From the IMG/VR virus record IMGVR_UViG_3300043540_000321, positions 64,001-128,000 of that record: a DNA stretch of 64,000 bases, one strand, 5' to 3'. Position numbers and translations under genes: made by a program. Positions 1-64,000 of the stretch are shown one piece after another (positions within the stretch are counted from its first letter, which is position 1; every line of letters begins with the position of its first letter). Under the pieces are notes generated by a model. The model worked only from the letters and a program-made list of their open reading frames with translations, ran no database searches and had not been told where the DNA came from. Source of the stretch: a virus.

Positions 1-1614
1 TGTCGTCTTGGCTACCCCGGCTACCGTCGCATAGAGCTGCGTCGCCATCTTCTCAGCCGGACCGGCCCCAGGGGCAGCCTGGTACTGAGTCCCCATCATT
101 CGGTTGACAGACCCCCGGTCTTTCTTCTCCTGCTCCTTTCGCTTTTCACGGTACTCATCGAAACCTAGCGCCCAGTCGATGAAACGACCCGCTCCAGTTA
201 CAGCCGAGCCGATGAACCCGAAACCATTCTGGTAAGCATTAGCTCCAAAAACTTTATTAATTAAGTAACCCAACCCGGGCTGAGAAATTTCTTTGTCCAT
301 CTGTAAGATGGCACCTGGCACCTTTAGCTCCCCGGTTCTGGCTCGGTACAAGTCAGCGTAGATGCTCACCTTTGGAAGGTGTTTAGCTCCCAAAAATCGT
401 GTGAAGAACTCCTGGTCCATCACCGTTGGGAAGTAAGGCATCTCTGGCTCCAGACCCTTGTTCTGCGATCGTTTGGTCGCATAGTTCGTGATAGGGTCAG
501 AAGTGGGAGACATCACCTTGTACAGCTCGCCGCTCCCGAGTAAATACATTCGGCGCTCGATACCATTCATCGGTTGGGCATCGCCGCGAGCGTGATACTC
601 AATCAGTTGGTAGTCCTTCTCCATAGAGCCTAAGTAGCCCTGGAGTTGCCGAGCCAGCTCCGGATTATTAAGAGCCAGCAGGAGGTCTACAGACCTGTCC
701 TGTGTAGCAGCAGAGGTAAAGTTGTGTGAGCCCAGGAAGAGGGTGCCTCTATCTCTTCCGACGATAGATAAAGCCTTTGTGTGGAGGAGTAGAGGGTCCT
801 GCGCCTTAGGCATCACCACTTTAATGCCGGCTGCCGACAGTTGACTCATCGCCACCCGGTGCGTCCATGTATCTGTGGTTGCTCGAGGGTATTTACTGTC
901 GGGGTTAGAAGTGATGACTGTAACGTTAGCCCCTTTCTTCCGGGCCTCAATTAAAGACGCTACGATCTTGGGGTCGTCCAGGTACGGACCTGAAATCGTT
1001 ACCGACTCTCCTCGTTTGGTTCTTAATAAATTTGCAACAACGACATCGGTAGCCTGCCCACCGACCAGGACATTCCGGTGAGAGTACGGAATTTCTCCTT
1101 TAAGTGCTGTTGCCTGAACCTCTGCCAAACTCCTTACAGTTTGTGGGTCGCGGATGGCGACGGTTAGGTTGGTTTCAAAGACTTCCTTGGACGCGGACGC
1201 CCCGATTTGCCGAATGCGTTCGCGCAGATCTCTAGGAGCTTGAGCCAGACCGTATTTTGAGAGGTTCCCGGTAGAGATAAAAGCGACCGGGTCGCCTTCT
1301 GATGTCGCCACATAAGTTTTCATGTGGATACGACGCTGTTGTGAAGGGTCGGAGTAAAGCTCGATACCAACTCCTCTTTGAGCTTCCTCTCGCGCAAAGG
1401 CTAAAGTGCGGTCGCCTTCCTCCGTCTGGTTACCAAAATTGACAACCAGTCTACCAGCGGCAGGATTGAGTAGATTCCGATCGTAGGGGACAGAGTAGAG
1501 AGTCGCGGTCATCGAGCCGCGGTCGGCCATAGACAAAAAACGCCGAGTCTCTTCCCCGGCGTCATCACTTAACGCGAAGCGACGAAAACGGTCTCTCTCG
1601 TTTAAGGTCTCCAT
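1..1614 (-). CDS. 5'-complete, 3'-truncated large protein with tandem N-terminal PLD-superfamily domains; probable virion/ejected or tape-measure-like protein
   Basis: Not in the ORF track because there is no stop in the window. ATG at 1614 (METLNERDRF...) overlaps the stop of 1602..2240. The motif-bearing and 3'-most segments I translated are open in this frame. Motifs RIHMKTYVATSEGDPVAFISTGNL (H97) and LLHTKALSIVGRDRGTLFLGSHNFT (H278); later GFGFIGSAVTGAGRFIDWALG resembles tape-measure amphipathic helices. Confidence 0.75.
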   Translation of the reverse strand, partial: METLNERDRFRRFALSDDAGEETRRFLSMADRGSMTATLYSVPYDRNLLNPAAGRLVVNFGNQTEEGDRTLAFAREEAQRGVGIELYSDPSQQRRIHMKTYVATSEGDPVAFISTGNLSKYGLAQAPRDLRERIRQIGASASKEVFETNLTVAIRDPQTVRSLAEVQATALKGEIPYSHRNVLVGGQATDVVVANLLRTKRGESVTISGPYLDDPKIVASLIEARKKGANVTVITSNPDSKYPRATTDTWTHRVAMSQLSAAGIKVVMPKAQDPLLLHTKALSIVGRDRGTLFLGSHNFTSAATQDRSVDLLLALNNPELARQLQGYLGSMEKDYQLIEYHARGDAQPMNGIERRMYLLGSGELYKVMSPTSDPITNYATKRSQNKGLEPEMPYFPTVMDQEFFTRFLGAKHLPKVSIYADLYRARTGELKVPGAILQMDKEISQPGLGYLINKVFGANAYQNGFGFIGSAVTGAGRFIDWALGFDEYREKRKEQEKKDRGSVNRMMGTQYQAAPGAGPAEKMATQLYATVAGVAKTT

Positions 1615-2240
1615 CGTCTATACGTCTTCTCCGGCTGAGAAATCAGGTCGGCCAGGGTTGCCGCTGCTCGATAGATCACTTCATATTGGGTTCCATTATC
1701 AGGAGGATTGTCGATCCACTTGATGTACTGGTTATCGATGAGTTGCCAGGTACCGGAGTGTCCGATCGCTAGGATTTCAAAGACGGCACCCTGAGTCAGG
1801 ATACAGTCCATGCCCGCGTTGTCGTCATGGATAAGTGTTGTCTTCGTTACACTAGGCACGATCGGCACCGTCCAGGTCATCGTCTCGATGGGAACATGCA
1901 CATTCCGCCCCTGACAGATCTCCACTGTGTAGTAGCTCGACGGAATAAAGACTTCAGAGGGGACGAGCTGCATTTTCACAATCCCATTAGATGGAATGTG
2001 GACAATCGAGGTCGCGGGCAAAACTTGCTCCATCCCCGGCAATCTGGTCGTCGGGTTCTTAATTCTCAAGTAGTAGGGAATATCCTTTCGCTCAGGCTCA
2101 ACAATAGACCCGTCATCCCCAACCAACTGAATCGCCGGTACGAACTTGGCGATTATGGGCGTATATCCAAATCGATAAAGGAATGGAGTAATCCCATACG
2201 GTCTATAAACATCTGGTGGAATCGGGTAAGAGTAGGTCAT
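1602..2240 (-). CDS. hypothetical protein, beta-rich, probably virion-associated
   Basis: 212-aa ORF, translationally coupled to terminase (4-nt overlap) and to the downstream PLD gene; no recognisable motif. Confidence 0.55.
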   Translation of the reverse strand: MTYSYPIPPDVYRPYGITPFLYRFGYTPIIAKFVPAIQLVGDDGSIVEPERKDIPYYLRIKNPTTRLPGMEQVLPATSIVHIPSNGIVKMQLVPSEVFIPSSYYTVEICQGRNVHVPIETMTWTVPIVPSVTKTTLIHDDNAGMDCILTQGAVFEILAIGHSGTWQLIDNQYIKWIDNPPDNGTQYEVIYRAAATLADLISQPEKTYRRWRP

Positions 2241-4051
2241 AGTCCAAAGTCATAAGGGTCTGTGTAGAAGTTTGATCCGCCTCGCGGTTTCCTGAAGTTG
2301 CGCCGACGGGCAGCGATCGCCGCATTTAACTTCTCTCTCGCTTGTGGTTGCATTCCGTAACGCTCATTAAGGAGGTGGGCTGTTTTCGATGAGCGAGCCG
2401 CTCGCGTGACCTGAACTCCCTGCCCGATCATCCCGGCGGCCTGGTCTCGCATAATGCGATCGCACAGCGTCCAGCAGACAGAGACAATCGCATCCGCCAT
2501 ATCCTTACTACCGCCCGGAGCATGATCTATCTTCATCCCTCTAATGAGGCGAACGGTGACCAATTCTGACAATGCTACTGAGCTGAACGGTGAGTCAGCC
2601 GGTAGGATCAACCGCCCTTCATGCAGAAGAGTTCGAGCAAGCGAGTACATTGAGTACTGCAGCCGGTTGGAGAAAAACCGGGCCTCTGCCGGTATTCCGT
2701 GCTGCCGAACCCGTTGCATGGTCTCCGCACTGTTATAGTGGTCGGCTGAGACGAACTGGAGCGGGCGCTTCTCGTGAATGCCCAGGATGACATCTAGAAC
2801 ATTGGTGATGCTGACCTGAGCCTGGTAAGTAGGCTCCCACGCTATTAGACCGTCGATCACGACAATCTGCAGGTCATTGTCATTAAACTCGTTGTGCCCG
2901 AACGCAAGAGCATAGGCATCTGTATTAATGCTGGGGTCGAGGTGGGCCACGGACAGAACAGTTGCTTTCTCAATCGAGATAATGCGGTTCTTAACCAGGT
3001 TGTACCCACCCTCCTCTTCGATGTAGGTCTCAGTGTTGATGCGGTTGGCTCCTCGGAATCCCGCCTGGACTTCTTCGGTATTAAAGAAGGGATTCTCAAC
3101 AGGCTTCCGCAGACCTTCAAATTCTAGAGCAGCCTGTGCCGGGTCAGTTGCATATTCTGAAGCGACCACTGGGTTGTCGCGGGCCGCGTGGATGGGGTTG
3201 ACATCCCACGAGCGCAGACGAAATCCGAGGGATATCGCGTCCAGTTCCGATGCGGCGTACAATCTCTGGATCGCATCGCCCTCATACCAGGCAGAGGACA
3301 ATGCGATCCGCATTGCATCTTCTTTGAAGGTTGTGGTGGCAATACCCAGGTTGCTCCACAGCTCCATCGCGTTGGAGTTCCCATCGGTATCTCGGAAGCG
3401 GGCAGCCTCGTCCAGAACCAGAGCTTTAACCGTACCTCCAACCTGTGCTGAGGACTGGCTGTTACCGGAGTAGATGTAGAGGAGTTTCTCCTCCAGCGAG
3501 ATATACTCCTTTCCGATGAAGAGCTTACCTTGCTCTTGTAGTCGCTTAAAGTATTTGCCATCCCGAATCACACCGCAGACAGCATTGAAAATAGTCCGTT
3601 TCCCCTGAGTCGCCGTTGTGGCGAGCACAATAATAGAGATGGAGGTTGACCGAGCGATACCGTAGTACTCCTGGGGAGACTTCAGCCGACAGAGCTTATA
3701 GAACTCGTAGGCGATGATGATACTCGCGATGGTCGATTTTCCGCTCCGTCGTCCCGACTCAAGGACAAGAAACTGATAGCGCTGTCCGGGTTCCCAGGTT
3801 GTTCGCTTCTGAGATTTCCAATACTCAACGACGGACATCTCTTCGTCCGTCAGCTCGAGGTTGTAGTAGGTCTTCAGAATTGTTCGCTGCTGAAGCGTCA
3901 GCTCAATCCCCAAGTCCAGCTCGTATTTAATAAAGTCGAGGATGTTATAGATACCATCCGCCGACTCGTCAATCTTTTCAGATAGGTCATGAACGAAGTC
4001 TGAAAAGATGTTACCGAAACTGAGTTCCTGATTAGACTTACGTGGCGGCAT
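2237..4051 (-). CDS. terL: terminase large subunit
   Basis: Walker A region FLVLESGRRSGKST, Walker B LVLDEAA, C-terminal RNase H-like nuclease motifs AHLDPSINTDAYAL and KIDHAPGGSKDMADAI; 604 aa. Confidence 0.93.
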   Translation of the reverse strand: MPPRKSNQELSFGNIFSDFVHDLSEKIDESADGIYNILDFIKYELDLGIELTLQQRTILKTYYNLELTDEEMSVVEYWKSQKRTTWEPGQRYQFLVLESGRRSGKSTIASIIIAYEFYKLCRLKSPQEYYGIARSTSISIIVLATTATQGKRTIFNAVCGVIRDGKYFKRLQEQGKLFIGKEYISLEEKLLYIYSGNSQSSAQVGGTVKALVLDEAARFRDTDGNSNAMELWSNLGIATTTFKEDAMRIALSSAWYEGDAIQRLYAASELDAISLGFRLRSWDVNPIHAARDNPVVASEYATDPAQAALEFEGLRKPVENPFFNTEEVQAGFRGANRINTETYIEEEGGYNLVKNRIISIEKATVLSVAHLDPSINTDAYALAFGHNEFNDNDLQIVVIDGLIAWEPTYQAQVSITNVLDVILGIHEKRPLQFVSADHYNSAETMQRVRQHGIPAEARFFSNRLQYSMYSLARTLLHEGRLILPADSPFSSVALSELVTVRLIRGMKIDHAPGGSKDMADAIVSVCWTLCDRIMRDQAAGMIGQGVQVTRAARSSKTAHLLNERYGMQPQAREKLNAAIAARRRNFRKPRGGSNFYTDPYDFGL

Positions 4052-4060
4052 CTCTCCCCC

Positions 4061-4702
4061 TTACATAGAGACTGCCGACTTCGCAAGGTAGATAGTGTAG
4101 TGGAAAGTCGTCTTTGGACTAACGTTGGACAGGACTAGAAAAAGGTTGCTCCCCTTCAAAAAACTGGCCCGTTCAACAACGGACTCATCATTAATTCGAG
4201 GAGAGCAGTCGAGTGCGCCAGAGCTACACATTGTAGAGACCTGAAAGAGAATGCCGTCCCACGGAATATTCAGCGCGATGGGATAGGCGACCGCCTGAGG
4301 GTTGATAATAGTTCCCGATAGAATCTCGCTATCGTACGTCGGAATCTGCCCGCCAAAGGTCAAGTCAGAAACACCCTGAGTCCTGACAAGAGGGTCTCCC
4401 TCTTGTACTTGTAAGAGGTCAATTTTCCTACCGCTGAAGCTCAACTCAACTTCTACAGCACTAGAGAGGGCGGGGTTAGATAGTAAGATCTCGGACTGAG
4501 TCAACTGGAGAACGTAGGTGTCGGGCGGAAAGAGTTCCGTCTTCTCCAGCAGGTCTCCGGACGAGATTCCATAGGACAGAAAGTCTCTGTTAATAGATGT
4601 TCCCGTGAGAGTAACTTCGCCAAAGTCGGGCACCCCAGAACTTCCTTGCTCTATCAAGGGAGCTTTCGATTTTGAAGTGGCCTTCGGTCTGGCTTTCCGC
4701 AT
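4061..4702 (-). CDS. hypothetical virion protein
   Basis: 213-aa ORF tightly packed in the structural operon; beta-rich. Confidence 0.5.
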   Translation of the reverse strand: MRKARPKATSKSKAPLIEQGSSGVPDFGEVTLTGTSINRDFLSYGISSGDLLEKTELFPPDTYVLQLTQSEILLSNPALSSAVEVELSFSGRKIDLLQVQEGDPLVRTQGVSDLTFGGQIPTYDSEILSGTIINPQAVAYPIALNIPWDGILFQVSTMCSSGALDCSPRINDESVVERASFLKGSNLFLVLSNVSPKTTFHYTIYLAKSAVSM

Positions 4703-4710
4703 ACCTGTGT

Positions 4711-5100
4711 TTAGAGTTCTGTAAGAACGATTTGACCCGGAGCAATCGTAAAGATGTCTCCCGCGCTCAGGGTTTTAGTGAGTGTCCACGCCCCTGTATA
4801 CAGAGGGTTTGCCGCATTGGTATTGCCGTCGAATAAAGCAAAGTACGAAATATTCCACGTCTGGCCGTTCGGTACCGCCGCCAGTTGAATGGAGTTTGTG
4901 TTGGAGACTTGGTTCCCTGCCCGAGTCCAAGATAAAATCTGGACTAGCGTGGTTATAGGGGAAGGTGAGGAATACGTTAAGTTAGCGCCCGGGTCTGAAC
5001 TGTAGAGAGCCAACCACCATTGGGTTGGCTGGGCGTAAGAAGAACCACCAAAGATATGATTGATCAGAGAGGTCCCCAGAAAATTGCTTTTTCCAGACAT
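4711..5100 (-). CDS. conserved small phage tail/fibre-associated protein
   Basis: SNFLGTSLINHIFGG...WWLALYSSDPG...SYFALFDG...LTKTLSAGDIFTIAPGQIVL pattern typical of a widespread ~130-aa phage tail protein family. Confidence 0.65.
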   Translation of the reverse strand: MSGKSNFLGTSLINHIFGGSSYAQPTQWWLALYSSDPGANLTYSSPSPITTLVQILSWTRAGNQVSNTNSIQLAAVPNGQTWNISYFALFDGNTNAANPLYTGAWTLTKTLSAGDIFTIAPGQIVLTEL

Positions 5101-5179
5101 AGCTTACGGAGAGTGCAAGTCTCTATAAGCCTAGAAAAGAAGCTATATAGAAAAGTAACCAAGCAAAAGACTCGAAACC

Positions 5180-5314
5180 ATGAGAACAGAGTACTTAGTC
5201 AACGGCAACTGGATTGGCTCAGAAGACTTGGTCACTGAGGCAGAAAAAGTCTTCGAGAAGTTATTACGGGAGCTCCCTGTTCGTTGGCTAATCGCAGCCA
5301 ACCAGACCAGTTAG
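5180..5314 (+). CDS. small counter-oriented hypothetical protein (44 aa)
   Basis: ATG 5180 MRTEYLVNGNWIGSEDLVTEAEKVFEKLLRELPVRWLIAANQTS, TAG 5312-5314; fills the gap between two minus-strand genes; below the ORF-track size cutoff. Confidence 0.45.
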   Translation: MRTEYLVNGNWIGSEDLVTEAEKVFEKLLRELPVRWLIAANQTS

Positions 5315-6783
5315 CTGTTGTTGCCCTGAACTACCGCTTTACCCGTACAGGTTGTTTTGGTTGTGGTGACCGTATACTCGTTGTTACCCAGGTAAAGAGG
5401 ACCGCCGAACTCAACAAGGGGTAGTGGCTCGATCGAGAGCATAACATCTGGCATTGGGTGAGACATCCATTCCAGAACATCGTGGGGTGAGTAGACCTTG
5501 GTGATGACGGTCGAGAAGTACTGAATAGACCCGGAGCGCCCGGTAACAACGGCTCTTCCGGTGACTTGAGCTGAGAAGGAGTCTGTAGCTATGAAAGTCG
5601 AGTAGCCTATAGCCCTTCCGGTGATGATACCGGTGCCGTAAGCACGAACGATGCCCTTAGCCGAGGTTACCGCTCTTCCAATGACGAGGGCTGGACTCGA
5701 GACAGAACTTCGACCAAACACAACGGCCCGGCCGACAACTTGTGCTCGACCACTGGAATCGCCTCTGCCTGATATGAATGTCTTTCCTTGAGTAGTCGAA
5801 GCATTTGTGAACTTTCGGTTCACATATCCACGACCGCTCACCACCGCCTTCCCGGTGACTTTATCTGGAACGCTCAAGACAAAATCAGCTTCAACCCGAA
5901 GAGGCAAGTTAGAGGACTTCGGAGCGGTAGATGCTGTTGGAAAGGAACTGGACGTTGGTAACTGAGCTGTATTTGAGCTGGAGAGATTAATAAACCAGGT
6001 GTCGTATTTAGACCGGAGAACTTTTAGCAGCCCAGACCCTTGAAGATTAGCCAGGTCTAACTGGGCAGTGACGCCATCTCTCACGAGAAGAAAACTCCAC
6101 CATCCAGATTGGAAAGGTTGAAGATAAATAGTCTGGTCTGACCCTCGGTGAACTGAAACCTGGATGTCTCGGCTGGCTGCGATCGCATCTTTAGAGAGAG
6201 GCTCCGTCCAGGCTCCCGGAACGAATTGGATAATGACCTCGTCAGTCGGCAGAAGATAGCGACAGGACACAAACAGCTCATTGGGAAGACTGAAGCTCAA
6301 CAGGCTGTTGCGCTCAGCCACCCACTGCCCAATGCGTGCCTTAATCTTTTCGGATTCGAGTTGGTTACAGATCCACAAAAGTCCGATCGTCGGTCCCGTA
6401 TCCGTGTAGAAGTGGATATGCAGGAAAGACCCGTGTTGAGCGTTGAATAAGACTTCAACTTCAGCATCGTCATCTCCGAACAGCCCGGTACTTGAAGCTC
6501 GCTGGTATAGATAGCGGAGCTTGTTGTCCATTACGGTGTAGACGGTCCCGGGTCTATATCCAAAGTCGGTCAGCTCAACCGTTGGGTACCATGCCTTAAC
6601 GACAACGACAAACCCAGGAAAGGTGACGAGATACTCCAAATCTGCGTCCGTCAGCAACTGCAGAACATTATTAATATCCCCAAACGCCAGCGATGCTTCC
6701 TGTATGAACGACACCAGACTGACAGGAATTCGCGTAATGTTCGAAATATTCGTCGAAGAGGTGGGTACGAGAGTATCTGTCAT
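5311..6783 (-). CDS. virion structural protein with C-terminal G(R/K)AVVxGR repeats
   Basis: 490 aa; about 7 repeats such as GKAVVSGRG, GRAVVFGRS, GRAVVTGRS suggest a beta-solenoid/fibre segment; coupled to neighbours. Confidence 0.55.
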   Translation of the reverse strand: MTDTLVPTSSTNISNITRIPVSLVSFIQEASLAFGDINNVLQLLTDADLEYLVTFPGFVVVVKAWYPTVELTDFGYRPGTVYTVMDNKLRYLYQRASSTGLFGDDDAEVEVLFNAQHGSFLHIHFYTDTGPTIGLLWICNQLESEKIKARIGQWVAERNSLLSFSLPNELFVSCRYLLPTDEVIIQFVPGAWTEPLSKDAIAASRDIQVSVHRGSDQTIYLQPFQSGWWSFLLVRDGVTAQLDLANLQGSGLLKVLRSKYDTWFINLSSSNTAQLPTSSSFPTASTAPKSSNLPLRVEADFVLSVPDKVTGKAVVSGRGYVNRKFTNASTTQGKTFISGRGDSSGRAQVVGRAVVFGRSSVSSPALVIGRAVTSAKGIVRAYGTGIITGRAIGYSTFIATDSFSAQVTGRAVVTGRSGSIQYFSTVITKVYSPHDVLEWMSHPMPDVMLSIEPLPLVEFGGPLYLGNNEYTVTTTKTTCTGKAVVQGNNS

Positions 6784-7730
6784 GTTCCGGGTGCCGAAGT
6801 AGGACTGGATGTCGGTCGACTAACCGACGTGGAAATTGTAAGGGACGGGTAGTTTGTCCCCAAAACCATAGAATTATTTTTAGTTAGAAGTAATTGGATC
6901 TCATAAAAAACGCGGTCGGTGCGAACAAGGAACAGGTCAAATAACTTTATCAGCCCGGTGTATCTCAGCTCCTCGTTATAGTTTGAGGTCAGGCTGCCGA
7001 CATTAATGGTGACGGTCACTTCTCGATTGGCGTTAACAACCTGATCCTGAAATGACTGGGCTGTACTCAGTGCCGAAGGGGTGCGAAGTGCGGGGAAATT
7101 CCCTGGGCTACCGTAGAGAACACTGTCTGGAGAAGTCGGCGTAGACCCCTCAGTACCGACGAACAAACCGACCAGGGTCAGGAGGGTATCTTCTATGCCG
7201 AGCGGCTGATAAACCGGGAAACTTCCTGGAATCATAAACCGTTTCAAGTTCATCTGCTGCTTTATTGATATCCCCGGTCTGACTCGCGGGACATCTCTGA
7301 TGATATGAGCCCTAAAGTTTGTCTCGATCGCGGGTAACAGGCTGAAGTAATAGGTCTGAGGTGTCCCGGTTGAATCGACATACGCGACACTGAAACCGGT
7401 GGATTTGTTGAAGCTAAGACCGGGGTCGAGAACCTGTCCGTTAGTCGTTGAGACAGGATAAGGAGTGAGCTCTGCTGATGGATTCTTGTAGAGGGATAGC
7501 GCGGAACCAAGTCCGAGAGGGCCGGCTGCTGGAAACCAGGTCGGACTGTAGGGGGCTGGTTTAACAATCTGCTGTGTGACCGTATTTGCAGACAGCCCAG
7601 ATGTCCCAGACGTTGGTTTAGGAACCAAGTCAGCCTGCTGAAGCTCGCTCACGATAGTACTGAGAGGGAGCGAAGACTGCCCTCCCAGGTAACCATACAG
7701 CACTGAAGCTATCTGAGCGATATCCGACAT
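6780..7730 (-). CDS. baseplate/tail-tube initiator-like protein (P2 gpU-like, tentative)
   Basis: C-terminal IKQQMNLKRFMIPGSFPVYQPLGIEDTLLTLVGLF resembles tube-initiator proteins; baseplate context. Confidence 0.4.
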   Translation of the reverse strand: MSDIAQIASVLYGYLGGQSSLPLSTIVSELQQADLVPKPTSGTSGLSANTVTQQIVKPAPYSPTWFPAAGPLGLGSALSLYKNPSAELTPYPVSTTNGQVLDPGLSFNKSTGFSVAYVDSTGTPQTYYFSLLPAIETNFRAHIIRDVPRVRPGISIKQQMNLKRFMIPGSFPVYQPLGIEDTLLTLVGLFVGTEGSTPTSPDSVLYGSPGNFPALRTPSALSTAQSFQDQVVNANREVTVTINVGSLTSNYNEELRYTGLIKLFDLFLVRTDRVFYEIQLLLTKNNSMVLGTNYPSLTISTSVSRPTSSPTSAPGT

Positions 7731-7731
7731 T

Positions 7732-8277
7732 TCAATACTCCCGAATCATTTGAATGACGTGGTCCGAGTTTCCAGTAAATGTAACTGGAGAGTGGACGCT
7801 TATCCTCTCTACGAAATAAGAGGTGACATTTGCGGGCGCAACAAAGACTCCCGGACCTAGATTGGGCAAGTTGATGCCGACGATATTCAAGTCAGAGCAG
7901 AGCGCTCGAATTCGATAACTGCTACCTGGAGTAATATTCGTACTGCGAATAACGGTCTCCAGGAACACGGTGTTGGCCTTTGCGCTGACCAGGCTGTTGT
8001 AAGAAGACTGATAATCTATTGAAGTGAATCGTCCAGACGCCGTGTAGATCAAACCGCTTGCGTCGGGGTAGACCAAAGCGCAGGTATGCACATACCAGAA
8101 TCCTAAGATCTCCGGTATTTGATTGACGGAGGGAGGCGGGTAGGGCGGGCTGTTGTCATCCGGCCAAGCAGAAGTCTTCCCGATAGCGACCCAGTACCCA
8201 GTTGGAGAGGAGTAGTATCTCTTCACAAAGTCTGAGGCTGTCCGGCAACGCGCTTGGATTGTGGTAACTTCTGCCAT
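7732..8277 (-). CDS. baseplate wedge-like protein
   Basis: YWVAIGKTSAWPDDNSPPYPPP motif typical of myovirus wedge proteins (T4 gp8-like N-terminus); follows the J and I-like genes. Confidence 0.55.
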   Translation of the reverse strand: MAEVTTIQARCRTASDFVKRYYSSPTGYWVAIGKTSAWPDDNSPPYPPPSVNQIPEILGFWYVHTCALVYPDASGLIYTASGRFTSIDYQSSYNSLVSAKANTVFLETVIRSTNITPGSSYRIRALCSDLNIVGINLPNLGPGVFVAPANVTSYFVERISVHSPVTFTGNSDHVIQMIREY

Positions 8278-8279
8278 AG

Positions 8280-10706
8280 CTAGGGTCTCAAGGGTAGGAA
8301 ATAACTTCTACTTGATAGGGTCTCCGCGCTCGTAAGGACGACGGTGTAGTTCAGACCCACACCAGCCGGCACAAATTCTTTGAAGAGTTGGTCCACCTCC
8401 GGTGCGGTCTCCCTGGCATAAATGGTTAGAGTCGATAGAGGACTATTGGCAACAGAGACTTCCTTTGTAGAGGACAACGGCAGGAGTGTTGGGTATCGGA
8501 TAGCCGGGATGGTCAATTGAACCCCATCGGTCGAGAGGGCGGTATGATCATCTGGTGAGTTGTTCCAGGTAACTGGACTGGAAGACCCAGACCTGTAAGA
8601 AAGAATTTGAGGGTCGAGGATCTCAATATCGGTCACGCCATAGAGACTGGCTGCCGAGTACAAACCCTCTAATGTGCTGCCCACTGTCGATATACGTCGG
8701 ATCAATAGAGCGGTCGAGAAGTCGTCGGACTGGAACGGGTCACGAGAAAGTCCATAGAGGGCTAACCATTGGTCGACCGCCCAACCCTGCGAGGTGTGGA
8801 TAGTCAGGCTGTCGTTTGCCATCGCGTACATCAGGTACCAGCCAAAGGTGGAGTGCGCGATGGCATAGAACAAAGAGCCAATACGCCCGGTGTAGGCATA
8901 CAAATCTTCTACTCCAGGCCAGCGATAGCCAAATGGGAACATTCGACAGCACTCCAGATAGACAAAAGTGCTGAATGAGAGGGCATCGTAGGCGTGCAGA
9001 TTGAACATGGGTTTAATAAAAATATCTGCATCGGGTATCGAGAGCAAGGACATCCAGAATGTAGGGACCAGTTCAGGAGCTAACCCGGAGCTGGTCTGGA
9101 AGTAATACAGAGATGGAAGGGTGCTACTCCAACTAATAAAGTGGTTGCTCACCGTTCGAGTTGGCGTAGTGATTTTCCTTTGGTCCGCCAGGAGTAAAAC
9201 GTAGAGCCACAAACCCCGAATGAAATCGTTAGTCTGGGTTGCTGTAACGCTTGCTGTGACCTGGTTGATTAGACTCGGTAGCGTGTCTGTCTCTACTCCA
9301 TAGACCAGGTTCCAGAGCAATTTGTAGAGAGAAGGCATTTGATAAGGCGAAGGGTACAGCTCCTCCTCGTCCAGACTTCGAATTCTCGATGAGGCGATGT
9401 AAAGCTTTGCGGCTGCCTCATGGACATTCTGGTCGTAACTTATGGACAAATAGCGATGGAGAAACAGACTGGAAACGATCGTCGCGGATAGGTCAAGGTC
9501 GGTCAGGCAGTTGCCGGCCGAGTCGAACCCGGTGTAGGTTGCCCAGGTCGTTGGGTCAACAGACAACTGAACAACCCCAGCCAATTGCTTAAGAAGACTA
9601 TCTATACCGGCGGGAAGACTCTGAATCTGAGTAGCTGGGCGGTCTCGTAAATTCTGAACCGCATGGACCACGGCCAGACCCAGCCAGGCATTAGCCAACG
9701 TATCTCGTGCATTCGACAGACTGAAGGTCGTGTCTGCTCTATTTAATAAAGTCGGCAGTCCGATCGGAGCGTTTTGCTTGTCGAGCTGCTGCCGGATAAA
9801 ACACAGCTCCCTCAAGATGGACTTAACCAACTCATCTTCACCGAGCTCGCAGAGGGACAGGATGGTCAAGGATGTCTCGATAAGGTGTGCCGTTCCCATT
9901 GTGAAAGGGTCAAGGCGCGAGGCGGGCAAATACCCCCGAGAACCATCTGGTATCCACAATTGAGAAATGGCTGAGTTATTCAGATTCCAGGTAACCGTAG
10001 TGCAGCCTTGAGGAACGTCTTCGAACGTTAACTGATAATCGGTTCCCGAAGCTTGCACCTCATCAACTACTGTCGAGGTGTTATTAAAATACGCTAGAGT
10101 TCGGTCCGCCGTAAGATGGAGTCCAGATAAGTCCTGAGGAAAAGTAGTGGAGTCCACCGTAACATCCTGATCAGCCGTGAGCGCTCGAAATATTGTTCCG
10201 CCTGTGCCCACCTGGTTGTAAGTCGTCGGGTCTACCCACCAGGGAATCTGAACAACCTGAACTGTTTTAATGTTCTGATCTGGATACGGTCCGGTCGGGA
10301 CGGTCTCCATACTAACGGAGGGGTAAGTATTCGACCAGACGACTTGAGTCAGGCTGTAAGTGAAGCTCGCCTGCAGGGCAGGATAGGATGCCAGAACAGG
10401 TGTTGAAAAAGTTGAGTTGTAGCCATGAATGGGTTGGGTGATGGCGTCTGCGGTACCTGCAAATGCCGAGATAGAAAAGGTAGCCGACGCATCAAGTAGA
10501 GTAACACCCGTTGGAATTGAGATGCTAATAGTACCCGGAGCCTGGTTCCCGGTAATCAAAAATGAGAGATTGTTCTCCTGGTGACTTTCTGGCCTCAGCC
10601 AGTTGTTTGCAGGTTCGATGTTCTCAATCCAGTAAACGATGTCTGTCCCAGAGCAGTACTGCGCCAGGTGCGAAAGGAAGAAAGTGTAAGGCTTTGAGAC
10701 AGGCAT
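8280..10706 (-). CDS. baseplate wedge protein (gpI/gp7-like C-terminal domain) with large accessory domains
   Basis: C-terminal SQGWAVDQWLALYGLSRDPFQSDD...GSTLEGL...VPAGV resembles P2 gpI/DUF2313 wedge proteins; directly after baseplate J; 808 aa. Confidence 0.6.
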   Translation of the reverse strand: MPVSKPYTFFLSHLAQYCSGTDIVYWIENIEPANNWLRPESHQENNLSFLITGNQAPGTISISIPTGVTLLDASATFSISAFAGTADAITQPIHGYNSTFSTPVLASYPALQASFTYSLTQVVWSNTYPSVSMETVPTGPYPDQNIKTVQVVQIPWWVDPTTYNQVGTGGTIFRALTADQDVTVDSTTFPQDLSGLHLTADRTLAYFNNTSTVVDEVQASGTDYQLTFEDVPQGCTTVTWNLNNSAISQLWIPDGSRGYLPASRLDPFTMGTAHLIETSLTILSLCELGEDELVKSILRELCFIRQQLDKQNAPIGLPTLLNRADTTFSLSNARDTLANAWLGLAVVHAVQNLRDRPATQIQSLPAGIDSLLKQLAGVVQLSVDPTTWATYTGFDSAGNCLTDLDLSATIVSSLFLHRYLSISYDQNVHEAAAKLYIASSRIRSLDEEELYPSPYQMPSLYKLLWNLVYGVETDTLPSLINQVTASVTATQTNDFIRGLWLYVLLLADQRKITTPTRTVSNHFISWSSTLPSLYYFQTSSGLAPELVPTFWMSLLSIPDADIFIKPMFNLHAYDALSFSTFVYLECCRMFPFGYRWPGVEDLYAYTGRIGSLFYAIAHSTFGWYLMYAMANDSLTIHTSQGWAVDQWLALYGLSRDPFQSDDFSTALLIRRISTVGSTLEGLYSAASLYGVTDIEILDPQILSYRSGSSSPVTWNNSPDDHTALSTDGVQLTIPAIRYPTLLPLSSTKEVSVANSPLSTLTIYARETAPEVDQLFKEFVPAGVGLNYTVVLTSAETLSSRSYFLPLRP

Positions 10707-10712
10707 AGAACG

Positions 10713-11816
10713 TTAAACAGTGTCATAAGTAATCCAGGCGTTCTCGGTTCGAACGACTCCTGTTGAGTTCGGAGTAACAACGGCTGAAGGGGATAAAACA
10801 CTCAGACTGATGACATTCGAACTGACGGAGCTAAGAGACTGGAGATAACTCTGAAGTAGAGCGGGCGTAAGAGGTTGACCCAGACCTAACGTCATCAAGT
10901 AAGTGTGAATCTGCGCGATCAAGGTATCGGTTAATGCTTGCAGGTCAACCCCATTTTTGGGTTTGCAATAGATGTTGACATCTGTGTAAGTCCGAGTCGC
11001 CTGGTAGACCGAAATAAGAACTCCAGCCGGTTTAACATTGGCTGCGATCGCTAGAAGGCTAGAAAGTTCGGTTGAGAGTAGAGTTGACTCACTATCAACC
11101 CATACTTCTATCACCCCGGGAGAAGGAACTCTCAAAGCGGCCCACTCCACACTGGACTGAGCTAGGATAGCTGCCTTGATCGCTTGATCGCTGCACGAGC
11201 CCTTCGCCTGAATGAATTGTAGAATCCGCGCTCTGAAGAGAGCGTCACTCTCCGGCTGCAGCCCGCCGGTCAGGTCTCCGCAGTAAGCTCCGGCTGTCGT
11301 GCGGTGAGTCCCTACAACAAAACTCCCCTGAGGGAAGGTCGGAGATATCAAGGAAGTTCCGGCCTGAAAGTTCGCCAATTCAGTAGGTAGGAGAGCCTGG
11401 ACTGGAACAGCGGTCTGAGCGACAGATGAGATAGAGTACCCGGTGATTCCTGTTCCCTGAACCTGAACCTGAAGTCCAGAACTGGGTTCAGTTAAGACCA
11501 CTCCGGGGTTAAGAACAAACCCATCCTTGAGACTCTGCGCCAGTACGGAGCCTGTGGCATAAGTTCCCGTTTTCCGAACCAGCGATGGGTCCAGGTCAGC
11601 CGCCCGTTGGTCCAAGGTAGAACCCTGTGCGGTTTGCAGAAACATGCCGCTGGTCAGATTTAATAAATTCTGGTCCTCCGCAACTTGCCCTGCTGCAAAG
11701 GACCGGATGAGTGCTGTGAAGATAGACCCCTCAGAGAGGTCTGCCGGAATACCGCTCTGAGCCAGAAATGTTGTTATGACAGATTCAATCGTCGCGAGAT
11801 CTCGAGAGATAAACAT
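10713..11816 (-). CDS. baseplate J-like wedge protein
   Basis: SEGSIFTALIRSFA, AQGSTLDQRAAD, GGLQPESDALFRARI, VKPAGV motifs characteristic of Baseplate_J; 367 aa. Confidence 0.9.
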   Translation of the reverse strand: MFISRDLATIESVITTFLAQSGIPADLSEGSIFTALIRSFAAGQVAEDQNLLNLTSGMFLQTAQGSTLDQRAADLDPSLVRKTGTYATGSVLAQSLKDGFVLNPGVVLTEPSSGLQVQVQGTGITGYSISSVAQTAVPVQALLPTELANFQAGTSLISPTFPQGSFVVGTHRTTAGAYCGDLTGGLQPESDALFRARILQFIQAKGSCSDQAIKAAILAQSSVEWAALRVPSPGVIEVWVDSESTLLSTELSSLLAIAANVKPAGVLISVYQATRTYTDVNIYCKPKNGVDLQALTDTLIAQIHTYLMTLGLGQPLTPALLQSYLQSLSSVSSNVISLSVLSPSAVVTPNSTGVVRTENAWITYDTV

Positions 11817-11821
11817 CGGAG

Positions 11822-12220
11822 CTAATTAGGGAGTGTGAATTGAACCTGCTGCGTTTCAGAACTCGACCCGTTAATTCGATAGGCAACAGAAACACCGACC
11901 TGCTGAGAGGAAAGATCGCTTGAAGCTTGAACAGAAGAGACTGTGACTCGACTCTCACCAGCCGCACAATCAGCAATAGCCTGGCGCACACCTTCAATGT
12001 TGACGGGTACGAGCGGAGCGCTGAGATAGTCATAGACCTTGTCCCCGTAGCTCCCTCCTGTCAGCTCTAGACCCGCAGGCCCTCTTACCCAACGAGCATA
12101 CCCATTTACAGGTGTTGAAAGACGACGGAGCAATGCCTCCTGAATCATTGCATCGTCAGCGATCGTAGAGAAGTCTAGGCTCTCCTTACTCTGTACACCT
12201 AAGTAAATGTCTTCTGTCAT
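11822..12220 (-). CDS. baseplate wedge gp25/gpW-like protein
   Basis: ALLRRLSTPVNGY...YGDKVYDYLSAP...IADCAAGESRVTV is GPW_gp25-like. Start moved to ATG 12220 (MTEDIYLG), giving an ATGA overlap with the upstream gene instead of the track's 160-nt overlap. Confidence 0.8.
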   Translation of the reverse strand: MTEDIYLGVQSKESLDFSTIADDAMIQEALLRRLSTPVNGYARWVRGPAGLELTGGSYGDKVYDYLSAPLVPVNIEGVRQAIADCAAGESRVTVSSVQASSDLSSQQVGVSVAYRINGSSSETQQVQFTLPN

Positions 12221-12855
12221 AACAAGTTGAGCGGAGACGTGGAGTCTGGTAGGTACCCCCACGATAAGGTCGGAGACGGTGCGGATAGTGACCAGAAACA
12301 CTGGTCGGTCGCTTTGACTGAAGCGTAGTTCTGATCGATCGAGATTGCGACCAGGTTGTACTGACCAGCCGCCCATTGACCAGAATGGCTGAAGTGGACT
12401 TCCCCAGGGTTAACTGTGTCTCGACCTTGAACAATCAGTGTCGAATCACTCCCATCAGGAGAGTAGTAGAGTTTCCATCGAACGAACCCAATGGGCTGAC
12501 CTACGCGACAGAGAACGGACAGAGCGCAGAAGTCGGAGGATGTAAAGGCGATCGTCGAGACTACAGTGGAGTCAGCAATAAGAGGATTCCAGGCTCGACT
12601 CACAGTAGCGTATGCCGGTGTCCCGCTCAACGCAGTTAGTCGAAAAGTTGTTAGCTGACTCGTTGAGGATAAGACAATCCCCTTGCCGACGGCGTTGTCT
12701 TTAGCATCGAAGAGATTAACCTGCAACCCTGCCTTTGGAGGTTCTAAGGGAACAAAAGTCCAGATGTTGCCTTTCTGCGACTGGACTGGCGTGCGGTCTG
12801 GATAAATGCTGGATGAGGTTATAGTCTGAGCACTAACGGGTAAAAATCGATTCAT
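12217..12855 (-). CDS. hypothetical baseplate-region protein (Ig-like, beta-rich)
   Basis: 212 aa, 4-nt overlaps on both sides. Confidence 0.5.
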   Translation of the reverse strand: MNRFLPVSAQTITSSSIYPDRTPVQSQKGNIWTFVPLEPPKAGLQVNLFDAKDNAVGKGIVLSSTSQLTTFRLTALSGTPAYATVSRAWNPLIADSTVVSTIAFTSSDFCALSVLCRVGQPIGFVRWKLYYSPDGSDSTLIVQGRDTVNPGEVHFSHSGQWAAGQYNLVAISIDQNYASVKATDQCFWSLSAPSPTLSWGYLPDSTSPLNLL

Positions 12856-14348
12856 CGAGATCCTCCTGTCAAAAACGTCCCCAAGTTTTGTGACCCAGCC
12901 TTCGGGTCGGGGACTGAGGGGGTAAGAGGAGAGACCTGACTCGCTGGTTGTGGGGTGACAGGGCTGGTCTTAGGATATGGAGCGACATCTGTCATCGCCT
13001 GGATTGTCTGTGGGGTCATGCTCAAAGGAGTTGGTGGGGTCACCGTTGTCACCGTCGACTGTCGTGGACCACAATTAATAAAAGTTGGGCTGCCTCGAAG
13101 AATCAGGACACTAGAAGACGCCAGGCTCACAGAGGTACCTGTTCCAATGACGGGACCTCCAGACGAGAACCCAACGCCTGTGTCCGAAAAGAGGTTGATA
13201 GACCCACCCACACCACTGATATTGACGGGGCCAGAAAGACAGGCGAGATTTAAGGCTATCGTTTTAGCGACTACATCCGTATTAAGAGCAGAAGTTGTCG
13301 CTAAGCGACCCAGGTTCGTTTGAAATAAGGCATCCTTCTGAATATTGGCAGACAGCGTGCCGTAGTTCGTCGCGGAGTTACTTCGAGTTGGATGAAGAGG
13401 AGTCGCACTGGCCTGCCCAACCTGGAGGTTGAGCACATCCGAGTAAAGATTGCAGCTCCCAGTGTTCACAGCCAGATTAGCAGCTGCGATCGCCATCTGG
13501 TCTTGAGAATACAGAGAGAGATTACCGCCCATCGCCACCCACTGGTCTTCAGCTCGAGTGAAATGGTGCTGGAAACTTCCCTGATAGAGGTCAGCCGTTG
13601 TGTGATTGAACCTCGTCTGAGTCACTATCTGCTGAGAGCTGAACAAAGTCGCCGGAGAGTTGACTGAGAAGATAGAGGCTGTGTTGAACCGAGCCTGCCC
13701 TACGTTATGCTGGTGAACTGCATTATTGTTCACAACCGTGTTCCCATAGGCATAATCTGCTTGCAGGGCTCGAGTCGTATCGGTCACCATCTTGCCGGCC
13801 TCGTTTAAGAGGGAGACATAACGACCAATCCCGGTACGAACTGAGGTTGGCATCAGTTGCAGTAACGTATTGACCTCCGAGTTCGCAACGCTCTTGTCTG
13901 AGTGAACCAGTTGAAGGACTTTGATGACCCAGGACTCTAAGGTGTTGACCTGTTTCACCAAAGACCCCAATAAACTTTGGATGGCATTCGACGGAGTGCT
14001 GTTATGTAGGCTGGCTGAGTTAGGTGAGGGCAGCCCCAAACTGGCGTAGATAGCCGGGCCTGATGACCCCGTCGGCATGAGGCTAGATGGAAAAAGGTCT
14101 ATGCTCTCCTCGGTGTAGTAAGACCGGTACATCTCAGTCACGATCGTGACAGCGGCATCGTGCAGAGGAATCACCCGGATCGAGGGAGACTCTACGGTCG
14201 TTCCTTCTGGGAGCTGGTTCACTTCGACTGTGGATGTCCAGGCCTGAAACCCAACATTCTGAGTCACCTCACCTGAGGTCGTCGGTGGTATAGCCAGAGC
14301 GACATAAGTGGGAGAAATATCTGTGAATCCTGTAGGTGAGTAACTCAA
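12852..14348 (-). CDS. putative baseplate spike needle (gp5 C-terminal beta-helix-like)
   Basis: C-terminal half is made of short S/G/T/N-rich beta-strand repeats (GGNLSLYSQDQMAIAA, GGSINLFSDTGVGFSS); baseplate context. Confidence 0.5.
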   Translation of the reverse strand: MSYSPTGFTDISPTYVALAIPPTTSGEVTQNVGFQAWTSTVEVNQLPEGTTVESPSIRVIPLHDAAVTIVTEMYRSYYTEESIDLFPSSLMPTGSSGPAIYASLGLPSPNSASLHNSTPSNAIQSLLGSLVKQVNTLESWVIKVLQLVHSDKSVANSEVNTLLQLMPTSVRTGIGRYVSLLNEAGKMVTDTTRALQADYAYGNTVVNNNAVHQHNVGQARFNTASIFSVNSPATLFSSQQIVTQTRFNHTTADLYQGSFQHHFTRAEDQWVAMGGNLSLYSQDQMAIAAANLAVNTGSCNLYSDVLNLQVGQASATPLHPTRSNSATNYGTLSANIQKDALFQTNLGRLATTSALNTDVVAKTIALNLACLSGPVNISGVGGSINLFSDTGVGFSSGGPVIGTGTSVSLASSSVLILRGSPTFINCGPRQSTVTTVTPPTPLSMTPQTIQAMTDVAPYPKTSPVTPQPASQVSPLTPSVPDPKAGSQNLGTFLTGGSR

Positions 14349-15493
14349 GGCATGAACTCCGACAATCGAGAGGGTCCAACTTTAGGAATAACCGGGTTCT
14401 GGTTGTGCTGCAGAAGCTGAGCAGCCGTTAGAAAGATCCGATAGGACAGACCGCTCGCTTCATACAACGTATTGAAGAGTCCCAGGGCAGCATAGGCGTC
14501 GTAGGCTGTTGACAGAGCTGTAGCTATAGCGGTGCGATCGCTCTCATACACGCCCGCCGTCTGAAACACAACGAACGGGGCGTTAATAATATCGTCCGAA
14601 ACTGTAGATGTTAGGTACTCAGCCGCCGTGAGGAGTCCGTCTAGAGCTAAGGCTTGATAGATCAAAGGAACACCGGCTGGAGGACACAGGGCGAGCCCAT
14701 TATTAATAATCTGCTGCGCGGTAGGTAGCCCGACCAGTTTGTATTGAGCCGCCGCTGTTGAGTTGGTATAGACCGTCAACACTTCAATCAATTCATCCGT
14801 AATCTCTCCGAGGACTAGACGTTGGAACAGCATCTGCCAATCATCTGGGACGACCAGAGACTGGTTGAACAATCGAGCTAAATCAGGAGCTGTTGAGTTT
14901 AGGGTTCCGGCGGCCAGACCATTCAATAGAGCGGTGTAGGTGATTGCCAGAGGGGGAGACACTTGAAGTTTATTAAAAACCGCTCTCTGCTTGCCTGCTG
15001 GGGTCAGAGTGGCATCAATGCCCAGGTCAGCCCAAAAGTAATTGAGAGCCTTGCGAAGGACCTGAGTGACATAGAGTCCGTTACCGCCGTCGGAGTGGGT
15101 ATACATCGAAAAGGCAACTGACCCACACAACCCATAGAAACCGTTGCCCGGAGCACTCACACTTGGCCAAAAATTCGCGCCGTAAGTTGTCCAATATCTT
15201 TGAGCTGTCGTAGTTAACTCAGTGTAAGTGGAGTCTCGCGTTTGAGTGCAGCGTATTGCAGCCGCGATCGCCAGGGAAAGAATCAGGTCTCTGTAGGCCA
15301 GAACGGTATAGCTACTCTGTTGATAGGAAGAAAAATATTCTAAGTAAAGTTGAACCATTCTCGCCCGACCTTGCAGCAAGGTTCGCGCTGAGGTTTTTTG
15401 TACAAAAAATGTAGAAGGGTCCTCTACCCCAAATCGATAAACGTTCGGGTCGTATCCCAGGGTAAGAGCAAAAGGTCCGAGAGTATCAGTCAT
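14345..15493 (-). CDS. hypothetical alpha-helical baseplate-region protein
   Basis: 382-aa ORF coupled to both neighbours. Confidence 0.5.
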   Translation of the reverse strand: MTDTLGPFALTLGYDPNVYRFGVEDPSTFFVQKTSARTLLQGRARMVQLYLEYFSSYQQSSYTVLAYRDLILSLAIAAAIRCTQTRDSTYTELTTTAQRYWTTYGANFWPSVSAPGNGFYGLCGSVAFSMYTHSDGGNGLYVTQVLRKALNYFWADLGIDATLTPAGKQRAVFNKLQVSPPLAITYTALLNGLAAGTLNSTAPDLARLFNQSLVVPDDWQMLFQRLVLGEITDELIEVLTVYTNSTAAAQYKLVGLPTAQQIINNGLALCPPAGVPLIYQALALDGLLTAAEYLTSTVSDDIINAPFVVFQTAGVYESDRTAIATALSTAYDAYAALGLFNTLYEASGLSYRIFLTAAQLLQHNQNPVIPKVGPSRLSEFMP

Positions 15494-17486
15494 GAAGTAG
15501 TGGGCTCATCTGAACAAGAGTTTGTTTAAGGATGTCGTAGGTCTGAATGTAGGCTCGAACATCGAGTCCGGTCGAGAGAAACACAAAGAGGACAAGGGCG
15601 TCGAGAGTCCTTCCTTGAGACAGCACATTTAATGCCGGATAGAACGGGTGCTGAACGCTCTCCAGCCAGGCCAAAAATGCAGCGATGTCTACCCAGTTGG
15701 TGGCATCGTCCGGCACACTCATCGATAAATTACTCAAGTAACTACTGACAACGGGACTGGTTGGGTCTGCGATCGCCTCCTGGAGAGTCGTAAGAACGGG
15801 ACTGGGCACAGGCGGACACTGAAGAACGGACGGTTTTACGGCCAGTTGAGCGAGCTGAGTTGCCGATGTAAACTTCTCGTCCGGAGTTGACCCGTCGATC
15901 GCACCTAACTTAAGAAGTTGGAGGGTGACCGCCACAGATTGAGCCTTCGTGCCCGTCGCGGCCGCCAGTTTAATAAAACTCAAGATAGACCCGTCGCTGA
16001 GCAGGTCATTGAGGTTGGTCGTTATCTGCACAGCCTTCGACTGAGGAACTCCCAGACGGACGAGTAGAGAGAGAAGAGCTTGCTCTGGGGCGGACGAGAA
16101 ATTGAAATTGCTGCTAGTCGATGCCATCAAGGCTGGCAGAGGGTGATTGACGATCGGCTTGTAGACAACGGGCGGGCTGAGCGGATCGGAGCTAGAGGCC
16201 GTCAGCTCTGGATAGCTCGTGTAGATCGTCATCTGCTCCCAGGTATCTACCTCGTAGTATCGTCGTTGGATGGTTGAGTCAACCTGGGCGAGTACTCCGC
16301 CGCTGATGATATTCCCCTCACCGGTTAGGGGTGTGGATGGGGTTTGAACGATACTGCCTGACGACAGGCTACCAGATATCGAAAGGCGTCCGGTACTGAA
16401 GTCAAAACTAATGGATAGAGAGATAGATAAGTTAGCCGGCAGGTTGAGCTGGATGCCGACCTGGACACAGCCGAACTTGTTGTAGGTTCCCCAGACAGCC
16501 TCGATTACAGCGACGGCCGTCTTCAATGATTTCAAGAAATTGAGCTGCAGCCCAGCCTCTTTAGACGCCTTCGTTAGTCCCTGCAACGCAGAGTTAACGG
16601 TGTTGAGAATATTGCCTACGGCATCTGCACCAGGGAGTTGAGAAGGACTTAACCCAGTTGTAAGAGACGGAGAGTTAGAGGAAGAGAGGACACCTTGACG
16701 ACTCGCGTCGGGGTGTGGAGTTTGAATCTCGATACGCCCCCCTATCGCTGTCCGCCAGTAGGCTAGGCTCTCTGCAATCTTCAGCTCTGCTCGTTGGACA
16801 TCTTTGAGTGCCTGGTGCATGGGCATATCGGCCAAGGACTGGCGCGGACCCTCCACCTTCTTGACTTCGTTCTGACCGGCCTCGATTCTCTGTCCGGCGA
16901 AGTACCAGTAGACGTTGCTACTGCTGTCAACGACCATCCGAGTCCCAGGCACCTCTGCCCCAGTCGATGAGTTCTGGGGTTGAAGAGGGGAAGAGTTTCT
17001 CAGAATAAGTGGGTAGACAGTACTCTCCGCCTCACCATTGACCGCCAATACTTCTGGAGGGAGTGGGCGAGGGTAGATATACAGCCCAGTAACATCCTTC
17101 GTGTCGATGTCTGGAAACCGTCCATTCTGCCACTCGCTGACCTGCCCATTAATAAAAAACGAGTCGTCAATATAGGGTTGACTGGTGCCACCCCGCATGA
17201 AGGAGACCTTAACGGGCTGCCCTGGACGCAACGGCATCGGGCAGAATCCAACCCCATTTGCTTGAGTGAACGCCCCGGGGATGCTGCGCGGAACATCTCT
17301 CAGCATGACATTGCCCATCTCTGGAACGACTACGTTGTAGGCATTGGTCATGCGATTAATGTCCGAGACATCCGCGACGTAGCCCCACACACTGTTTTGA
17401 AGTGGGACATGAACCCTCTGGTTCTGGGTGGAGGTGACTAAACTTTTAGTCTGCTGATACTCCCGAAAGACGTTGCTAATCTCCAT
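15486..17486 (-). CDS. baseplate spike protein with N-terminal gp5/gpV-type OB fold
   Basis: N-terminal GYVADVSD...YNVVVPEMG...PMPLRPGQPVKVSFMRGGTSQPYI matches the gp5/VgrG/gpV OB-fold pattern; directly follows the hub gene. Confidence 0.7.
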   Translation of the reverse strand: MEISNVFREYQQTKSLVTSTQNQRVHVPLQNSVWGYVADVSDINRMTNAYNVVVPEMGNVMLRDVPRSIPGAFTQANGVGFCPMPLRPGQPVKVSFMRGGTSQPYIDDSFFINGQVSEWQNGRFPDIDTKDVTGLYIYPRPLPPEVLAVNGEAESTVYPLILRNSSPLQPQNSSTGAEVPGTRMVVDSSSNVYWYFAGQRIEAGQNEVKKVEGPRQSLADMPMHQALKDVQRAELKIAESLAYWRTAIGGRIEIQTPHPDASRQGVLSSSNSPSLTTGLSPSQLPGADAVGNILNTVNSALQGLTKASKEAGLQLNFLKSLKTAVAVIEAVWGTYNKFGCVQVGIQLNLPANLSISLSISFDFSTGRLSISGSLSSGSIVQTPSTPLTGEGNIISGGVLAQVDSTIQRRYYEVDTWEQMTIYTSYPELTASSSDPLSPPVVYKPIVNHPLPALMASTSSNFNFSSAPEQALLSLLVRLGVPQSKAVQITTNLNDLLSDGSILSFIKLAAATGTKAQSVAVTLQLLKLGAIDGSTPDEKFTSATQLAQLAVKPSVLQCPPVPSPVLTTLQEAIADPTSPVVSSYLSNLSMSVPDDATNWVDIAAFLAWLESVQHPFYPALNVLSQGRTLDALVLFVFLSTGLDVRAYIQTYDILKQTLVQMSPLLHD

Positions 17487-17487
17487 G

Positions 17488-19242
17488 TCAAAAAGGCGTA
17501 GATAGGGCTAACTCAGTCTGGAACCCCTGGTTTTCGACGTTGAACCGATGAATGATCGCCTCCACTCGATAGAGCGTAGGTGGGTCTGACAACGGGTTCA
17601 TCTGAGAGGCGGCATTACAGATAAGAGCATCGGGATTCTTCTGGTCGCTGCCCGCAATCTTCATCGTGACGCTACTGCCGTCGTACAGAGGTAAGGTAAC
17701 TTCAGCTCCTTGCTGAACATCGCCGCTGGCTCCGGCATTCTTGAGAGATTCCTCAGCATAGGTTTTCAAGTTGGTGTTGTAGCGGGCATCGAAGTCCAGA
17801 AACTGCTGTCGGTCCTGGTTGGCTCCCTGCAATCCGTACTGAGGTAGTATGGCCGAGCCGATGACCTGAACCACCTCGCCTGGAGTGATCGACGGGTCAC
17901 CCAGTACGATCGCCGTGGCCGCTCGAGTCTCCTTCGCTAAGATTCGAGCGGCATTGAGAGCAACGACGGCTGCTTCCTCGGCTGTTGTAATCGTCGGGTC
18001 ATAGATGCGGGCAAACTTACAGGCATAGTTCGTGTTCGCAAGAGCCTGTGGGCGAACACGAAGGTGAAGTGTCCAGTCGTCCTGGGCCCCACCTTGGGCA
18101 GCCGGTGCGTTCTTATGCACCCAGAAGTTCGTCTTCAACCCAATTGACGATCGCTCCGATCGGAATGCCATCAACATCTGGTTCACGTCCGGCGGCGACA
18201 TATTGTATCCGCCGACCAGATTGCCGTTCGGAGGAGTGACATTGAAGAAGTACGTGCGGAAGAACCGTTTTGGATCGGACAGCCCGGTCGCGTCATTAGC
18301 CCGAGGACTATAGTAAAAGTTCCCGTCCCGATGATCTTGAAAGACCTCTGTCGGGTAGACCTCTTGAGAGGCTAAGAATTTCAAGACATCGATTGGTACC
18401 TGCTGGTTGACCAGGAAATTCGGAGACTGCTGTAAATTGATCGCCGCCCGGGTTGTAAAGATTCGGAAGGAAGGGTTCTCGGGAACCTGAAGCGAGGTCG
18501 TTCGCGTCGTGGCCGGGAGAGGCCCGCCCTTCTGGTACCAGACGTTTGCCGGGGGAATCCCGTCTAGGTTTAGTGTTCCCTGGTCGCCTTTCTCTGCCCG
18601 GGCGAGGTCGTAAAGATACTCTTTGTCCCAGAGGATACTTTTTCCGCAGAGAGAGCATGATATTGTGGGGTCGTCAACTTGCTGACCTGTAGGCTTAGTG
18701 TTAGCCTCTACCTGACCGATTCCTCGCTGAGCAATCTCCAATATCAGGTCAGACCGATAAGGCATATCGCCAGAATTCTCATCGACGGCCGGATTATAGG
18801 TCACGGAAGTATCCATCAGATACTTCATCCGGTCTCGAAGTTGCAAGGTAACCGTATACCCACCGTGAACCGACTGAGTATCCTGGACGTTCTCTATAAC
18901 GCCCACGAATACTCTTAAAAGAGACGTGCCCAAATCGCTCTGAGTAACGGGCCTGAACTGGTTCAGGTAGCCTATCCAGAGGCAAACCTCTTTCTCGATG
19001 TCCAACTTATCAAGAGGGAATGCGAGAGGTAAACCCGTTTGGTTATCTGTCCCCACAAGGATCACATATCCCGTAGATGCAGACCAGAAGCGGGTACACA
19101 TTGTCTTGAACCCACTTACCTTCCAGGGAGTAGCGTTCGAGCAGATTATGTTACCAGTCAAATCCGTCACTACTCCCAAAGGAATGGAGGCGGAACGAAA
19201 ATGGCACTGATCTCCCAGTTCGGGTCGAAAGGTAGCCGTCAT
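17488..19242 (-). CDS. baseplate hub protein (gp27/gp44-like)
   Basis: VFVGVIENV...VTLQLRDRMKYL near the N-terminus and GDPSITPGEVVQV...YRVEAIIHRF...GFQTELAL at the C-terminus are typical of hub proteins. Confidence 0.75.
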   Translation of the reverse strand: MTATFRPELGDQCHFRSASIPLGVVTDLTGNIICSNATPWKVSGFKTMCTRFWSASTGYVILVGTDNQTGLPLAFPLDKLDIEKEVCLWIGYLNQFRPVTQSDLGTSLLRVFVGVIENVQDTQSVHGGYTVTLQLRDRMKYLMDTSVTYNPAVDENSGDMPYRSDLILEIAQRGIGQVEANTKPTGQQVDDPTISCSLCGKSILWDKEYLYDLARAEKGDQGTLNLDGIPPANVWYQKGGPLPATTRTTSLQVPENPSFRIFTTRAAINLQQSPNFLVNQQVPIDVLKFLASQEVYPTEVFQDHRDGNFYYSPRANDATGLSDPKRFFRTYFFNVTPPNGNLVGGYNMSPPDVNQMLMAFRSERSSIGLKTNFWVHKNAPAAQGGAQDDWTLHLRVRPQALANTNYACKFARIYDPTITTAEEAAVVALNAARILAKETRAATAIVLGDPSITPGEVVQVIGSAILPQYGLQGANQDRQQFLDFDARYNTNLKTYAEESLKNAGASGDVQQGAEVTLPLYDGSSVTMKIAGSDQKNPDALICNAASQMNPLSDPPTLYRVEAIIHRFNVENQGFQTELALSTPF

Positions 19243-19336
19243 TTAATTATCCAGTCTCTGTCTCCATCCATTATTCATTTTGATGGAAGTCAGAAACCAT
19301 GCGTTCGGAAGCACCGATTAGAGGAGAAACTAAACG

Positions 19337-19561
19337 ATGACTACTCTCAAAGAAGTTGAAGGCGTTATTAAAAAAGGTCCGGGGTCTGAATACCTCTGCG
19401 AGACAGAGGAAGGACTTCGGTATTTTATTCACCCAGTTACAATCAAGTCCGGAGTTGCTACCGGACAGAAAATACGAGGTAAAGCCCATGTATACCTCGT
19501 TCCATTTAATGGTCGAAACGGGAACCTATTACCCGAGACGGCTGAGATTCTTCCGGGTTAA
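19337..19561 (+). CDS. small counter-oriented hypothetical protein (possible OB-like beta-barrel)
   Basis: 74 aa, GAGGAG Shine-Dalgarno upstream, stop overlaps the tail-tube stop. Confidence 0.6.
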   Translation: MTTLKEVEGVIKKGPGSEYLCETEEGLRYFIHPVTIKSGVATGQKIRGKAHVYLVPFNGRNGNLLPETAEILPG

Positions 19562-20343
19562 CCGATAGACACACCGGCTGGACGACCCAGGCTAGCCCCA
19601 CTTGTTGGATTAGCGGCATTCGCTACGGGCAGAGCAGAGCTTGCATTCACACCTCGGAGGGTGACCCCAGCCCAGACGCTGGTACGATTGACCTCTTCGA
19701 TGCCTTCGGCCAAACCTTCCCAGCGGTTGGCGATCACACTTCGTCCAGCCATTGCCCCGATCGTAAGTGAGTCAACCTTACAGTAAGTCAACATCAGTTG
19801 CCCCGCAGCTTGTCGGTTTGGATTCCAACTGGTAGGCCCAGAATTTAAGAACAACTCACCGTTACCGATAGTTCCGGTGGTGGTGTTGTAGAGTTGCGGG
19901 TTCTGGCTGTATTGACCAGCCGTCGATGAGCTATTGCTGGCTTGCTGTAACTCAGGAGCATCCAGCTCAAATGTGATCTGGAACCGCGCCATGCGACTCA
20001 AACGCATTTCACGGGTGAGGGCGCTGATGCCGAAAGTCTGTTGGAGAATCCGGCTGTCGAGCTGACCGCGTTCAAGCACCCAGCCGATCTGCATTTCCCC
20101 ATCCAGATAGCGAGGGACGCGGTTGTTGAACTCCATGTACGGTTCAGTCGCGTTCCGAATCGTTATTTGGATGGATGTGAAGCGTCCAACCAGGGTATAG
20201 TTACCCGTGGCCTGGTCCAGGACCCACACATCGGCGTCATATCCCTGTAAGGGGTCTAGTAGAGCGTCGTTGACCGCGGCTGCGCCAATGATGCTTACCG
20301 GGTTGCCGTCGCTAGAAGTGATTGAAGTAACGTTGTTAAACAT
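19558..20343 (-). CDS. tail tube protein
   Basis: Directly downstream of the sheath; LVGRFTSIQITIRNATEPYMEFNNRVPRYLDGEMQIGWVLERG and LTYCKVDSLTIG...EGLAE fit myovirus tube proteins. Confidence 0.8.
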   Translation of the reverse strand: MFNNVTSITSSDGNPVSIIGAAAVNDALLDPLQGYDADVWVLDQATGNYTLVGRFTSIQITIRNATEPYMEFNNRVPRYLDGEMQIGWVLERGQLDSRILQQTFGISALTREMRLSRMARFQITFELDAPELQQASNSSSTAGQYSQNPQLYNTTTGTIGNGELFLNSGPTSWNPNRQAAGQLMLTYCKVDSLTIGAMAGRSVIANRWEGLAEGIEEVNRTSVWAGVTLRGVNASSALPVANAANPTSGASLGRPAGVSIG

Positions 20344-20383
20344 GAGGCTATGCGGGTAATGCGGGTAGGGTTAAGAGCCGGGC

Positions 20384-23185
20384 TTATGCTCCAGAAGCAG
20401 ACGCCTGGATGCTAAAGTCAGTGGTCAGATCGCGGACTAGAGAAACATGGATGTAATCTGCCGGGTAGACCGGGGTGTAGGTGATGGTGATGTTCATCGT
20501 CCCCGTGGCGATAGTCTGAGGCGTGTTATTGCTTTCGTCACAAATGGTTGGGCTGTAGCCGTAGATCATTCCCTGACGTTGTAAGAACCGCAGGTAAGCA
20601 TCACAACCCGAAGCAGCCTTACTGCGAACCGCTGCGATGTTTGGAGCCGACCGTATCCAGATCAAGTTAGCGCTCAAGTCCATCACGATCTGGTCGCGCA
20701 TCCTTGAAACCGAGATGTACCGCTGGTTAGGGTCGAGGCTCGTTGTACGCCCATTCAAGAACTTATAAACACTCAGCCCTGGGTCGTAGTAGAGGACTTC
20801 GAGGCCGGCCCGAGTCATAGTGTCCAGATAAACTGGAGTATTCTTAGAGTCAACGGACAGAACTCCGCTGACCGCTTGTCCCTGTGAAATGTTCGCAGGC
20901 GAGATGTGGGGAGGGGTGTTCGCCAGGACGCCAGTGTAAAACCCAACAGGTGAGATCTGGTTGGAACCCAGGTATTGAACTCCGACCATAGTGGAATAGC
21001 CGGATACGAGGATGAGTCGCTCCGATGCGAGTCCAGAGGGTATACTCGCCGCCTGGGCTGCAGTGACTTGGGGCGGTGCCGCTAATACGGCGAAGCGCAG
21101 ACCGTTAACTGTGGTAGACCGCTCGGCCTGAGCAAGTAGTTCGGCGATCGCCAGTTCGTACTGCCCCTGCCCAGTATTCACACCAGCTAGGGTGATGAAC
21201 GCGCAATCCGTTCCCTCCAGGTCGGCGATGGCGTTAATGAAGTCTTGCTCAGAGGGTGGAGTCACGCTGTAGTTAACCGGTTCATAACCGCCCTTCAGAG
21301 ACAGACTTTGTAAGTACGAAGCGCCCTGATAGTTGGCGCTCATCGGATTGTTCGTAATCGATGCGGATAGGAATGAAGAAGGAGGCGCGACTCTCTGGGG
21401 AGTCAGGTCGTAGGTGCTCTGAGCAACGGTCTGTCCCTTCGCCACCATCACCGGCACAAAGTACGCTCGGAGGACCGGACTTCCCAGAGTCTCTAGATAA
21501 AGACCGGTGTTAGGGTCTACCGAGTAGTTATTGAGGGTCAACGTCTGGGTTGGAATTGGAACGTTGAAGTTCTGCGAGCTGGTGTCCGTAATCTGGATCT
21601 GAAATTGTCCAGGAGGCAGGGGCACTACGGTGACCTGAATGCCATTCCCGTAGACACCCGGAGACGTTGCCTCTAAGTAAACCAGAGGGTTGCCATTAAT
21701 GTCATAGAGATAAAGGTGGGCGTGCTTCATCCCATCCTTCCCGCCAGCCATAGCGATCGCGGTGGAAAAGAGGTTGTTGATGTTCTGGAACAGAAGGTCG
21801 GTGGCGGTTCCCGATGAGTAAGTCGGAGTTAGCGTGTAGAAAATCCGGTTCGCTTCTAACCCCGAGAAATAAGAGTTAAAGGTTAGGGAGTACGGCAGCA
21901 GCAAGTTGTTCACAGTCACATCTGCAAACAAAGAATTCATGATCGTGTTAGACACGATCGCAACTTGAAGTTGCTCCAAAATTTGAGCTGCCGATAAACC
22001 CGATTGAAAAGCGGCGGTGGTGTTTGGAAACCCAGAAGCGGCGGTGTTGATTTCTCCAATGGAAACGGACCCTTGGATGAATGGGACCGAGAATGCAGCC
22101 GTCGGAGAGACAACGGTCTGAGACGCAGATTGGGTGTTGGTAATGGAAACGTGGATTCCAGTGTCTAGTAAACCCAACACGTTGTTCGGATTATTAAATA
22201 AATAAACGGGCTGATACCCAGAATTGTTCACAGGAACCGTCAGGAACCCGTCTGCTAACCCGATGGCGTTACTATAACTCTTCGTGCTTAGTAAGGTAGA
22301 GGGAGCCGGAGAGTTTCCATCCCCGTTTCTAAAGGTGTAGGAGAAAATAAAGTACTGAGGCGCTGAGCCACTTGCAGAAACTGTAACAGAAGTCGTTGCG
22401 TTGCCGGAGACTCCAGTCACAGCGCCTTGAGCGATTACTCCGTATACCCCGCTACTCACCTGGAAAGGATAGCTGAGGATGAGGAGCCCCACATTACCTG
22501 AACCAAAACTAATACCTGCGGCTGACGTAGAGAGCAGAAGTCCAGGCTTGGCGTTCGCGTTGAGAACTGTTCCCGCTGCCCCACTCGCTGTCACGATCTG
22601 AATGGACGTGCTACCCGCGATGTTTGCAACAGAAGCAGCGAATGCGGGACTCGCTGTAACCTGGGCTGGATTAACTTGTTCTACGACTTGAAAGTCCAAA
22701 TATCCCAGTCCAGAGAACCCCGGGATGTTTAACACCTGGGTTGGGTCAGTGGCGACAGTTGCCCCAATATAGTTACCTGTTTTAACTAAAGGGCTGCCAA
22801 TATAGGAGGCAGCGAAGTTTAGACCAACTGTTCTAGAGGCTCCGCTACCGACAACGGGTTGAACTAATGCACCTTGAGAAGAGACAAAGAAAACACTTCC
22901 CGATGAAGGAGTTGCCGAGGGCATCACTCGGCTGATCATAAAGTTGGTCGCTCCCTGAAGCATCGCTTGCCGAACCAGCAACGCTCCCGGGGAGGTGTCC
23001 TCCCCGTACAAATAGGCAAAGTCCTGCCTCGACTTGATAAGAGTGGGGGTGTCTGGCCCTCGAGAGAACACTCCAGCTACACCAATCGTGTTGCGCCAGT
23101 TAGGGGTGTAGGGAGTAGGACCAACAATTGTTTCGGAGAAACTAACGTTGGGAAAGGCGTAAGTAGTAGAACCGGAGAGAACCAT
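20384..23185 (-). CDS. contractile tail sheath protein
   Basis: N-terminal FPNVSFSETIVG...IGVAGVFSRGP..PTLIKS...F...YG; C-terminal RYISVSRMRDQI...CDESNNT...ITYTPVYPADYI; 933 aa. Confidence 0.93.
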   Translation of the reverse strand: MVLSGSTTYAFPNVSFSETIVGPTPYTPNWRNTIGVAGVFSRGPDTPTLIKSRQDFAYLYGEDTSPGALLVRQAMLQGATNFMISRVMPSATPSSGSVFFVSSQGALVQPVVGSGASRTVGLNFAASYIGSPLVKTGNYIGATVATDPTQVLNIPGFSGLGYLDFQVVEQVNPAQVTASPAFAASVANIAGSTSIQIVTASGAAGTVLNANAKPGLLLSTSAAGISFGSGNVGLLILSYPFQVSSGVYGVIAQGAVTGVSGNATTSVTVSASGSAPQYFIFSYTFRNGDGNSPAPSTLLSTKSYSNAIGLADGFLTVPVNNSGYQPVYLFNNPNNVLGLLDTGIHVSITNTQSASQTVVSPTAAFSVPFIQGSVSIGEINTAASGFPNTTAAFQSGLSAAQILEQLQVAIVSNTIMNSLFADVTVNNLLLPYSLTFNSYFSGLEANRIFYTLTPTYSSGTATDLLFQNINNLFSTAIAMAGGKDGMKHAHLYLYDINGNPLVYLEATSPGVYGNGIQVTVVPLPPGQFQIQITDTSSQNFNVPIPTQTLTLNNYSVDPNTGLYLETLGSPVLRAYFVPVMVAKGQTVAQSTYDLTPQRVAPPSSFLSASITNNPMSANYQGASYLQSLSLKGGYEPVNYSVTPPSEQDFINAIADLEGTDCAFITLAGVNTGQGQYELAIAELLAQAERSTTVNGLRFAVLAAPPQVTAAQAASIPSGLASERLILVSGYSTMVGVQYLGSNQISPVGFYTGVLANTPPHISPANISQGQAVSGVLSVDSKNTPVYLDTMTRAGLEVLYYDPGLSVYKFLNGRTTSLDPNQRYISVSRMRDQIVMDLSANLIWIRSAPNIAAVRSKAASGCDAYLRFLQRQGMIYGYSPTICDESNNTPQTIATGTMNITITYTPVYPADYIHVSLVRDLTTDFSIQASASGA

Positions 23186-23241
23186 GACGCCACTTGGTAA
23201 TAGGACTAGCTTGTAGTCTATTCAAAGAGGCTGTTTGATAT

Positions 23242-23676
23242 GTGCCCGTTGTTGATAAAGTCCATCCTTTAATAAACGAACCGTTCAATATAATTCCCTG
23301 GAGTGAGATGTACGGACAGCCCCTGAGAAGAAATTCAACAGATAACCCTCGAAATCGAGCAGGATACAAAGACGGACTGGCTGGACTTCCTGCCGAGTTT
23401 ACGGAACGAGAAGATCCTCAATATTTCATCGGTCATTGCGCTGGTCGAGCTGACTATCAAAAGTTGTTGAAAGTGAGAGAGCGGATGCGGCGGGAGGAGC
23501 GAATGGAGAGTGGATATGACGACGCCTATCGTTGCCTTCCTCCACAAGCTGCAGATGAGTTCTACCTTCACGGGTACGACGACTACTACCGCCGTTATCC
23601 CTATGCTCTCTTAAATCCGATACGAGCACTCTGGATGATCGCGGTCTGGATATTAAAGAGGAGAACGGGGTTCTAA
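23242..23676 (+). CDS. counter-oriented hypothetical protein with GY.DG-type repeats
   Basis: 144 aa with repeats GYKDGLAGLP...YFIGH and GYDDAYRCLP...YLHGYDDY, and a hydrophobic C-terminal end; start codon uncertain. Confidence 0.6.
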   Translation: MPVVDKVHPLINEPFNIIPWSEMYGQPLRRNSTDNPRNRAGYKDGLAGLPAEFTEREDPQYFIGHCAGRADYQKLLKVRERMRREERMESGYDDAYRCLPPQAADEFYLHGYDDYYRRYPYALLNPIRALWMIAVWILKRRTGF

Positions 23677-24563
23677 CCCATTACCCAACCTGACATACAA
23701 ACGTTGGCTGAGTTTGTTGAGATCGCAACCGCCGGAACTGAAATGGCGTTCGTGACGAAAGTGACATTTTCTATCATTGTAAGATTGTGCAGTCCGGCTG
23801 CCAGGCGATTTGTTTTGAGGGAGGCTGATGCCACACTGTAGCCGCTGTTGGGAGTAACAACGCCTCCGCTCGCTGACCCTACAGCGGCAACAGATGTTGA
23901 GTTATCTCCAATGACGGCATAGTATCCTGCGCCTGCATCGGGTACTTGCACACTTGCCGTTAGGTAGGCATCGACATGCGTCCCAGCTAGTCCAAGTAAG
24001 ACGCTGCACTGGTTAGAGGAGGAGTTTCGCATCTGACGGGTTCCGGTGGCTGCAATAGTGTAGGTGCCAGCAGTATCCGCCCTCCGAAACGGAATCGGGA
24101 CCTGATTGTAGGCGTTCCAGACATAGACATTCTGGAGGCTAAGCTCAGTTGTGCCGGTACCCGTGGTGTAAAACGACCCGAGATACAAATGGTTGTCGGT
24201 CGACTTGACCCACAACCCATCTACGAAACTCAATGTCGTAGCTCGGGTTGTGGTGTTCGTCCAGACCAGGGATTCGAGGGTGAGGGTCCCACCGTTGTCA
24301 TAGACAAATACGTCGTAGACTTTACTGGCGGTTAGCCCCGATAGCGACAGACTTAACTCACTGAACTTATAGCCCTTAATCCCCCCGACAGAGTCAGAGC
24401 TCTGGATCAAAGGCAGATCGTTTCCTATGTAAGGAGTGTAGTAGAGCGTAACTTTCGCGGTCTGGTCTGAGGTTGTAACTGGAGTAGCGGATACTAAGGT
24501 CAGTCGACCTCCTATCTGAGCTCCGTTAAAGGCATTTCCGACCGAGTTGATAATACCGCCCAT
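23673..24563 (-). CDS. tail fibre/receptor-binding-associated protein
   Basis: GRLTLVSATPVTTSDQT...TLYYTPYIGN, a T/S/G-rich beta protein next to the fibre gene. Confidence 0.6.
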   Translation of the reverse strand: MGGIINSVGNAFNGAQIGGRLTLVSATPVTTSDQTAKVTLYYTPYIGNDLPLIQSSDSVGGIKGYKFSELSLSLSGLTASKVYDVFVYDNGGTLTLESLVWTNTTTRATTLSFVDGLWVKSTDNHLYLGSFYTTGTGTTELSLQNVYVWNAYNQVPIPFRRADTAGTYTIAATGTRQMRNSSSNQCSVLLGLAGTHVDAYLTASVQVPDAGAGYYAVIGDNSTSVAAVGSASGGVVTPNSGYSVASASLKTNRLAAGLHNLTMIENVTFVTNAISVPAVAISTNSANVCMSGWVMG

Positions 24564-24580
24564 TAGTACCTCAGTAGAGA

Positions 24581-25660
24581 TTAGACGTACGCGATGTTCC
24601 CAAACGAATCGATCACTTGCCAGTTAGTGTTTGCTACCGTGCAAAATAGAGTGACGCAGTCGTATTGGTTCGAGGAGCTAATAGACCCTCCCGTTCCGGC
24701 CGTGGTGGCAACCTTACCGAAGTTTATTTGCTGCCCAGCGTTCTGGCCGATAGACCAGCTTCCATTCGTTCCAATAACTCGAATCATGGACCCTTGAGCC
24801 GCAGTTACAGGCAACGTAAAGGCGCAGGCTCCGGAGTAGGCCTGGACATAGTTGGTATTGATAGCCATTGCCTGAGTCGCCGCCGTCACGTTGACCGTAG
24901 GCATTGGAATGTAAGGGAGGGTTTGCCAGGTTTGGTCTCCACGCAGATAGGAAGAAGAGTTCGCTGTACCTGAGCCCAACCGTGCCGTCCCGATCGTACC
25001 GGTGGTGATGAAGCTGGCATCCATTGTCGTGTCGGACAACTGAATCCAGTTCGAGTCCGTAGTAGCGGGCGCGGCTTGCAGGATATAGGCGACGCCTGTA
25101 TCAGTCTGTTTGGCAACGTCCCCGACGTTTGCAGTAAGAGCCAGACGAGCGGTGCTGTTGGCGACGACGTAGGTCGCGTTGATCGCAATACTTGGAATGA
25201 CGGCATTGGGAAGCAGACCGCCCGCACCGAGCACAGGAACACAACCCGATGTGGTGCCTGTGTTGACATAGGCCGCAGTACCTAGCCCCAACATCGTTTT
25301 AGCGGTTGAAACAGGTATCTCAGCGATCGCGCCAGCAGACCCAGACGAGTTCCCTAAGAACACGGTCCCAACGGAAGTGTTCTGCATCTTCGCGTAGGTC
25401 ACTGCATTGGACGCGATTGTCGGTGAGGGGTAAGTACCCGTGAGGTCGCCGCCAGCGGCACCCCCGGGAGAGGGTCCAGTCACCCAGGCGGGGAGACCAC
25501 TACTCACCACTAACGCCTGACCTGCACTTCCAATTGGGAGTCGAGCCAGGTATCCGTTCGAGTTGAGATAGTAGATATCTCCAGTGGTATCGCTTCCGAT
25601 CTGAACGGCTATGTTCGCGCCGACAAGGGTATTGTTCCAGTTGTTTTGATACTTAGTCAT
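24581..25660 (-). CDS. tail fibre protein
   Basis: Fibre modules GDIYYLNSNGYLARLPIGSAGQAL, AGGDLTGTYPSPTI, VPVLGAGGLLP and a C-terminal TLP...IGQNAGQQINFG domain. Confidence 0.75.
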   Translation of the reverse strand: MTKYQNNWNNTLVGANIAVQIGSDTTGDIYYLNSNGYLARLPIGSAGQALVVSSGLPAWVTGPSPGGAAGGDLTGTYPSPTIASNAVTYAKMQNTSVGTVFLGNSSGSAGAIAEIPVSTAKTMLGLGTAAYVNTGTTSGCVPVLGAGGLLPNAVIPSIAINATYVVANSTARLALTANVGDVAKQTDTGVAYILQAAPATTDSNWIQLSDTTMDASFITTGTIGTARLGSGTANSSSYLRGDQTWQTLPYIPMPTVNVTAATQAMAINTNYVQAYSGACAFTLPVTAAQGSMIRVIGTNGSWSIGQNAGQQINFGKVATTAGTGGSISSSNQYDCVTLFCTVANTNWQVIDSFGNIAYV

Positions 25661-25831
25661 AGAGCAGTGCGGGTGGTATGAGAGTAATAGAGTTGTTGGG
25701 TAATAAGCTCAAAGATCCTTGAAACCTTTGCCCCATAAGCGTTTCGGCGATTTTCATACAAAATCCTTGAAATTCAGTCTGCATAGGCATTTCAGCGATT
25801 TCTCTCGTTATTTCCCAACAGGTCTAATCAA

Positions 25832-26398
25832 TCAAGCGAAGGCAAAATTTCCACTTAGGATGTTTGCGAACCATTTACTCTCCCCTAGATAAGAGAGCAT
25901 GATGGCATCGCCAACAGCGTAAGCGTCTATTCTTCCGACAGCACCATAAGTCGTGGTGACATCTCCGAGTTGAATAACGTTGCCTGGGTTTTGAATGATG
26001 CGAAAGACAGAAGGTCCGACGTTATAAATCGCAATCTCCGCCCCCAATCCTCCTTGCTGAGGCAACTCAGGCAAAGTCAACATGCACATCGTTAGACTCT
26101 GCACAAAGTAGGCATTCCCGATATCCATCGTGCAGTTAGTCTGTTGCAGAATTGGTTTAAGGTTCGATGCAGATAACGTTGCCTGAGCTAGAGAGACCTG
26201 TGCTAATTGATTGGCAACCGCTCTAAGTTCGTCAGTGATATCCTTCAGGCTAATTTGGTCAGACGGTGCTGAGTCCTCTTGCTCATTCTGAGGTAGCGTT
26301 GGTGTTACTACAACCGGAGCTTGCAAAGGATATCTATCGCTCGACCAGGTGAAGCGACCGCGGGTGTTAATCGTGAAGTTAACGTCTCTAAAAGGCAT
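25832..26398 (-). CDS. short fibre/adaptor protein paralogous to the C-terminus of 24581..25660
   Basis: Start likely ATG 26398 (MPFRDV); coiled segment, then MLTLPELP...IIQNPGNVIQLG...GDAIML...SGNFAFA. Confidence 0.6.
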   Translation of the reverse strand: MPFRDVNFTINTRGRFTWSSDRYPLQAPVVVTPTLPQNEQEDSAPSDQISLKDITDELRAVANQLAQVSLAQATLSASNLKPILQQTNCTMDIGNAYFVQSLTMCMLTLPELPQQGGLGAEIAIYNVGPSVFRIIQNPGNVIQLGDVTTTYGAVGRIDAYAVGDAIMLSYLGESKWFANILSGNFAFA

Positions 26399-26457
26399 AC
26401 TGCAGACGGAGCTCTGTCTCACTCTTGCACCGGACGAGTAAAAAAAAGTAACCTTTA

Positions 26458-27198
26458 CTATCCGTGCAGGTCTTTAGCCCAGTCGTTGCTTGGATAGAAG
26501 CAGACCTCCCAGATGATATAGGCACTGTGCAAAACCAGGTCCGTATTGTCTCTTGTCCAAGAACTGGTCGGGAAGTCCGCCGATACCACCTGGGTCGACT
26601 TGATCGCATAGGGTTGTAAGGTATAAAGACTTGCCAGAGCCAATCGAATCAGTTCGATATATTGCCTCAAGATCACCTCCGCAGGCAGTATCTCTATCTG
26701 AATCGATTGTTGTAAGAGCTGCACGGCTGAAGGTTTAGAGTAGTTCCAGCGAGATAGTTGCGCCTCTGATGCCAGATTTCCTTGAGACTCATCCAGAATG
26801 GGCGACCCGTCAATATATTGAGCGAGGTTGTAGGTAACGGTCTGAAACTCTCCGAATGTCCCATCCAGGTACTGAAGCTCGATGACCAGGTTCGCAGTCG
26901 CCTCATCATGAGACCCGAAGGTGTGCGACCCTAGCGTATAAGGTTTGTACTGTATTGAAGCTCGTCGAGGCCCTGGGGGCGATGACCCTCTGGTTTTGCG
27001 CCCAGTGTAGTCTGGATATACTGAGCAGACAAGTCCTGGGGTTTCCAACTCATATCCGCCGTACGATCGCCACTTACTGATTGTGATCGGATTGTTGTTG
27101 GTGTCGTAAATCTTAGGGTCTTTTAATAAAGGATGTGAGGCCAGCCCCACCAAGGTAGCCCTGATCAACTGCTCAAATGTAGGGATAAACCGCTGCAT
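26458..27198 (-). CDS. tail terminator/neck protein (tentative)
   Basis: 246 aa between the head and tail genes; ILRQYIELIRLAL...AYIIWEV pattern typical of tail-completion proteins. Confidence 0.5.
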   Translation of the reverse strand: MQRFIPTFEQLIRATLVGLASHPLLKDPKIYDTNNNPITISKWRSYGGYELETPGLVCSVYPDYTGRKTRGSSPPGPRRASIQYKPYTLGSHTFGSHDEATANLVIELQYLDGTFGEFQTVTYNLAQYIDGSPILDESQGNLASEAQLSRWNYSKPSAVQLLQQSIQIEILPAEVILRQYIELIRLALASLYTLQPYAIKSTQVVSADFPTSSWTRDNTDLVLHSAYIIWEVCFYPSNDWAKDLHG

Positions 27199-27199
27199 C

Positions 27200-28834
27200 T
27201 TAGGTCATTAGGTCCTGGTAGATCGTGTTTATCTTCTCTCGGACATATCGCATATTCTCCGAGACATTCTTGCGGAGAAATAACGGAGCCTTTGTCGCTC
27301 CGGTTCCCAGACGAGCGCTGGTGCCTGCAAAGAGAACGGAGTGGAAGGCGGATTCTATCCGAACCGATCGCGGTCGGTTGCTTGGAGTCGAGAACGGTCC
27401 ATTCAGGTCGCCAACCGATAGCAAAATGTCGGGCGGCAGTTGTGTAATATCTAGAACCATCCAGGTCTCTGGATTAGTCGCAGAGTAAGCGACCAACTGT
27501 AGACCCACTAAAGCGTCCCGAGCCGTTGGTGGGTCATTTCTGACCAGAGCTCCCAACGCTCGAGTGTCCGACTTCATCTGAAACATTGTGTTTAATAATG
27601 CTTCTGCGATCAGAGAGGGGCGCAGTGAGTCTAGCTGAGCCTGCTGTACAGGGTCGTTGCACACCGTCCTGTAAATCGGGATAGAGATGTCTTCCTCCAT
27701 CGTCGGCGCGACTCGAAAACTGAGGAAAGACTGGTTCTCCCACTGTGAGGCTGGGATAGGATTTCCAAACGCATCGAGTGGATTGCCATTCCCATCTACT
27801 TTTGCTCTCTGGAAGTAGAGGACGTTGGGCTGAGGTTGAGCGTTGTTAAGAGAGGTGAGAGATGTGGAGGTCACCTTCCCTTGTTGCGTTGCTAGGAATA
27901 AAGAGTTCAGCGTCTCACCTGTCATCATGTCCGGAGTGACTCCCCAGTTAAAGGGAAGTAAAGCACTTGGATTACTCTGAAGAGTAATTCGCAGCATAAT
28001 GACCTCAAAGTTGACCTCGAGCTGTCGTGTGCGGGGCTTGAAGTCAATGCGGTGATGGAGGCTCGATTGAGACAGAACAGGAGCTGCAATAATATTGGCG
28101 GCTTTACTCACCAGGGTCAAACCATTGATCGCGTCGGCAATATCCCCGATGATACGTCCTGTGCTAAACGTGCCGGTGTAAGTCCCGACCGTTGTCCAAG
28201 TCGAAGACTCGGCTGAGTTCGGTACATAGATCTCAACCTTAAGTCGGTCGTTGTTGATATTTGGGGAAGTCGCCTGAAAGAAAAATGAGTGTGGTTGTAA
28301 CTCATCTCCAGCCTTCGAGGCGGACAATGCTGCTTGCAGGTCGTGAACTTCAGTGAGACGTTCAAGATCTTTCAGGGCAGACGAGTAGAGAAAGGCTGAG
28401 TGTTCCTGCTGCTCTTTAATCTGAGCAAGTTGTCCTATCAGATGAGAGGCAGTAAGTGTGATGCTGATCTGGCGAACCCCTTCAGAGAAGATGTTCAGGT
28501 CTGGATTTACATACTGAGCGGCACCCGGGTCAGTCGCTCCGAACATGACCTGTTTGACCGTCTCCATTGTTGGAAACAGGCGGACCCCGTTCGCCTTATC
28601 TCTCGCGCCAGCCAGAATTAGAGCAATCTTAGGGTCGGCAATCTCGGTGGCGGTCAGGTAGATCTCCCGGGCAGTCTTCGATTTTAATAGCACCGAATAG
28701 CTCTGTACCAGAGAGACATACTGCGCCAGGTCTGGCGACGCAGTCAGCAACTGAGCGTCCGTCGCTTGGCTGATGTTAATACCAGCCAAAGTCGGGGACG
28801 AGATAAGAAATCGGTCTCCAAAATCTACCGTCAT
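27200..28834 (-). CDS. neck/head-tail connector-region protein (tentative)
   Basis: 544 aa in the position of head-completion genes; no diagnostic motif. Confidence 0.45.
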   Translation of the reverse strand: MTVDFGDRFLISSPTLAGINISQATDAQLLTASPDLAQYVSLVQSYSVLLKSKTAREIYLTATEIADPKIALILAGARDKANGVRLFPTMETVKQVMFGATDPGAAQYVNPDLNIFSEGVRQISITLTASHLIGQLAQIKEQQEHSAFLYSSALKDLERLTEVHDLQAALSASKAGDELQPHSFFFQATSPNINNDRLKVEIYVPNSAESSTWTTVGTYTGTFSTGRIIGDIADAINGLTLVSKAANIIAAPVLSQSSLHHRIDFKPRTRQLEVNFEVIMLRITLQSNPSALLPFNWGVTPDMMTGETLNSLFLATQQGKVTSTSLTSLNNAQPQPNVLYFQRAKVDGNGNPLDAFGNPIPASQWENQSFLSFRVAPTMEEDISIPIYRTVCNDPVQQAQLDSLRPSLIAEALLNTMFQMKSDTRALGALVRNDPPTARDALVGLQLVAYSATNPETWMVLDITQLPPDILLSVGDLNGPFSTPSNRPRSVRIESAFHSVLFAGTSARLGTGATKAPLFLRKNVSENMRYVREKINTIYQDLMT

Positions 28835-28842
28835 AAGAAGTG

Positions 28843-28866
28843 AAAAACCCAGCCTTAACGGCTGGG
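28843..28866 (-). terminator. intrinsic terminator after the capsid module
   Basis: Minus strand reads CCCAGCC-GTTAA-GGCTGGG-TTTTT, downstream of the 28900 stop. Confidence 0.7.
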
Positions 28867-28899
28867 ACTACAAGTACCGCTCCTACCCACCCAGTTTAA

Positions 28900-29415
28900 T
28901 TAGGCTCGCTCGGCAAGGATGCGATCGGCCTCTTGCTGAACAGCGGTGTACTGCGGAAAGGCGTTTTTCACCGCTTCAACCTGAGCATAGTCCACGGGGG
29001 ACTGCTGTCCCAGATTGGTTAGGTAAGACCTAACCTGAGTCCAGTGAGTGTCTGGAGGAAGGGGAGCCGAAGGAACGTCTTGGACAACTGGTTGAGTCTC
29101 GACGGGGGGAATTGGCTCAGATGGCTCAGCCGCTGCCTCAGCCGGGGGATTCTCCTGATAAACATCTTGTAATTGTTCGTTTGGAGGAACTTGCAGAGGC
29201 TCGTGTGGCTCGGATGAAGCAACTTCACACTCAGCGGGCGAGTCGTCTTCCATAGAGATCAGATGAAGATACTCACTCCCTGGAATCGACCGACGAAACA
29301 GAGCCTCCCCCTGACTGTCGAAGAACTCGACATGAGATGCCGGGGATAGTCGATGAACAACCCCGGCTACGCTCAGGGTCGTTTTAGCTGTGACCAGAAA
29401 AGTATATTTCTTCAT
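28900..29415 (-). CDS. hypothetical protein with Pro/Glu-rich linker
   Basis: 171 aa, downstream of the capsid genes. Confidence 0.55.
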   Translation of the reverse strand: MKKYTFLVTAKTTLSVAGVVHRLSPASHVEFFDSQGEALFRRSIPGSEYLHLISMEDDSPAECEVASSEPHEPLQVPPNEQLQDVYQENPPAEAAAEPSEPIPPVETQPVVQDVPSAPLPPDTHWTQVRSYLTNLGQQSPVDYAQVEAVKNAFPQYTAVQQEADRILAERA

Positions 29416-29422
29416 GACTTAA

Positions 29423-30181
29423 TTAGATGAGGCTGAGCTGGTCGTCTCCGTAGGGCACAACCGTAACTGTCGATGCACCGCCGGAGTTGGTCGCGATGGT
29501 CACGGTAGCAATCAGAACACTACAACTCTTGCGAAGAGCCGCCTGAGATTGCTTACTGACATACGGAGGGAAGTTACTGAACCAGTAAAGGTCAGACTCC
29601 TGAGTCAGGCTAAAGCTCTTGTTGTTCGAGGTGCTTGCGTCGATCGCCGATTTGATCGCATTGAGCGGGTGGTTGTTATGACCCCACGCTGGAGGAGCGG
29701 TGATGGCATCATAGGATGCCCAGGAGCTCCCGTTGTATTGAAAGATGTCTACAACCAGATTGTGCGACGGTGCTCCATTATTCGGAGTGACCGTTTGAGT
29801 TTGGATGTAGATATCATTCGTATTTGGGCTACCAGGTGCCGAACTCAGAGCGGGGATAACTCGCTGAGGGTTAAGGTAGACAGGCACCACGTAAGAAGTG
29901 TTGTTACCGTTAATCGCGACGCCAGTGCCCAGAGGCAGCAACTTCAGACCTGCGATAGCAGCGTTTAGAGTTACCAACTGCCCGTCGAGGCGGGCACTAC
30001 CTGCACTGATGTTTAGGTTGAGAGTATCTACTGGCTGCCCAGCACCACCACTGGCGCTTAGGGGGGTATTGGCGGCGGTAGCAACTAAACCTGAGACGAT
30101 ACCTGTATACGGGTAAGCGCTCAGACCTCCGCGTTCGCCGCGAGGTAGCATTTGATAATTGAACCGAGGCCCAGATGTCAT
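29423..30181 (-). CDS. putative capsid decoration/cement protein
   Basis: Immediately follows the major capsid gene, with an AAGGAG Shine-Dalgarno; beta-rich 252 aa. Confidence 0.5.
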   Translation of the reverse strand: MTSGPRFNYQMLPRGERGGLSAYPYTGIVSGLVATAANTPLSASGGAGQPVDTLNLNISAGSARLDGQLVTLNAAIAGLKLLPLGTGVAINGNNTSYVVPVYLNPQRVIPALSSAPGSPNTNDIYIQTQTVTPNNGAPSHNLVVDIFQYNGSSWASYDAITAPPAWGHNNHPLNAIKSAIDASTSNNKSFSLTQESDLYWFSNFPPYVSKQSQAALRKSCSVLIATVTIATNSGGASTVTVVPYGDDQLSLI

Positions 30182-30214
30182 TTGACTTTCTCCTTGCCTT
30201 TATTCTTGTGACGA

Positions 30215-31612
30215 TTAGAACGTACCGTAGCTGAGGTCTGCCTGGAGGATCAGGTTGGTGGTGATGTCGTTTGCGTTTGCAACGTTCAGCAGACAGATCC
30301 ACTGAGGGTAGGTTGCAAAAGGCAGGAACGCATTCCCCAACTGAACCGTTCGACCCGGAGCAGCAGGTGGCATCTGGTCTGGGCCTGTCCGCATCCACAT
30401 ACCAGGAGACCCATCAGGAGCTTCCCCAATGCATTGTTGAGTGAAACCAAGACTGACAGATTTGTCTTGGTAGTGATGCGTGGCGACAACTGCAACCAGG
30501 TTAGGCGGCCACAACTTCTCGATCTGATTGGTTACAGGGTCGCGGTACAGAGTGTCGAGCAGACGAATATTCAAACCGGCGATGCTGGTGATATCGCCCT
30601 CTGCGTTGATTTGTACCGAAGGGTTTTCGCGGAATGCCGAAGCAGCAGAACCAGCCGCGCCTGTTGGGTACTGTGGCAGTACGATACCGACGGTGCCACT
30701 GTAGGCTTTGATCAGCTCGTTCTCTTGAATGATCGTGTACAAGTCACGACTCATAACCAGCTCTGTGTACACGTTTTTGTTGGTGTTCAACAGATACTGC
30801 TTCAATAGCCGCAGACAACGGGGAATATTAGCCCGAGGATGAGTCCAGGGAATAGCGAAGTTGTAATTTGTGTCGGCGAAGAAGAGCGCTTCTGTTCGAC
30901 CCTTGCTATTCGTCAGGTTTTCAGCCGCCGTGTAGGCCTGGTCACCTACAGTGATTGTGCCGTTGGCGGCCAACGTAGCGTTCCAACCGTTGTATTGGAA
31001 GTAGTTGTGCGCCGGAATGTGGGTGGAGACGTTAATAGCCACGTTAGTCCGGGGGTCGGTATAGTTGATACCCCCCTGAAGAACCTGAGCCTGGAGCACC
31101 ATCTTGGTGCGGTTGTGCCGAGCAACCAGACGACGGATGCGGCGTTGCATAATCCGCATTGGAGGGTCTTGCTCGTTCATGGTCCCAACTGCACGCAGTT
31201 GGTTGATGAACCCTTGATCCAGGAAGTCGTCTTCCCGAACGAACGCCGGTTGGAAGTACCGACGTTGGATACGCTCGGGTTCCAGGAAGTTACCGGCGGG
31301 AACGCCCATACGGACGATAGGCATAATGCCCAGACCTTCCCGCACGGTTTCAATCACGACCGTTTTTTCGTTGATCGTCTCGTCAGGGAACATATCTCCC
31401 AGACCCTTGTCTTCAATCTGCTCGTAGCTACGAGCCAGCTTTGTCAATTGAAGACCACCCAGCGCTGGCATATCCCCAACATACTCGTAGGGAGTGCTAA
31501 TAGGGTCGTACTGGGTGTACTGCTGGTACTGAATAGAAGGAACAGTTTGGACCGGGTCAGCGAATTGCTGAGGAGACTGGGCGGTGCCAGCCTGTAAAGT
31601 TTGAGTTGTCAT
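30215..31612 (-). CDS. major capsid protein (HK97 fold, lambda gpE-like)
   Basis: LGDMFPDETINEKTV.IE...FQPAFVREDDFLD...RRIRRLVARHNRTKMVLQAQVLQGG pattern of Phage_cap_E; directly follows the protease/scaffold gene. Confidence 0.88.
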   Translation of the reverse strand: MTTQTLQAGTAQSPQQFADPVQTVPSIQYQQYTQYDPISTPYEYVGDMPALGGLQLTKLARSYEQIEDKGLGDMFPDETINEKTVVIETVREGLGIMPIVRMGVPAGNFLEPERIQRRYFQPAFVREDDFLDQGFINQLRAVGTMNEQDPPMRIMQRRIRRLVARHNRTKMVLQAQVLQGGINYTDPRTNVAINVSTHIPAHNYFQYNGWNATLAANGTITVGDQAYTAAENLTNSKGRTEALFFADTNYNFAIPWTHPRANIPRCLRLLKQYLLNTNKNVYTELVMSRDLYTIIQENELIKAYSGTVGIVLPQYPTGAAGSAASAFRENPSVQINAEGDITSIAGLNIRLLDTLYRDPVTNQIEKLWPPNLVAVVATHHYQDKSVSLGFTQQCIGEAPDGSPGMWMRTGPDQMPPAAPGRTVQLGNAFLPFATYPQWICLLNVANANDITTNLILQADLSYGTF

Positions 31613-31655
31613 CTTTCAGCGTGCGGGTAGAGGTAGGTTAGGGATGAAATCTCGA

Positions 31656-33512
31656 CTAGGACAGTTGCTTTTGAAGAGCTCGAGCCTTTTTCTGAGCTTC
31701 AGCCAGAGCGAGGTTCTGCTTGATGATGTCCTCGTACGGGTTGTACTGCTCATCAGCCAGTTGCTGAGGACCCACCTGAGTGGTGACCCCGTACTGAGTC
31801 AGAGCAGTTTTCTTGAACTGTTCGGACATTTGCTCCAGGGTGGAGAAGATGACCTCCTCCTGAGCACCCAGATTCCCGGCTTCAATGAGCTGGCGATACT
31901 GGTTCTTCACGTCCACTGGTAGAGTCAGACGTTCCAGACGGCGGAGCTTCTCAGCTAACACCTGTTGATTGATCCGTTGCTCATACGCACTCAGTTGAGT
32001 GGTAAGAGTTTGGACCTGGGTGCTCAGGGTTTGAACCTGACCTTGAGCCTCTGCTAGAGCCTGTTCGTAGGACTCTTTCAGCTCGGTGACCTGGGCTAGA
32101 ATCTCTGCCTTTTCCGTTGCGGAGAGCGTCTGAGGAGTACCAGGAGCAGGAGCAGCAGCGGCCGGAGCGGGAGTAGTCGCAGCCGGCGCAGTTTCGGTAG
32201 ACTGTGCCTGAGGCTCAGTCGCGGGCGGAGAAGATAAGAGTTCGTTTGCCATAGTTCTAGATGGGTCGGTTAAGGATAGGTCGTAGGTAAAAAACTGAGT
32301 GTTTTCAGAAAGAGCCCTCACATGCGGTAGTCCAGTAAGGAAAGGTCGATTGGTCAACGCCATACCAATTAGAGTCGTGCCGATTGGTTGTCCGGTCTCT
32401 TTGGACTTGTAGCCCCGGACGAATTCTCCGGAGGAGTAGCGGAACTTACCGGCCTTAACATCCATATAGGTCTGGTCGTCAACAACATCCCAGTACCCAT
32501 AGAGGACATCGCCCTCTTGAGTCAGGCTGAGAAGATAACCCTCAGAAGGATGTCCCTCCAACGAAGAACTGTCGATAGGGTGTCCTTTGAACAGCGGAGG
32601 CTCAAACCCCAGCGCCTTTGAAGAGAAGTTTTGGATAATCTCGTCAAAGTCTTTTTGTGTGAAGCTCAGGTTCCCGTATTTCGGATGAACCCAGCTACCC
32701 AGTCGGGCAATAGGGATTTTCAACTGACGAGACTCAACCGTGGGGTCCAACTGAGCTGAAGGGTTGATACCTCCTGTCGTTCCTGTGTTGGTCGACGCAG
32801 AAGGTAGTTGGTCAAGTTCGTCCAGAGGAAGATGGTCTTCCAGCGCGATCGGTTGAGTAACGGGCGCTTCTGCCAGCGCGTTTGACAATGCCTGTTTGGG
32901 AGAGTTGTCCGAATACTCCATCGCTGCCCACTCGTTTATGTTAGGGCTGGACATCCCGGTATAAATGAAGTTGAGGTACTGCGCGAGGAGAATATCGTTT
33001 GAGCTGCTCTTATCATCTTGGCCGTTTGAGAGAACGACTTCAATTTCAAACTCTCCTTCTCGCGGGGGCGTACCGATTGCCTTCGTGGTAAAAGAGACCT
33101 TAGACGGGGGATGCTTGAGATCGCTTGCCTTGCCGTAGAGCCTTTTCATGAAGAGCTCTACATGGTAAAACCTGGTAAACGTGAAGACGGCTGACAGCCC
33201 ACTCTTAGATGATTGCCAAGGGCCGGCCACTTGGTCTACCGTTACGCCTGCTAGAATCTCTTTCAGCGGTAGAGAAATTAAGTCCTTCTCGGAGAACTTC
33301 TCGGACAAAGATTTCAAGAGTTCTGGCTTTAAGACCAGACTCAGAACAGACTCATTAAACAGTTGAGGTGCTACCGGAGCTCCTGGCTTGACCGGTAGTT
33401 CTGACTCGGTCGGTTGAGCAGGTTCAGATGCCGTCACCGGAGGGGGAGGAGTAATCGTCACCGCCGTCGACTGAGGATTTGCTAAGAGTTCGAGAACTGC
33501 CGTGTCTGACAT
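31656..33512 (-). CDS. prohead protease/scaffold (Mu gpI-like) with extra N-terminal PCD-like domain
   Basis: IPIARLGSWVHPKYG...PPLFKGH...KFRYSSGEF...LIGMALTNRPFLTGL is Mu-like_Pro-like, followed by a coiled-coil scaffold tail; the N-terminal domain resembles pterin-4a-carbinolamine dehydratase. Confidence 0.82.
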   Translation of the reverse strand: MSDTAVLELLANPQSTAVTITPPPPVTASEPAQPTESELPVKPGAPVAPQLFNESVLSLVLKPELLKSLSEKFSEKDLISLPLKEILAGVTVDQVAGPWQSSKSGLSAVFTFTRFYHVELFMKRLYGKASDLKHPPSKVSFTTKAIGTPPREGEFEIEVVLSNGQDDKSSSNDILLAQYLNFIYTGMSSPNINEWAAMEYSDNSPKQALSNALAEAPVTQPIALEDHLPLDELDQLPSASTNTGTTGGINPSAQLDPTVESRQLKIPIARLGSWVHPKYGNLSFTQKDFDEIIQNFSSKALGFEPPLFKGHPIDSSSLEGHPSEGYLLSLTQEGDVLYGYWDVVDDQTYMDVKAGKFRYSSGEFVRGYKSKETGQPIGTTLIGMALTNRPFLTGLPHVRALSENTQFFTYDLSLTDPSRTMANELLSSPPATEPQAQSTETAPAATTPAPAAAAPAPGTPQTLSATEKAEILAQVTELKESYEQALAEAQGQVQTLSTQVQTLTTQLSAYEQRINQQVLAEKLRRLERLTLPVDVKNQYRQLIEAGNLGAQEEVIFSTLEQMSEQFKKTALTQYGVTTQVGPQQLADEQYNPYEDIIKQNLALAEAQKKARALQKQLS

Positions 33513-33561
33513 GGAATGCAGAGTGGGGTCATTGTCACTTAATTTTGAAAAAATTTGAGTT

Positions 33562-34281
33562 GTGGTGGTTGTGCAATATTTACATCCATTCGTACATGAA
33601 AAAAGGAGTCTTATGTTGTATCCGCTCGCGAACTTGCTGGCGCAACATGACCTTCAAGGTAGGGCGGTCGTCACTGATTTGACCTACCTTGGGGGTGTTT
33701 TAAGGGGTAATGTGAAATTACTTGGCAGCGACCAGCTCAACAGCCCGCTTGGATCTCTCAGTCGAGAGCGAGTGTTTGAAGTCAAGTTGAGGCGAGGTCT
33801 TGAGGAGATTTACTCCAACGAAGTCCTCATTATGGAGATGATGGGCATCGACCCGACTCAATTGCCTGACAAAGACGGAATCGCATTCGGCAATTATCTC
33901 GTCCACGAGTTCGTAGACGAGCTAGATATAATCGGAGCTGCTTATGAAAACGAGTCTCTGACTTACTTCGTGAGCGGTACTCGCGTCAACTTCTCTATTA
34001 ACAGAACTACGGAAAGATGGCGTTGGATATTCGAGGGAGACCTGCTGCCGATAGAAGCACTGACCGTTGTAAGGTCTCTTCGGAAAGGCTACAAAGTGGT
34101 GGAGCAAAAAGGTCTAGGCATCAGCGTTATCACCCCATCTCGAATGGAGAGAACCACGACTCCTAGATGTCAGTGCCAAGACCGAATGAGGTTTCACATG
34201 TGCATCCATCAAATGCTGAGCGATGCCTACGTGAAGCATCGGAGGGAATTTATTAAAGCCGGAGTTGCCCAATTAATATAA
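33562..34281 (+). CDS. SWIM-type zinc-finger protein
   Basis: C-terminal RCQCQDRMRFHMCIHQM = CxC-x7-CxH; start codon uncertain. Confidence 0.65.
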   Translation: MVVVQYLHPFVHEKRSLMLYPLANLLAQHDLQGRAVVTDLTYLGGVLRGNVKLLGSDQLNSPLGSLSRERVFEVKLRRGLEEIYSNEVLIMEMMGIDPTQLPDKDGIAFGNYLVHEFVDELDIIGAAYENESLTYFVSGTRVNFSINRTTERWRWIFEGDLLPIEALTVVRSLRKGYKVVEQKGLGISVITPSRMERTTTPRCQCQDRMRFHMCIHQMLSDAYVKHRREFIKAGVAQLI

Positions 34282-34293
34282 GGAGAAAAGAAA

Positions 34294-34869
34294 ATGGGAT
34301 GTTTTGATTCTACGTGTGCGTTTACTCGAACAGCCGTTGGAAGTGGAGACGAGATACTTATCGTGGCTCTCGATCCAAAGTCTTACTGCTGTTCCGGAGG
34401 TGGATTTACGACTTATGATTTGTCGAATAATGCTGGTTACTACAAGCGGGTGAAGACCAGCGAGGATATGCCCAACCCGGTCAGCCCTTTCAGATTTCTG
34501 GGAATTGGACACTACAATTCCTACGGAACGATCGACGAGTTTGACAACGACGCTGGCCTCGAACAAGAAGAGAGAAGCTGGTGGGATTACCAATTCATTG
34601 TCCACAGAGAGGTGGCTGAAGGTCTGCTCAACAAGAAGTTAGACCCAAACAATCTGGAAGATGATGTCATTAGGTTGATTGAGATAGCTTACTTGGCTCG
34701 CGTCCAACTTCATGGAAACGACCTTCTAGGCGTTCAGCACGCCGATAAGGCAGAAAGAGTTCTACAACTTAAGCTGCTCGGGTTGGCTACAACAATCCTG
34801 GAGCGAGAGTTAGAAATGCTAGAGGATGATGAAGAGGATGATGACGATTGGTACGACGATGAAGATTAA
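34294..34869 (+). CDS. hypothetical protein (MGCF..TC N-terminus, acidic tail)
   Basis: 191 aa, AAGGAG Shine-Dalgarno, acidic C-terminus. Confidence 0.65.
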   Translation: MGCFDSTCAFTRTAVGSGDEILIVALDPKSYCCSGGGFTTYDLSNNAGYYKRVKTSEDMPNPVSPFRFLGIGHYNSYGTIDEFDNDAGLEQEERSWWDYQFIVHREVAEGLLNKKLDPNNLEDDVIRLIEIAYLARVQLHGNDLLGVQHADKAERVLQLKLLGLATTILERELEMLEDDEEDDDDWYDDED

Positions 34870-36431
34870 AGTGAAGTTGGATTAGGGTCCGTGTTCTGAT
34901 CTGCTGACTTATTCTTAGGAGCAGAGGTTCCTATAGGACGGCCAGCTCCGACTCCCTGACCTTTCACACTCCCTCTCTTCGTGCCGCCGGATTTCTTCTT
35001 AGAACTCGAGGCGGCGGGTGCAGGGGCGGGTGGTGGCATTTTAGGAACAATGAGCATTTTGTTCACAAAGTCACGATCCGCTGGCTCTTGCGGGCGGATG
35101 GGGGAGTCTACCATCTCACGGACCATCTTCCAGTCATCTGGGTTCATTGGGTTAAAGTAACCTCGGTCGGTCAATCCGCTAATCATCTGCATCAACGCGA
35201 CTCGATCTTCGGGTCGCGTTGTTTGTCTAATGTCCATGCGGGGGCAGATGCCCGCAGAGTCGCGCCCCCGAAACGCATCTTTAATCAACCGATGGAAAGT
35301 CTGGGAGAGGATGGGTCGGATGTACTCTGCGTGGATACTGGTCAGGATGCGATTGAACAACTCCATCTGACGCTGGGTCATCTTACCGTCAGAGCGAGGG
35401 TCGTTTGAGACCAGACCGTAAGGAACGAGCAGCGCCCGCGCAATCTCCTGGTTGCACAGCTCCATCGCATCAATATACATCGACCCGACATTATTTCCCG
35501 AGGTCACAATATCGACCTTTGGAATCATATGCGGGTCAACCTGGGGCAGCAGCAGAACGTTGCCGCCTCCAGTAAAAGCTTCGTTCGTAAGTTGTCGTTC
35601 GATCAACTCTTGCGTTGTCAGGTTGCGTTCCTGCCCTGTTTCAGGGTCTATCTCAACCTGACCTGTGGTATAGACCGGGTAAGTGATCGCAATGATAGGA
35701 TTTCCGTAGCGGTCGAGGGCAACCGAGTACATGTCTGCGAACGCCTCTTTATAAAGGCACCACCGGTAGGCAGACTCTATGAGAGGTACTCCGTAGTAAT
35801 TTCCATATGCCTCGTTTCTAACTAGGTGACAGACTTTCCAGAGAGGGAGCCTAACCTCACCCGCAACCTCCGGGTTTACCCCTGTCTGCCAGATGCCTGA
35901 TTGCAGACCTGTCCAGGAGGGCTCGCCATCCGTTAACCTACCCCGTCGATTGGTCCGCACCAAGATAGAAGCGGGATGGTAAGTGATGAAGTCGCTGATC
36001 CAGAGCTTCCCTTCATCGTCGACATCAAACAGCATTTCGGTTGTGCTGAAACCTGCCCACATGACATCGAAGATCATGCGGAAAAATCGAGAGTACAGAA
36101 AACTGAACCGAAAGAGCTTGTCTTCGGCGTTAAACCCACCCAGTCGTTCGATGTTCTGACGAAGGTACTGCTCAATCTCCGGATCGGGATGGGTAATCTG
36201 CCCCAACGAGGCGAGTAGAGTGTCGATCAAAACAAACAGGCAATAGCTAACCGTGCTGTCTGTCTGTGCGATCGTATGAAACTCTCGCAGTCGCTCAAAA
36301 TGTCGAGGTCTCAGCCAACCCCCGGAGTACCCGATCGCGTAAGCACCGAACTGCTTCATCCGACCGCGTGGGCGCTCGTTTTTATTAAACTTGACGTGAG
36401 CAAGGTTGATTGGAGTTTCCGGCCAGTACAT
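34866..36431 (-). CDS. portal protein (DUF935/Mu gp29-like)
   Basis: YGNYYGVPLIESAYRWCLYKEAFADMYSVALDRYGNPII and LCNQEIARALL motifs typical of DUF935 portals; 521 aa with a basic disordered tail. Confidence 0.85.
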   Translation of the reverse strand: MYWPETPINLAHVKFNKNERPRGRMKQFGAYAIGYSGGWLRPRHFERLREFHTIAQTDSTVSYCLFVLIDTLLASLGQITHPDPEIEQYLRQNIERLGGFNAEDKLFRFSFLYSRFFRMIFDVMWAGFSTTEMLFDVDDEGKLWISDFITYHPASILVRTNRRGRLTDGEPSWTGLQSGIWQTGVNPEVAGEVRLPLWKVCHLVRNEAYGNYYGVPLIESAYRWCLYKEAFADMYSVALDRYGNPIIAITYPVYTTGQVEIDPETGQERNLTTQELIERQLTNEAFTGGGNVLLLPQVDPHMIPKVDIVTSGNNVGSMYIDAMELCNQEIARALLVPYGLVSNDPRSDGKMTQRQMELFNRILTSIHAEYIRPILSQTFHRLIKDAFRGRDSAGICPRMDIRQTTRPEDRVALMQMISGLTDRGYFNPMNPDDWKMVREMVDSPIRPQEPADRDFVNKMLIVPKMPPPAPAPAASSSKKKSGGTKRGSVKGQGVGAGRPIGTSAPKNKSADQNTDPNPTSL

Positions 36432-36437
36432 TTACTT

Positions 36438-36953
36438 TTAACTTAGAAAACGATTAATTGTGGAACCGACTTGATTCGGGAATTTAAGTTTGGATGACTC
36501 CTCTGCCATTAGTCGTTCGAGCTTCTCCTCTTGCTGTTTGTGAGAATTATTCCGCTGGCGAGCTATCTCTTCTACCTCTAGAGCGATCGCCCTTCGGGTC
36601 AGGTCTGTTAACTCCAGCCAGGTGTCCCATGAAATGGAGACAAACTGATTGATGCTGACCCAGGCTCCAATCTCGTATTTCTTCGCCAAAGTCTTAGCGG
36701 CATCGTCTCTGGCGTAGATGAAATTGGCGAACTGCTTTTCACTCTCAAACTCATTCCCCCGGGGAAACTTAGGGATAGGGGCGCTGAAAACTCGGTTCAA
36801 CGATTGGTAGTAATCTGGTATGCCAAACCCATACCGACGCATGGGGACATTTTGAGTAATCAGGTAGTCGGGGTGGGTTCCGAGGACTTCGATTTGCTGC
36901 TGGATTTTGACGTAGGCCTGGAGTCTTTCACACTGGCCCAAAGAGACTTTCCC
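36438..36953 (-). CDS. tail assembly chaperone GT extension (-1 frameshift product)
   Basis: The -1 frame opens just upstream of the GGGAAAG slippery site (preceded by TGA at 36957-36959) and runs to TAA 36438; the only starts near its 5' end are TTG/weak ones. Confidence 0.75.
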   Translation of the reverse strand, partial: GKVSLGQCERLQAYVKIQQQIEVLGTHPDYLITQNVPMRRYGFGIPDYYQSLNRVFSAPIPKFPRGNEFESEKQFANFIYARDDAAKTLAKKYEIGAWVSINQFVSISWDTWLELTDLTRRAIALEVEEIARQRNNSHKQQEEKLERLMAEESSKLKFPNQVGSTINRFLS

Positions 36954-37615
36954 AGGTCAACAACGTTCTTGGCGTCGGTATCGTCGAGAGTGACTGTATT
37001 AATAAAAACGGTCAGAGCATACTGAACGTCCAAAAACCGCCACTTAGATATAGTAGAAATCAGATCTCGAGTGGTCTGAACCGGAGCTCCATCAACAGCG
37101 GCAAGGCTGCCGGCAAACAGCAGCTCATCTAGGTAGTATCCGCAGTCGGAATTATTGCCGGGGTAGACCTTCTCCAACCGAATGCGATCGCCCAAGGTTG
37201 GATTACGGAAAGTGATGGAGTGACTACCAGAAGGCGTATCTGCCGCCGGAATGGTGTAGCTCTGAGAAATGGCGAGCTTAAATTGCATTCCGGTTTGACG
37301 CGCCTGATCGCCCATCTCCTTCTGGAGATAGAACATGCTGGTAAAGACGCCAAGTAGAAACTGGGCATCTAGGTGTTGCATATCTCTGTAGTATCCCATT
37401 GGATCTCGAGGAACTACATTCAATGGATTCCCGTTGATAGCCGTGAGGCACAGGGATAGAAGCAATTCTTGAACGGTGCCATTCTTCTCATCTGTACCAG
37501 CCGCTCGGAGAGCGGCGATTCGGTCCTCGAACAGAGGCTCTCTGAAGCTAACGGAAAAACTCTTCGAGGGAATTTGCTCGGCTTCAATTGTAAAAACAGG
37601 CGGCGTAACAGACAT
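36860..37615 (-). CDS. tail assembly chaperone (gpG-like), internally duplicated
   Basis: Two repeats, SFSVSFREPLFEDRI...ELLLSLCLTAING and SHSITFRNPTLGDRI...ELLFAGSLAAVDG; in-frame G-GGA-AAG near the 3' end. Confidence 0.75.
   Translation of the reverse strand: MSVTPPVFTIEAEQIPSKSFSVSFREPLFEDRIAALRAAGTDEKNGTVQELLLSLCLTAINGNPLNVVPRDPMGYYRDMQHLDAQFLLGVFTSMFYLQKEMGDQARQTGMQFKLAISQSYTIPAADTPSGSHSITFRNPTLGDRIRLEKVYPGNNSDCGYYLDELLFAGSLAAVDGAPVQTTRDLISTISKWRFLDVQYALTVFINTVTLDDTDAKNVVDLGKSLWASVKDSRPTSKSSSKSKSSEPTPTT
36947..36953 (-). promoter_or_regulatory. programmed -1 ribosomal frameshift slippery site G GGA AAG
   Basis: Same heptamer as the lambda G/GT site, correctly phased (CTG GGA AAG = L-G-K). 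Confidence 0.8.
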
Positions 37616-37708
37616 ATTTCTTCGTCGTATATCAGTGACTCCAGTCTTACGTCCAAAGAACGCTTAAAAGTATGCGGTGTGACAGTCCGATAAAAGGAGA
37701 AAAGAACG

Positions 37709-38014
37709 ATGACTATGTATTGTGACCTAGAAATTTATTGGGAAGGGTCTGTAATAGCCCTATTAGACGGAGAAACAGACTTCGTCGAACCCTTTATTAA
37801 AACAGTTCGAGAGATTACGTCGGCTAAGATTGACTGGCACCGCTTCGAAGGAATAGCCCGCGTTCTTTGCCTGGTCGATTCTAAGGAAGAGTGGGACACA
37901 GTCTTCAAAACACTTCTATCCGAATACGATAAGCTGCCTGATAGTCAGAAAGACTTGGTCGACAAAGAGTTAAGGATAATGCGAACACATCCCAATTACC
38001 CAGAAGTCGATTAG
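37709..38014 (+). CDS. small counter-oriented hypothetical protein
   Basis: 101 aa, AAAGGAG Shine-Dalgarno; stop overlaps the stop of the giant gene. Confidence 0.65.
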   Translation: MTMYCDLEIYWEGSVIALLDGETDFVEPFIKTVREITSAKIDWHRFEGIARVLCLVDSKEEWDTVFKTLLSEYDKLPDSQKDLVDKELRIMRTHPNYPEVD

Positions 38015-41000
38015 CTGTAGCTATCTGAGACCGTTCCCATCAGTTCAGCTCTGCGGCTCGCAGTATCCTCAAACTCAGTTGCAATGGGAGTACTCTCGTC
38101 ATTAATGACGACTAGGCCTCCCATAATGTCCTGCTCAAGCTGTGTAGGAATGGCCGAGATATCAAAGTCGATCCGTTGGTTATCGTCCGTGTCAAGGACT
38201 TCATACTCCTGCTGTTGACTAAAAATATCTCTCAACTCCATCTCAGTTCGGTCGACCTGCTCGCCCGCCTCCTCTAGCAAATCCCCGACTCGGTCTGGGA
38301 TATACTCTCCAATCAGCGTTCTCTGCTGAGTAGCCCCTCTAGCGATCGACAAAGACGCAATCGTACTGAGAACTTCTGCCCCAACCGTAAGTAGAGCGGA
38401 CTTCCCGGACGGGGTCTCGTGTGTGCGACCGCTAAGTTTATCGACAAGGGCGTGAGAGACCGCGTTGATTCCGGCGAACATCGTCTCCTGAGTAAACCCT
38501 TGAACCGCACCCAGCATAAACCCTTCTGTTGCCATTGAGTTCTTGATGCGAGAGAGGGAGAATGCCACAGCAGCATCCTGAGAGTGTCCAGATAGCTGAG
38601 CGGTGGCCGTATCTTTCTGACTGCTCAACATCGCTACAGCCTGAAGGGTATCGAACCCGAACTGCCACATCCGATCGTCGAACTTAGCCCCAGCTCCAGC
38701 CGCCGCCAGCAGAAGGGGCGCGGTAAATGCCCCAAACATACTGGCATGTCGTTCGGACTTCTCCATCGCTCGAAGGTTCTCCACCGGAGTCTTTCGATCG
38801 AGAGGCGCGGCTGAAAGTTCAGTCAACTTCTCCTGAACATTTCGAAGAACCTGGTTTGCTTCAGGAGTCGTTCGGACAACCCCCATCTGCTGCACCTTGT
38901 CAAAGTTGATCTCCCCATGCTCATAGATGCCCGCCAACTGTCTTCGCATAGACTCGGCATAGCGTATCGAGTTCTCATCCTGCTCATGTAAACTCCCAAG
39001 GCTCTCTAGCTGGTCGAAGAGACCGTAGACCCCCTGAGAAATAGCTCCGGATGTTTTCTGGAGAACAGCAAGAGGGGTACGACCACCTGGAGACGTGAGC
39101 ATCGCTTCTGTCAAGATGGCCTGCTCCCCACGACTTAACCCAGGGAGTCCAACTCCCATCAGTTGAGCCGCTCGCTGTTGGTTAGTGGGTGACATGGCCG
39201 ATAACTGGTCGTAACCCCTCAGTCCCTGAAACTCAGCCAACTTGTAGTAGGCCATATAGAGGGCATCGGAGGGCATCAGTTGTTGCCCTCGCTGCAACAT
39301 TCGGATGTAAGCGTTGTAGGTATCGATGTTGGCCCCTATCATTCGTTCGGTAATGTCACCTGACCCAAACCGAACTCTGGAGGTCGCTTGGAAACTCTCT
39401 CGCAAGCCTTTAATCTGATCTACGGAGAGAACACCGAACTCTTTATTTCGATGCTGAATTTTAAGGAGAGTGGACTCTTGCACCAAGCGCTCGTTTAGCT
39501 GCCCCAGGTCAGAAGTCGCAGACCGCTGCTGCTCATACTCGGAGACCAGGTCATAATACTGACGGTCTATGCCAGACAGTTTATTGCTGTCAGCCTCCGC
39601 GTGAAAGTCTCTCAACTGGTCAACATAGAATTGCTTAAAGTCAGATGAGAGAGTGGAGCTGATAAAGGCGGCCTGCGATCGCTCGAGTAAACCCTGGATC
39701 TGAAGTGCTGCGAAGTCTGCGACATTAGAAGCTCGACGCGACAACCTTGCTCGACGATACTCTTTCTCCAGCCCAGGCTGTTCCACGAACCGTTTGTGCA
39801 GGTCGGTCTCGTCATCCGACATGGCGAACTCAGCCAACCGAAGCAGGGCACCGAAACCCGTTATCCCCGGATCGTGAACCTGACCTTCTCTTAAACGAGC
39901 GGCTGTTCCTTCCAATCCAGGTGGCGTTGAGATGTCTGGACCCAGTCGAGTCGAGACGACCTTCTTAATTAGGTCTATGCGGTCGCGGTCGGTCTCCGCC
40001 TCTTCGATGAGTTGAGATAGGGGTTTGCCATTGGCATCTGCCTGGCGGAGAATGCCGATCAAACCTTTCTCCGATTTCTCCTTCAAGGCATCTCGAATGA
40101 GCTGCTGCATCGTACCGAGAGTCCCAACGGTACCACTGTAATTCTCCAGCAACATTCCTCGGAGTGAGGACGTGTTATCCATCAATTTCTCTCGAAGTCC
40201 GCGGATCTCCTTCCGACGACGAACGTCTCCTTCTCGCTGCTGCATAGCCAGAAGGTTAGTGTCCAACGTTTGCTTGAATGATTCTGCTCCCGTTGTTTGC
40301 AAGCCAGCCGAGATAGACTGACCCATGATCGCCCTGTCTAACAGGGGAATTAATACGTTGTAGGTCTTTCCAATCAGCTCGGTACCGGCCTGCCCGATAG
40401 TTGCTTGTAACCCCTCCATCTCAAAAGGATTAACAATTGTACCGGCTGCCTTCTTCAGACTTTTATTAATTTGCTCAACGCCCATCGCCACGTTCGCCTG
40501 AAATGCAAAGTAGTCTCTGGACTTACTCAAAAATCCCTCGAGAGTGTCACTTCTAGAATGTGTAGTCAGGGCAGACCACTGACTGCGAATGTCTTCAGGC
40601 AATTGACTGAAGCGGGCGTCTTTCTCCAACCCAGACAACTCTGGCGAGAAGGGAACGCCTCCTTGTAGAGGGTCAAAGAACTTCTGTAGAGCTGCGAGTC
40701 TTTCCTCCGTTTTATGAAGATGTGAGCGGGCATCCTCTATCTGAGGCATTGTGCCGGAAAGCTGCTGAACCATTGCCATCAACGTTCCAGTTGAGACCTT
40801 CTGCTCGTTATTGATGATGAAGTCTGGAAAGGCTACATAGCTGCCAACCCACTTCCGTACGTCTTTCAGAGCGCGAGATGGTGTTCGATCAAGATGAAGA
40901 CTATTTTTATTAACCTCTTCGATACCTTCTGTCAGTTGTTGATAGTGCGTCTCAAGCTCGCCTCTCAGGATTTCAGCCTGTTCGCTAAGAGAGCTCATCT

Positions 41001-44000
41001 TATATAGATGCCCGGCGTCATCGATATCAATATCGAGGTGACGATCAACTTCCGCTTCTATTCGTGTTAGTTGCCGGGTCTTGCGGGCAATATCTTTCTG
41101 AATCCCATGAAGCTCAGCCGCCCGCTTCGTTGTGTTGGTCAGCAAGAATTGGTAGGCGTCCCCATCATAGTCACCAAGCATTGAAAGCAGTCGACCGACC
41201 GCCGGAGCCGCCATCATAGTTCGAGACCGCTCTGTGTTGGGTATCAGCCCACCTCCGGCCTGTCGTACTCTGTCCTGGATAGTCGAAAGGTCTACGGCGT
41301 TATAGACATTCGTTTCGTTTGTCAGTCCGGCTGACCCCGCCGGAGCACCCCCTCTTCGAACGGCCCCTTTCGAAAGGGCCAGCACGTTAGACAGCTCGGA
41401 AGTCCTGCTGTTTAATAAATCCTGTACCCGCGCCTGCGGCAGGTTAGTCATCGCACTGATAGTTGCCGCCTTAAGGTCTAGAACCTGTGTGGCAGATAAC
41501 TTTCTCTCTCGAATGCTCTGCTGGGCACTTTCAAACATCAAATCGAGAGAGTGCCGAGACATGATGCCCGATTTGTCGTCTAGCTCCGGTCCTTTTAACC
41601 CGATCGAGTTAATCAACTTCCGGGTGACTTCCAACATTCGAGCCCCGTGCTCCGGCGATCGCAGGGAACTCTGCTCGATCAGGTTGAACTGAGCGCTGAG
41701 CATCTGCCCAAAGTTCCGATCTTCAACCAAGGCGTGGAACCTCTTGCCCAGTCCCACCTCATCTGGATCCAGGGCAAAAGAACCGACGGCGATGCCAACC
41801 GCACCTTCGAAAGTTTGGCGGTCGCCCATCGCCTTACGAACAAAGTCTGTCCCCAACAAATGGACCAGACCTAAACGACTATTTTCTAAACTATCCTGGA
41901 AGGTCTCTAACTTCCTCTTCTCTGCCTCACTAATGATGGCCCCGGGCTGCATGAGTCGTCCGCGCAATTCCTCTGTCTCAACCAATTGGCGGCGAACGTC
42001 AACTTGGTGGCGCAAACCTTCATCGATATATTGCGGGAAGATGAAGCTGATAGACCGGAGGATGTCCGTTCCCATCAACACACCAAGAGATGGTTTATAG
42101 CGCTGGGGGTCTAAAAGTGAAACGCGATAGCGCCCATCATTTGTAGATTCAAGTGAGAATTTAGGCAGAACAATCTGCTTCGTTGTTCTTACCTCAGATA
42201 GGAGTGCTCTGACCTGTCCATCCCAGGGAACTTTCTCCTGCCTCTCAGATAACTCTGTTTCAAGATGCAGGGCTCCTTCAACGAACTGTTTATAAAGATT
42301 GGTATTTAGGTTTTCTCTAATCGCATTAGCCTGGCGATCGCTAAGCTCCTTCAACCGAGATTGGACCTTACGCCGGATGACTTCATCATCCGAACTCAAG
42401 GGGACACCCACCAGGCGATGACTTCCCTGACTTAATTCGCTAATGACTTTGTAGTGACGCTCAAGCTCTGAGATCGCCCGCCCGCCCTGACCAGACTCAA
42501 CAAAATCTTGGAAGGAGACGGATTCCTCACCGGTAGCTCGTCGGACTCTTCGATCGGCGACAAAACGAGAGTAGGAGTCTGAGACTAACTTTGTGACTAT
42601 CTCCATCGGTGAGAGGCGGCGGTCACCGTCTTTTGCGTACGTCTCACTTAGATGGAGTTGTTTCATTAAGCGCTTCGTCTGCAGCCGGCCCGCCGGGGAG
42701 TCTTGGTCGGAAAAATAAGGTACTCCGTAAGTCCGACTTAAGGTAACGCCCCGTTCTTCAAGGTGGGTCTGCCCTTCCCCGGCAAAGGTCGTAGCTATCT
42801 GCTGCAAATTAATAAATCTTAGGAGGTATCCTCGCTCAGTACCTGGGCGCGTACCAACGCCTCGAATGGCGTCGTTGAGCAGACCCATCTTGTAGCCGAG
42901 AGATGTGTACCCCAGAAGGAATCGTTGAGTATCTAGATGGAATCGACTGGTAAATCCAGGTTCATCTGATGGGAGCGCGAGGCGATACTCCATCGCGGCG
43001 TTTGGGTCTTGCAGTCCGAGAGTCAACGACCCTGACAATACGGCAAATGCTTTATGTACTTGCTGTGCTCCGTCTCCAGCGATCGGCTTGAAGGCTCGCA
43101 GATAGGCTGAACTCAATCCAGTCAGGTATTGATACTCCAGGGCAACTTCGTCTTTGCTGCCCGCAGGAACGAGCGACCTGGAGACAGACATGTCTCGAAG
43201 GTCTTGAATGATGAAATCGTTCTTGATGTGAGCTTGTAAAAGCTCCATCGTCGACTTGACTTTGTGCCGGGGGTCGTCTGGTTTAAGCGACAGGTTTGCG
43301 TTCGCGGCGACCGCGTCCACCATATTGCGATAACCCGGATCGGTGTAGTACCGGTCTATGTCAGATAGATCTTGCTCAAATAAGGTGCCGACACTGGCTC
43401 CTGGAGCCGTAGACCGTCCAAAGATTTGTTTCGATATAAAGGCGGTGTGTGCCAACAGCCCAGCCCCTCGAACGATGAGACTTCCTTCGTTCAGCCCCAC
43501 CCGACCCTGACTGAATCGAATAGAGTGAGCTGGGTCAGAAACAGCCGCCGTAATGAGTTTGCCTGCTTGACGTTTCAGGTGCTTAGAAGCACCTTCATCT
43601 CCCCTCAATGCTTTAATGACAGTCTGCTTCAGGCTAGATAAACTGCCGGTTTGGACATCTTTATCCGCGTTCACACCATCGGCGAGTAGGGTTAGCCCCA
43701 AGGCAACTTTCCCTAAGGTGGATGCCGGACGTCCCTCGTCATCTACTTTGGCAAAGTCGGTGCCCTGAACCATTGCGATCGCATGAGCAACAAACTCTAA
43801 GTTCGACCGTTTCAAATTTCTCTGTAGCTCAGTCTTGACCGTTTCATCCCCCAGAAAAAGAAGGGATAAAGACCGAGCCAGTTCTTGACCCGGAAGACTT
43901 TGTAACGCTTCCCGACTCGATCGCTGACTCAGAAGGTAGATGCCTGACTCATAGTTGAATCCCTTAAAGTGAGAGAACCCAAACAACCCGTAGACCTTTT

Positions 44001-47000
44001 CACCTCGAACAGGCTCTGGCATTAAAGACCCTGGGTCTCGCTTGGAGAAGGTTTGCTGAATGTCTTTGAAGAGAGACTCTTCTATAACGGTGAATGGCCC
44101 CTTAACCAGCCCGGCACCGGCTGGACGCGAGCCACTACCCGCTCTCCACACCGCCATTGCATCAGTAGTAACTGAGATGAGTCCACTCTGAGATACATTA
44201 ACGTGGGGATCTTCGGTAATAACCGAAACACCTTCCTGATGACGTTTGCCGAACGCACCGAATTTTACAGTGAGGGTTTGTCGCCTTCTGCCCCACATCG
44301 TCTCTGCAAATGATGCCGCTTCCTCAAGCTCAATAAGACCTTCGCGACTGAACTGGGCCGTCCTTTGATAATCACCTTTTTCTTGATCATAGTTATAAAG
44401 ACCTTCCTTCAAATAAAGTTTGAGTTCGCCCCGGTCTCGTTTTAAGAGGTAGTGCGCGTAGCGTCCGCCGTCAAACTGCTCCAGCTCTGTCTGGAGTTGG
44501 GTGTCTCGGATGCTTGGATTTTCGGCTGTCCTCTCAGCTAGAAGTTGAGATACCCTTTGATTCTCTGCTTCAATAGGAGCCCCGATGACTACACTGCCCT
44601 TCGCGAGATAACGGCTGAGTATACCAATAGTCTCAGTTTGAGACTTAATCTGCTTACTTGAGACTTTAACCGTGACTCGTTGAGGGTCGCCCAGGTCAAG
44701 CTTGTAGCCTGAGTTAACCCAGCTCGAGTCGCCCACTAATGAGACTCCTCCAATAAGAGCAACTCGCTTCATAGCCCTGGGACCTATAACCCCGTGGTAA
44801 GCGTTGTTTGGGTCCATCTCAGCCTGGCGGAAGTACTCTTGAACCTTCTCGAAATCTCCGTTGTATTGAGACGCTACTCTCTTAACCTCTGCAAACTGCA
44901 TAGCGGGGAGAACTTCACGAAGGCGACCAGACACCAGAGAGTCAGCCTTCAACTCTGCCACGCTATGAGAGAGCGATCGCACCTTATCGGCCATCTCACT
45001 ACTGATATCGATGGCTGGGCGGCTGCCTCCCACGTTCTTCAAACGTTGTGGGATCTGTTCGGGTTTCGGGAAGGGGAGCAAGAACATCGTGTCTTGCTCC
45101 TCGGTGATTGCCTGGGCCGATCGCTTACTGACTAATAAAGTCTGGAGTTGCTGAACCTCCTTTGACCACTGCTCTCGACTAACAGAAGCTAGACCGGCAG
45201 TGCCCTTCAAGAACTTTTCCATGTCATGGGCCGTCGCCGCTCCGATGCTGATGTCAGAGTCCACCACCGTTAGCTGTCTTAGCCCGCCATACGCTGTAAT
45301 CTTCAGCGGTTTTGCTTGAGTCACCGCACCTACCGCTCGGTAGAACTCCCCTGCTTCTCCCAGACGAGTACCAGACTTCACCTCAGCCGGGTCTAAGACA
45401 CCGGCTGCAATAACTCGGTCATAGGTCGTGTCTAATGGGAATTTACTCTCTTGAGAGTAAACTGGCAGACGAGCCACTGCTTGCAGCCCCGAGTATCCAA
45501 GCTCGTGAGCAGCCAGGAAGGGAGCCGCCAGGTCAGAGACAATTCGATAGGTCTGAGTGGACTGGGCCGCGAAGAACTTTCTTCGGTTCTCATCGGAACG
45601 AAGGAGAAGTTTTAACTTCAGGTCTTGGAAGAGATTCTGCTCATCGAGAAGAAGGACATCCGTCAATCGATGCTGAGCGAACAAATCTCCCTGGTGTTGA
45701 AGGAGCTCATCGAAAACGACCCGGAGATAATTCTGTCGCTTGGAAAAGTCCGCCTCGGACAGCGTGCGCGTGTAATCTTCTATTGGAGAATCGACTCCTG
45801 CTGCCAACACCCGCTGCGCCTGGTACACAGTAGATGAAGGGGAGATTCCTAATTCTTTAGACGCGGACTTAATACCAGACATCATCGTCCGCAGGTTCGC
45901 TCGTCCCTGTCCGGACTCGACAGCCTGGGCTACTTCTGGAGCAACCATCGCCAAAGATTCCGCGATGATGTCGCGTGCCGCCGCATGTAAATCTCCCGGA
46001 CGCTCCTGAACCATTCGGTTGAACAGAGAGTTCACCAGAGAGTATCTGGACTGATAGCTCAGCTCTCGAGACACCGTAGCTATGAAGGACACGGCAGTCT
46101 CCATTCCAGAAAGTTGGGTAGACTTTCCAGGTTGAATCTTACGTCCGAACAGAGAGATAGGAGAGGACGATTTGTTCGCAAAGACAGACCCAGGAATGAG
46201 CTTGTTCTGATCGACCAGGATTACGTTTCCGTGGCGATCGACTGTCAAGTTGATTATGAGAGAGCCGGATATGGAGTCAACACCTCGAACACGAACCTTC
46301 AGTCCAGTCTGTGAAGCTGGGGAGTCTGGGCCGGTCTTAAGAGTGTATCGCCCCTCAACCTCGATGACTGAGCCTCCAATTTCACGATTCAGTTTCTCCA
46401 GAGCTTGTCGGAGCTGCTCCACCTGAGAGACGTCCGCGTTACGCTCAGCCAAGAATCCCGTCTTGTATAACGTCTGCCCGCGGTCCATCTTTTTGAGCAG
46501 GTCGCCCGCAGATAGCACGTTATAGTGCTGCTCCAGTTTTGACTTCTGCTTCAACTCCTGCAGATAGCCGTCCGGGTCCAGCCGTTTCTGAACTGGGCGG
46601 TGCTCGTCGCGATAGCGGCCCGCACCAACTGCGACTACCGTGTCCAGGTTGATGGGAGATTCTGGGTCGAAATCTGTGAACGTTCGCTTCGCTGCATTCA
46701 GAGCGTTATTAAAATATTCATCCTGGAAGCGATTGAGCTGCGAGACTGGAATCAATGAATCGGCGGAGAAGTTTGCAGACCCCACACTTAAGAACATCAA
46801 CTTCTGGTCAGTCCCTCCAAAAATTGAGATGGATTTGTCATGTTGATAGCCCGTCGTCGCCGTCCGGATCGAACCCGTGTCTATGAGCAGTCGAATAAAG
46901 GTCTCATCAACTCCAAGTGCCTGCGTGCTCCCTCCAAACTTTGCATCTCGAAGTGAGTCGAAGAACCCAGACAGCCGAGAGTTATCGGTAACGATCGTCA

Positions 47001-53539: not shown

Positions 53540-54307
53540 ATGAGTTTAATCCTGACAATCCTTGTGATCCTTATCGCAATGTCCGTTCATGAGTTCGGAC
53601 ATTTTATACCCGCAAAGTTATTCGGCTGCAGAGTGTACGAATACTCTATTGGGGCTGGCCCAGCGCTAATTAAAAAGAAGTGGGGAGAAACGATTTACTC
53701 TATTCGCCCTGTACCGATCGCTGCCTATGTGTATATCAACCAGGACGACCTAAACGGTCAGCCTTACTGGAAGACCGCCGTCATCCTTTTAGGAGGAGTA
53801 ACCGGGAATATTTTGTTGGCCTATTTAGGCTGCTACCTCCTGTTCACAATAGTTGGCTACTCTCCGATTGAAGCGATTAAAGGCGGTTTCGACGAGCTTG
53901 GTCAGTTTCTATCGTGGCAGGGGAACAGTATGCTGAGCCTGCTGAAAGCTCCTCTAAAATCTGTAGCTGACTTAGAAGGTCCAATTGGAATTATCAAATC
54001 GGGCTCAAAAACTATAGGTGCAACCGTAACTCTCAATGGAGTCAAGACATCCTGGCTGAACCGAACTCTTATCAGCACGATCGTCTTCTCCAATTTTATC
54101 AACGTCGCTCTCGCCTACTTCAATTTATTACCGGTGCCTGTCCTGGATGGAGGGCGGTTTCTGGTGAGAACGATAGAGGCAATCATCCGTAGAAAACTAC
54201 CCGAAAAGGTGACGGTAGGCGCACTGTATTTCGGTGGTTTTATGGTGCTGGGATTATTTATGTTCACGACTCTTAAAGACGTGGCGAATCTGTTTATTCA
54301 TAGATAA
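53540..54307 (+). CDS. M50 family site-2 intramembrane zinc metalloprotease (RseP-like, no PDZ)
   Basis: HEFGH, GGVTGN and NLLPVPVLDGG motifs; several TM segments; 255 aa. Confidence 0.92.
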   Translation: MSLILTILVILIAMSVHEFGHFIPAKLFGCRVYEYSIGAGPALIKKKWGETIYSIRPVPIAAYVYINQDDLNGQPYWKTAVILLGGVTGNILLAYLGCYLLFTIVGYSPIEAIKGGFDELGQFLSWQGNSMLSLLKAPLKSVADLEGPIGIIKSGSKTIGATVTLNGVKTSWLNRTLISTIVFSNFINVALAYFNLLPVPVLDGGRFLVRTIEAIIRRKLPEKVTVGALYFGGFMVLGLFMFTTLKDVANLFIHR

Positions 54308-54318
54308 AAGGAAATATC

Positions 54319-54981
54319 ATGGGCCTACTTTTAAGATTTGGTGGGATTTGTCTTCTTGCCATCCTTATTGCGATTTACGCAACGCCTCCTAAGAGAGTGA
54401 AGACCCTCAACCCGAAGTTGGCGTCCCCCCTAGCCCCTGCCAAAAAGATTATTAATAAATCCCTGGTCGATGTTGGAGACCTGGTGCCGACGGCTCGAAT
54501 TGCCATGAAGTACGCCACCACGGATAACTTCACTGGAACTCAGTTATATAAGAATGCGCGTTGCCTCGTAGTGCAACCTACCGCGATCGCTCTGGCTGCT
54601 GCTCAGAAAAGAGCAGAACAGCAGGGGCTAAGTCTCGTATTCTACGACTGCTACAGACCTCACTCAGTCCAGCAACAAATGTGGGCTAAGGTACCTGACT
54701 CGCGGTATGTGGCTAACCCAAACCCAGGCTCAAATCATAACCGAGGTACAGCCGTGGACGTTGGGCTGTATAAGGAAGGTCAGGAGCTCGATATGGGCTC
54801 GCCTTTCGACTCGTTCGCTGAACAGTCGCACCGTAATGCCAGAATCACAACGGAGCAACAAAAGAACCGAGATTTACTTAAAGAAATTATGGGTCCGCAG
54901 TTCACCACCGTTCAGACGGAGTGGTGGCACTTCGATTTTGTCGGGGCAAAGAATTACCCCGTACTAAACGACCCGCTATAA
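54319..54981 (+). CDS. ddpX: D-alanyl-D-alanine dipeptidase (VanX/DdpX, M15D)
   Basis: YDCYRP, SNHNRGTAVD, DMGSPFD and EWWHF intact; N-terminal TM anchor. Confidence 0.92.
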   Translation: MGLLLRFGGICLLAILIAIYATPPKRVKTLNPKLASPLAPAKKIINKSLVDVGDLVPTARIAMKYATTDNFTGTQLYKNARCLVVQPTAIALAAAQKRAEQQGLSLVFYDCYRPHSVQQQMWAKVPDSRYVANPNPGSNHNRGTAVDVGLYKEGQELDMGSPFDSFAEQSHRNARITTEQQKNRDLLKEIMGPQFTTVQTEWWHFDFVGAKNYPVLNDPL

Positions 54982-55067
54982 GTTTGGAGCAAAGTCAGTC
55001 CTCGCTCCTAATGGGGAGATTCACGAGTTGGTCTCCCCTTCCTAATCCTCTCTTCAATCCGACCTTT

Positions 55068-55514
55068 ATGAGCACCCAATTAGACGATACAGAAGACTGC
55101 CCTGGTTCTATGAATCAGCTCGACAGCCTGAGCCTATTCCACAAGATGCTGGCCAACTCCTCAGTACAGTGCGGCTGTTGCGATCGCATTCTATCAATCT
55201 GGTACATCGGACCGGGGTGTCGTTTCATTCCCAGGCATAAACCACCTAAGAAGATAGACCTCCCGGTCAATGTCCGTGAACTCAGCTACTGCATCAGTCA
55301 AAGTCTCCTCAACACAGATTATTACCTGATGGGGGTGCCTATAGAGTTGAAGGGTGAAATCCTATTCATAGTCATCTCACTTCTTGACCCAGACTTGCAA
55401 GAGCTTAAGTATCGAAAGGCGTATACCCGGTTAGAACTCTCTCATTCCTGCCTTCCACCCAACGAACTTATAGTTCAAGATCTTAAGGAAGCACTAAACA
55501 AACCCATCCTATAA
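55068..55514 (+). CDS. hypothetical protein with Cys cluster
   Basis: Start ATG 55068 (MSTQLDD); QCGCCDR motif. Confidence 0.5.
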   Translation: MSTQLDDTEDCPGSMNQLDSLSLFHKMLANSSVQCGCCDRILSIWYIGPGCRFIPRHKPPKKIDLPVNVRELSYCISQSLLNTDYYLMGVPIELKGEILFIVISLLDPDLQELKYRKAYTRLELSHSCLPPNELIVQDLKEALNKPIL

Positions 55515-55550
55515 AAATATAAAGTTTGGAGTCGAAAGACGATCCTCAAC

Positions 55551-55588
55551 AGGGAGCTTCTTCTGCGCGTGAACAGAGGCTCCCTTTT
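55551..55588 (+). terminator. probable intrinsic terminator
   Basis: AGGGAGC...GCTCCCT imperfect stem followed by TTT at the end of the plus-strand block. Confidence 0.5.
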
Positions 55589-55672
55589 CTCTTCCTATTA
55601 TCCTCTTGCTAGAAAAAATCCATTGGAAAAAATGACGCGGATTTGAGAGAGGGGTTGATTTGATCGATCCGA

Positions 55673-55723
55673 CCACCCCCGCCACTTATTGCAGATTAAT
55701 TTGCAACAAGTAGCGGGAGGTGG
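55673..55723. repeat. long imperfect inverted repeat in the largest intergenic gap
   Basis: CCACC-CCCGC-CACTT-ATTGCA-GATTAATT-TGCAAC-AAGTA-GCGGG-A-GGTGG. Confidence 0.6.
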
Positions 55724-55794
55724 GTTCGCTTTCGCGACGTGTGCGTTGAAGCAAAGGGTCGATTAATTACTACCACTACGATTGGAGAGTCAAT

Positions 55795-56355
55795 ATGTTA
55801 CTCAGTGATAAGCCTTTTGTTATAGACAGAGGCAATGTACAGGCTATGAAAGCACATAGCCAGATAGGTAAACAGCGAGCCGCTCAAGGTCTCGAGGATT
55901 GGAATACACCTGAGGAGCTGAGAGGCAAAGAGGTTGAGCAATGTGTAGCTCGATTGTTAAATACCTGCTTGCAGGTAGACCAGGTAAAGCGAGCTAATAG
56001 GGGGTCTGTCTTAGATGACGAGGTCAAGGTTGACCTCCTAGTCTATGTAGGGAATGAGGTACAGGGGTTCCAAGTAAAGACTTCTCAAGCGGCAGCAGAG
56101 AGGTTTCATATGGAACACCCTGAAGTTCCATGTATCTGGTATGCAGGAACTAATAGACTCCAGCTCTGTGTAGCCATCGCTCAACTGCTTCACACAAAGA
56201 TGAAGCCAGTAGTTAAGAACGCTCTAATGAAGTTCGACCTACTGAAGTCTAAGAAAGTTAGCAATCCATCCGCACTGAGAAACCTCTTCAGTAAAGACGA
56301 GCAAACAGTCTGTGTTGTACTCGGACTACTTACTGAAAGAGCGTTTTCTAGCTAA
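55795..56355 (+). CDS. PD-(D/E)XK superfamily nuclease-like protein
   Basis: GKEVEQCV...DDEVKVDLLVYVGNEVQGFQVKTS gives an E...D...QxK pattern. Confidence 0.65.
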   Translation: MLLSDKPFVIDRGNVQAMKAHSQIGKQRAAQGLEDWNTPEELRGKEVEQCVARLLNTCLQVDQVKRANRGSVLDDEVKVDLLVYVGNEVQGFQVKTSQAAAERFHMEHPEVPCIWYAGTNRLQLCVAIAQLLHTKMKPVVKNALMKFDLLKSKKVSNPSALRNLFSKDEQTVCVVLGLLTERAFSS

Positions 56356-56361
56356 CCCATA

Positions 56362-56436
56362 TAGGGGAAGACCAATAGTCTTCCCCTACTCCGTCGCTGG
56401 GTATTGGTAGCCCAGCTTGAAAAGTTACTTCGAAAC
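56362..56436 (+). promoter_or_regulatory. repeated hairpin module, copy 1
   Basis: 11-bp perfect IR (56362-56388), then GTCGCTGGGTATTGGTAGCCCAGCTTGAAAAGTTACTTCGAAAC, then GGAGG and ATG. Confidence 0.7.
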
Positions 56437-56446
56437 GGAGGATTTT

Positions 56447-56656
56447 ATGGACAGCAAACTACTACAACTAATCGCCCTTTCTCAAACTACTGAAGTTGAT
56501 ACGACTCAAACGGTCTATCAACTCAAAGTTAAAGGAATTCCCTGTGGACTCTTTAACGAGATAGGCGATGCAGAAAACGCAGCCGAAGACGCTGGGTTCG
56601 ATTGTCGCGACTACCAAATAGTCGTCTTCTCAGAACCGGACGTTAAAGCCTGCTAA
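56447..56656 (+). CDS. small early hypothetical protein
   Basis: GGAGG Shine-Dalgarno before ATG 56447; 69 aa. Confidence 0.65.
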   Translation: MDSKLLQLIALSQTTEVDTTQTVYQLKVKGIPCGLFNEIGDAENAAEDAGFDCRDYQIVVFSEPDVKAC

Positions 56657-56661
56657 GACTT

Positions 56662-56740
56662 AGTCCTGCGATCGAACGATCGCAGGACTTCTCCGTCGCT
56701 GGGTCTGGTAGCCCAGCTATGACAAGTTACCAAACGAAAC
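56662..56740 (+). promoter_or_regulatory. repeated hairpin module, copy 2
   Basis: 13-bp perfect IR (56662-56689), then GTCGCTGGGTCTGGTAGCCCAGCTATGACAAGTTACCAAACGAAAC, then GGAGG and ATG. Confidence 0.7.
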
Positions 56741-56751
56741 GGAGGTCTATT

Positions 56752-57060
56752 ATGGCTACCACAACAACAGTTGCAACCGTAAATGAACTTAACTATCTGT
56801 CTGCTCGCCTGCGTGCAGAAGGGTTTGTCGTTAAAGTTCATAAGCTTGAGCAGGGTTGGGAGCTGACACTTTCCGAAGGCGGAAGGCCAAGCTCATTTCA
56901 ACCCAAACAAACGGAAACCGGTGAGGAGATTATCTTCTTTAACCTATCCGAGTTTAAGCGAGGTGAGGCAATGGCTGCCGATCTTCGCGAGCAAGGAATT
57001 GCTTGCAAGTTCGCTAAAGCCAAGAGTGGCAGATGTTGGTATCTCAAAAGACTTGCATAG
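56752..57060 (+). CDS. small early hypothetical protein
   Basis: GGAGG Shine-Dalgarno before ATG 56752; 102 aa with two similar L.A.LR..G repeats. Confidence 0.65.
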   Translation: MATTTTVATVNELNYLSARLRAEGFVVKVHKLEQGWELTLSEGGRPSSFQPKQTETGEEIIFFNLSEFKRGEAMAADLREQGIACKFAKAKSGRCWYLKRLA

Positions 57061-57073
57061 TCTACAACAAAAC

Positions 57074-57112
57074 AAACAAAAGAGGAGCTGAAAACAGCTC
57101 CTCTTTTGTTTT
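57074..57112. terminator. bidirectional intrinsic terminator
   Basis: 17-bp perfect IR AAACAAAAGAGGAGCTG-AAAA-CAGCTCCTCTTTTGTTT. Confidence 0.75.
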
Positions 57113-57124
57113 AAGGAGGTCATT

Positions 57125-57283
57125 ATGTTGGAAGCAATCTTGATGGATTTAGCAATTGAATTAGTTGTTGATTGCGTGTTAGGTGCTGTTATTGCAGATG
57201 CTGAATTAGGAATTCTTGAACCTTTCGTCAGTGAAGGGGTAAAGGAGCTCGCTAAGAAGATCTACAAGAATCGCAAAGGCTGA
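57125..57283 (+). CDS. small hypothetical protein (52 aa)
   Basis: AAGGAGGT Shine-Dalgarno; MLEAILMDLAIELVVDCVLG...KIYKNRKG; below the track cutoff. Confidence 0.65.
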   Translation: MLEAILMDLAIELVVDCVLGAVIADAELGILEPFVSEGVKELAKKIYKNRKG

Positions 57284-57289
57284 ATTTAT

Positions 57290-57367
57290 AGGGCAGAGAA
57301 AGTAATTTCTCTGCCCTGTTTTGGTCGCTGGGTATTAGTAGCCCAGCCTGACGAGTTACTACGAAAC
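57290..57367 (+). promoter_or_regulatory. repeated hairpin module, copy 3
   Basis: 12-bp perfect IR (57290-57317), then GTCGCTGGGTATTAGTAGCCCAGCCTGACGAGTTACTACGAAAC. Confidence 0.7.
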
Positions 57368-57390
57368 CAAAACAAAGCGAGGACAAGATT

Positions 57391-58050
57391 ATGTTGACAA
57401 CTACAAATCTCCAACAACTGAATACTCTGACCGTTATCGTTCTTGAAGCTCAGAACACGGCTGACAATCTACGCCGGAGAGCTATTCGATCGATGACCAA
57501 CTACGACAATTGGACCGCGATTGCATTTGCAGCAGACTGGGCAGAACTAGATAGGAAAGCATACGCTGCCCTGTTCAATAGAAAGAATTACGACTTGCTG
57601 TGCAGCGCGATCGCCCTGGTCGTAACCATCTTCTGGACATGCTACGTGTCTGCGTGTGAAGCGATTGAATACCTGGCTGAAACGACTTCTCCGGTTGCGC
57701 CCAGTGTCTACTACTTCAGCCCACTCTATGTGATGGACCTGGATGACTATGAGGAACTTACTTGCGACCTATGGGCACCACCTGAACTGGATGAAAAGCT
57801 GGTCTGTGATGTTTGGGAGCTCGTTGAAGTCGAACCACTACCGACGGCAAATCCAGATGTAGAGGTTGCGATCACTGTCCAAACAAGTCTTTATCTCCTG
57901 CCGGCTGCTCCTGTTGAAGTTAATGATGTTGAGGATGAAAAGACGACAGTAGCGACTAAGCAGAAGAGGGCAAGCTCGAAGGCAAAAAAGTCCAGCCCAA
58001 AGGGAAAGTCGAGAACTTCCAAATCGAAGTCGACGAAACAGTGTGCATGA
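57391..58050 (+). CDS. early hypothetical protein with basic K/S-rich C-terminal tail
   Basis: 219 aa; acidic middle, tail KQKRASSKAKKSSPKGKSRTSKSKSTK. Confidence 0.65.
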   Translation: MLTTTNLQQLNTLTVIVLEAQNTADNLRRRAIRSMTNYDNWTAIAFAADWAELDRKAYAALFNRKNYDLLCSAIALVVTIFWTCYVSACEAIEYLAETTSPVAPSVYYFSPLYVMDLDDYEELTCDLWAPPELDEKLVCDVWELVEVEPLPTANPDVEVAITVQTSLYLLPAAPVEVNDVEDEKTTVATKQKRASSKAKKSSPKGKSRTSKSKSTKQCA

Positions 58051-58089
58051 AGAAGTTTCACAGTTTTGTAACCAATAAGGAGGCCTATC

Positions 58090-59256
58090 ATGGCTACCAA
58101 CAATTTTGACCAATCAACCCTGTCGATCGTTGATGAACTCTTCAAGTCCTTGTTCAAGGAAGAAGATACAACGATTGAAGTCGCTGGCCGCAAATTTAGG
58201 CCAGCGGTCCTAAAACGGAATACGCTCAACCTTAGCGACGTTCCCAGGACAGTCCGGGAAACATTCTCTTTCCACAAAGACTCGATTGTTCAGCCCAGGG
58301 AACGGGGTCGGCACTCTATCATCGTCACGCTCCTCTCTATGAGGTTCTCTGACGATGGTCAGATGCTGGTTGCAGCTCCTTCTATCCAAGCCGCCACCTA
58401 TAGCGGAACATCTAAGATGTTGCCTGTAGGTGACTGGAACCAGAAGGCGGTACTCACAGGGCGGGACCTTTTCATTCAAGCGGATTTTATGAGCTCGGAT
58501 GATGGTCTCACTATTCTCAACCCTGTTGTTCTGAAACGTCCGTACCCAGCCGGTAAAGATGATGGAAACGTCTCCGTCATGCTGTGCGGTTCGAACAAGA
58601 CAGATAGCAACTGGAAGGAAAAGCACAACCATGCTCGAGACGAATTTAGGAAGGCAGCACTCAATGTTGCCCAGAGGTTAGGCGTCCCTTCCGGAGAACA
58701 GTTCATCATTTGCCTTGTTGGATTTCCGGTTAGGTCGGGAGAAAACAACGGTGAGACTGATTCGTTCTGGGGAGCCATCTTAGAAGGCGGTTACCTTCTG
58801 GGTGGTCGGCGCATCAACCGTGTTAGTAAGGCTCCAGACCCGAACGGCAAGCTAGGTGGTTTGAGAATCTCCTCAGATTTCCAAGTCACCTCCTGTAAAA
58901 CCGTGGCTCAAATGCTCGAAGAACAGTTAGCTGCTCAGTTAGCTACTCGATCTGTTCAGGTCGATCCTAAGTCTGAACCTGAACCTGAGCCAGTGCTTGA
59001 ACAACCTGAACCTGAACCTGAACCTGAACCTGAACCTGAACCTGAACCTGAACCCGTGGTTGAGCCTTCTCAACCACGGCGAGAAAGTCTCTTAGAGAAG
59101 TTGGGTCCGATAACCAATGACTCTGATGAATTTCAACTTCTCGAAGAGTCCTCGGACGATGAGGAAGAAGTGTTCATGGGCAGGGTCGGAAGCATCGCTG
59201 AATTGCTGAAAACCAATATCAAACCGGGCAGAGAGGATAATCCCTTCTGCCCTTAA
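58090..59256 (+). CDS. hypothetical protein with (PE)n linker and acidic tail; SSB-like candidate
   Basis: 388 aa, AAGGAGG Shine-Dalgarno; beta-rich core and acidic C-terminus, upstream of the RNAP and helicase genes. Confidence 0.6.
   Translation: MATNNFDQSTLSIVDELFKSLFKEEDTTIEVAGRKFRPAVLKRNTLNLSDVPRTVRETFSFHKDSIVQPRERGRHSIIVTLLSMRFSDDGQMLVAAPSIQAATYSGTSKMLPVGDWNQKAVLTGRDLFIQADFMSSDDGLTILNPVVLKRPYPAGKDDGNVSVMLCGSNKTDSNWKEKHNHARDEFRKAALNVAQRLGVPSGEQFIICLVGFPVRSGENNGETDSFWGAILEGGYLLGGRRINRVSKAPDPNGKLGGLRISSDFQVTSCKTVAQMLEEQLAAQLATRSVQVDPKSEPEPEPVLEQPEPEPEPEPEPEPEPEPVVEPSQPRRESLLEKLGPITNDSDEFQLLEESSDDEEEVFMGRVGSIAELLKTNIKPGREDNPFCP
59005..59052 (+). repeat. (CCTGAA)x8 coding tandem repeat
   Basis: Eight exact hexamers encoding PEPEPEPE... 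Confidence 0.95.
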
Positions 59257-59265
59257 GGAGGTCAT

Positions 59266-62200
59266 ATGGATACGAAAGTTCTGTGCAAGAACTGGAACGT
59301 ACAAGCTGACCCGTTCTACGCAATGTACAAGAGAACGGGGCATAGCCTTGACGATGTCCAGAGTTTAACACCCGCTGAAGCCGTGCGGGTTGTGTTCGGG
59401 GATGCGGTCGGTGACGCGATCGCTCCTGACGGCGATATCGAAGGCTCACTTCAAAACGTAACTCTGTTTGCTACATGGTGCTACATGTACCTGCGGCAGA
59501 AAGTTTCTACCGTCAACTGTCCCGTGAATCTTGGAGAAGAGTTCTACCTGGAACTCACTTCAGCTCCATTCATGGGTGCTGACTTGCTGTGTCAGATTGG
59601 TCAGCAACTTACAGATGACGCTGTTATTAAGGAAGCTCGCAAGGTGATGGAAACTTTGATCGGAGCAGGAGATAAATACCGTGAAAACCTGAGTCGCTTG
59701 GCTCAAGCATACGGATTGATTCCCTCTGCTATCCGGCAGGGTTTGCTATCCGCCTGTATCTCTAAACTGACAGACCGCAAGGTCCTAACCTTTGCTGCCT
59801 GCCAGAACGTTATCGAAGAGGTTGTTGGTGTAGCTCCCAGCAATCTGGTGTACGTCAACCCTAATTGGATTCGCTTCGGCGACTTCCTGGCTACTGCTCA
59901 GGACGTTGCTGTTGTGCTGAATTGGCTATCCCGCGCATTTAGCGATGTCTTTGAAGTCAAATCCTGCGATGACGGGTTTAACTTCTGGGTTGAAGGTACT
60001 CAGTTTCACTGCACGTCTAAGGACGGCGTGTTCCACATTGAACGCAATCGGCATATCAATGGGATGCTTTTAGTTAATAGCTCGACTGGTCGGCACCCCA
60101 CCGAGCCAGTTGACCCCGAAAACCTGTCGCTCGTAAACAGCTACGGTACGGTCATCTACGCTCTGTTGTATGGAGCGCCTGGTTATGTTAACAAAGGCAA
60201 AGGTTGGGACAGCTTCGTCAACAAAGTCCTGGTCAAAGGAGACGAATATCCTTTGACATCTGAGGATGAAGTTGGACCCGCAGATGGCGATCGTAAGTTT
60301 CACGAACGCTATGTAACGGTAACTCGACCTCAGCCCGTCGACGTTCCGTTTGCGCTCATTCGCTTCACGGACGGCTGGTTTCTCAGTACTCAGTCTGTCT
60401 CTATGAAGACTGGTTATGCCACCGAGTCAGAAAACAGCGTACGCCTACCGCAAAATAGCTCTATTGACAAGGCTGCTCTCTGGGCATTCAACCTAGTTCG
60501 GATGCCAAGCGGAGCTCTTATTGATGGACGGCGGAGCTGTATTCAACTTCGACACACTCAACAACCAGCCAACTTTGCCAAGGCTATGATGTTGAATCTG
60601 GCCGGCACCGACGATATTCTGCGAGCTGAAGGTTATGCCCGCTCCATCGTTAAGGTTCCAGACGGAAAAGATACCTGGGAACACCTGGGTGAATATCTGA
60701 TCGTTGGCTTGTCTTCGAAGTTAGCCAAGCTGATTAAACGGACAGCATCCGATGCTGCCGTTGTCGCAAAGTTAGAAGATGGGCAGTCTCGTGGGTTCAA
60801 GCGGTTCGGACAGACTAATGAGTCAACTAACAATTGGCTCGTTGAATCTGTTGTCTCTGCACACGCAATCTGGCCGGCTGGTATGGCCTGCTATTGGGGT
60901 GATGAGCCTCAACTGTTGGTTGACCATACGGAGTCCATTCAGTTGCCTTTCAAGGGTGATGTAGATGAGACTACAGTGAGTGTGCCTTATACCGAGTACA
61001 TGGGTGAAGTCTATCTGGAAGATGGATGGTTCAAAGTTACGATGACCACCCCAATTCCAATTGACAAAGGTGGATTGGCTGGAGAAGTCCAGGTGTGCTG
61101 CAACGGAATCGAATATCCGTTTGCTATCACATCCAAGACTCCGGACGCTCAGCTCGTAGGTGTCGAATGGCAAGAACGCCGTGGCTACGGTGACCTCAAG
61201 ACTTTGTTCGTCAAAGTAAGGACTATCACCGTGGAATCCGAAATCAAAGCTCGGAATGGTGTGAAGGCTATGCTGACCCGCTACGACCGTCGGTGCTTGT
61301 CCCTCAATAATGAGGATATCGCTGCTCGTGCGATTTTCTTCAAGGACACAAACAAGTGGCTAGACCTGGCGACTCAAATCTGCGATATCGCTGCTTGCAC
61401 AGCTATCCAGAATAAAGATCCGCAGGGCCTAGCTCTTATTCACTCTGCCAACGCCGCCGCTGGTGTATCTCATAGCGACTATCTGGAATGGTCTCCCGTG
61501 CTCGCTATGATTGGCGTCTATCAACCTCTACTCAACTGGTTCGAGTCCAAGTTTGGTCGCTCGATCTGGTTCAAGTGGGAAGATTCCACTTGTGACTGGA
61601 CGACAGTGCTGCGTCTCATGTACACGAAGCACGACAGTCCGAATGAAGCCGAGCGAGCTGAACCAGTTGCTGGTTGGAGCTATGTCGACCATGACAAGCT
61701 TGACTTTCTACCCAGCACAGCATCTGATGTGCTGGCTATTGCAGACGGTGACTTCGAGGATGAGCATACGAATGTTGTAGTCATCTACCGCGTCGGCGGT
61801 ATTGAATACTTCGTTCAACGTGCTTATTCCTTCGCTGGAACCTCGGCTACCGGACCCGTTTGGCAACCAGTTAAGGCTGAGTTGTCTAGTGTTCGTGCAG
61901 GCGTGACCCAGTCTCCTTTAATGTCTGGAGTTATCCGGGCCGTTGAAGGTAAAGATTTGGACTATGCCACACGACTGGCTGCGGATGGTCTGCAACACGT
62001 TCAACGTGCCTCTACTGTTACTCGGATGGCTCGAGGTCTGGGTGGCGTGCAGAATGTTGTACTCGGAACGCCTGACGCAATGTCCGTTCTGTGTACAGAA
62101 GAATTGCAAGAGCTGGTGACCAACCCGCTACTTCAAGGTCAGCTCGTTAGAAAGTTGGCTGAGCAGTTCCCAGACACATTCTTCATCGTGCCTGGTGCTT

Positions 62201-63594
62201 ACGGGACATTCAGCCTGCATCTACCTACCGTGGTGGAGCAGGACGGTTCCGATAACCTGTGTTCAAGTGTGACAATGGCGGGCCTGACCGCTCAGCTACT
62301 GTCACTAGCTATCCTGGGCGCAGGTGCTGACGACAAGGTTTTCTGTGCGATCGCTCGTTCTCTGAACGGTGCGATTCGGAAACTTGCCGAAAGTGAAACA
62401 CTGGCGAAAGCGGCCGCCTACGGTCGCGTAGGCGTCAGCGCAAAATGTAAAGCGCTGCCGGGTATTGGTGTGGGTGAAGTTTGGATTAGGTTTAGCATCC
62501 GACACAACTCTGTTTATCAAACCATGAGAAGAGTTATGGGTAAGGACCTTGACGGCCGTAAGGTCCTTATGAGCAGAGCTCCGATGACAAACCCATCTGT
62601 CCTAAAGGTCAGAGTTATTAAACCCATTCATCCGATGGGAGACTACGTTGAAGCCGACTCCATTTATCTGTCCCCTCTAGGGCAGATGTTAAATGGTGGG
62701 GACTTCGATGGAGACCCTATCTATCTGACGGATGCTAATGACTCAAACCTTCCTGTAACAACGTTGAAGACTATCATCGACAACGTTATTGCTAGAACAG
62801 GCAGTGACCAACTCAACCCAGGTGCATCCTACTGGGGCGACCACTTCGAAATTCTTTCTGCTGATGCTGTAGCTGAGAAGCGCACTATTGGCAAGAAGAA
62901 CTTGTCCATGCTCAATGACGATGGCCGGAAGGCTCTGCCTACCATGTTAAAAGGCTCTTCAGTAATGTTCGAGTCCGCCATCAATTGGGCTCACAGGATA
63001 TTCCTGACTTCAGACCTATATCTATCTCTGATATGGGCGCTGCAGGAAGACCTGATGGTCAAGTACCCGGGGTGGAAACCCAATTCATTCACTCAAAACC
63101 GCTCTCTAGTTCTCTTGTTGGCTGAGCTATACGAGATCCCATTAGGGGGACTAGACTGGAATGCTCATGACGCTATCATGGGCGGGTTGGTCCCGATTAT
63201 CCGCGACCTTAAAACTCAGTTCGACGGCGAACAGGTTAATAAGTTCGTGGCTGACTTAGAGGCGGCTGGAATCAAACGTGGTGGAAGAGATATCCATCGC
63301 GCAGCAGTCCAAGCGGCTGAATGTCGCAAGCTGAGCAGTGTCAAAGCGAAAGTACCACTGCCTGCTGTTATTCACGGAACCACTCCAGAAGGTTTTCTCT
63401 GTGCCGTGTCTGAGATGTCTTCGCTCATTAGCAAAGGCGACTTTACTATGACGAGCAAAGTTCACGCAACGATGGCATGTGAGATTGCTGATTGGCTTAC
63501 CAAGCATGACGCAGATGGTAAACTGACCGCGAAAAGCACTGTTCTGATGCAGATCAGACAGTATCTTGACCTGATGGTTGAGGGTGTCAAGTAA
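59266..63594 (+). CDS. single-subunit two-barrel (DPBB) DNA-dependent RNA polymerase, YonO/crAss/P23-45 gp64-like class
   Basis: EIKARNGVKAML (K661/K667, like beta GDK..GRHGNKG); YGRVGVSAKCKALPGIGVGEVWI (beta' region C-like); VLMSRAPM (R1104); IYLSPLGQMLNGGDFDGDPIYL (D1146/1148/1150). Confidence 0.88.
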   Translation: MDTKVLCKNWNVQADPFYAMYKRTGHSLDDVQSLTPAEAVRVVFGDAVGDAIAPDGDIEGSLQNVTLFATWCYMYLRQKVSTVNCPVNLGEEFYLELTSAPFMGADLLCQIGQQLTDDAVIKEARKVMETLIGAGDKYRENLSRLAQAYGLIPSAIRQGLLSACISKLTDRKVLTFAACQNVIEEVVGVAPSNLVYVNPNWIRFGDFLATAQDVAVVLNWLSRAFSDVFEVKSCDDGFNFWVEGTQFHCTSKDGVFHIERNRHINGMLLVNSSTGRHPTEPVDPENLSLVNSYGTVIYALLYGAPGYVNKGKGWDSFVNKVLVKGDEYPLTSEDEVGPADGDRKFHERYVTVTRPQPVDVPFALIRFTDGWFLSTQSVSMKTGYATESENSVRLPQNSSIDKAALWAFNLVRMPSGALIDGRRSCIQLRHTQQPANFAKAMMLNLAGTDDILRAEGYARSIVKVPDGKDTWEHLGEYLIVGLSSKLAKLIKRTASDAAVVAKLEDGQSRGFKRFGQTNESTNNWLVESVVSAHAIWPAGMACYWGDEPQLLVDHTESIQLPFKGDVDETTVSVPYTEYMGEVYLEDGWFKVTMTTPIPIDKGGLAGEVQVCCNGIEYPFAITSKTPDAQLVGVEWQERRGYGDLKTLFVKVRTITVESEIKARNGVKAMLTRYDRRCLSLNNEDIAARAIFFKDTNKWLDLATQICDIAACTAIQNKDPQGLALIHSANAAAGVSHSDYLEWSPVLAMIGVYQPLLNWFESKFGRSIWFKWEDSTCDWTTVLRLMYTKHDSPNEAERAEPVAGWSYVDHDKLDFLPSTASDVLAIADGDFEDEHTNVVVIYRVGGIEYFVQRAYSFAGTSATGPVWQPVKAELSSVRAGVTQSPLMSGVIRAVEGKDLDYATRLAADGLQHVQRASTVTRMARGLGGVQNVVLGTPDAMSVLCTEELQELVTNPLLQGQLVRKLAEQFPDTFFIVPGAYGTFSLHLPTVVEQDGSDNLCSSVTMAGLTAQLLSLAILGAGADDKVFCAIARSLNGAIRKLAESETLAKAAAYGRVGVSAKCKALPGIGVGEVWIRFSIRHNSVYQTMRRVMGKDLDGRKVLMSRAPMTNPSVLKVRVIKPIHPMGDYVEADSIYLSPLGQMLNGGDFDGDPIYLTDANDSNLPVTTLKTIIDNVIARTGSDQLNPGASYWGDHFEILSADAVAEKRTIGKKNLSMLNDDGRKALPTMLKGSSVMFESAINWAHRIFLTSDLYLSLIWALQEDLMVKYPGWKPNSFTQNRSLVLLLAELYEIPLGGLDWNAHDAIMGGLVPIIRDLKTQFDGEQVNKFVADLEAAGIKRGGRDIHRAAVQAAECRKLSSVKAKVPLPAVIHGTTPEGFLCAVSEMSSLISKGDFTMTSKVHATMACEIADWLTKHDADGKLTAKSTVLMQIRQYLDLMVEGVK

Positions 63595-63597
63595 ACG

Positions 63598-63621
63598 AGT
63601 GGGGTGGCCATCCACCCCACT
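63598..63621 (+). terminator. hairpin after the RNAP gene
   Basis: AGTGGGGTGG-CCAT-CCACCCCACT 10-bp stem; weak U-tract. Confidence 0.5.
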
Positions 63622-63640
63622 TAATTCAGAGGACTGAATT

Positions 63641-64000
63641 ATGAACGCTCAAGAGACTGAAGTAACAACAACAACAGATGTGGTGACAACCCGCACATCT
63701 GCGTGGTTTGAAAGTCTTCCCAAAGAAATTCGAGAATGGGAAGACTTTAACTTGCTTAGCCAAGACCAATTTCTCGCCATTCAAACGATCGTGTCTGGCG
63801 ATTACAAGGTCGTTAATTTATTAGGCAGAGCTGGTAGCGGTAAGACCTTCACGGTTAAACTTGCTCGCCGGCTGCTTGAAGCCTTAGGGTTCGAAGTTAG
63901 AGTATGCGGCACCACGGGTGTCGCATCTCAGAATGCAGGTGGTGAGAGTACTCTAAACTCTCTGTTCCGCCTGGGTGTGGGTAATTACCTACCCAAAGGT
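63641..64000 (+). CDS. PIF1/RecD-like SF1B helicase (3'-truncated)
   Basis: Translated by hand: QDQFLAI...VNLLGRAGSGKT...VCGTTGVASQNAGGESTLNSLFRLG (motifs I and Ia of PIF1-like helicases). Confidence 0.85.
   Translation, partial: MNAQETEVTTTTDVVTTRTSAWFESLPKEIREWEDFNLLSQDQFLAIQTIVSGDYKVVNLLGRAGSGKTFTVKLARRLLEALGFEVRVCGTTGVASQNAGGESTLNSLFRLGVGNYLPKG

Follow-up and report, generated by a model that had tools for sequence, protein, structure and literature searches.

A candidate two-barrel RNA polymerase, a giant structural-region protein and hammerhead-like elements in a cyanophage-type myovirus genome

To our knowledge, described cyanophages either use the host RNA polymerase, as T4-like phages do, or carry T7-type enzymes. 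The virion RNA polymerase of coliphage N4 is T7-like, not two-barrel. N4 promoters are short hairpins with 5-7 bp stems, 3-nt loops and conserved flanks; they have neither a hammerhead core nor a covarying helix around them. In Thermus phage P23-45, gp96 is a virion RNA polymerase fused to the tape measure protein and gp64 is a non-virion RNA polymerase (Chaban et al., 2024; PMC10770324). Only the pre-early, early and some middle genes have been assigned to these two enzymes (PMC10770324). Hammerhead ribozymes in triple tandem arrays, with 2-bp stem II and loop pseudoknots, have been described in phage-like polycistronic RNAs, and tandem hammerheads also in bacterial ones (Perreault et al., 2011; PMC3088659). 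What self-cleaving ribozymes do for the phages that carry them has yet to be settled (PMC6765202).

We analyzed a 64,000-nucleotide stretch of DNA, here called the window, from the IMG/VR record IMGVR_UViG_3300043540_000321. It is best explained as coming from the middle of a cyanobacterial myovirus genome that is complete at 195 kb. The capsid protein shares 30-34% identity with its counterparts in the Microcystis Ma-LMM01 group and in a Microcoleus phage, HIP1 is abundant in the genome, and one relative encodes NblA. These observations support its assignment as a cyanophage-type myovirus and bear out the identity proposed in an earlier, sequence-only reading of the window. That reading also proposed two unrelated-looking RNA polymerases, both of the double-psi beta-barrel (DPBB) type, and a repeated hairpin module before the early genes. 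The two open reading frames and the module are present (Table 1). The best overall explanation, which we consider reasonably probable, is that the 1442-aa early-region protein is a polymerase, the 3395-aa protein is a giant virion or ejected protein, and the modules are hammerhead cassettes.

Table 1. Features of the locus, with positions counted from the first letter of the window
Feature	Position	Strand	Description
ACCCGCA	31622..31628	-	9 nt before the start codon (ATG) of the major capsid gene
ACCCGCA	25668		359-aa tail-fibre-like gene
ACCCGCA, two sites	20351, 20360		261-aa gene
ACCCGCA			One gene outside the window
3395-aa giant protein	38011..48198	-	Heads the block of structural genes; possibly an ejected protein
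D2343-Y-D-G-D2347 loop of the giant protein	41158..41172	-
PLD-like module of the giant protein	46759..47598	-	N-terminal; two HKD half-sites
Hairpin 1	56364..56386	+	Stable, directly 5' of cassette 1; would form the 3' end of the RNA piece upstream of the cut
Cassette 1, candidate type III hammerhead	56389..56440	+	U3/A8 core variant UUGAAAA; predicted cleavage after C56395
Hairpin 2	56663..56688	+	Stable, directly 5' of cassette 2; z -5.8
Cassette 2, candidate type III hammerhead	56690..56745	+	Core UAUGACAA (U3/A8 and inserted A); predicted cleavage after C56697
Hairpin 3	57291..57316	+	Stable, directly 5' of cassette 3; z -7.8
Cassette 3, candidate type III hammerhead	57317..57374	+	Canonical CUGACGA...GAAAC; predicted cleavage after C57326
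1442-aa protein, candidate single-chain two-barrel RNA polymerase (non-virion)	59266..63594	+	Open reading frame, family motifs, PF05183 match
K661-A-R663-N-G-V-K667	61246..61266	+	Beta-like barrel signature; family alignment
R1104-A-P1106 to GD1146-F-D1148-G-D1150	62575..62715	+	Beta'-like catalytic barrel segment; family alignment
Terminator-like hairpin	63598..63621		After the polymerase gene; relatives have hairpins at the same place
Start of 713-aa PIF1/RecD-like helicase gene	63641..64000	+	3' of the polymerase gene

Its sequence motifs make the 1442-aa protein very likely a single-chain two-barrel (cell-type) RNA polymerase from a large unnamed phage family, which a profile search extends to at least 112 protein clusters. 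Two blocks of conserved residues are found in it, and the beta-like signature precedes the beta'-like one. In the former, K661 and K667 are kept in 87 of 87 aligned family members and R663 in 86. Their placement in a beta-like barrel follows from their likeness to the GRHGNKG-type motif and not from a structure. In the beta'-like segment, R1104 and P1106 are invariant (97/97 and 96/96 members), and G1145, D1146, D1148, G1149 and D1150 are kept in 89-95 of 93-97 members. This segment aligns with positions 361-443 of the Pfam RdRP model and with the 'RNP...GDYDGD' stretch of the AR9 beta' subunit. Some relatives split the gene into a beta-like and a beta'-like gene. The split lies just before a GRKV..SRAPM block, between the two conserved barrel-motif blocks. 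The protein is presumably catalytically active.

Profile and language-model comparisons point in the same direction. The R-x-P...GDxDGD segment is the sole PF05183 (RdRP) match in the genome, with an E-value of 0.0016 per genome; per protein the match scores 12-13 bits (E 0.08-0.13), below the Pfam cut-off. Among 14 control genomes, the PF05183 model matches only in B. subtilis. This bacterium carries yonO in the SPbeta prophage, and the match may correspond to it. The top PDB profile match of the protein is the AR9 phage RNA polymerase beta' subunit (E 0.5), aligned on the same segment. Against the full libraries, both the Pfam RdRP and the PDB matches fall below curated or significance thresholds. 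Among 30 language-model neighbors, 24 are phage RdRP-family (PF05183) clusters, with a score of 0.95. The likeness to the PF05183/YonO group comprises the segment match, the nearest clusters and a single chain with the two signatures in the same order. Unlike that group, the 1442-aa protein reaches 12.8 bits against a cut-off of 23.8, has no profile similarity to YonO itself, is much larger, contains a conserved 560-aa N-terminal region, and is split or fused to a helicase in relatives.

Other searches were negative. Pfam and PHROGs searches with the 1442-aa and 3395-aa proteins returned nothing significant, and tblastn against 50,697 phage records gave no match for either. No Rpb1_2 or Rpb2_6 match is found in six frames of the genome. 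PHROGs searches with 40 members of the 1442-aa family detected helicase families only. Comparison of this family, and of the giant family, with a single YonO sequence by hhalign yielded nothing. The AlphaFold model of the 1442-aa protein has a pLDDT of 60.7, below 50 in the catalytic loop. Foldseek against the PDB and VIA-align wide with its low-confidence core gave generic helical matches and nothing specific. The fold searches on this model and on that of the giant protein are both based on low-confidence models and do not bear on the barrel question.

The gene for the 3395-aa giant protein is located upstream of genes for portal, protease, capsid and sheath, with which it shares the strand. 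From this position in the structural block, the protein may be packaged in the virion. It has about 30 homologues, ranging from 3055 to more than 5100 aa. Most likely it is a multi-domain protein that belongs to the virion or is ejected, and its N-terminal part contains a PLD-like phosphodiesterase module. H234-x-K236...GSQN255 and H453-x-K455...GS474AN476 in the module are invariant in the family, and the canonical Asp of PLD HxK(x)4D half-sites is not evident. Pfam PLDc_2 matches one homologue (E 1.2e-4), and the family search gave a match to the PLD-type RE_NgoFVII domain (E 0.21).

The giant protein and the 1442-aa protein share a short motif. D.DGD is found in just three open reading frames of the 195-kb genome, and each of the two proteins contains one DxDGD, DYDGD at residue 2343 and DFDGD at residue 1146, respectively. 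The homologues of the giant are 15-20% identical, and LGD[YF]DGD is present in every one that covers the region. In a 23-sequence alignment, columns L382, G383, D384, D386, G387 and D388 are invariant. R2282 and P2286 (R-G-A-P), 57-61 residues upstream of the loop, are invariant as well. Candidate second-barrel blocks are GDRQTFEGAVGIAVGS at residues 2125-2140 and a group formed by R2702, K2706 and K2708. Profile-profile comparison of the two proteins with hhalign aligned an 11-residue GDxDGD stretch only, which agrees with their description as unrelated-looking.

The invariant GDYDGD loop fits an injected polymerase, and we regard a catalytically active polymerase in the giant protein as possible, with a probability slightly under one half. 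Searches of Pfam, PHROGs, PDB sequences, language-model neighbors and the phage collection, and hhalign, revealed no polymerase homology, although a very divergent family could escape them. A language-model search with the core of the giant was uninformative (score 0.75). The model of this core has a pLDDT of 65.4 and is mostly helical, with values below 50 in the motif regions and catalytic loop. VIA-align wide on it matched coiled-coil hairpins only (residues 387-496 of the model). Since no profile, family or structure comparison links the giant to a polymerase, its identity as one is unproven. Of the proposed pair of DPBB enzymes, the 1442-aa protein is a very probable two-barrel polymerase and the giant a possible one; the DPBB fold is a prediction for both.

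The arrangement resembles that of P23-45 in several respects. Both have a giant virion-module protein whose DxDGD loop was recognized from the motif alone, and both have, among the early genes, a second gene for a single-chain two-barrel polymerase (a very probable one in this phage). In both, the two proteins cannot be aligned to each other by sequence. Also shared would be the logic that one enzyme is injected and transcribes the gene of the other, as read here from the genes alone. Unlike in P23-45, a siphovirus with a tape measure fusion, the giant gene here precedes the portal gene of a myovirus, and its product carries a PLD-like module. Searches of PDB sequences with phmmer and profiles found no similarity to gp96 or gp64. 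If the giant is a polymerase, dual polymerases of the P23-45 style would extend to myoviruses, and PLD chemistry would be linked to polymerase delivery.

The module thought to repeat three times before the early genes does so. Exactly three copies are found in the whole genome, at 56393, 56695 and 57324, all intergenic and on the plus strand. Cassette 3 is located upstream of the genes for a 219-aa protein, a 388-aa protein and the polymerase. Each copy contains, in order, GUC, stem I, CUGANGA, stem II, GAAAC and stem III, the order of elements in a hammerhead. The core GUC / CUGACGA / GAAAC is exact in copy 3 and in a copy in L026. Copies 1 and 2 have U3 and A8 in place of C3 and G8, a joint change at the two positions, and an additional A is inserted in copy 2. 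Due to these departures from the core, copies 1 and 2 may be inactive.

Covariation supports the helices. In four sequences, stem III has seven pairs, four of them with compensatory changes, stem I has six invariant pairs, and stem II has two pairs. Pairing is found in 96.7% of cells, compared to 35-50% when the partners are slid, and the covariation score was reached by none of 500 shuffles. A 4-bp pseudoknot between loops I and II (GGUA/UACC) pairs in 93.8% of cells and includes one compensatory pair. A descriptor scan found such sites nowhere else in the genome, compared to 0.25 hits per shuffled genome. Cassette 1 folds with a z of -3.6, and together with its upstream hairpin at -22.1 kcal/mol with a z of -6.9. 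Rfam RF00008 matches copy 3 (57324-57367) with 18.0 bits (E 0.11), below the gathering threshold of 48.5; copies 1 and 2 are not among its type III hits. A stem II this short probably lowers the score.

In a phage fragment without protein similarity to this phage, 44 nt of cassette 3 recur at 93% identity. At the same intergenic positions, a syntenic relative shows matches to other classes, four to twister-P1 (E 5e-10 to 2e-4) and two weak ones that are HDV-like; another twister is found in L006. In the relative G003, no Rfam ribozyme is found in the 7 kb upstream of the polymerase gene. A module search in prokaryote genomes gave 16 hits, at the level of chance (about 17 expected), and none of them has the downstream core. 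The cassettes resemble the tandem hammerheads of phage-like RNAs (PMC3088659) in their type III form, 2-bp stem II, loop I-loop II pseudoknot, three copies within 1 kb, and location between small genes in a phage early region. They differ from these and from RF00008 in the score below the gathering threshold, the two U3/A8 copies and the inserted A. A strong hairpin before each copy, and twister-P1 and possibly HDV-like elements at the same positions in related phages, set them further apart.

Taken as part of the overall explanation, and with the same moderately favorable probability, the predicted folds identify the three modules as type III hammerhead ribozymes, each just after a stable hairpin, with self-cleavage expected from this architecture. 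Pending a cleavage assay, we refer to them as hammerhead-architecture elements. In the proposed mechanism, a polycistronic early transcript would start upstream of 56389 and carry all three cassettes. Self-cleavage at the predicted sites would release the mRNAs of the small genes and one mRNA for the 219-aa protein, the 388-aa protein and the polymerase. Each RNA freed in this way would begin with a 5'-OH, and a hairpin would close the 3' end of the fragment upstream of it. If the modules are processing sites inside a longer transcript, the promoter must be located upstream of them. The three candidate hammerheads precede defined small genes and the polymerase operon, a protective hairpin stands in front of each, and a relative has twisters at the same places; this placement makes 'operon punctuation' directly testable in one system.

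Two other readings of the modules are improbable. The sequence-only reading had the 3395-aa enzyme injected and starting transcription at the hairpin modules, leading to the second polymerase gene, with the second polymerase reading late genes from ACCCGCA. There is a likeness to N4, which also has three hairpin-containing repeats before early genes and a giant (candidate, in this phage) virion enzyme. The restriction to three copies, all upstream of early-looking small genes and the polymerase operon, fits promoters, as do the terminator-like hairpin before each module, the invariant GDYDGD loop of the giant and the lack of predicted sigma-70-like promoters on the plus strand before these genes. 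However, the elements fit a ribozyme, unlike those of N4. The inner stem has 6 bp and an 8-9-nt loop, and is enclosed by a second covarying helix and the ribozyme core, for which reason an N4-type hairpin promoter was rejected. The outer helix joins segments about 40 nt apart through compensatory changes, indicating an RNA fold rather than a promoter. The presence of every core element, the covarying stem III and pseudoknot, the recurrence in an otherwise dissimilar phage fragment and the twisters in the syntenic relative likewise contradict promoter use, and the ACCCGCA sites are close to start codons (7-16 nt) and not conserved in a relative. We consider this programme highly improbable. Only slightly more credible, and still quite unlikely, is that the modules do not cleave but regulate from the 5'-UTR, for example as translational operators or thermosensors, by hiding the ribosome-binding site. 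In copies 1 and 2 the outer helix has ACGGAG as its 3' arm, and it overlaps GGAG there and in the L026 copy; the deviating cores of copies 1 and 2 and the low Rfam score are also consistent with such a role. In copy 3, however, the outer helix does not touch the ribosome-binding site. The perfect core in copy 3 and L026 and the coupled change from C/G to U/A at positions 3 and 8 argue for the hammerhead reading, and the syntenic twisters point to cleavage as the shared function.

How many polymerases the phage encodes is more evenly balanced. The 1442-aa enzyme may be the only one. The host RNA polymerase would then read the early operon and the 1442-aa polymerase the middle or late genes, similar to the late-gene role reported for YonO of SPbeta. 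The giant would serve in ejection or in the structure of the particle; it would combine a PLD-like enzyme domain with coiled coils and with hydrophobic segments at the C-terminal end, and its DYDGD loop would bind a metal for a different purpose. We give this reading, including its account of the giant, a chance approaching but not reaching one in two. It is favored by the absence of any family, profile, language-model or fold evidence linking the giant to polymerases, by the mostly helical core model, and by a second giant (4700 aa) in the same genome, which also has HxK motifs and lacks DxDGD. On the other hand, the AR9 beta' subunit contains the identical hexapeptide GD[YF]DGD, and only about 2e-4 chance occurrences are expected at the length of the giant, as estimated from residue frequencies. 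The invariance of the loop in such divergent homologues, the invariant R-x-x-x-P upstream at a compatible spacing, and the precedents for polymerases hidden in giant virion proteins (PMC10770324) also argue for a second enzyme.

With a polymerase in the giant, the injected enzyme would transcribe the gene of the second, which would in turn transcribe late genes. In its broadest form, a cyanophage lineage of about 190-220 kb would have a host-independent two-polymerase cascade. The PLD-bearing ejected protein of about 3400 aa would be an unrecognizably divergent two-barrel polymerase that transcribes a ribozyme-punctuated early operon encoding the second polymerase, and the ribozyme class (hammerhead, twister or HDV-like) at a given intergenic site would be swapped between relatives. 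We regard this full scenario as rather unlikely. A cell-type single-chain polymerase would, if confirmed, add a transcription strategy for viruses of bloom-forming cyanobacteria.

Searches for other parts of a transcription programme support one earlier statement, that no sigma factor is encoded in the window. Sigma70_r2 has no match in six frames of the entire genome, and two weak sigma r4 matches are located in an HU-like protein and an HTH protein. T7-type RNA_pol has no match in six frames either, which is weak evidence because the control gave no match anywhere. When 55000-64000 was scanned for sigma-70-type promoters, shuffled sequences gave more sites than the real one, and none was predicted on the plus strand before the early small genes and the polymerase operon. 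Three other sequences were rejected as promoters, CAGTCCCA as a repeated one: all 16 copies of ATGTTAGT are in one iteron cluster outside the window, TTTATTAA is scattered through coding sequence in both orientations, and CAGTCCCA is a single conserved intergenic site.

The motif proposed for late genes, ACCCGCA, does exist before them. It is located 7-16 nt before the ATG of four genes, with five sites compared to about 0.35 expected, as estimated from counts. It is not enriched genome-wide (28 copies, about 24 expected), and it is absent upstream of the capsid gene in G003, which is 63% identical. Because it is in the ribosome-binding position and not conserved in this relative, it is poor evidence for a late promoter.

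An entire group of large cyanophages and more than 100 metagenomic clusters share the 1442-aa family, which offers a large, unnamed and very probable polymerase family to characterize. Helicase families are detected in some of its members. The polymerase and helicase genes form a pair that is syntenic in all relatives, and in some the two are fused.

The module repeated three times before the first early genes is confirmed. It consists of GTCGCTGGGT-loop-AGCCCAGC with AGTTAC and CGAAAC after it, and is found at 56393, 56695 and 57324 on the plus strand (copies 1, 2 and 3) and nowhere else in the genome. A strong hairpin, whose sequence varies, precedes each copy, and a gene of 79, 113 or 219 aa follows it. 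Downstream of the 219-aa gene are a 388-aa gene and the gene encoding a 1442-aa candidate RNA polymerase. Hairpin scans between these three genes gave no strong hairpin, and a hairpin is present 3' of the polymerase gene. Folding placed the conserved hairpin inside an outer helix. For copies 1 and 2 this helix is CTCCGT/ACGGAG; copy 3 has TTTTGGT/ACCAAAA. The elements are arranged as stem III, GUC (the cleavage site), stem I GCUGGG/CCCAGC, CUGACGA, stem II GU-loop-AC, GAAAC and the return strand of stem III, which is the layout of a hammerhead ribozyme. A fourth copy, with the outer helix CCTGT/ACAGG, is located in IMG/VR fragments of another phage. That phage encodes an SU10-like portal and has no protein similarity to the 195-kb genome, which suggests that the cassette has spread horizontally.

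The consensus hammerhead core is present without change in copy 3 and in the foreign copy. Copies 1 and 2 carry U3 together with A8, at the two positions that form the C3-G8 pair, and copy 2 has one inserted A in addition. In the four sequences, compensatory changes are found in 4 of the 7 stem III pairs, and 96.7% of cells pair, compared to 35-50% when the partners are slid. None of 500 shuffles reached the covariation score of the four copies. One further compensatory pair is located in a 4-bp pseudoknot between loops I and II (GGUA/UACC). A loose descriptor scan of the 195-kb genome recovered copies 2 and 3, missed copy 1 (U-U mismatch in stem II) and found zero further sites; shuffled genomes gave 0.25 matches each. 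Rfam Hammerhead_3 scored 18 bits on copy 3, below the cut-off (E 0.11, 121-nt search).

The sequence-only reading had taken these modules for hairpin promoters like those of phage N4. A sigma-70-type promoter scan found no plus-strand site before the module-preceded genes. The hammerhead layout and the covariation in stem III and the loop pseudoknot instead indicate that the modules are probably RNA-processing cassettes, within a transcript that would begin further upstream, and not N4-like promoters; we replaced the promoter assignment with ribozyme punctuation. Decisive context comes from the related phage contig L001 (6658-8414), where four twister-P1 matches (E 4.9e-10, 1.9e-9, 8.5e-5 and 1.7e-4) occupy intergenic spaces syntenic with the hammerhead cassettes. 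The intergenic repeats of L001 also give two weak HDV-like matches, and one twister is found in a second relative (L006:10153-10213). The ribozyme class at syntenic sites differs among related phages. Active triple tandem hammerheads, a 2-bp stem II and loop pseudoknots were described in phage-like polycistronic RNAs (Perreault et al., 2011; PMC3088659); the window cassettes likewise have a 2-bp stem II and a loop pseudoknot. PMC6765202 treats what such phage-associated ribozymes do as an open question.

At 57074-57111, 3' of the 113-aa gene, is an inverted repeat with 17 perfectly matched base pairs and a 4-nt loop. Terminator scoring picks it out on either strand, and the 52-aa ORF after it has no ribozyme cassette. 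A GAACCT tandem repeat in the 388-aa gene just 5' of the polymerase gene (58963-59075, plus strand) codes for a run of Glu-Pro dipeptides.

Direct searches of Pfam, PHROGs, PDB and the phage collection with the 1442-aa protein gave no significant match. Six close homologues keep the order of small genes, a gene of about 380-510 aa, the polymerase gene and a PIF1/RecD-like helicase. In three relatives the polymerase gene is in two parts, with products of 1108-1114 and 361-373 aa. The split is located directly before the LDGRKV..SRAPM (catalytic barrel) block, between the two conserved barrel-motif blocks. A family profile of the C-terminal 883 residues matched 112 clusters (50% identity; 1.84 billion proteins searched), many of them 2000-4100 aa long and some fused to a helicase domain. 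In 115 aligned cores, K661, R663, K667, D694, K697, R852, E872 and K1060 are near-invariant, as are R1104, P1106, G1145, D1146, D1148, G1149, D1150, Y1189, D1192 and a YE..LGG block.

The R-x-P...GDxDGD segment of this protein is the only match in the genome to Pfam RdRP (PF05183; 12.8 bits, genome E 0.0016). Across 14 control genomes, the same model matched in B. subtilis only, a genome that carries yonO in the SPbeta prophage. Among the nearest ESM-Atlas clusters, 24 of 30 are phage clusters with PF05183 (score 0.95). The best PDB match of the family profile, on the same segment, is the β' subunit of the AR9 phage polymerase (E 0.5). AlphaFold, given 8 sequences, produced a poor model (pLDDT 60.7, and below 50 in the catalytic part), and fold searches with it were uninformative. 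Because several independent, individually weak lines agree, we consider it highly probable, from motifs and weak family matches and not from fold, that the 1442-aa protein is a two-barrel RNA polymerase.

The minus-strand structural block opens with the gene of a 3395-aa protein, likely a virion or ejected protein judging from the position of its gene. A 288-bp gap containing an 88-aa minus-strand ORF separates this gene from the divergent plus-strand block. About 30 homologues (3055 to >5100 aa) are conserved along their whole length. The collection's gene caller gives 3217 aa, 178 residues fewer; we favor the longer form because its N-terminal residues match homologues from about residue 20-62. 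The N-terminus contains two HKD-type half-sites, H234-x-K236...GSQN255 and H453-x-K455...GS474AN476, and one homologue matches PLDc_2 (E 1.2e-4). Two HxK...N sites (aa 97 and 278) are also found in a 4700-aa giant (window 1-1614 and upstream), which shows no similarity to the 3395-aa protein by BLASTP.

The sequence-only reading had proposed both proteins as RNA polymerases. This is well supported for the 1442-aa protein and unproven for the 3395-aa protein. Every homologue of the latter that covers this stretch keeps LGD[YF]DGD, including those at only 15-20% identity, and the GDYDGD hexapeptide is common to it and the AR9 β' subunit; D.DGD is found in only three ORFs genome-wide. Upstream of the loop, R2282 and P2286 show little or no variation, as do R2702, K2706 and K2708 downstream of it. 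Searches of Pfam, PHROGs, PDB and the phage collection and a language-model search gave no polymerase match. When the family was compared to the deep 1442-aa family profile, hhalign aligned 11 columns only (probability 5.7%), and a forced alignment placed R-G-A-P onto S-R-A-P without significance. A model of residues 1960-2860 (23 sequences) is mainly helical (pLDDT 65.4, every conserved motif segment below 50), and its low-confidence core matched only coiled-coil hairpins just past the loop. Since only loop and motif residues tie this protein to polymerases, its identity as one is a hypothesis, with slightly less than an even chance of being correct.

ACCCGCA, the motif before late genes, is located 7-16 nt 5' of the ATG of the capsid gene, a tail-fibre-like gene, a 261-aa gene (twice) and one gene outside the window. 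These five sites near start codons compare to an estimated ~0.35 expected; overall the motif is not enriched. It takes the Shine-Dalgarno position, and a relative with 63% identity lacks it upstream of the capsid gene. A role in translation or as a leader element is possible; the case for a promoter is weak. Six-frame searches of the genome found no Sigma70_r2, T7-type RNA_pol, Rpb1_2 or Rpb2_6, in agreement with the reported lack of a sigma factor; two weak Sigma70_r4 matches lie in proteins of other kinds, one HU-like and one a generic HTH protein.

The original observation is largely real, and the self-contained transcription cascade built on it is a hypothesis. Precedents are known both for dual phage polymerases (P23-45, phiKZ, AR9) and for tandem hammerheads in phages. 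What sets this phage apart and makes it worth following is that the two would occur together, that the families are divergent and that relatives swap one ribozyme class for another.

The virus record is a single 195,211-bp sequence, 100% complete by CheckV, in which no terminal repeat was found; the window covers its bases 64001-128000. PHROG matches identify the minus-strand structural block as myovirus type. A cyanobacterial host is well supported. The capsid protein shares 30-34% identity with its counterparts in the Microcystis Ma-LMM01 group and Microcoleus phage My-WqHQDG, there are 78 occurrences of GCGATCGC, the HIP1 palindrome of cyanobacteria, and one syntenic relative encodes NblA. 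A further relative, G003 (195 kb), carries the label provirus in IMG/VR. The plus-strand block that lies between the gene of the giant protein and the ribozyme region is not simply 'early', because it contains PAAR, peptidase, metalloprotease and kinase-like genes.

Coordinates of features in the window and in related contigs
Feature	Coordinates	Strand	Remark
Large terminase	2237-4051	-	PHROG match
Baseplate wedge	10713-11816	-	PHROG match
Sheath	20384-23185	-	PHROG match
Major capsid protein	30215-31612	-	PHROG match
Prohead protease	31656-33512	-	PHROG match
Portal	34866-36431	-	PHROG match
3395-aa protein	38011-48198	-	first gene of structural block
PLD-like double HKD module, N-terminus of 3395-aa protein	46759-47598	-	
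PAAR spike-tip protein, two M15 D-Ala-D-Ala peptidase-like proteins, M50 metalloprotease, dNMP kinase-like protein	48809-49117, 52727-53464, 53540-54307, 54319-54981	+	
1442-aa protein	59266-63594	+	ORF
Split orthologue of 1442-aa protein	L003:10001-14478, L004:10001-14496, L005		two genes 47 nt apart
Fourth copy of module	L026:6388-6443, and L027		93% identity over 44 nt; canonical hammerhead
TTTATTAA, example sites	253, 1023, 3927, 9013, 40462		

Several other repeats are found in the genome. The octamer TTTATTAA occurs 88 times genome-wide, compared to ~6 expected; most sites lie within genes, and either orientation is seen. One 430-bp intergenic region (genome 3690-4120), about 60 kb ahead of the window, contains 16 copies of ATGTTAGT that run in either direction. 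They form an iteron cluster, which probably serves as an origin of replication or a partition site. Just beyond the window end, downstream of the helicase gene, a CAGTCCCA element is followed by two direct repeats of ~35 nt (genome 129870-129985; window coordinate 65870 onward). Possible roles for this element are origin, structured RNA and regulatory site. Its CAGTCCCAT(A/C) word and repeat layout are kept in four relatives (L001, L003, L004 and L006).

Follow-up and report, generated by a model that had tools for sequence, protein, structure and literature searches.

Three repeated modules in a 64,000-nt stretch of DNA (hereafter the window) from a phage genome of 195,211 bp are very probably self-cutting hammerhead RNAs, each located right behind a strong hairpin, and not promoters. 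Judged from sequence and covariation, each module can be regarded with considerable confidence as a two-part cassette in a multi-gene message of the + strand, the second part of which is a type III hammerhead with predicted cleavage. An earlier, sequence-only reading had taken the modules for candidate promoters of an N4-like virion RNA polymerase, with a structured RNA leader or processing signal as the fallback; the fallback was right in kind, while the headline is not supported, given the hammerhead core and the covarying helices.

Layout of the modules and their predicted fold

The modules are located at 56362-56440, 56662-56745 and 57290-57373 of the window (Table 1). Each starts with a perfect inverted repeat, whose stems of 11, 12 and 12 bp were confirmed by sequence and folds, and the three repeats share no sequence relation with one another, as had been described. 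They are followed after 4, 5 and 6 nt (copies 1, 2 and 3) by GTC, at 56393, 56695 and 57324, respectively; 3′ of it come, in this order, GCTGGG..CCCAGC, TGAnnAGTTAC, CGAAAC, a Shine-Dalgarno sequence and ATG (56447, 56752 and 57391), all found where the earlier reading had placed them. GCTGGG-N6-12-CCCAGC is present three times in the window, compared to 0.03 expected from shuffles, and in the complete 195,211-bp genome at the same three places only. The genome-wide search for more copies that had been proposed as a check was made with two covariance models and returned only these three; a fourth, weak match (C1:22766-22813, 14 bits) lies inside a coding sequence, lacks the GUC/GAAA geometry and was rejected.

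The conserved parts can be mapped base for base onto a hammerhead: stem III, U16.1-C17, stem I (GCUGGG/CCCAGC), YUGANRA, a stem II of 1-3 bp, GAAA and again stem III. The supposed spacer of 4-6 nt was correctly measured but is not a spacer; it constitutes the 5′ strand of stem III and pairs with the bases directly after CGAAAC, which form the 3′ strand and, in copies 1 and 2, are the GGAGG ribosome-binding site. By manual mapping, GUC, G10.1-C11.1, GAA and A15.1-U16.1 are kept in all three copies, and the base at the cut site, unpaired between stems III and I, is C in all three (C or U in relatives). Compensatory changes in stem III are seen already within the three copies (CUCCG/CGGAG versus GUUUUGG/CCAAAAC). 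The minimum free energy folds of all three contain the three-way junction: loops close stems I and II, stem III is open, one C is left unpaired where stem III meets stem I, and the upstream hairpin adjoins stem III; whole cassettes fold with a z of about -5.4 (for the 85-nt construct of hairpin 1 plus ribozyme 1, -39.8 kcal/mol and z -5.5). Stem II is very weak, and copy 1 also has a competing 5-bp helix inside the core, as predicted by RNAfold.

The Rfam model Hammerhead_3 (RF00008) aligns copy 3 in the correct register (positions 5-50 of 54) with 18.4 bits (E 0.05, the 71 nt being searched alone), against a cut-off of 48.5 bits, which is a detection threshold and not a structural criterion. 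Copy 2 gave only a mis-registered Hammerhead_II match of 13.5 bits, and copy 1 no hammerhead match. At the gathering threshold, neither the window nor the remainder of the genome gave a ribozyme, the matches being a HEARO RNA and one tRNA elsewhere; at E<=10 over 1.7 kb, there were terminator look-alikes only. Since a loose hammerhead descriptor yields about one chance match per shuffled genome, the argument depends on clustering, conservation and covariation.

Table 1. Genes, hairpins and predicted ribozymes in the cassette region (positions in the window)
Feature	Position	Strand	Remarks
Upstream gene, 186 aa	55795..56355	+	from the ORF list; stop codon before cassette 1; no Pfam/PHROG match
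Hairpin 1	56362..56388	+	11-bp perfect stem, 5-nt loop, no U-tract; adjoins stem III with zero gap
Hammerhead 1 (type III, predicted)	56389..56440	+	stem III CUCCGU (56389-56394) x ACGGAG (56435-56440); predicted cut C56395 / G56396; stem I 56396-56416; core UUGAAAA (56417-56423), a U3/A8 variant; stem II G56424-C56431 plus a U.U mismatch; GAA 56432-56434; Shine-Dalgarno GGAGG (56437-56441) within the 3′ strand of stem III
Small gene, 69 aa	56447..56656	+	between ribozymes 1 and 2; no family match
Hairpin 2	56662..56689	+	12-bp perfect stem, 4-nt loop; adjoins stem III; unlike hairpin 1 in sequence
Hammerhead 2 (type III, predicted)	56690..56745	+	stem III UCUCCGU x ACGGAGG; predicted cut C56697 / G56698; core U3 (56718), extra A (56719), UGACAA (56720-56725), likewise a U3/A8 variant; stem II GUU/AAC, 3 bp; Shine-Dalgarno GGAGG (56741-56745) within stem III
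Small gene, 102 aa	56752..57060	+	no family match
Ordinary terminator-like hairpin	57074..57111	.	A- and T-runs on either side; junction without ribozyme
Small gene, 52 aa	57125..57283	+	precedes cassette 3
Hairpin 3	57290..57317	+	12-bp perfect stem, 4-nt loop; U-rich tail is the 5′ strand of stem III
Hammerhead 3 (type III, predicted)	57318..57373	+	fully canonical core; stem III GUUUUGGU x ACCAAAAC, 8 bp; predicted cut C57326 / G57327; core CUGACGA (57348-57354); stem II GU/AC; GAAA 57363-57366
Gene, 219 aa	57391..58050	+	3′ of ribozyme 3; followed by a 388-aa gene, then a 1442-aa gene (59266-63594)

Searches of Pfam and PHROGs gave no match for any ribozyme-flanked gene, and the product of the 102-aa gene has no relative among the 5.8 billion protein clusters searched.

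A family of 15 sequences

A covariance model built from the three copies alone (R1) recovered 12 further distinct sequences, scoring 43-74 bits, in unrelated viral and metagenome contigs; the wider family was collected using sequence patterns. The search of relatives for covariation, likewise proposed earlier, thus had a positive outcome, as the helices covary. In an alignment (A5) fitted to the model structure, which favours pairing counts, all seven pairs of stem I show double changes across the 15 sequences, with 100% of the cells paired, and the inner six pairs of stem III are paired to about 99% (one unpaired cell), five of them with two or three pair types; a MAFFT alignment (A4) had misplaced indels in the same set. 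None of the 15 sequences departs from U4, G5, A6 and A9, nor from G12-A13-A14, A15.1-U16.1 and G10.1-C11.1; the pair of positions 3 and 8 is CG in ten, UA in four and UG in one. U16.G24 is present in 12 of the 15, and such G.U pairs are strand-specific. Loops I and II can form at least four contiguous Watson-Crick or wobble pairs in every one of the 15, one of which covaries (GC 13, AU 1, GU 1), as sequence evidence for a putative pseudoknot. When the pairing partners of the alignment are slid by 1-3 columns, pairing falls from 94% to 27-52%. An extra base beside position 3 is found in copy 2 and four relatives; it is variable (A, U or G), and covariation puts it after position 3.

The surroundings recur as well. 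A strong, unrelated hairpin ends 0-8 nt 5′ of the ribozyme in 13 of the 15 sequences, and in 14 a Shine-Dalgarno sequence and a start codon were located by scripted motif search within about 45 nt after the ribozyme; the fifteenth (L257) has an ATG shortly 3′ of the ribozyme and no clear Shine-Dalgarno match. The full layout of hairpin, ribozyme, ribosome-binding site and start codon is present in 13 of 15, with an upstream stop codon in the cases inspected. The unrelated contigs that bear the motif span 28-61% GC, and family contigs other than that of the window's phage have a single copy.

Several other searches were unproductive. The stem I palindrome alone occurs in more than 120 bacterial contigs, which is about what chance gives for 17 bases in 596 Gb, and these sites lack the core; most of the 74, 53 and 37 pattern matches of other scans were likewise at about chance level and without core. 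Model R2 gave one 27-bit match in 151 cyanobacterial genomes, which has GAGA for GAAA and was rejected. When 50,697 phage records were compared by blastn and tblastn with the region, with the 56-nt ribozyme and with the 1442-aa protein, nothing useful was returned, and no related loci were obtained for the 1442-aa protein from viral and genome collections.

Proposed action and competing explanations

Most likely, the ribozymes divide a long transcript of the phage into messages of one gene each; as to the promoter feeding the region, our guess would be about 55.6 kb. The RNA would cut itself after C17, that is, at 56395/56396, 56697/56698 and 57326/57327, with loop I ([G/A]GUA) and loop II (UAC[U/C]) forming a short Watson-Crick pseudoknot in place of a long stem II, and we infer that the ribozymes cleave in vivo. 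The upstream product would then end with the stable hairpin and a tail of 7-9 nt carrying a 2′,3′-cyclic phosphate, and the downstream product would have a 5′-hydroxyl and the stem I hairpin at its start, with the ribosome-binding site and the start codon coming next. Rather than ending transcription, the preceding hairpin presumably shields the new 3′ end from exonucleases or aids folding of the ribozyme. In copies 1 and 2, cleavage may also loosen stem III and give ribosomes better access to the buried GGAGG: the predicted probability that the Shine-Dalgarno sequence is unpaired rises upon cleavage from 0.04 to 0.24 in copy 1 and from 0.10 to 0.36 in copy 2, an unmasking that is modest, and absent in copy 3. 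The cleaved stem III of 6-8 bp is predicted at about -10 kcal/mol, and release may therefore not be immediate.

It is conceivable, and put forward here tentatively, that the cassette is a self-contained unit of mRNA punctuation which moves between unrelated phages, one cut giving the upstream RNA a 3′ hairpin cap, the downstream RNA a nuclease-resistant 5′-OH hairpin end and, if stem III includes the Shine-Dalgarno sequence, cleavage-dependent translation of the next gene. If so, engineered ribozyme insulators would have a natural counterpart in it, and the rate of cleavage would be adjusted by variants like the extra base next to position 3.

The hairpins might instead be real, possibly polymerase-specific, terminators, with the hammerheads only trimming or acting on read-through RNA, which is compatible with their identity as ribozymes but unlikely. 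The stems are strong (11-12 bp), UGUUUUGG follows directly after hairpin 3, and the one junction of the gene series without a ribozyme has an ordinary terminator. However, there is no U-tract after hairpins 1 and 2 (CUCCGUC and UCUCCGUC, respectively) nor after most hairpins of the family (e.g., L361 and L337), the U-run after hairpin 3 pairs with CCAAAAC as stem III, and a terminator scan listed none of the three; the label "terminator", which the sequence-only reading had considered for these hairpins, is thus doubtful. Moreover, because the gap of 0-8 nt between hairpin and ribozyme leaves no room for a promoter, ribozyme and next gene can be made only by read-through.

Less probable still is that the modules, above all copies 1 and 2, are hammerhead-shaped leaders which no longer cleave and only hide the ribosome-binding site or insulate genes. 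Copy 3 is fully canonical, the catalytic bases are all kept in 15 of 15 sequences, and positions 3 and 8 vary jointly, which is expected only under selection for catalysis; these observations outweigh the mismatched stem II and competing fold of copy 1, the extra core base of copy 2 and the burial of the Shine-Dalgarno sequence in the intact stem III (unpaired probability 0.04-0.10), which such a leader would account for.

The N4 virion RNA polymerase promoter is a small DNA hairpin with a stem of 5-7 bp and a 3-nt loop, just upstream of +1, and N4 has three early promoters. By analogy, the GCTGGG/CCCAGC hairpin would be extruded in DNA and read by a giant polymerase packaged in the virion, or by the 1442-aa protein as polymerase, the preceding hairpin ending the upstream unit. 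What invites this comparison are three short GC-rich hairpins clustered in front of small genes, the presence of a giant protein (3395 aa) in the same phage, and the lack of a sigma-70-like site nearby, which was borne out for the + strand from about 52.7 to 60 kb. Nevertheless, phage-specific promoters are very improbable here. The conserved bases sit in exact hammerhead register around three covarying helices; the stem measures 6-7 bp but the loop 7-9 nt, not 3, and the conservation continues for another 40 nt, with elements 20-40 nt downstream that pair with bases upstream of the hairpin. The stem III partners, 40-50 nt apart, covary, whereas a short promoter hairpin needs no such partners, and the G.U pairs (U16.G24 in 12/15) are specific for one strand. 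The motif also travels with no polymerase: eight other motif-bearing loci that were compared have no protein in common with this phage, five whole motif-bearing records (27-83% complete), smaller and unrelated contigs, show no relative of the 1442-aa protein, and in a prophage which does encode one (44-48% identical) the motif was not found in the 10 kb upstream of the gene. Finally, for the 3395-aa protein, no sequence match to an N4-type polymerase was obtained from Pfam, PHROG or PDB. The tempting inference of N4-style early promoters for the giant protein is thereby removed, and a base-precise prediction, three cut sites, takes its place.

Hammerhead products carry 5′-OH and 2′,3′-cyclic phosphate, the ends which RtcB joins. 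Excision of the RNA between two ribozymes and its closure into a circle by a host RtcB-type ligase, e.g., the 302 nt from 56396 to 56697 with the 69-aa gene, is nonetheless as improbable as the promoters: the identical stem III strands of copies 1 and 2, through which a joined circle would rebuild a complete hammerhead, find a simpler explanation in the GGAGG ribosome-binding site or a local duplication, other family members have a single copy per contig, and spliced or circular products from tandem phage hammerheads have been sought and none found (Perreault et al., PMC3088659).

Relation to known systems

A phage arrangement of this kind was outlined in 2011 (Perreault et al., PMC3088659), so that the surprise is moderate, the basic phenomenon having been published then. 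There, tandem hammerheads flank single prophage genes and cleave polycistronic RNAs of about 2 kb in vitro, hammerheads with a pseudoknot and 1-2 bp in stem II are active, and U3-A8 covariation is natural; clustered examples are known from Clostridium scindens, Azorhizobium caulinodans and, as a triple arrangement, Agrobacterium tumefaciens (PMC3088659). The likeness lies in two or three hammerheads per 1-2 kb, between small phage genes and on the coding strand, and in the role proposed for them, the cutting of long phage transcripts to single-gene mRNAs. In contrast, type II is stressed there as the common bacterial form, while the hammerheads described here are of type III and belong to a 195-kb phage, with a strong unrelated hairpin right before nearly every ribozyme and, in several, a ribosome-binding site as a stem III strand; the text of PMC3088659 contains neither "terminator" nor "Shine-Dalgarno", and "hairpin" in another sense only.

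HHphage and HHmeta, variants from haloviruses HF1/HF2 and a saltern metagenome, are similar to copy 2 and four relatives in carrying one or more additional bases next to C3, at the base of stem I. In HHphage/HHmeta, two bases (2a, 2b) precede C3; these insertions impaired cleavage under standard conditions, and cleavage then needs high salt or Mg (PMC3088659). Here, a single variable base (A, U or G) is located after position 3. HHphage is found 13 nt 5′ of a start codon, where it heads an early polycistronic transcript; the 5′ end of this transcript was mapped to a position at most 3 nt from the cut site (PMC3088659).

With the Hammerhead_3 family of Rfam (RF00008), known from viroids, plant satellite RNAs and retrozymes, the cassette ribozymes share the open stem III, the core and the GUC cut site. 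They differ by a stem II of only 1-3 bp, a loop I of 7-9 nt and a predicted Watson-Crick pseudoknot instead of the loop-loop contacts of viroids, and they are set in the mRNA of a DNA phage rather than in a circular RNA replicon; RF00008 does not match copies 1 and 2.

The analysis adds a sub-family of phage type III hammerheads, with 15 distinct sequences so far, which current Rfam models miss, and it assigns to these ribozymes recurrent partners: a strong hairpin directly 5′ of them and, often, a ribosome-binding site that is part of stem III. A limited literature search found no published hairpin-plus-hammerhead layout, nor hammerheads in cyanophages. The role of bacterial and phage hammerheads gains a specific, testable form: they may make and stabilize single-gene mRNAs and possibly couple translation to cleavage.

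In engineered insulators and switches, such as RiboJ and hammerhead switches that mask the ribosome-binding site, the hammerhead is placed 5′ of that site, and cleavage standardizes the 5′ end or frees the ribosome-binding site. These designs are synthetic and have no upstream hairpin capping the 3′ end, and the unmasking predicted here is modest; copies 1 and 2 nevertheless resemble a natural version of the engineered hammerheads in which the ribosome-binding site is masked.

The modules as probable type III hammerheads

On the plus strand of the viral record (195,211 bp, 50% GC; the window is its bases 64001-128000), a series of small genes without family matches is followed by the gene for a 1442-aa protein, and at three junctions of this series a composite module is present (copies 1, 2 and 3). 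Each module opens with a perfect hairpin, unrelated in sequence to the other two, and continues with 4-6 nt, GUC, the hairpin GCUGGG(U)...(G)CCCAGC, YUGANNA, GUUAC...C, GAAAC, a Shine-Dalgarno sequence and ATG; all elements that the sequence-only reading had described here are real and in place. The conserved hairpin occurs three times in the window versus 0.03 expected, and no further copy is found elsewhere in the whole genome.

The conserved part of each module is, judged from its sequence, a type III hammerhead, mapped by hand and then tested. Compensatory changes in stem III are already visible among the three copies; RNAfold gives the same three-way junction, in which one C remains unpaired between stems III and I and the upstream hairpin stacks straight onto stem III. 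Relative to shuffles, the fold of the whole cassettes is better by about 5.4 standard deviations. The 4-6 nt formerly read as a spacer do exist, but they form a stem III strand that pairs with bases 45 nt downstream. The core of copy 3 is the canonical CUGACGA, while copies 1 and 2 have U3 and A8, copy 2 with one extra A following position 3; the covarying U3-A8 pair occurs in natural, active hammerheads (Perreault et al., PMC3088659). Rfam at its thresholds calls none of the three copies. Copy 3 (71 nt searched alone) scores 18.4 bits with Hammerhead_3 against a cut-off of 48.5, because stem II has only 1-3 bp and loop I is long; the alignment is nearly full length and its register identical to the manual mapping.

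Elsewhere in the phage genome, a strong match (153.8 bits) to HEARO RNA, the RNA partner of IS605/IscB-type HNH elements, lies outside the window, and one tRNA gene (61 bits) is the only one in the Rfam scan.

Features of the modules, their surroundings and related loci (phage positions in window coordinates unless marked C1, the phage genome; G270, a cyanobacterial genome; L, fetched loci)
Feature	Position	Strand	Remark
Copy 1, opening hairpin	56362-56388	+	module 56362-56440
Copy 2, opening hairpin	56662-56689	+	module 56662-56745
Copy 3, opening hairpin	57290-57317	+	module 57290-57373
Stem III 5' strand		+	CUCCG (copies 1 and 2), GUUUUGG (copy 3)
U16.1 and C17	after stem III 5' strand		predicted cut site
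Stem I			7-9-nt loop; then core positions 3-9
Stem II	G10.1 to C11.1		very short; then G12-A13-A14
A15.1 and stem III 3' strand		+	CGGAG or CCAAAAC
Leaders	48229-48277, 55632-55668	+	intergenic
Terminator-like hairpin	55553-55585		T-rich tail; after gene ending 55514
Hairpin between 102-aa and 52-aa genes	57074-57111		perfect, 17 bp; A-run and T-run on either side
1442-aa gene	59266-63594	+	
HEARO RNA	C1:12516-12753 (L292:12516-12753)	+	RF02033
tRNA gene	C1 ~142077-142147 (L296:14277-14347)	-	
1511-aa relative of 1442-aa protein	G270:C1:697807-702231 (L379, L380, L381)	-	cyanobacterial chromosome
CTAGTT-sharing hairpins	L337:3009-3110, L343:6010-6120, L344, L357, L370		upstream of ribozyme
Second small hairpin	L037:3850-3884	-	GCCCC-N4-5-GGGGC
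Second small hairpin	L287:1056-1085, L279:847-876		GCCCC-N4-5-GGGGC

Relatives, covariation and layout

A covariance model built from the three copies only was run on loci fetched by short DNA patterns from viral, metagenome and genome collections; most of these loci were chance matches, and 12 more distinct sequences scored 43-74 bits. Their contigs span 28-61% GC, and tblastn found no protein common to this phage and its relatives among eight loci compared. The sequence-only reading had suggested a search for further copies and covariation; this genome has no further copy, and the relatives supply covarying helices that support a hammerhead. Stem I differs widely among them (CUUGGGU/GCCCAAG, GUCACGC/GCGUGGC, GCGUGGC/GCCACGC, CUUGGAU/GUCCAAG), so its apparent invariance in the first matches is an artefact of the search pattern. 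Across all 15 sequences, every cell of stem I is paired (100%), and each of its 7 pairs shows double changes; the alignment, being fitted to the model, is biased towards pairing, but the raw sequences themselves show these double changes clearly. In stem III only one cell of the inner six pairs is unpaired (pairing about 99%), and five of the six have two or three pair types; shifting partner columns by 1-3 lowers pairing from 94% to 27-52%. Invariant are U16.1-A15.1, G10.1-C11.1, U4, G5, A6, A9 and GAA, and positions 3 and 8 covary (CG 10, UA 4, UG 1). Four bases each of loops I and II can pair in 15/15 members, one pair covarying (GC 13, AU 1, GU 1). Next to position 3, five sequences have one base more (A, A, U, G, U); since the first base after stem I pairs with position 8 in those five, the insert sits after position 3.

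The layout of hairpin, ribozyme and Shine-Dalgarno sequence is a family trait. In 13/15 stem III is preceded, at a distance of 0-8 nt, by the end of a strong hairpin of unrelated sequence (-13 to -35 kcal/mol). By scripted search, 14/15 have a Shine-Dalgarno sequence with a start codon no more than about 45 nt 3' of the ribozyme; in the fifteenth (L257) an ATG comes soon after the ribozyme, but no Shine-Dalgarno match is clear. The Shine-Dalgarno sequence is contained in the stem III 3' strand, or overlaps it, in several members, among them copies 1 and 2 and L098. No U-run follows hairpins 1, 2 and most family hairpins, and the space between hairpin and ribozyme is too small for a promoter; hairpin and ribozyme therefore lie on the same read-through RNA. 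In one subgroup the CTAGTT of the stem III 5' strand recurs in the arms of the upstream hairpin, so that the hairpin could compete with stem III, and a folding switch is possible. Three loci have a second small hairpin directly after the ribozyme, before the Shine-Dalgarno sequence.

Promoters and the transcription unit

The modules had been proposed as N4-style hairpin promoters for a virion RNA polymerase, and the absence of an obvious sigma-70 match, noted with that proposal, is borne out by a search of the plus strand near them. The modules are very probably not promoters of this or another phage-polymerase kind: the bases taken as conserved promoter elements are the ribozyme core, and an RNA is indicated by the long-range covariation in stem III and by G.U pairs that are strand-specific. 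Further, five other viral records (19-31 kb) each have one copy of the motif without a detected relative of the 1442-aa protein, a cyanobacterial genome encoding such a relative (44-48% identity) lacks the motif over the 10 kb preceding that gene, and no sequence match to an N4-type polymerase was obtained for the giant 3395-aa protein. The genes upstream of the cyanobacterial relative are not homologous to those in this phage.

Within the 280-bp gap between 55.5 and 55.8 kb lie a terminator-like hairpin and a motif also present in the other plus-strand leader, at 48.2 kb; the hairpin, with its T-rich tail behind the gene ending at 55514, suggests the beginning of a new transcription unit at 55.6-55.8 kb. 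Both leaders precede plus-strand gene blocks and have about 24 nt in common, AAAATG[GA]CG[GC][AG]GATTTGAGA, then GGTTGATTT; they are the genome's only intergenic pair of that kind. The shared motif may be a promoter or operator feeding the ribozyme-containing transcript; to place the promoter of that transcript in the 55.5-55.8 kb gap is only a guess. The junction of the 102-aa and 52-aa genes, the sole one of the series without a ribozyme, carries a hairpin that looks like a bidirectional terminator; as the 52-aa gene starts 14 nt past it, its expression needs read-through.

Proposed function and known phage hammerheads

A transcript initiated upstream would run through the small genes, and each hammerhead would fold and then cut after C17. 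The upstream message would then end in a stable hairpin and a tail with a cyclic phosphate, and the downstream message would begin with the stem I hairpin bearing a 5'-OH. The usual bacterial decay enzymes act poorly on ends of both kinds, and we infer that both product ends would resist decay in this phage. The predicted unpaired probability of GGAGG, which is paired in the intact ribozyme, rises from 0.04 (copy 1) and 0.10 (copy 2) before the cut to 0.24 and 0.36 after it; this predicted loosening is modest and uncertain.

This sub-family of 15 sequences is missed by Rfam, and a limited literature search found no published description of the single-base insert after position 3 or of the constant upstream hairpin. 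Perreault et al. (PMC3088659) showed that extra bases next to C3 can severely impair cleavage except at high salt or Mg, so copy 2 may be slow or conditional in cleavage. The three copies are best placed as further hammerheads of an already known kind, with cleavage predicted. For the clustered phage hammerheads of Perreault et al. (PMC3088659), the proposed role is the processing of long phage transcripts into single-gene mRNAs, the same general role as that proposed here.

Follow-up and report, generated by a model that had tools for sequence, protein, structure and literature searches.

The locus analyzed herein raises the question of what kind of enzyme P0001, a protein of 1442 amino acids encoded by a hot-spring cyanophage with a 195-kb genome, might be, and at which step of the infection it would act. 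Its frame is the only long one at this position, contains no internal stop codons, and lies on the + strand of the window, which is the whole 64,000-nucleotide stretch of DNA that was analyzed (Table 1). A strong ribosome-binding site precedes it, sharing bases with the upstream gene's stop codon. The initial annotation had proposed a single-chain two-barrel RNA polymerase from a set of short motifs, all of which were found at the same residues when the coordinates were re-translated.

Table 1. Features of the polymerase locus (positions in the window; residues numbered as in P0001)
Feature	Position	Strand	Remarks
Upstream gene, 388 aa	58090..59256	+	Translationally coupled to the polymerase gene; conserved core, Pro/Glu-rich linker, acidic tail ending NPF-C-P
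Shine-Dalgarno AAGGAGG	59255..59261	+	4 bases 5' of ATG 59266
P0001 gene	59266..63594	+	1442 aa; predicted single-chain two-barrel polymerase
N-terminal region, aa 1-480	59266..60705	+	Confidently folded in the model; weakly β-like lobe/protrusion
Basic motif S-S-K485-x-x-K488-x-x-K491-R492	60712..60741	+	pLDDT <50 in the N-terminal model
KARNGVK, K661-K667	61246..61266	+	Basic pair and arginine of the predicted first (β-like) barrel
D694-T-N-K697	61345..61356	+	Invariant pair in the first-barrel region; D694 72/72, K697 72/72
Predicted second (β′-like) double-psi β-barrel, aa 1052-1170	62419..62775	+	GRVGVSAK (from G1053 at 62422, including K1060); SR1104AP1106 (R1104-P1106 at 62575-62583); GGD1146-F-D1148-G-D1150 (G1145-D1150 at 62698-62715)
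43-residue helix, aa 1224-1266	62935..63063	+	3' of the second barrel; model helix 665-707 (DSSP), followed by a helical C-terminal domain
GC-rich hairpin, 10-bp stem	63598..63621		In the 46-nt polymerase-helicase spacer; no T-run after it on the + strand
SF1B (PIF1/Dda/RecD-like) helicase gene, 713 aa	63641..64000, on to genome position 129782 (L006:641-2782)	+	Assigned by Pfam and PHROG

Conserved residues and sequence relatives

Around 80 homologue clusters were found, none of them carrying a name; in annotation, the relatives go no further than "hypothetical" proteins, as had been anticipated. Among the aligned homologues (70-73 sequences), K661, K667, R1104, P1106, G1145, D1148, G1149, and D1150 are invariant, while R663 and D1146 each deviate in a single sequence (K661, 72/72; R663, 71/72; K667, 72/72; D1146, 72/73; D1148, 72/72; D1150, 70/70). 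Because of this invariance, the motifs go beyond what chance would produce. The basic motif that follows the N-terminal region is almost as well kept, with K488 and R492 present in all 71 sequences, K485 in 70, and K491 in 66. We take R1104 of S-R-A-P to be the equivalent of R425 in the N-R-A-P of E. coli β′, a residue in contact with the ribose of the NTP. The active site, with its DxDGD metal triad, is accordingly predicted from these residues to be catalytically intact.

The motifs are ordered as in the cellular β/β′ (Rpb2/Rpb1) subunits, β-like first and β′-like second. Presumably, K-x-R-x-G-x-K corresponds to K-x3-R-H-G-N-K of β, and GRVGVSAK, SRAP, and GGDFDGD correspond to GKRVDYSGRS, NRAP, and NADFDGD of β′. 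Unlike the cellular multisubunit enzymes, however, P0001 is a single chain, and nothing resembling a sigma- or TFB-type partner turned up for it.

Searches with the sequence placed P0001 in none of the families examined. The sole Pfam signal was that of the RdRP family PF05183 over aa 1070-1154, which at 11.4 bits (E 0.13) stayed below the gathering cut-off of 23.8 bits and was seen in one of 20 relatives (E 0.028), so that by sequence P0001 lies outside the eukaryotic-type RdRP family. It matched neither the Pfam RNA_pol domain nor any PHROG, and tblastn against 50,697 phage records gave no match. A sequence search of the PDB, with P0001 alone or with the family profile, matched nothing except the helicase part that some homologues carry. 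To the families of crAss gp66 and of P23-45 gp64 and gp96 there was no sequence or profile similarity, the likeness being at the level of the fold (Z 7-10.6). The family of P0001 is previously undescribed, although the kind of fold is known.

Predicted fold and structural relatives

The AlphaFold2 model of the C-terminal part (aa 560-1442; model residue 96-97 is aa 655) has a pLDDT of 90.2 and a pTM of 0.88. In the Foldseek search of the PDB, the top 50 rows were all two-barrel RNA polymerases, at E values of only ~1e-3. An unbiased VIA structure search against 48,161 chains put QDE-1 at the top (Z 13.4, 367 residues aligned) and RDR2 next (Z 12.2, 358 residues), followed by isolated double-psi β-barrel (DPBB) domains, and then P74 gp62 (Z 9.2), Pol I (9.1), P23-45 gp96 (8.6), and crAss gp66 (7.1, 376 aligned); the DP2 subunit of PolD came below the RNA polymerases (Z 6.6 over 169 residues). 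The alignments to QDE-1, RDR2, gp62, gp66, and PolD begin at aa 655 and span both barrels. Model residues 496-611 superpose on the designed barrel msDPBB_sym2 (Z 9.0, rmsd 2.0, 84 of 86 residues) and on the Cdc48 N-domain (Z 10.1-10.4). Taken with the residue conservation, the model thus contains a β′-like DPBB bearing the DxDGD metal triad, as in the two-barrel superfamily. The predicted β-like barrel holds the two invariant basic residues and was unmatched as an isolated DPBB.

The largest subunits of multisubunit polymerases, among them NRPD1 (Z 11.8) and Pol I A190 (Z 9.1), could be aligned with model residues 481-874. The long helix that follows the second barrel may be a bridge helix; the C-terminal half matches the largest subunits at Z 8-12. 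The N-terminal model is confident for aa 20-330 (pLDDT ~90) and gave VIA Z scores of only 3.2-4.6; the matches that cover most of it are vaccinia Rpo132, Xanthomonas β, NRPD2, Pol III Rpc2, plastid PEP, and pieces of the AR9 and phiKZ nvRNAPs. This region therefore weakly resembles, as modeled, the lobe/protrusion half of second-largest (β-like) subunits. The closest shapes in the ESM Atlas are viral single-chain proteins with both Rpb2_6 and Rpb1_2, and they include viral clusters of ~700-980 aa that carry HTH domains; one such cluster bears the name "RNA-dependent RNA polymerase family." With the AlphaFold2 fold and the Foldseek and VIA matches in agreement, P0001 is predicted to be a single-chain two-barrel nucleotide polymerase whose N-terminal half is β-like and whose C-terminal half is β′-like, which bears out the proposal of the initial annotation. 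The gp64-type enzymes and gp66 that it had named for comparison were recovered, yet QDE-1 and RDR2 are closer.

The likeness to QDE-1 of Neurospora and RDR2 of plants (PDB 7Y7P, 2J7N, 7ROZ, and 7W84; Z 12-14 over 340-370 residues) takes in the two barrels as well as the helices that come after them, and these enzymes are also single-chain proteins with a DxDGD triad. Their identity to P0001 is only 11-14%, however, they are eukaryotic RNAi polymerases and not phage proteins, and the 480-aa N-terminal region of P0001 differs in kind from theirs. P0001 thus resembles the QDE-1/RDR clade but, by sequence, is no member of it. SPbeta YonO, of ~100 kDa, is another single-chain two-barrel phage RNA polymerase, from an RdRP-like clade, and we know of no helicase partner reported for it.

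Other single-chain two-barrel enzymes of phages are P23-45 gp64, P74 gp62, and P32 gp64, and gp62 and gp64 match P0001 at Z 9.2-10.6. P23-45 has one virion (gp96) and one non-virion (gp64) RNA polymerase of this type (PMC10770324), and its plan, a giant virion-associated enzyme and a smaller one made after infection, may be paralleled here. P0001, however, is over twice as large as gp64, shows no detectable sequence similarity to the P23-45 enzymes, and has a helicase partner, which PMC10770324 does not mention for P23-45. The two-barrel core is shared as well with gp66 of the crAss-like phage phi14:2 (PDB 6VR4), but that enzyme is virion-packaged, self-inhibited, and encoded in a block of giant genes, whereas P0001 belongs to an early-type operon and a separate sequence family.

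The best viral structural match is ORF65 of MaMV-DC (1677 aa; BFVD E 8e-21, TM 0.54-0.57). This ORF and gp064 of Ma-LMM01 (MAP_064, 1673 aa) are hypothetical proteins of Fukuivirus cyanophages of Microcystis, and both retain K-x-R-x-x-x-K, QRTPM, and GDADGD at ~13% identity to P0001 (profile E 2e-6, against a handful of sequences).

Partner genes and genome context

The next gene downstream was confirmed as a PIF1-like helicase: Pfam AAA_30 (59.2 bits, 6e-16) and PIF1 (31.8 bits, 1.4e-7) both passed their thresholds, and PHROG 325, a Dda-like helicase, was matched at 1e-35. In 20 of the 84 homologues, a helicase is fused to the C terminus of the polymerase, and in all six unfused loci examined (that of P0001, L010, L015, L016, L022, and L023), the gene immediately downstream encodes it. 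Within the family profile, the part that covers the fused helicase matches PIF1 of Bacteroides in the PDB (5e-18), and the phage's own helicase matches that part at 7.5e-63. Judged by this linkage, the helicase is a conserved partner of the polymerase and not a mere neighbor, a point that the initial annotation had missed. The coupling is not universal, since no helicase gene was found among the neighboring ORFs tested around the Ma-LMM01 and MaMV-DC homologues.

Homologues of the gene on the other side, with 31-33% identity in the alignment, lie directly 5' of the polymerase in L010, L015, and L016, and every one has an acidic C terminus closed by NPF[A/C]. The 388-aa protein had no match in Pfam, PHROG, the PDB, or the Atlas; speculatively, it may partner the polymerase by binding ssDNA or as an adaptor.

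The locus had been placed in an early/replication region, of which the second part does not hold. The split PolA, DnaG-like primase, RecA, helicases, and nuclease are encoded ~26-50 kb into the genome, outside the window, and the P0001 gene is ~75 kb from this module. Because the replication genes lie elsewhere, P0001 is assigned to an early-looking + strand operon, composed of small genes, a dNMP kinase, and peptidases, and divergent from a − strand structural block. With PolA and a DnaG-like primase both encoded by the phage, P0001 does not appear to be needed for replication. No DnaB-type helicase was found in the genome, so the SF1B helicase could be the replicative one.

Neither Sigma70_r2 nor Rpb1_2 had a match in the genome, and sigma-70-like promoters between 48 and 64 kb were at chance level (15, against 14.3 by chance), which suggests that P0001 is needed for transcription. 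No repeated promoter-like motif was found to mark a P0001 regulon. In the Ma-LMM01 transcriptome, all gene classes were assigned to host sigma-70-like promoters on the basis of BPROM predictions (PMC5780444), an assignment that we count against the reading favored below.

Apart from a giant protein of the structural block, no other recognizable RNA polymerase was found in the genome. This 3395-aa ORF carries LGDYDGD at aa 2343 and is conserved in genome G001 (44% identity) and, as unannotated homologues of ~3560 aa, in Ma-LMM01 and MaMV-DC (ORF82 of the latter). It may be a virion enzyme, and would be the second candidate in a dual virion/non-virion scheme such as that of P23-45, AR9, and phiKZ.

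Possible roles of the polymerase

P0001 is probably a DNA-dependent RNA polymerase of the non-virion type, independent of sigma and working with the helicase. That a helicase almost always follows the polymerase gene, or is fused to it, suggests that this pair serves to transcribe the phage's own genes. From the gene position and the precedent of P23-45, we infer a middle/late role outside the virion: the early-looking operon would yield P0001, which would then transcribe later phage genes. The co-transcribed helicase and the polymerase would act as one functional unit, with the helicase traveling along the nontemplate strand in the 5'→3' direction, opening the duplex, and feeding the ssDNA template to a polymerase of an ssDNA-preferring clade, possibly assisted by the acidic-tailed protein as an ssDNA-binding factor or adaptor. 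There is precedent for such a preference in crAss gp66, which is efficient on ssDNA and denatured dsDNA and weak or inactive on native dsDNA (bioRxiv 10.1101/2020.03.07.982082); the dependence of QDE-1 on a helicase and RPA, described below, is a further precedent.

Because it is fused or adjacent, the helicase alters which mechanism is likely and opens a replication-type alternative, which we regard as unlikely: a primosome-like replication or recombination machine, in which the two-barrel enzyme would make RNA primers or origin R-loops behind the SF1B helicase. Analogous machines are T7 gp4 and UL5-UL52 of herpesviruses, of which UL5 is a PIF1-like SF1B helicase. The conserved fusion or adjacency is consistent with it, as are the polymerase-then-helicase order, which is the published primase-then-helicase order of T7 gp4, the SSB-like acidic tail of the upstream protein ending in NPF, the lack of a DnaB-type helicase, and a weak Herpes_Helicase Pfam match on the helicase. 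We count the resemblance of the three genes to a primosome against the favored transcription role. However, a DnaG-type primase is present here and in both of the other homologue-carrying genomes tested, the gene is distant from the replication module, and an enzyme of 1442 aa that has β-lobe-like domains and a candidate bridge helix seems built for processive synthesis. In addition, we know of no two-barrel primase.

Very unlikely, in our view, is a role in making antisense or double-stranded RNA, instead of mRNA, on templates of ssDNA or RNA, for host shut-off, counter-defence, or the timing of phage genes. QDE-1 and RDR2 are the nearest solved structures, and they also copy RNA, which we count against a DNA-only reading; the one Pfam signal, below threshold, is likewise that of an RdRP. 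QDE-1 requires the ssDNA-binding RPA and the helicase QDE-3 (bioRxiv 10.1101/2020.03.07.982082), a set paralleled here by polymerase, helicase, and possible ssDNA-binding protein, but QDE-3 is a RecQ enzyme and the partner of P0001 is SF1B. Against this alternative, the characterized phage members gp66, gp64, and gp96 all transcribe DNA into mRNA (PMC10770324; bioRxiv 10.1101/2020.03.07.982082), and the phage would otherwise have neither a non-virion RNA polymerase nor a sigma factor. YonO also transcribes DNA into mRNA, and we know of no use of dsRNA to a bacteriophage.

It is highly improbable that P0001 itself is packaged in the virion and injected as an early RNA polymerase, like crAss gp66, N4 vRNAP, or P23-45 gp96. 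Distant family members of up to 3300-4100 aa do lie beside structural genes (PAAR-motif genes and another giant ORF), and the BFVD matches include giant crAss-like proteins, named "DNA helicase" in UniProt, but P0001 is encoded among small genes divergent from the structural block, and the giant GDYDGD protein within that block is the better candidate. Hardly any credence can be given to a PolD-like DNA polymerase or to a relic that has kept the structure but lost catalysis: PolD DP2 is among the structural matches, but RNA polymerases score far above it and the phage already has PolA, while the family-wide invariance of the catalytic residues, the ribose-contacting arginine included, argues against a dead enzyme.

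Beyond the favored role in transcription, there is a small chance that the polymerase-helicase pair, possibly with the upstream protein, forms a self-contained machine that makes RNA on helicase-made ssDNA and uses no promoter-melting factor. Taken to the extreme, this machine would start phage replication, either as a two-barrel primosome or by initiating R-loops, and would be the first case of a two-barrel primase; a milder version would make it the viral prototype of QDE-1/QDE-3/RPA, the RNA-silencing system of eukaryotes.

Motifs and predicted fold of the polymerase

The initial annotation read the 1442-aa product P0001 as a single-chain two-barrel RNA polymerase, and each hallmark motif that it had named was found by re-translation at the residues assigned to it (see the table, in which conservation was counted over 70–73 aligned family members). 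The motif AAGGAGG, 4 bases 5' of the ATG, shares nucleotides with the stop codon of the gene before it. No above-threshold match to P0001 was obtained in Pfam, in PHROGs, by phmmer against the PDB or by tblastn against 50,697 phage genomes. When residues 560–1442 were searched against 1.84 billion cluster representatives, 81 matched at E <= 1e-3, 29 of them at E <= 1e-30. The complete ones measure 1100–4100 aa and none is named; Ma-LMM01 gp064 and MaMV-DC ORF65, which are distant homologues from Fukuivirus cyanophages, are annotated as hypothetical, as had been thought likely for the lineage. This kind of enzyme is already known, and no description of the family itself was found in the papers searched.

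With a 33-sequence alignment, AlphaFold2 modeled residues 560–1442 at a pLDDT of 90.2 and a pTM of 0.88. The Foldseek E-values of this model against the PDB were weak (~1e-3), yet all of the 50 top rows were two-barrel RNA polymerases. VIA-align, which is independent of Foldseek, was run against 48,161 representative chains and placed QDE-1 at the top (Z 13.4, 367 residues), followed by RDR2 (Z 12.2, 358 residues). Behind these two ranked isolated double-psi beta-barrels, matched by model residues 496–611 (Z 9–10.4, rmsd ~2 Å), and then P74 gp62 (9.2), Pol I (9.1), P23-45 gp96 (8.6), other largest subunits and crAss gp66 (Z 7.1, 376 residues); PolD reached 6.6 over 169 residues. The nearest shapes in the ESM Atlas were viral single-chain proteins in which Rpb2_6 and Rpb1_2 domains occur together.

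The N-terminal 480 residues were also predicted with a confident fold, with weak structural matches (Z <= 4.6) and nothing at Z 5 in the structure search; the rows covering most of this model came from second-largest RNA polymerase subunits, namely from their N-terminal halves. As a lead from the models, the chain may be ordered with the beta-like part first and the beta-prime-like part second. The invariant basic motif at 483–492 falls within a poorly modeled segment.

Two related phage lineages carry the polymerase as a pair of genes, cleanly divided into parts of ~1108 and ~373 aa. The break is inside the second barrel, after the GRxGxxAK strand region and ahead of SRAP, and the second gene is provided with a separate ribosome-binding site (GGAGG).

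Coordinates of the features described (L003–L009, segments of this genome, G000; L015 and L016, homologue loci; L025, segment of Ma-LMM01)
Feature	Position	Strand	Description
Polymerase P0001	window 59266–63594	+	1442 aa
Basic residues	P0001 K485, K488, K491, R492		(near-)invariant
KARNGVK	P0001 K661–K667		re-translation; K661, R663, K667 (near-)invariant
Acidic and basic pair	P0001 D694, K697		(near-)invariant
GRVGVSAK	P0001, from G1053		re-translation; K1060 (near-)invariant
S-R1104-A-P	P0001		re-translation; R1104, P1106 (near-)invariant
G1145-D-F-D-G-D1150	P0001		re-translation; G1145, D1146, D1148, G1149, D1150 (near-)invariant
Split polymerase genes	L015:9989–14500; L016:10001–14496		two related phage lineages
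Giant ORF	window 38011–48198	-	3395 aa, structural block; LGDYDGD at aa 2343
4700-aa ORF	L005:512–14614, into window 1–1614	-	endolysin and metallopeptidase PHROG matches at aa 4200–4610
Split PolA	L003:9624–10994 and L003:12644–13651		exonuclease/N-terminal polymerase gene; C-terminal polymerase gene
IS605 OrfB/TnpB-type genes	L003:3464–4756; L009:1317–3032		Cas12f-like TNB domain
Ribonucleotide reductase	L007:11103–14549		class II-like, 1148 aa, intein-interrupted
FHA/cyclase protein	L008:14752–15690		312 aa; FHA domain and adenylate/guanylate cyclase catalytic domain
Repeat array	G000:C1:3690–4120 (L002, outside the window)		430-bp intergenic region
TTTAWTAAA (examples)	window 23268, 27122, 41411		AT-rich palindrome
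Hairpin	window 57074–57111		strong, palindromic, 17-bp stem
Tandem repeats	L025:5272–5552 (Ma-LMM01 43271–43551)		annotated; 42 bp, 6.7 copies

Genes flanking the polymerase

The PIF1-like helicase that had been placed beside P0001 is indeed the next gene, an SF1B helicase (Pfam AAA_30 6e-16, PIF1 1.4e-7; PHROG 325, Dda-like, 1e-35). Many family members have a C-terminal extension, and it was through this part that the family profile itself matched PIF1 helicase structures. Domain mapping located the helicase fused behind the polymerase in 20 of the 84 proteins, and the phage's own helicase matched the fused-helicase part of the profile at 7.5e-63. Among the unfused loci with a readable downstream gene, the helicase was the next gene in all six (that of this phage and L010, L015, L016, L022 and L023); the locus of P0036, where the contig ends, is outside this count. 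The exception to this linkage was the Fukuivirus homologue, with no helicase among the adjoining ORFs tested. In BFVD, the matches of P0001 included crAss giants bearing the name 'DNA helicase', and the link may extend throughout the phage branch of the two-barrel superfamily. What is new here is the recurrent genetic link between single-chain two-barrel polymerases and an SF1B helicase. A complex prediction for polymerase residues 980–1442 with helicase residues 15–550 (score 0.00) gave no verdict for or against an association.

The polymerase of the closest relatives is likewise preceded by a homologous gene, whose product, of ~390–500 aa, ends in an acidic tail and NPF[A/C], resembling the C-terminal tips of SSB proteins. 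An SSB fold was unsupported for the 388-aa upstream protein of this phage, as the ESM Atlas, the PDB profile search and PHROGs gave no usable match, and the Gp2.5-like SSB match of one relative was non-significant (E 0.13).

The phage genome and its repeats

The viral contig, of which the window is 64001–128000, has 195,211 bp and was rated complete by CheckV. The sole public sequencing run listed with the target stretch was a DNA run on a hot-springs metagenome, probably the source, and no RNA runs were listed. Across the whole genome, the cyanobacterial HIP1 palindrome GCGATCGC occurs in 78 copies versus 3 expected, an excess that points to a cyanobacterial host. Together with the presence of nblA near the target locus in close relatives and a Microcystis phage protein as the best viral structural match of P0001, it points to a cyanophage. 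In scans for related genomes, none was found among 185,579 prokaryote species genomes, and the viral-contig scan gave one.

At 26–50 kb, the genome encodes a split family-A DNA polymerase, a DnaG-like primase, RecA, SNF2/DEAD helicases and a PD-(D/E)XK nuclease. The two PolA halves are separated by a D12-class adenine methyltransferase gene, and the intein in the ribonucleotide reductase carries a LAGLIDADG homing endonuclease. Besides the two in this genome, an IS605 OrfB/TnpB-like gene was observed near the polymerase locus in L010. The 4700-aa ORF probably encodes a polyvalent protein that is ejected or associated with the tail.

No Pfam match to Sigma70_r2, Rpb1_2 or DnaB_C was found in the genome, and sigma-70-like promoters occur around the P0001 gene at chance frequency. 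A search for promoter motifs by intergenic 9-mer enrichment gave no candidate promoter and returned two repeats. The first, ~17 copies of ATGTTAGTGGA / TCCACTAACAT in both orientations within one intergenic region, looks like an iteron array, which would mark an origin of replication or a site for partition or regulation. The second is the palindrome TTTAWTAAA, with 46 copies within and between genes of this 51% GC genome, where ~1 copy would be expected by simple arithmetic from base composition. At the Rfam gathering threshold, no RNA family was detected in 48000–64000, a range including the hammerhead ribozymes proposed at 56364–57374; a hairpin was observed within the latter interval. The tandem repeats of Ma-LMM01 lie between gp064 and the gp054–gp063 cluster, which, in the published transcriptome (PMC5780444), contains all of the genes assigned to the early class.

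Proposed role in transcription and alternatives

The crAss polymerase gp66 is efficient on single-stranded or denatured DNA as template and has little or no activity on native double-stranded DNA, and QDE-1 depends on RPA and on the QDE-3 helicase (bioRxiv 10.1101/2020.03.07.982082). The persistent joining of a gp66-/QDE-1-clade polymerase to a 5'->3' helicase agrees with a mechanism whereby the latter would travel along the non-template strand and would supply the template to the polymerase. We consider it fairly probable, by analogy, that P0001 and its helicase serve transcription in this way.

The main alternative, that the pair has a primosome-like role in replication, would account for the helicase, the acidic-tailed upstream protein and the absence of DnaB. 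It is unlikely, as P0001 is far from the replication module and DnaG genes are present: with a DnaG-like primase of its own, and DnaG also in both of the other homologue-carrying genomes tested, the phage would not need P0001 as its only primase. An RNA-templated or regulatory role is highly improbable.

It is very unlikely that P0001 is packaged in the virion, and a candidate virion RNA polymerase, judged by its sequence, is the giant GDYDGD protein. This ORF has no Pfam or PHROG match. Its conserved counterparts are a 3314-aa frame of a related 195-kb IMG/VR phage (44% identity) and MaMV-DC ORF82 (24% identity, E 8e-10); Ma-LMM01 gp080 carries LGDFDGD. The giant ORF and P0001 would match the plan shown for P23-45, with one virion and one non-virion polymerase (PMC10770324). 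That P0001 is a DNA polymerase or a dead enzyme is scarcely credible. The residues proposed to be catalytic are conserved, as would be expected of an enzyme that is active.

To our knowledge, single-chain two-barrel RNA polymerases are known from few phages only, namely SPbeta, the crAss-like phages and P23-45. To these, the P0001 family adds a lineage from cyanophages that is large and distinct in sequence, and the helicase link of the family bears on the question left open by the work on crAss gp66 of how enzymes preferring single-stranded templates cope with a double-stranded phage genome. All transcription of Ma-LMM01 has been credited to the host sigma-70 RNA polymerase (PMC5780444). Our results predict that the Microcystis phages Ma-LMM01 and MaMV-DC would each encode two unrecognized RNA polymerases, which can be tested in a culturable system.
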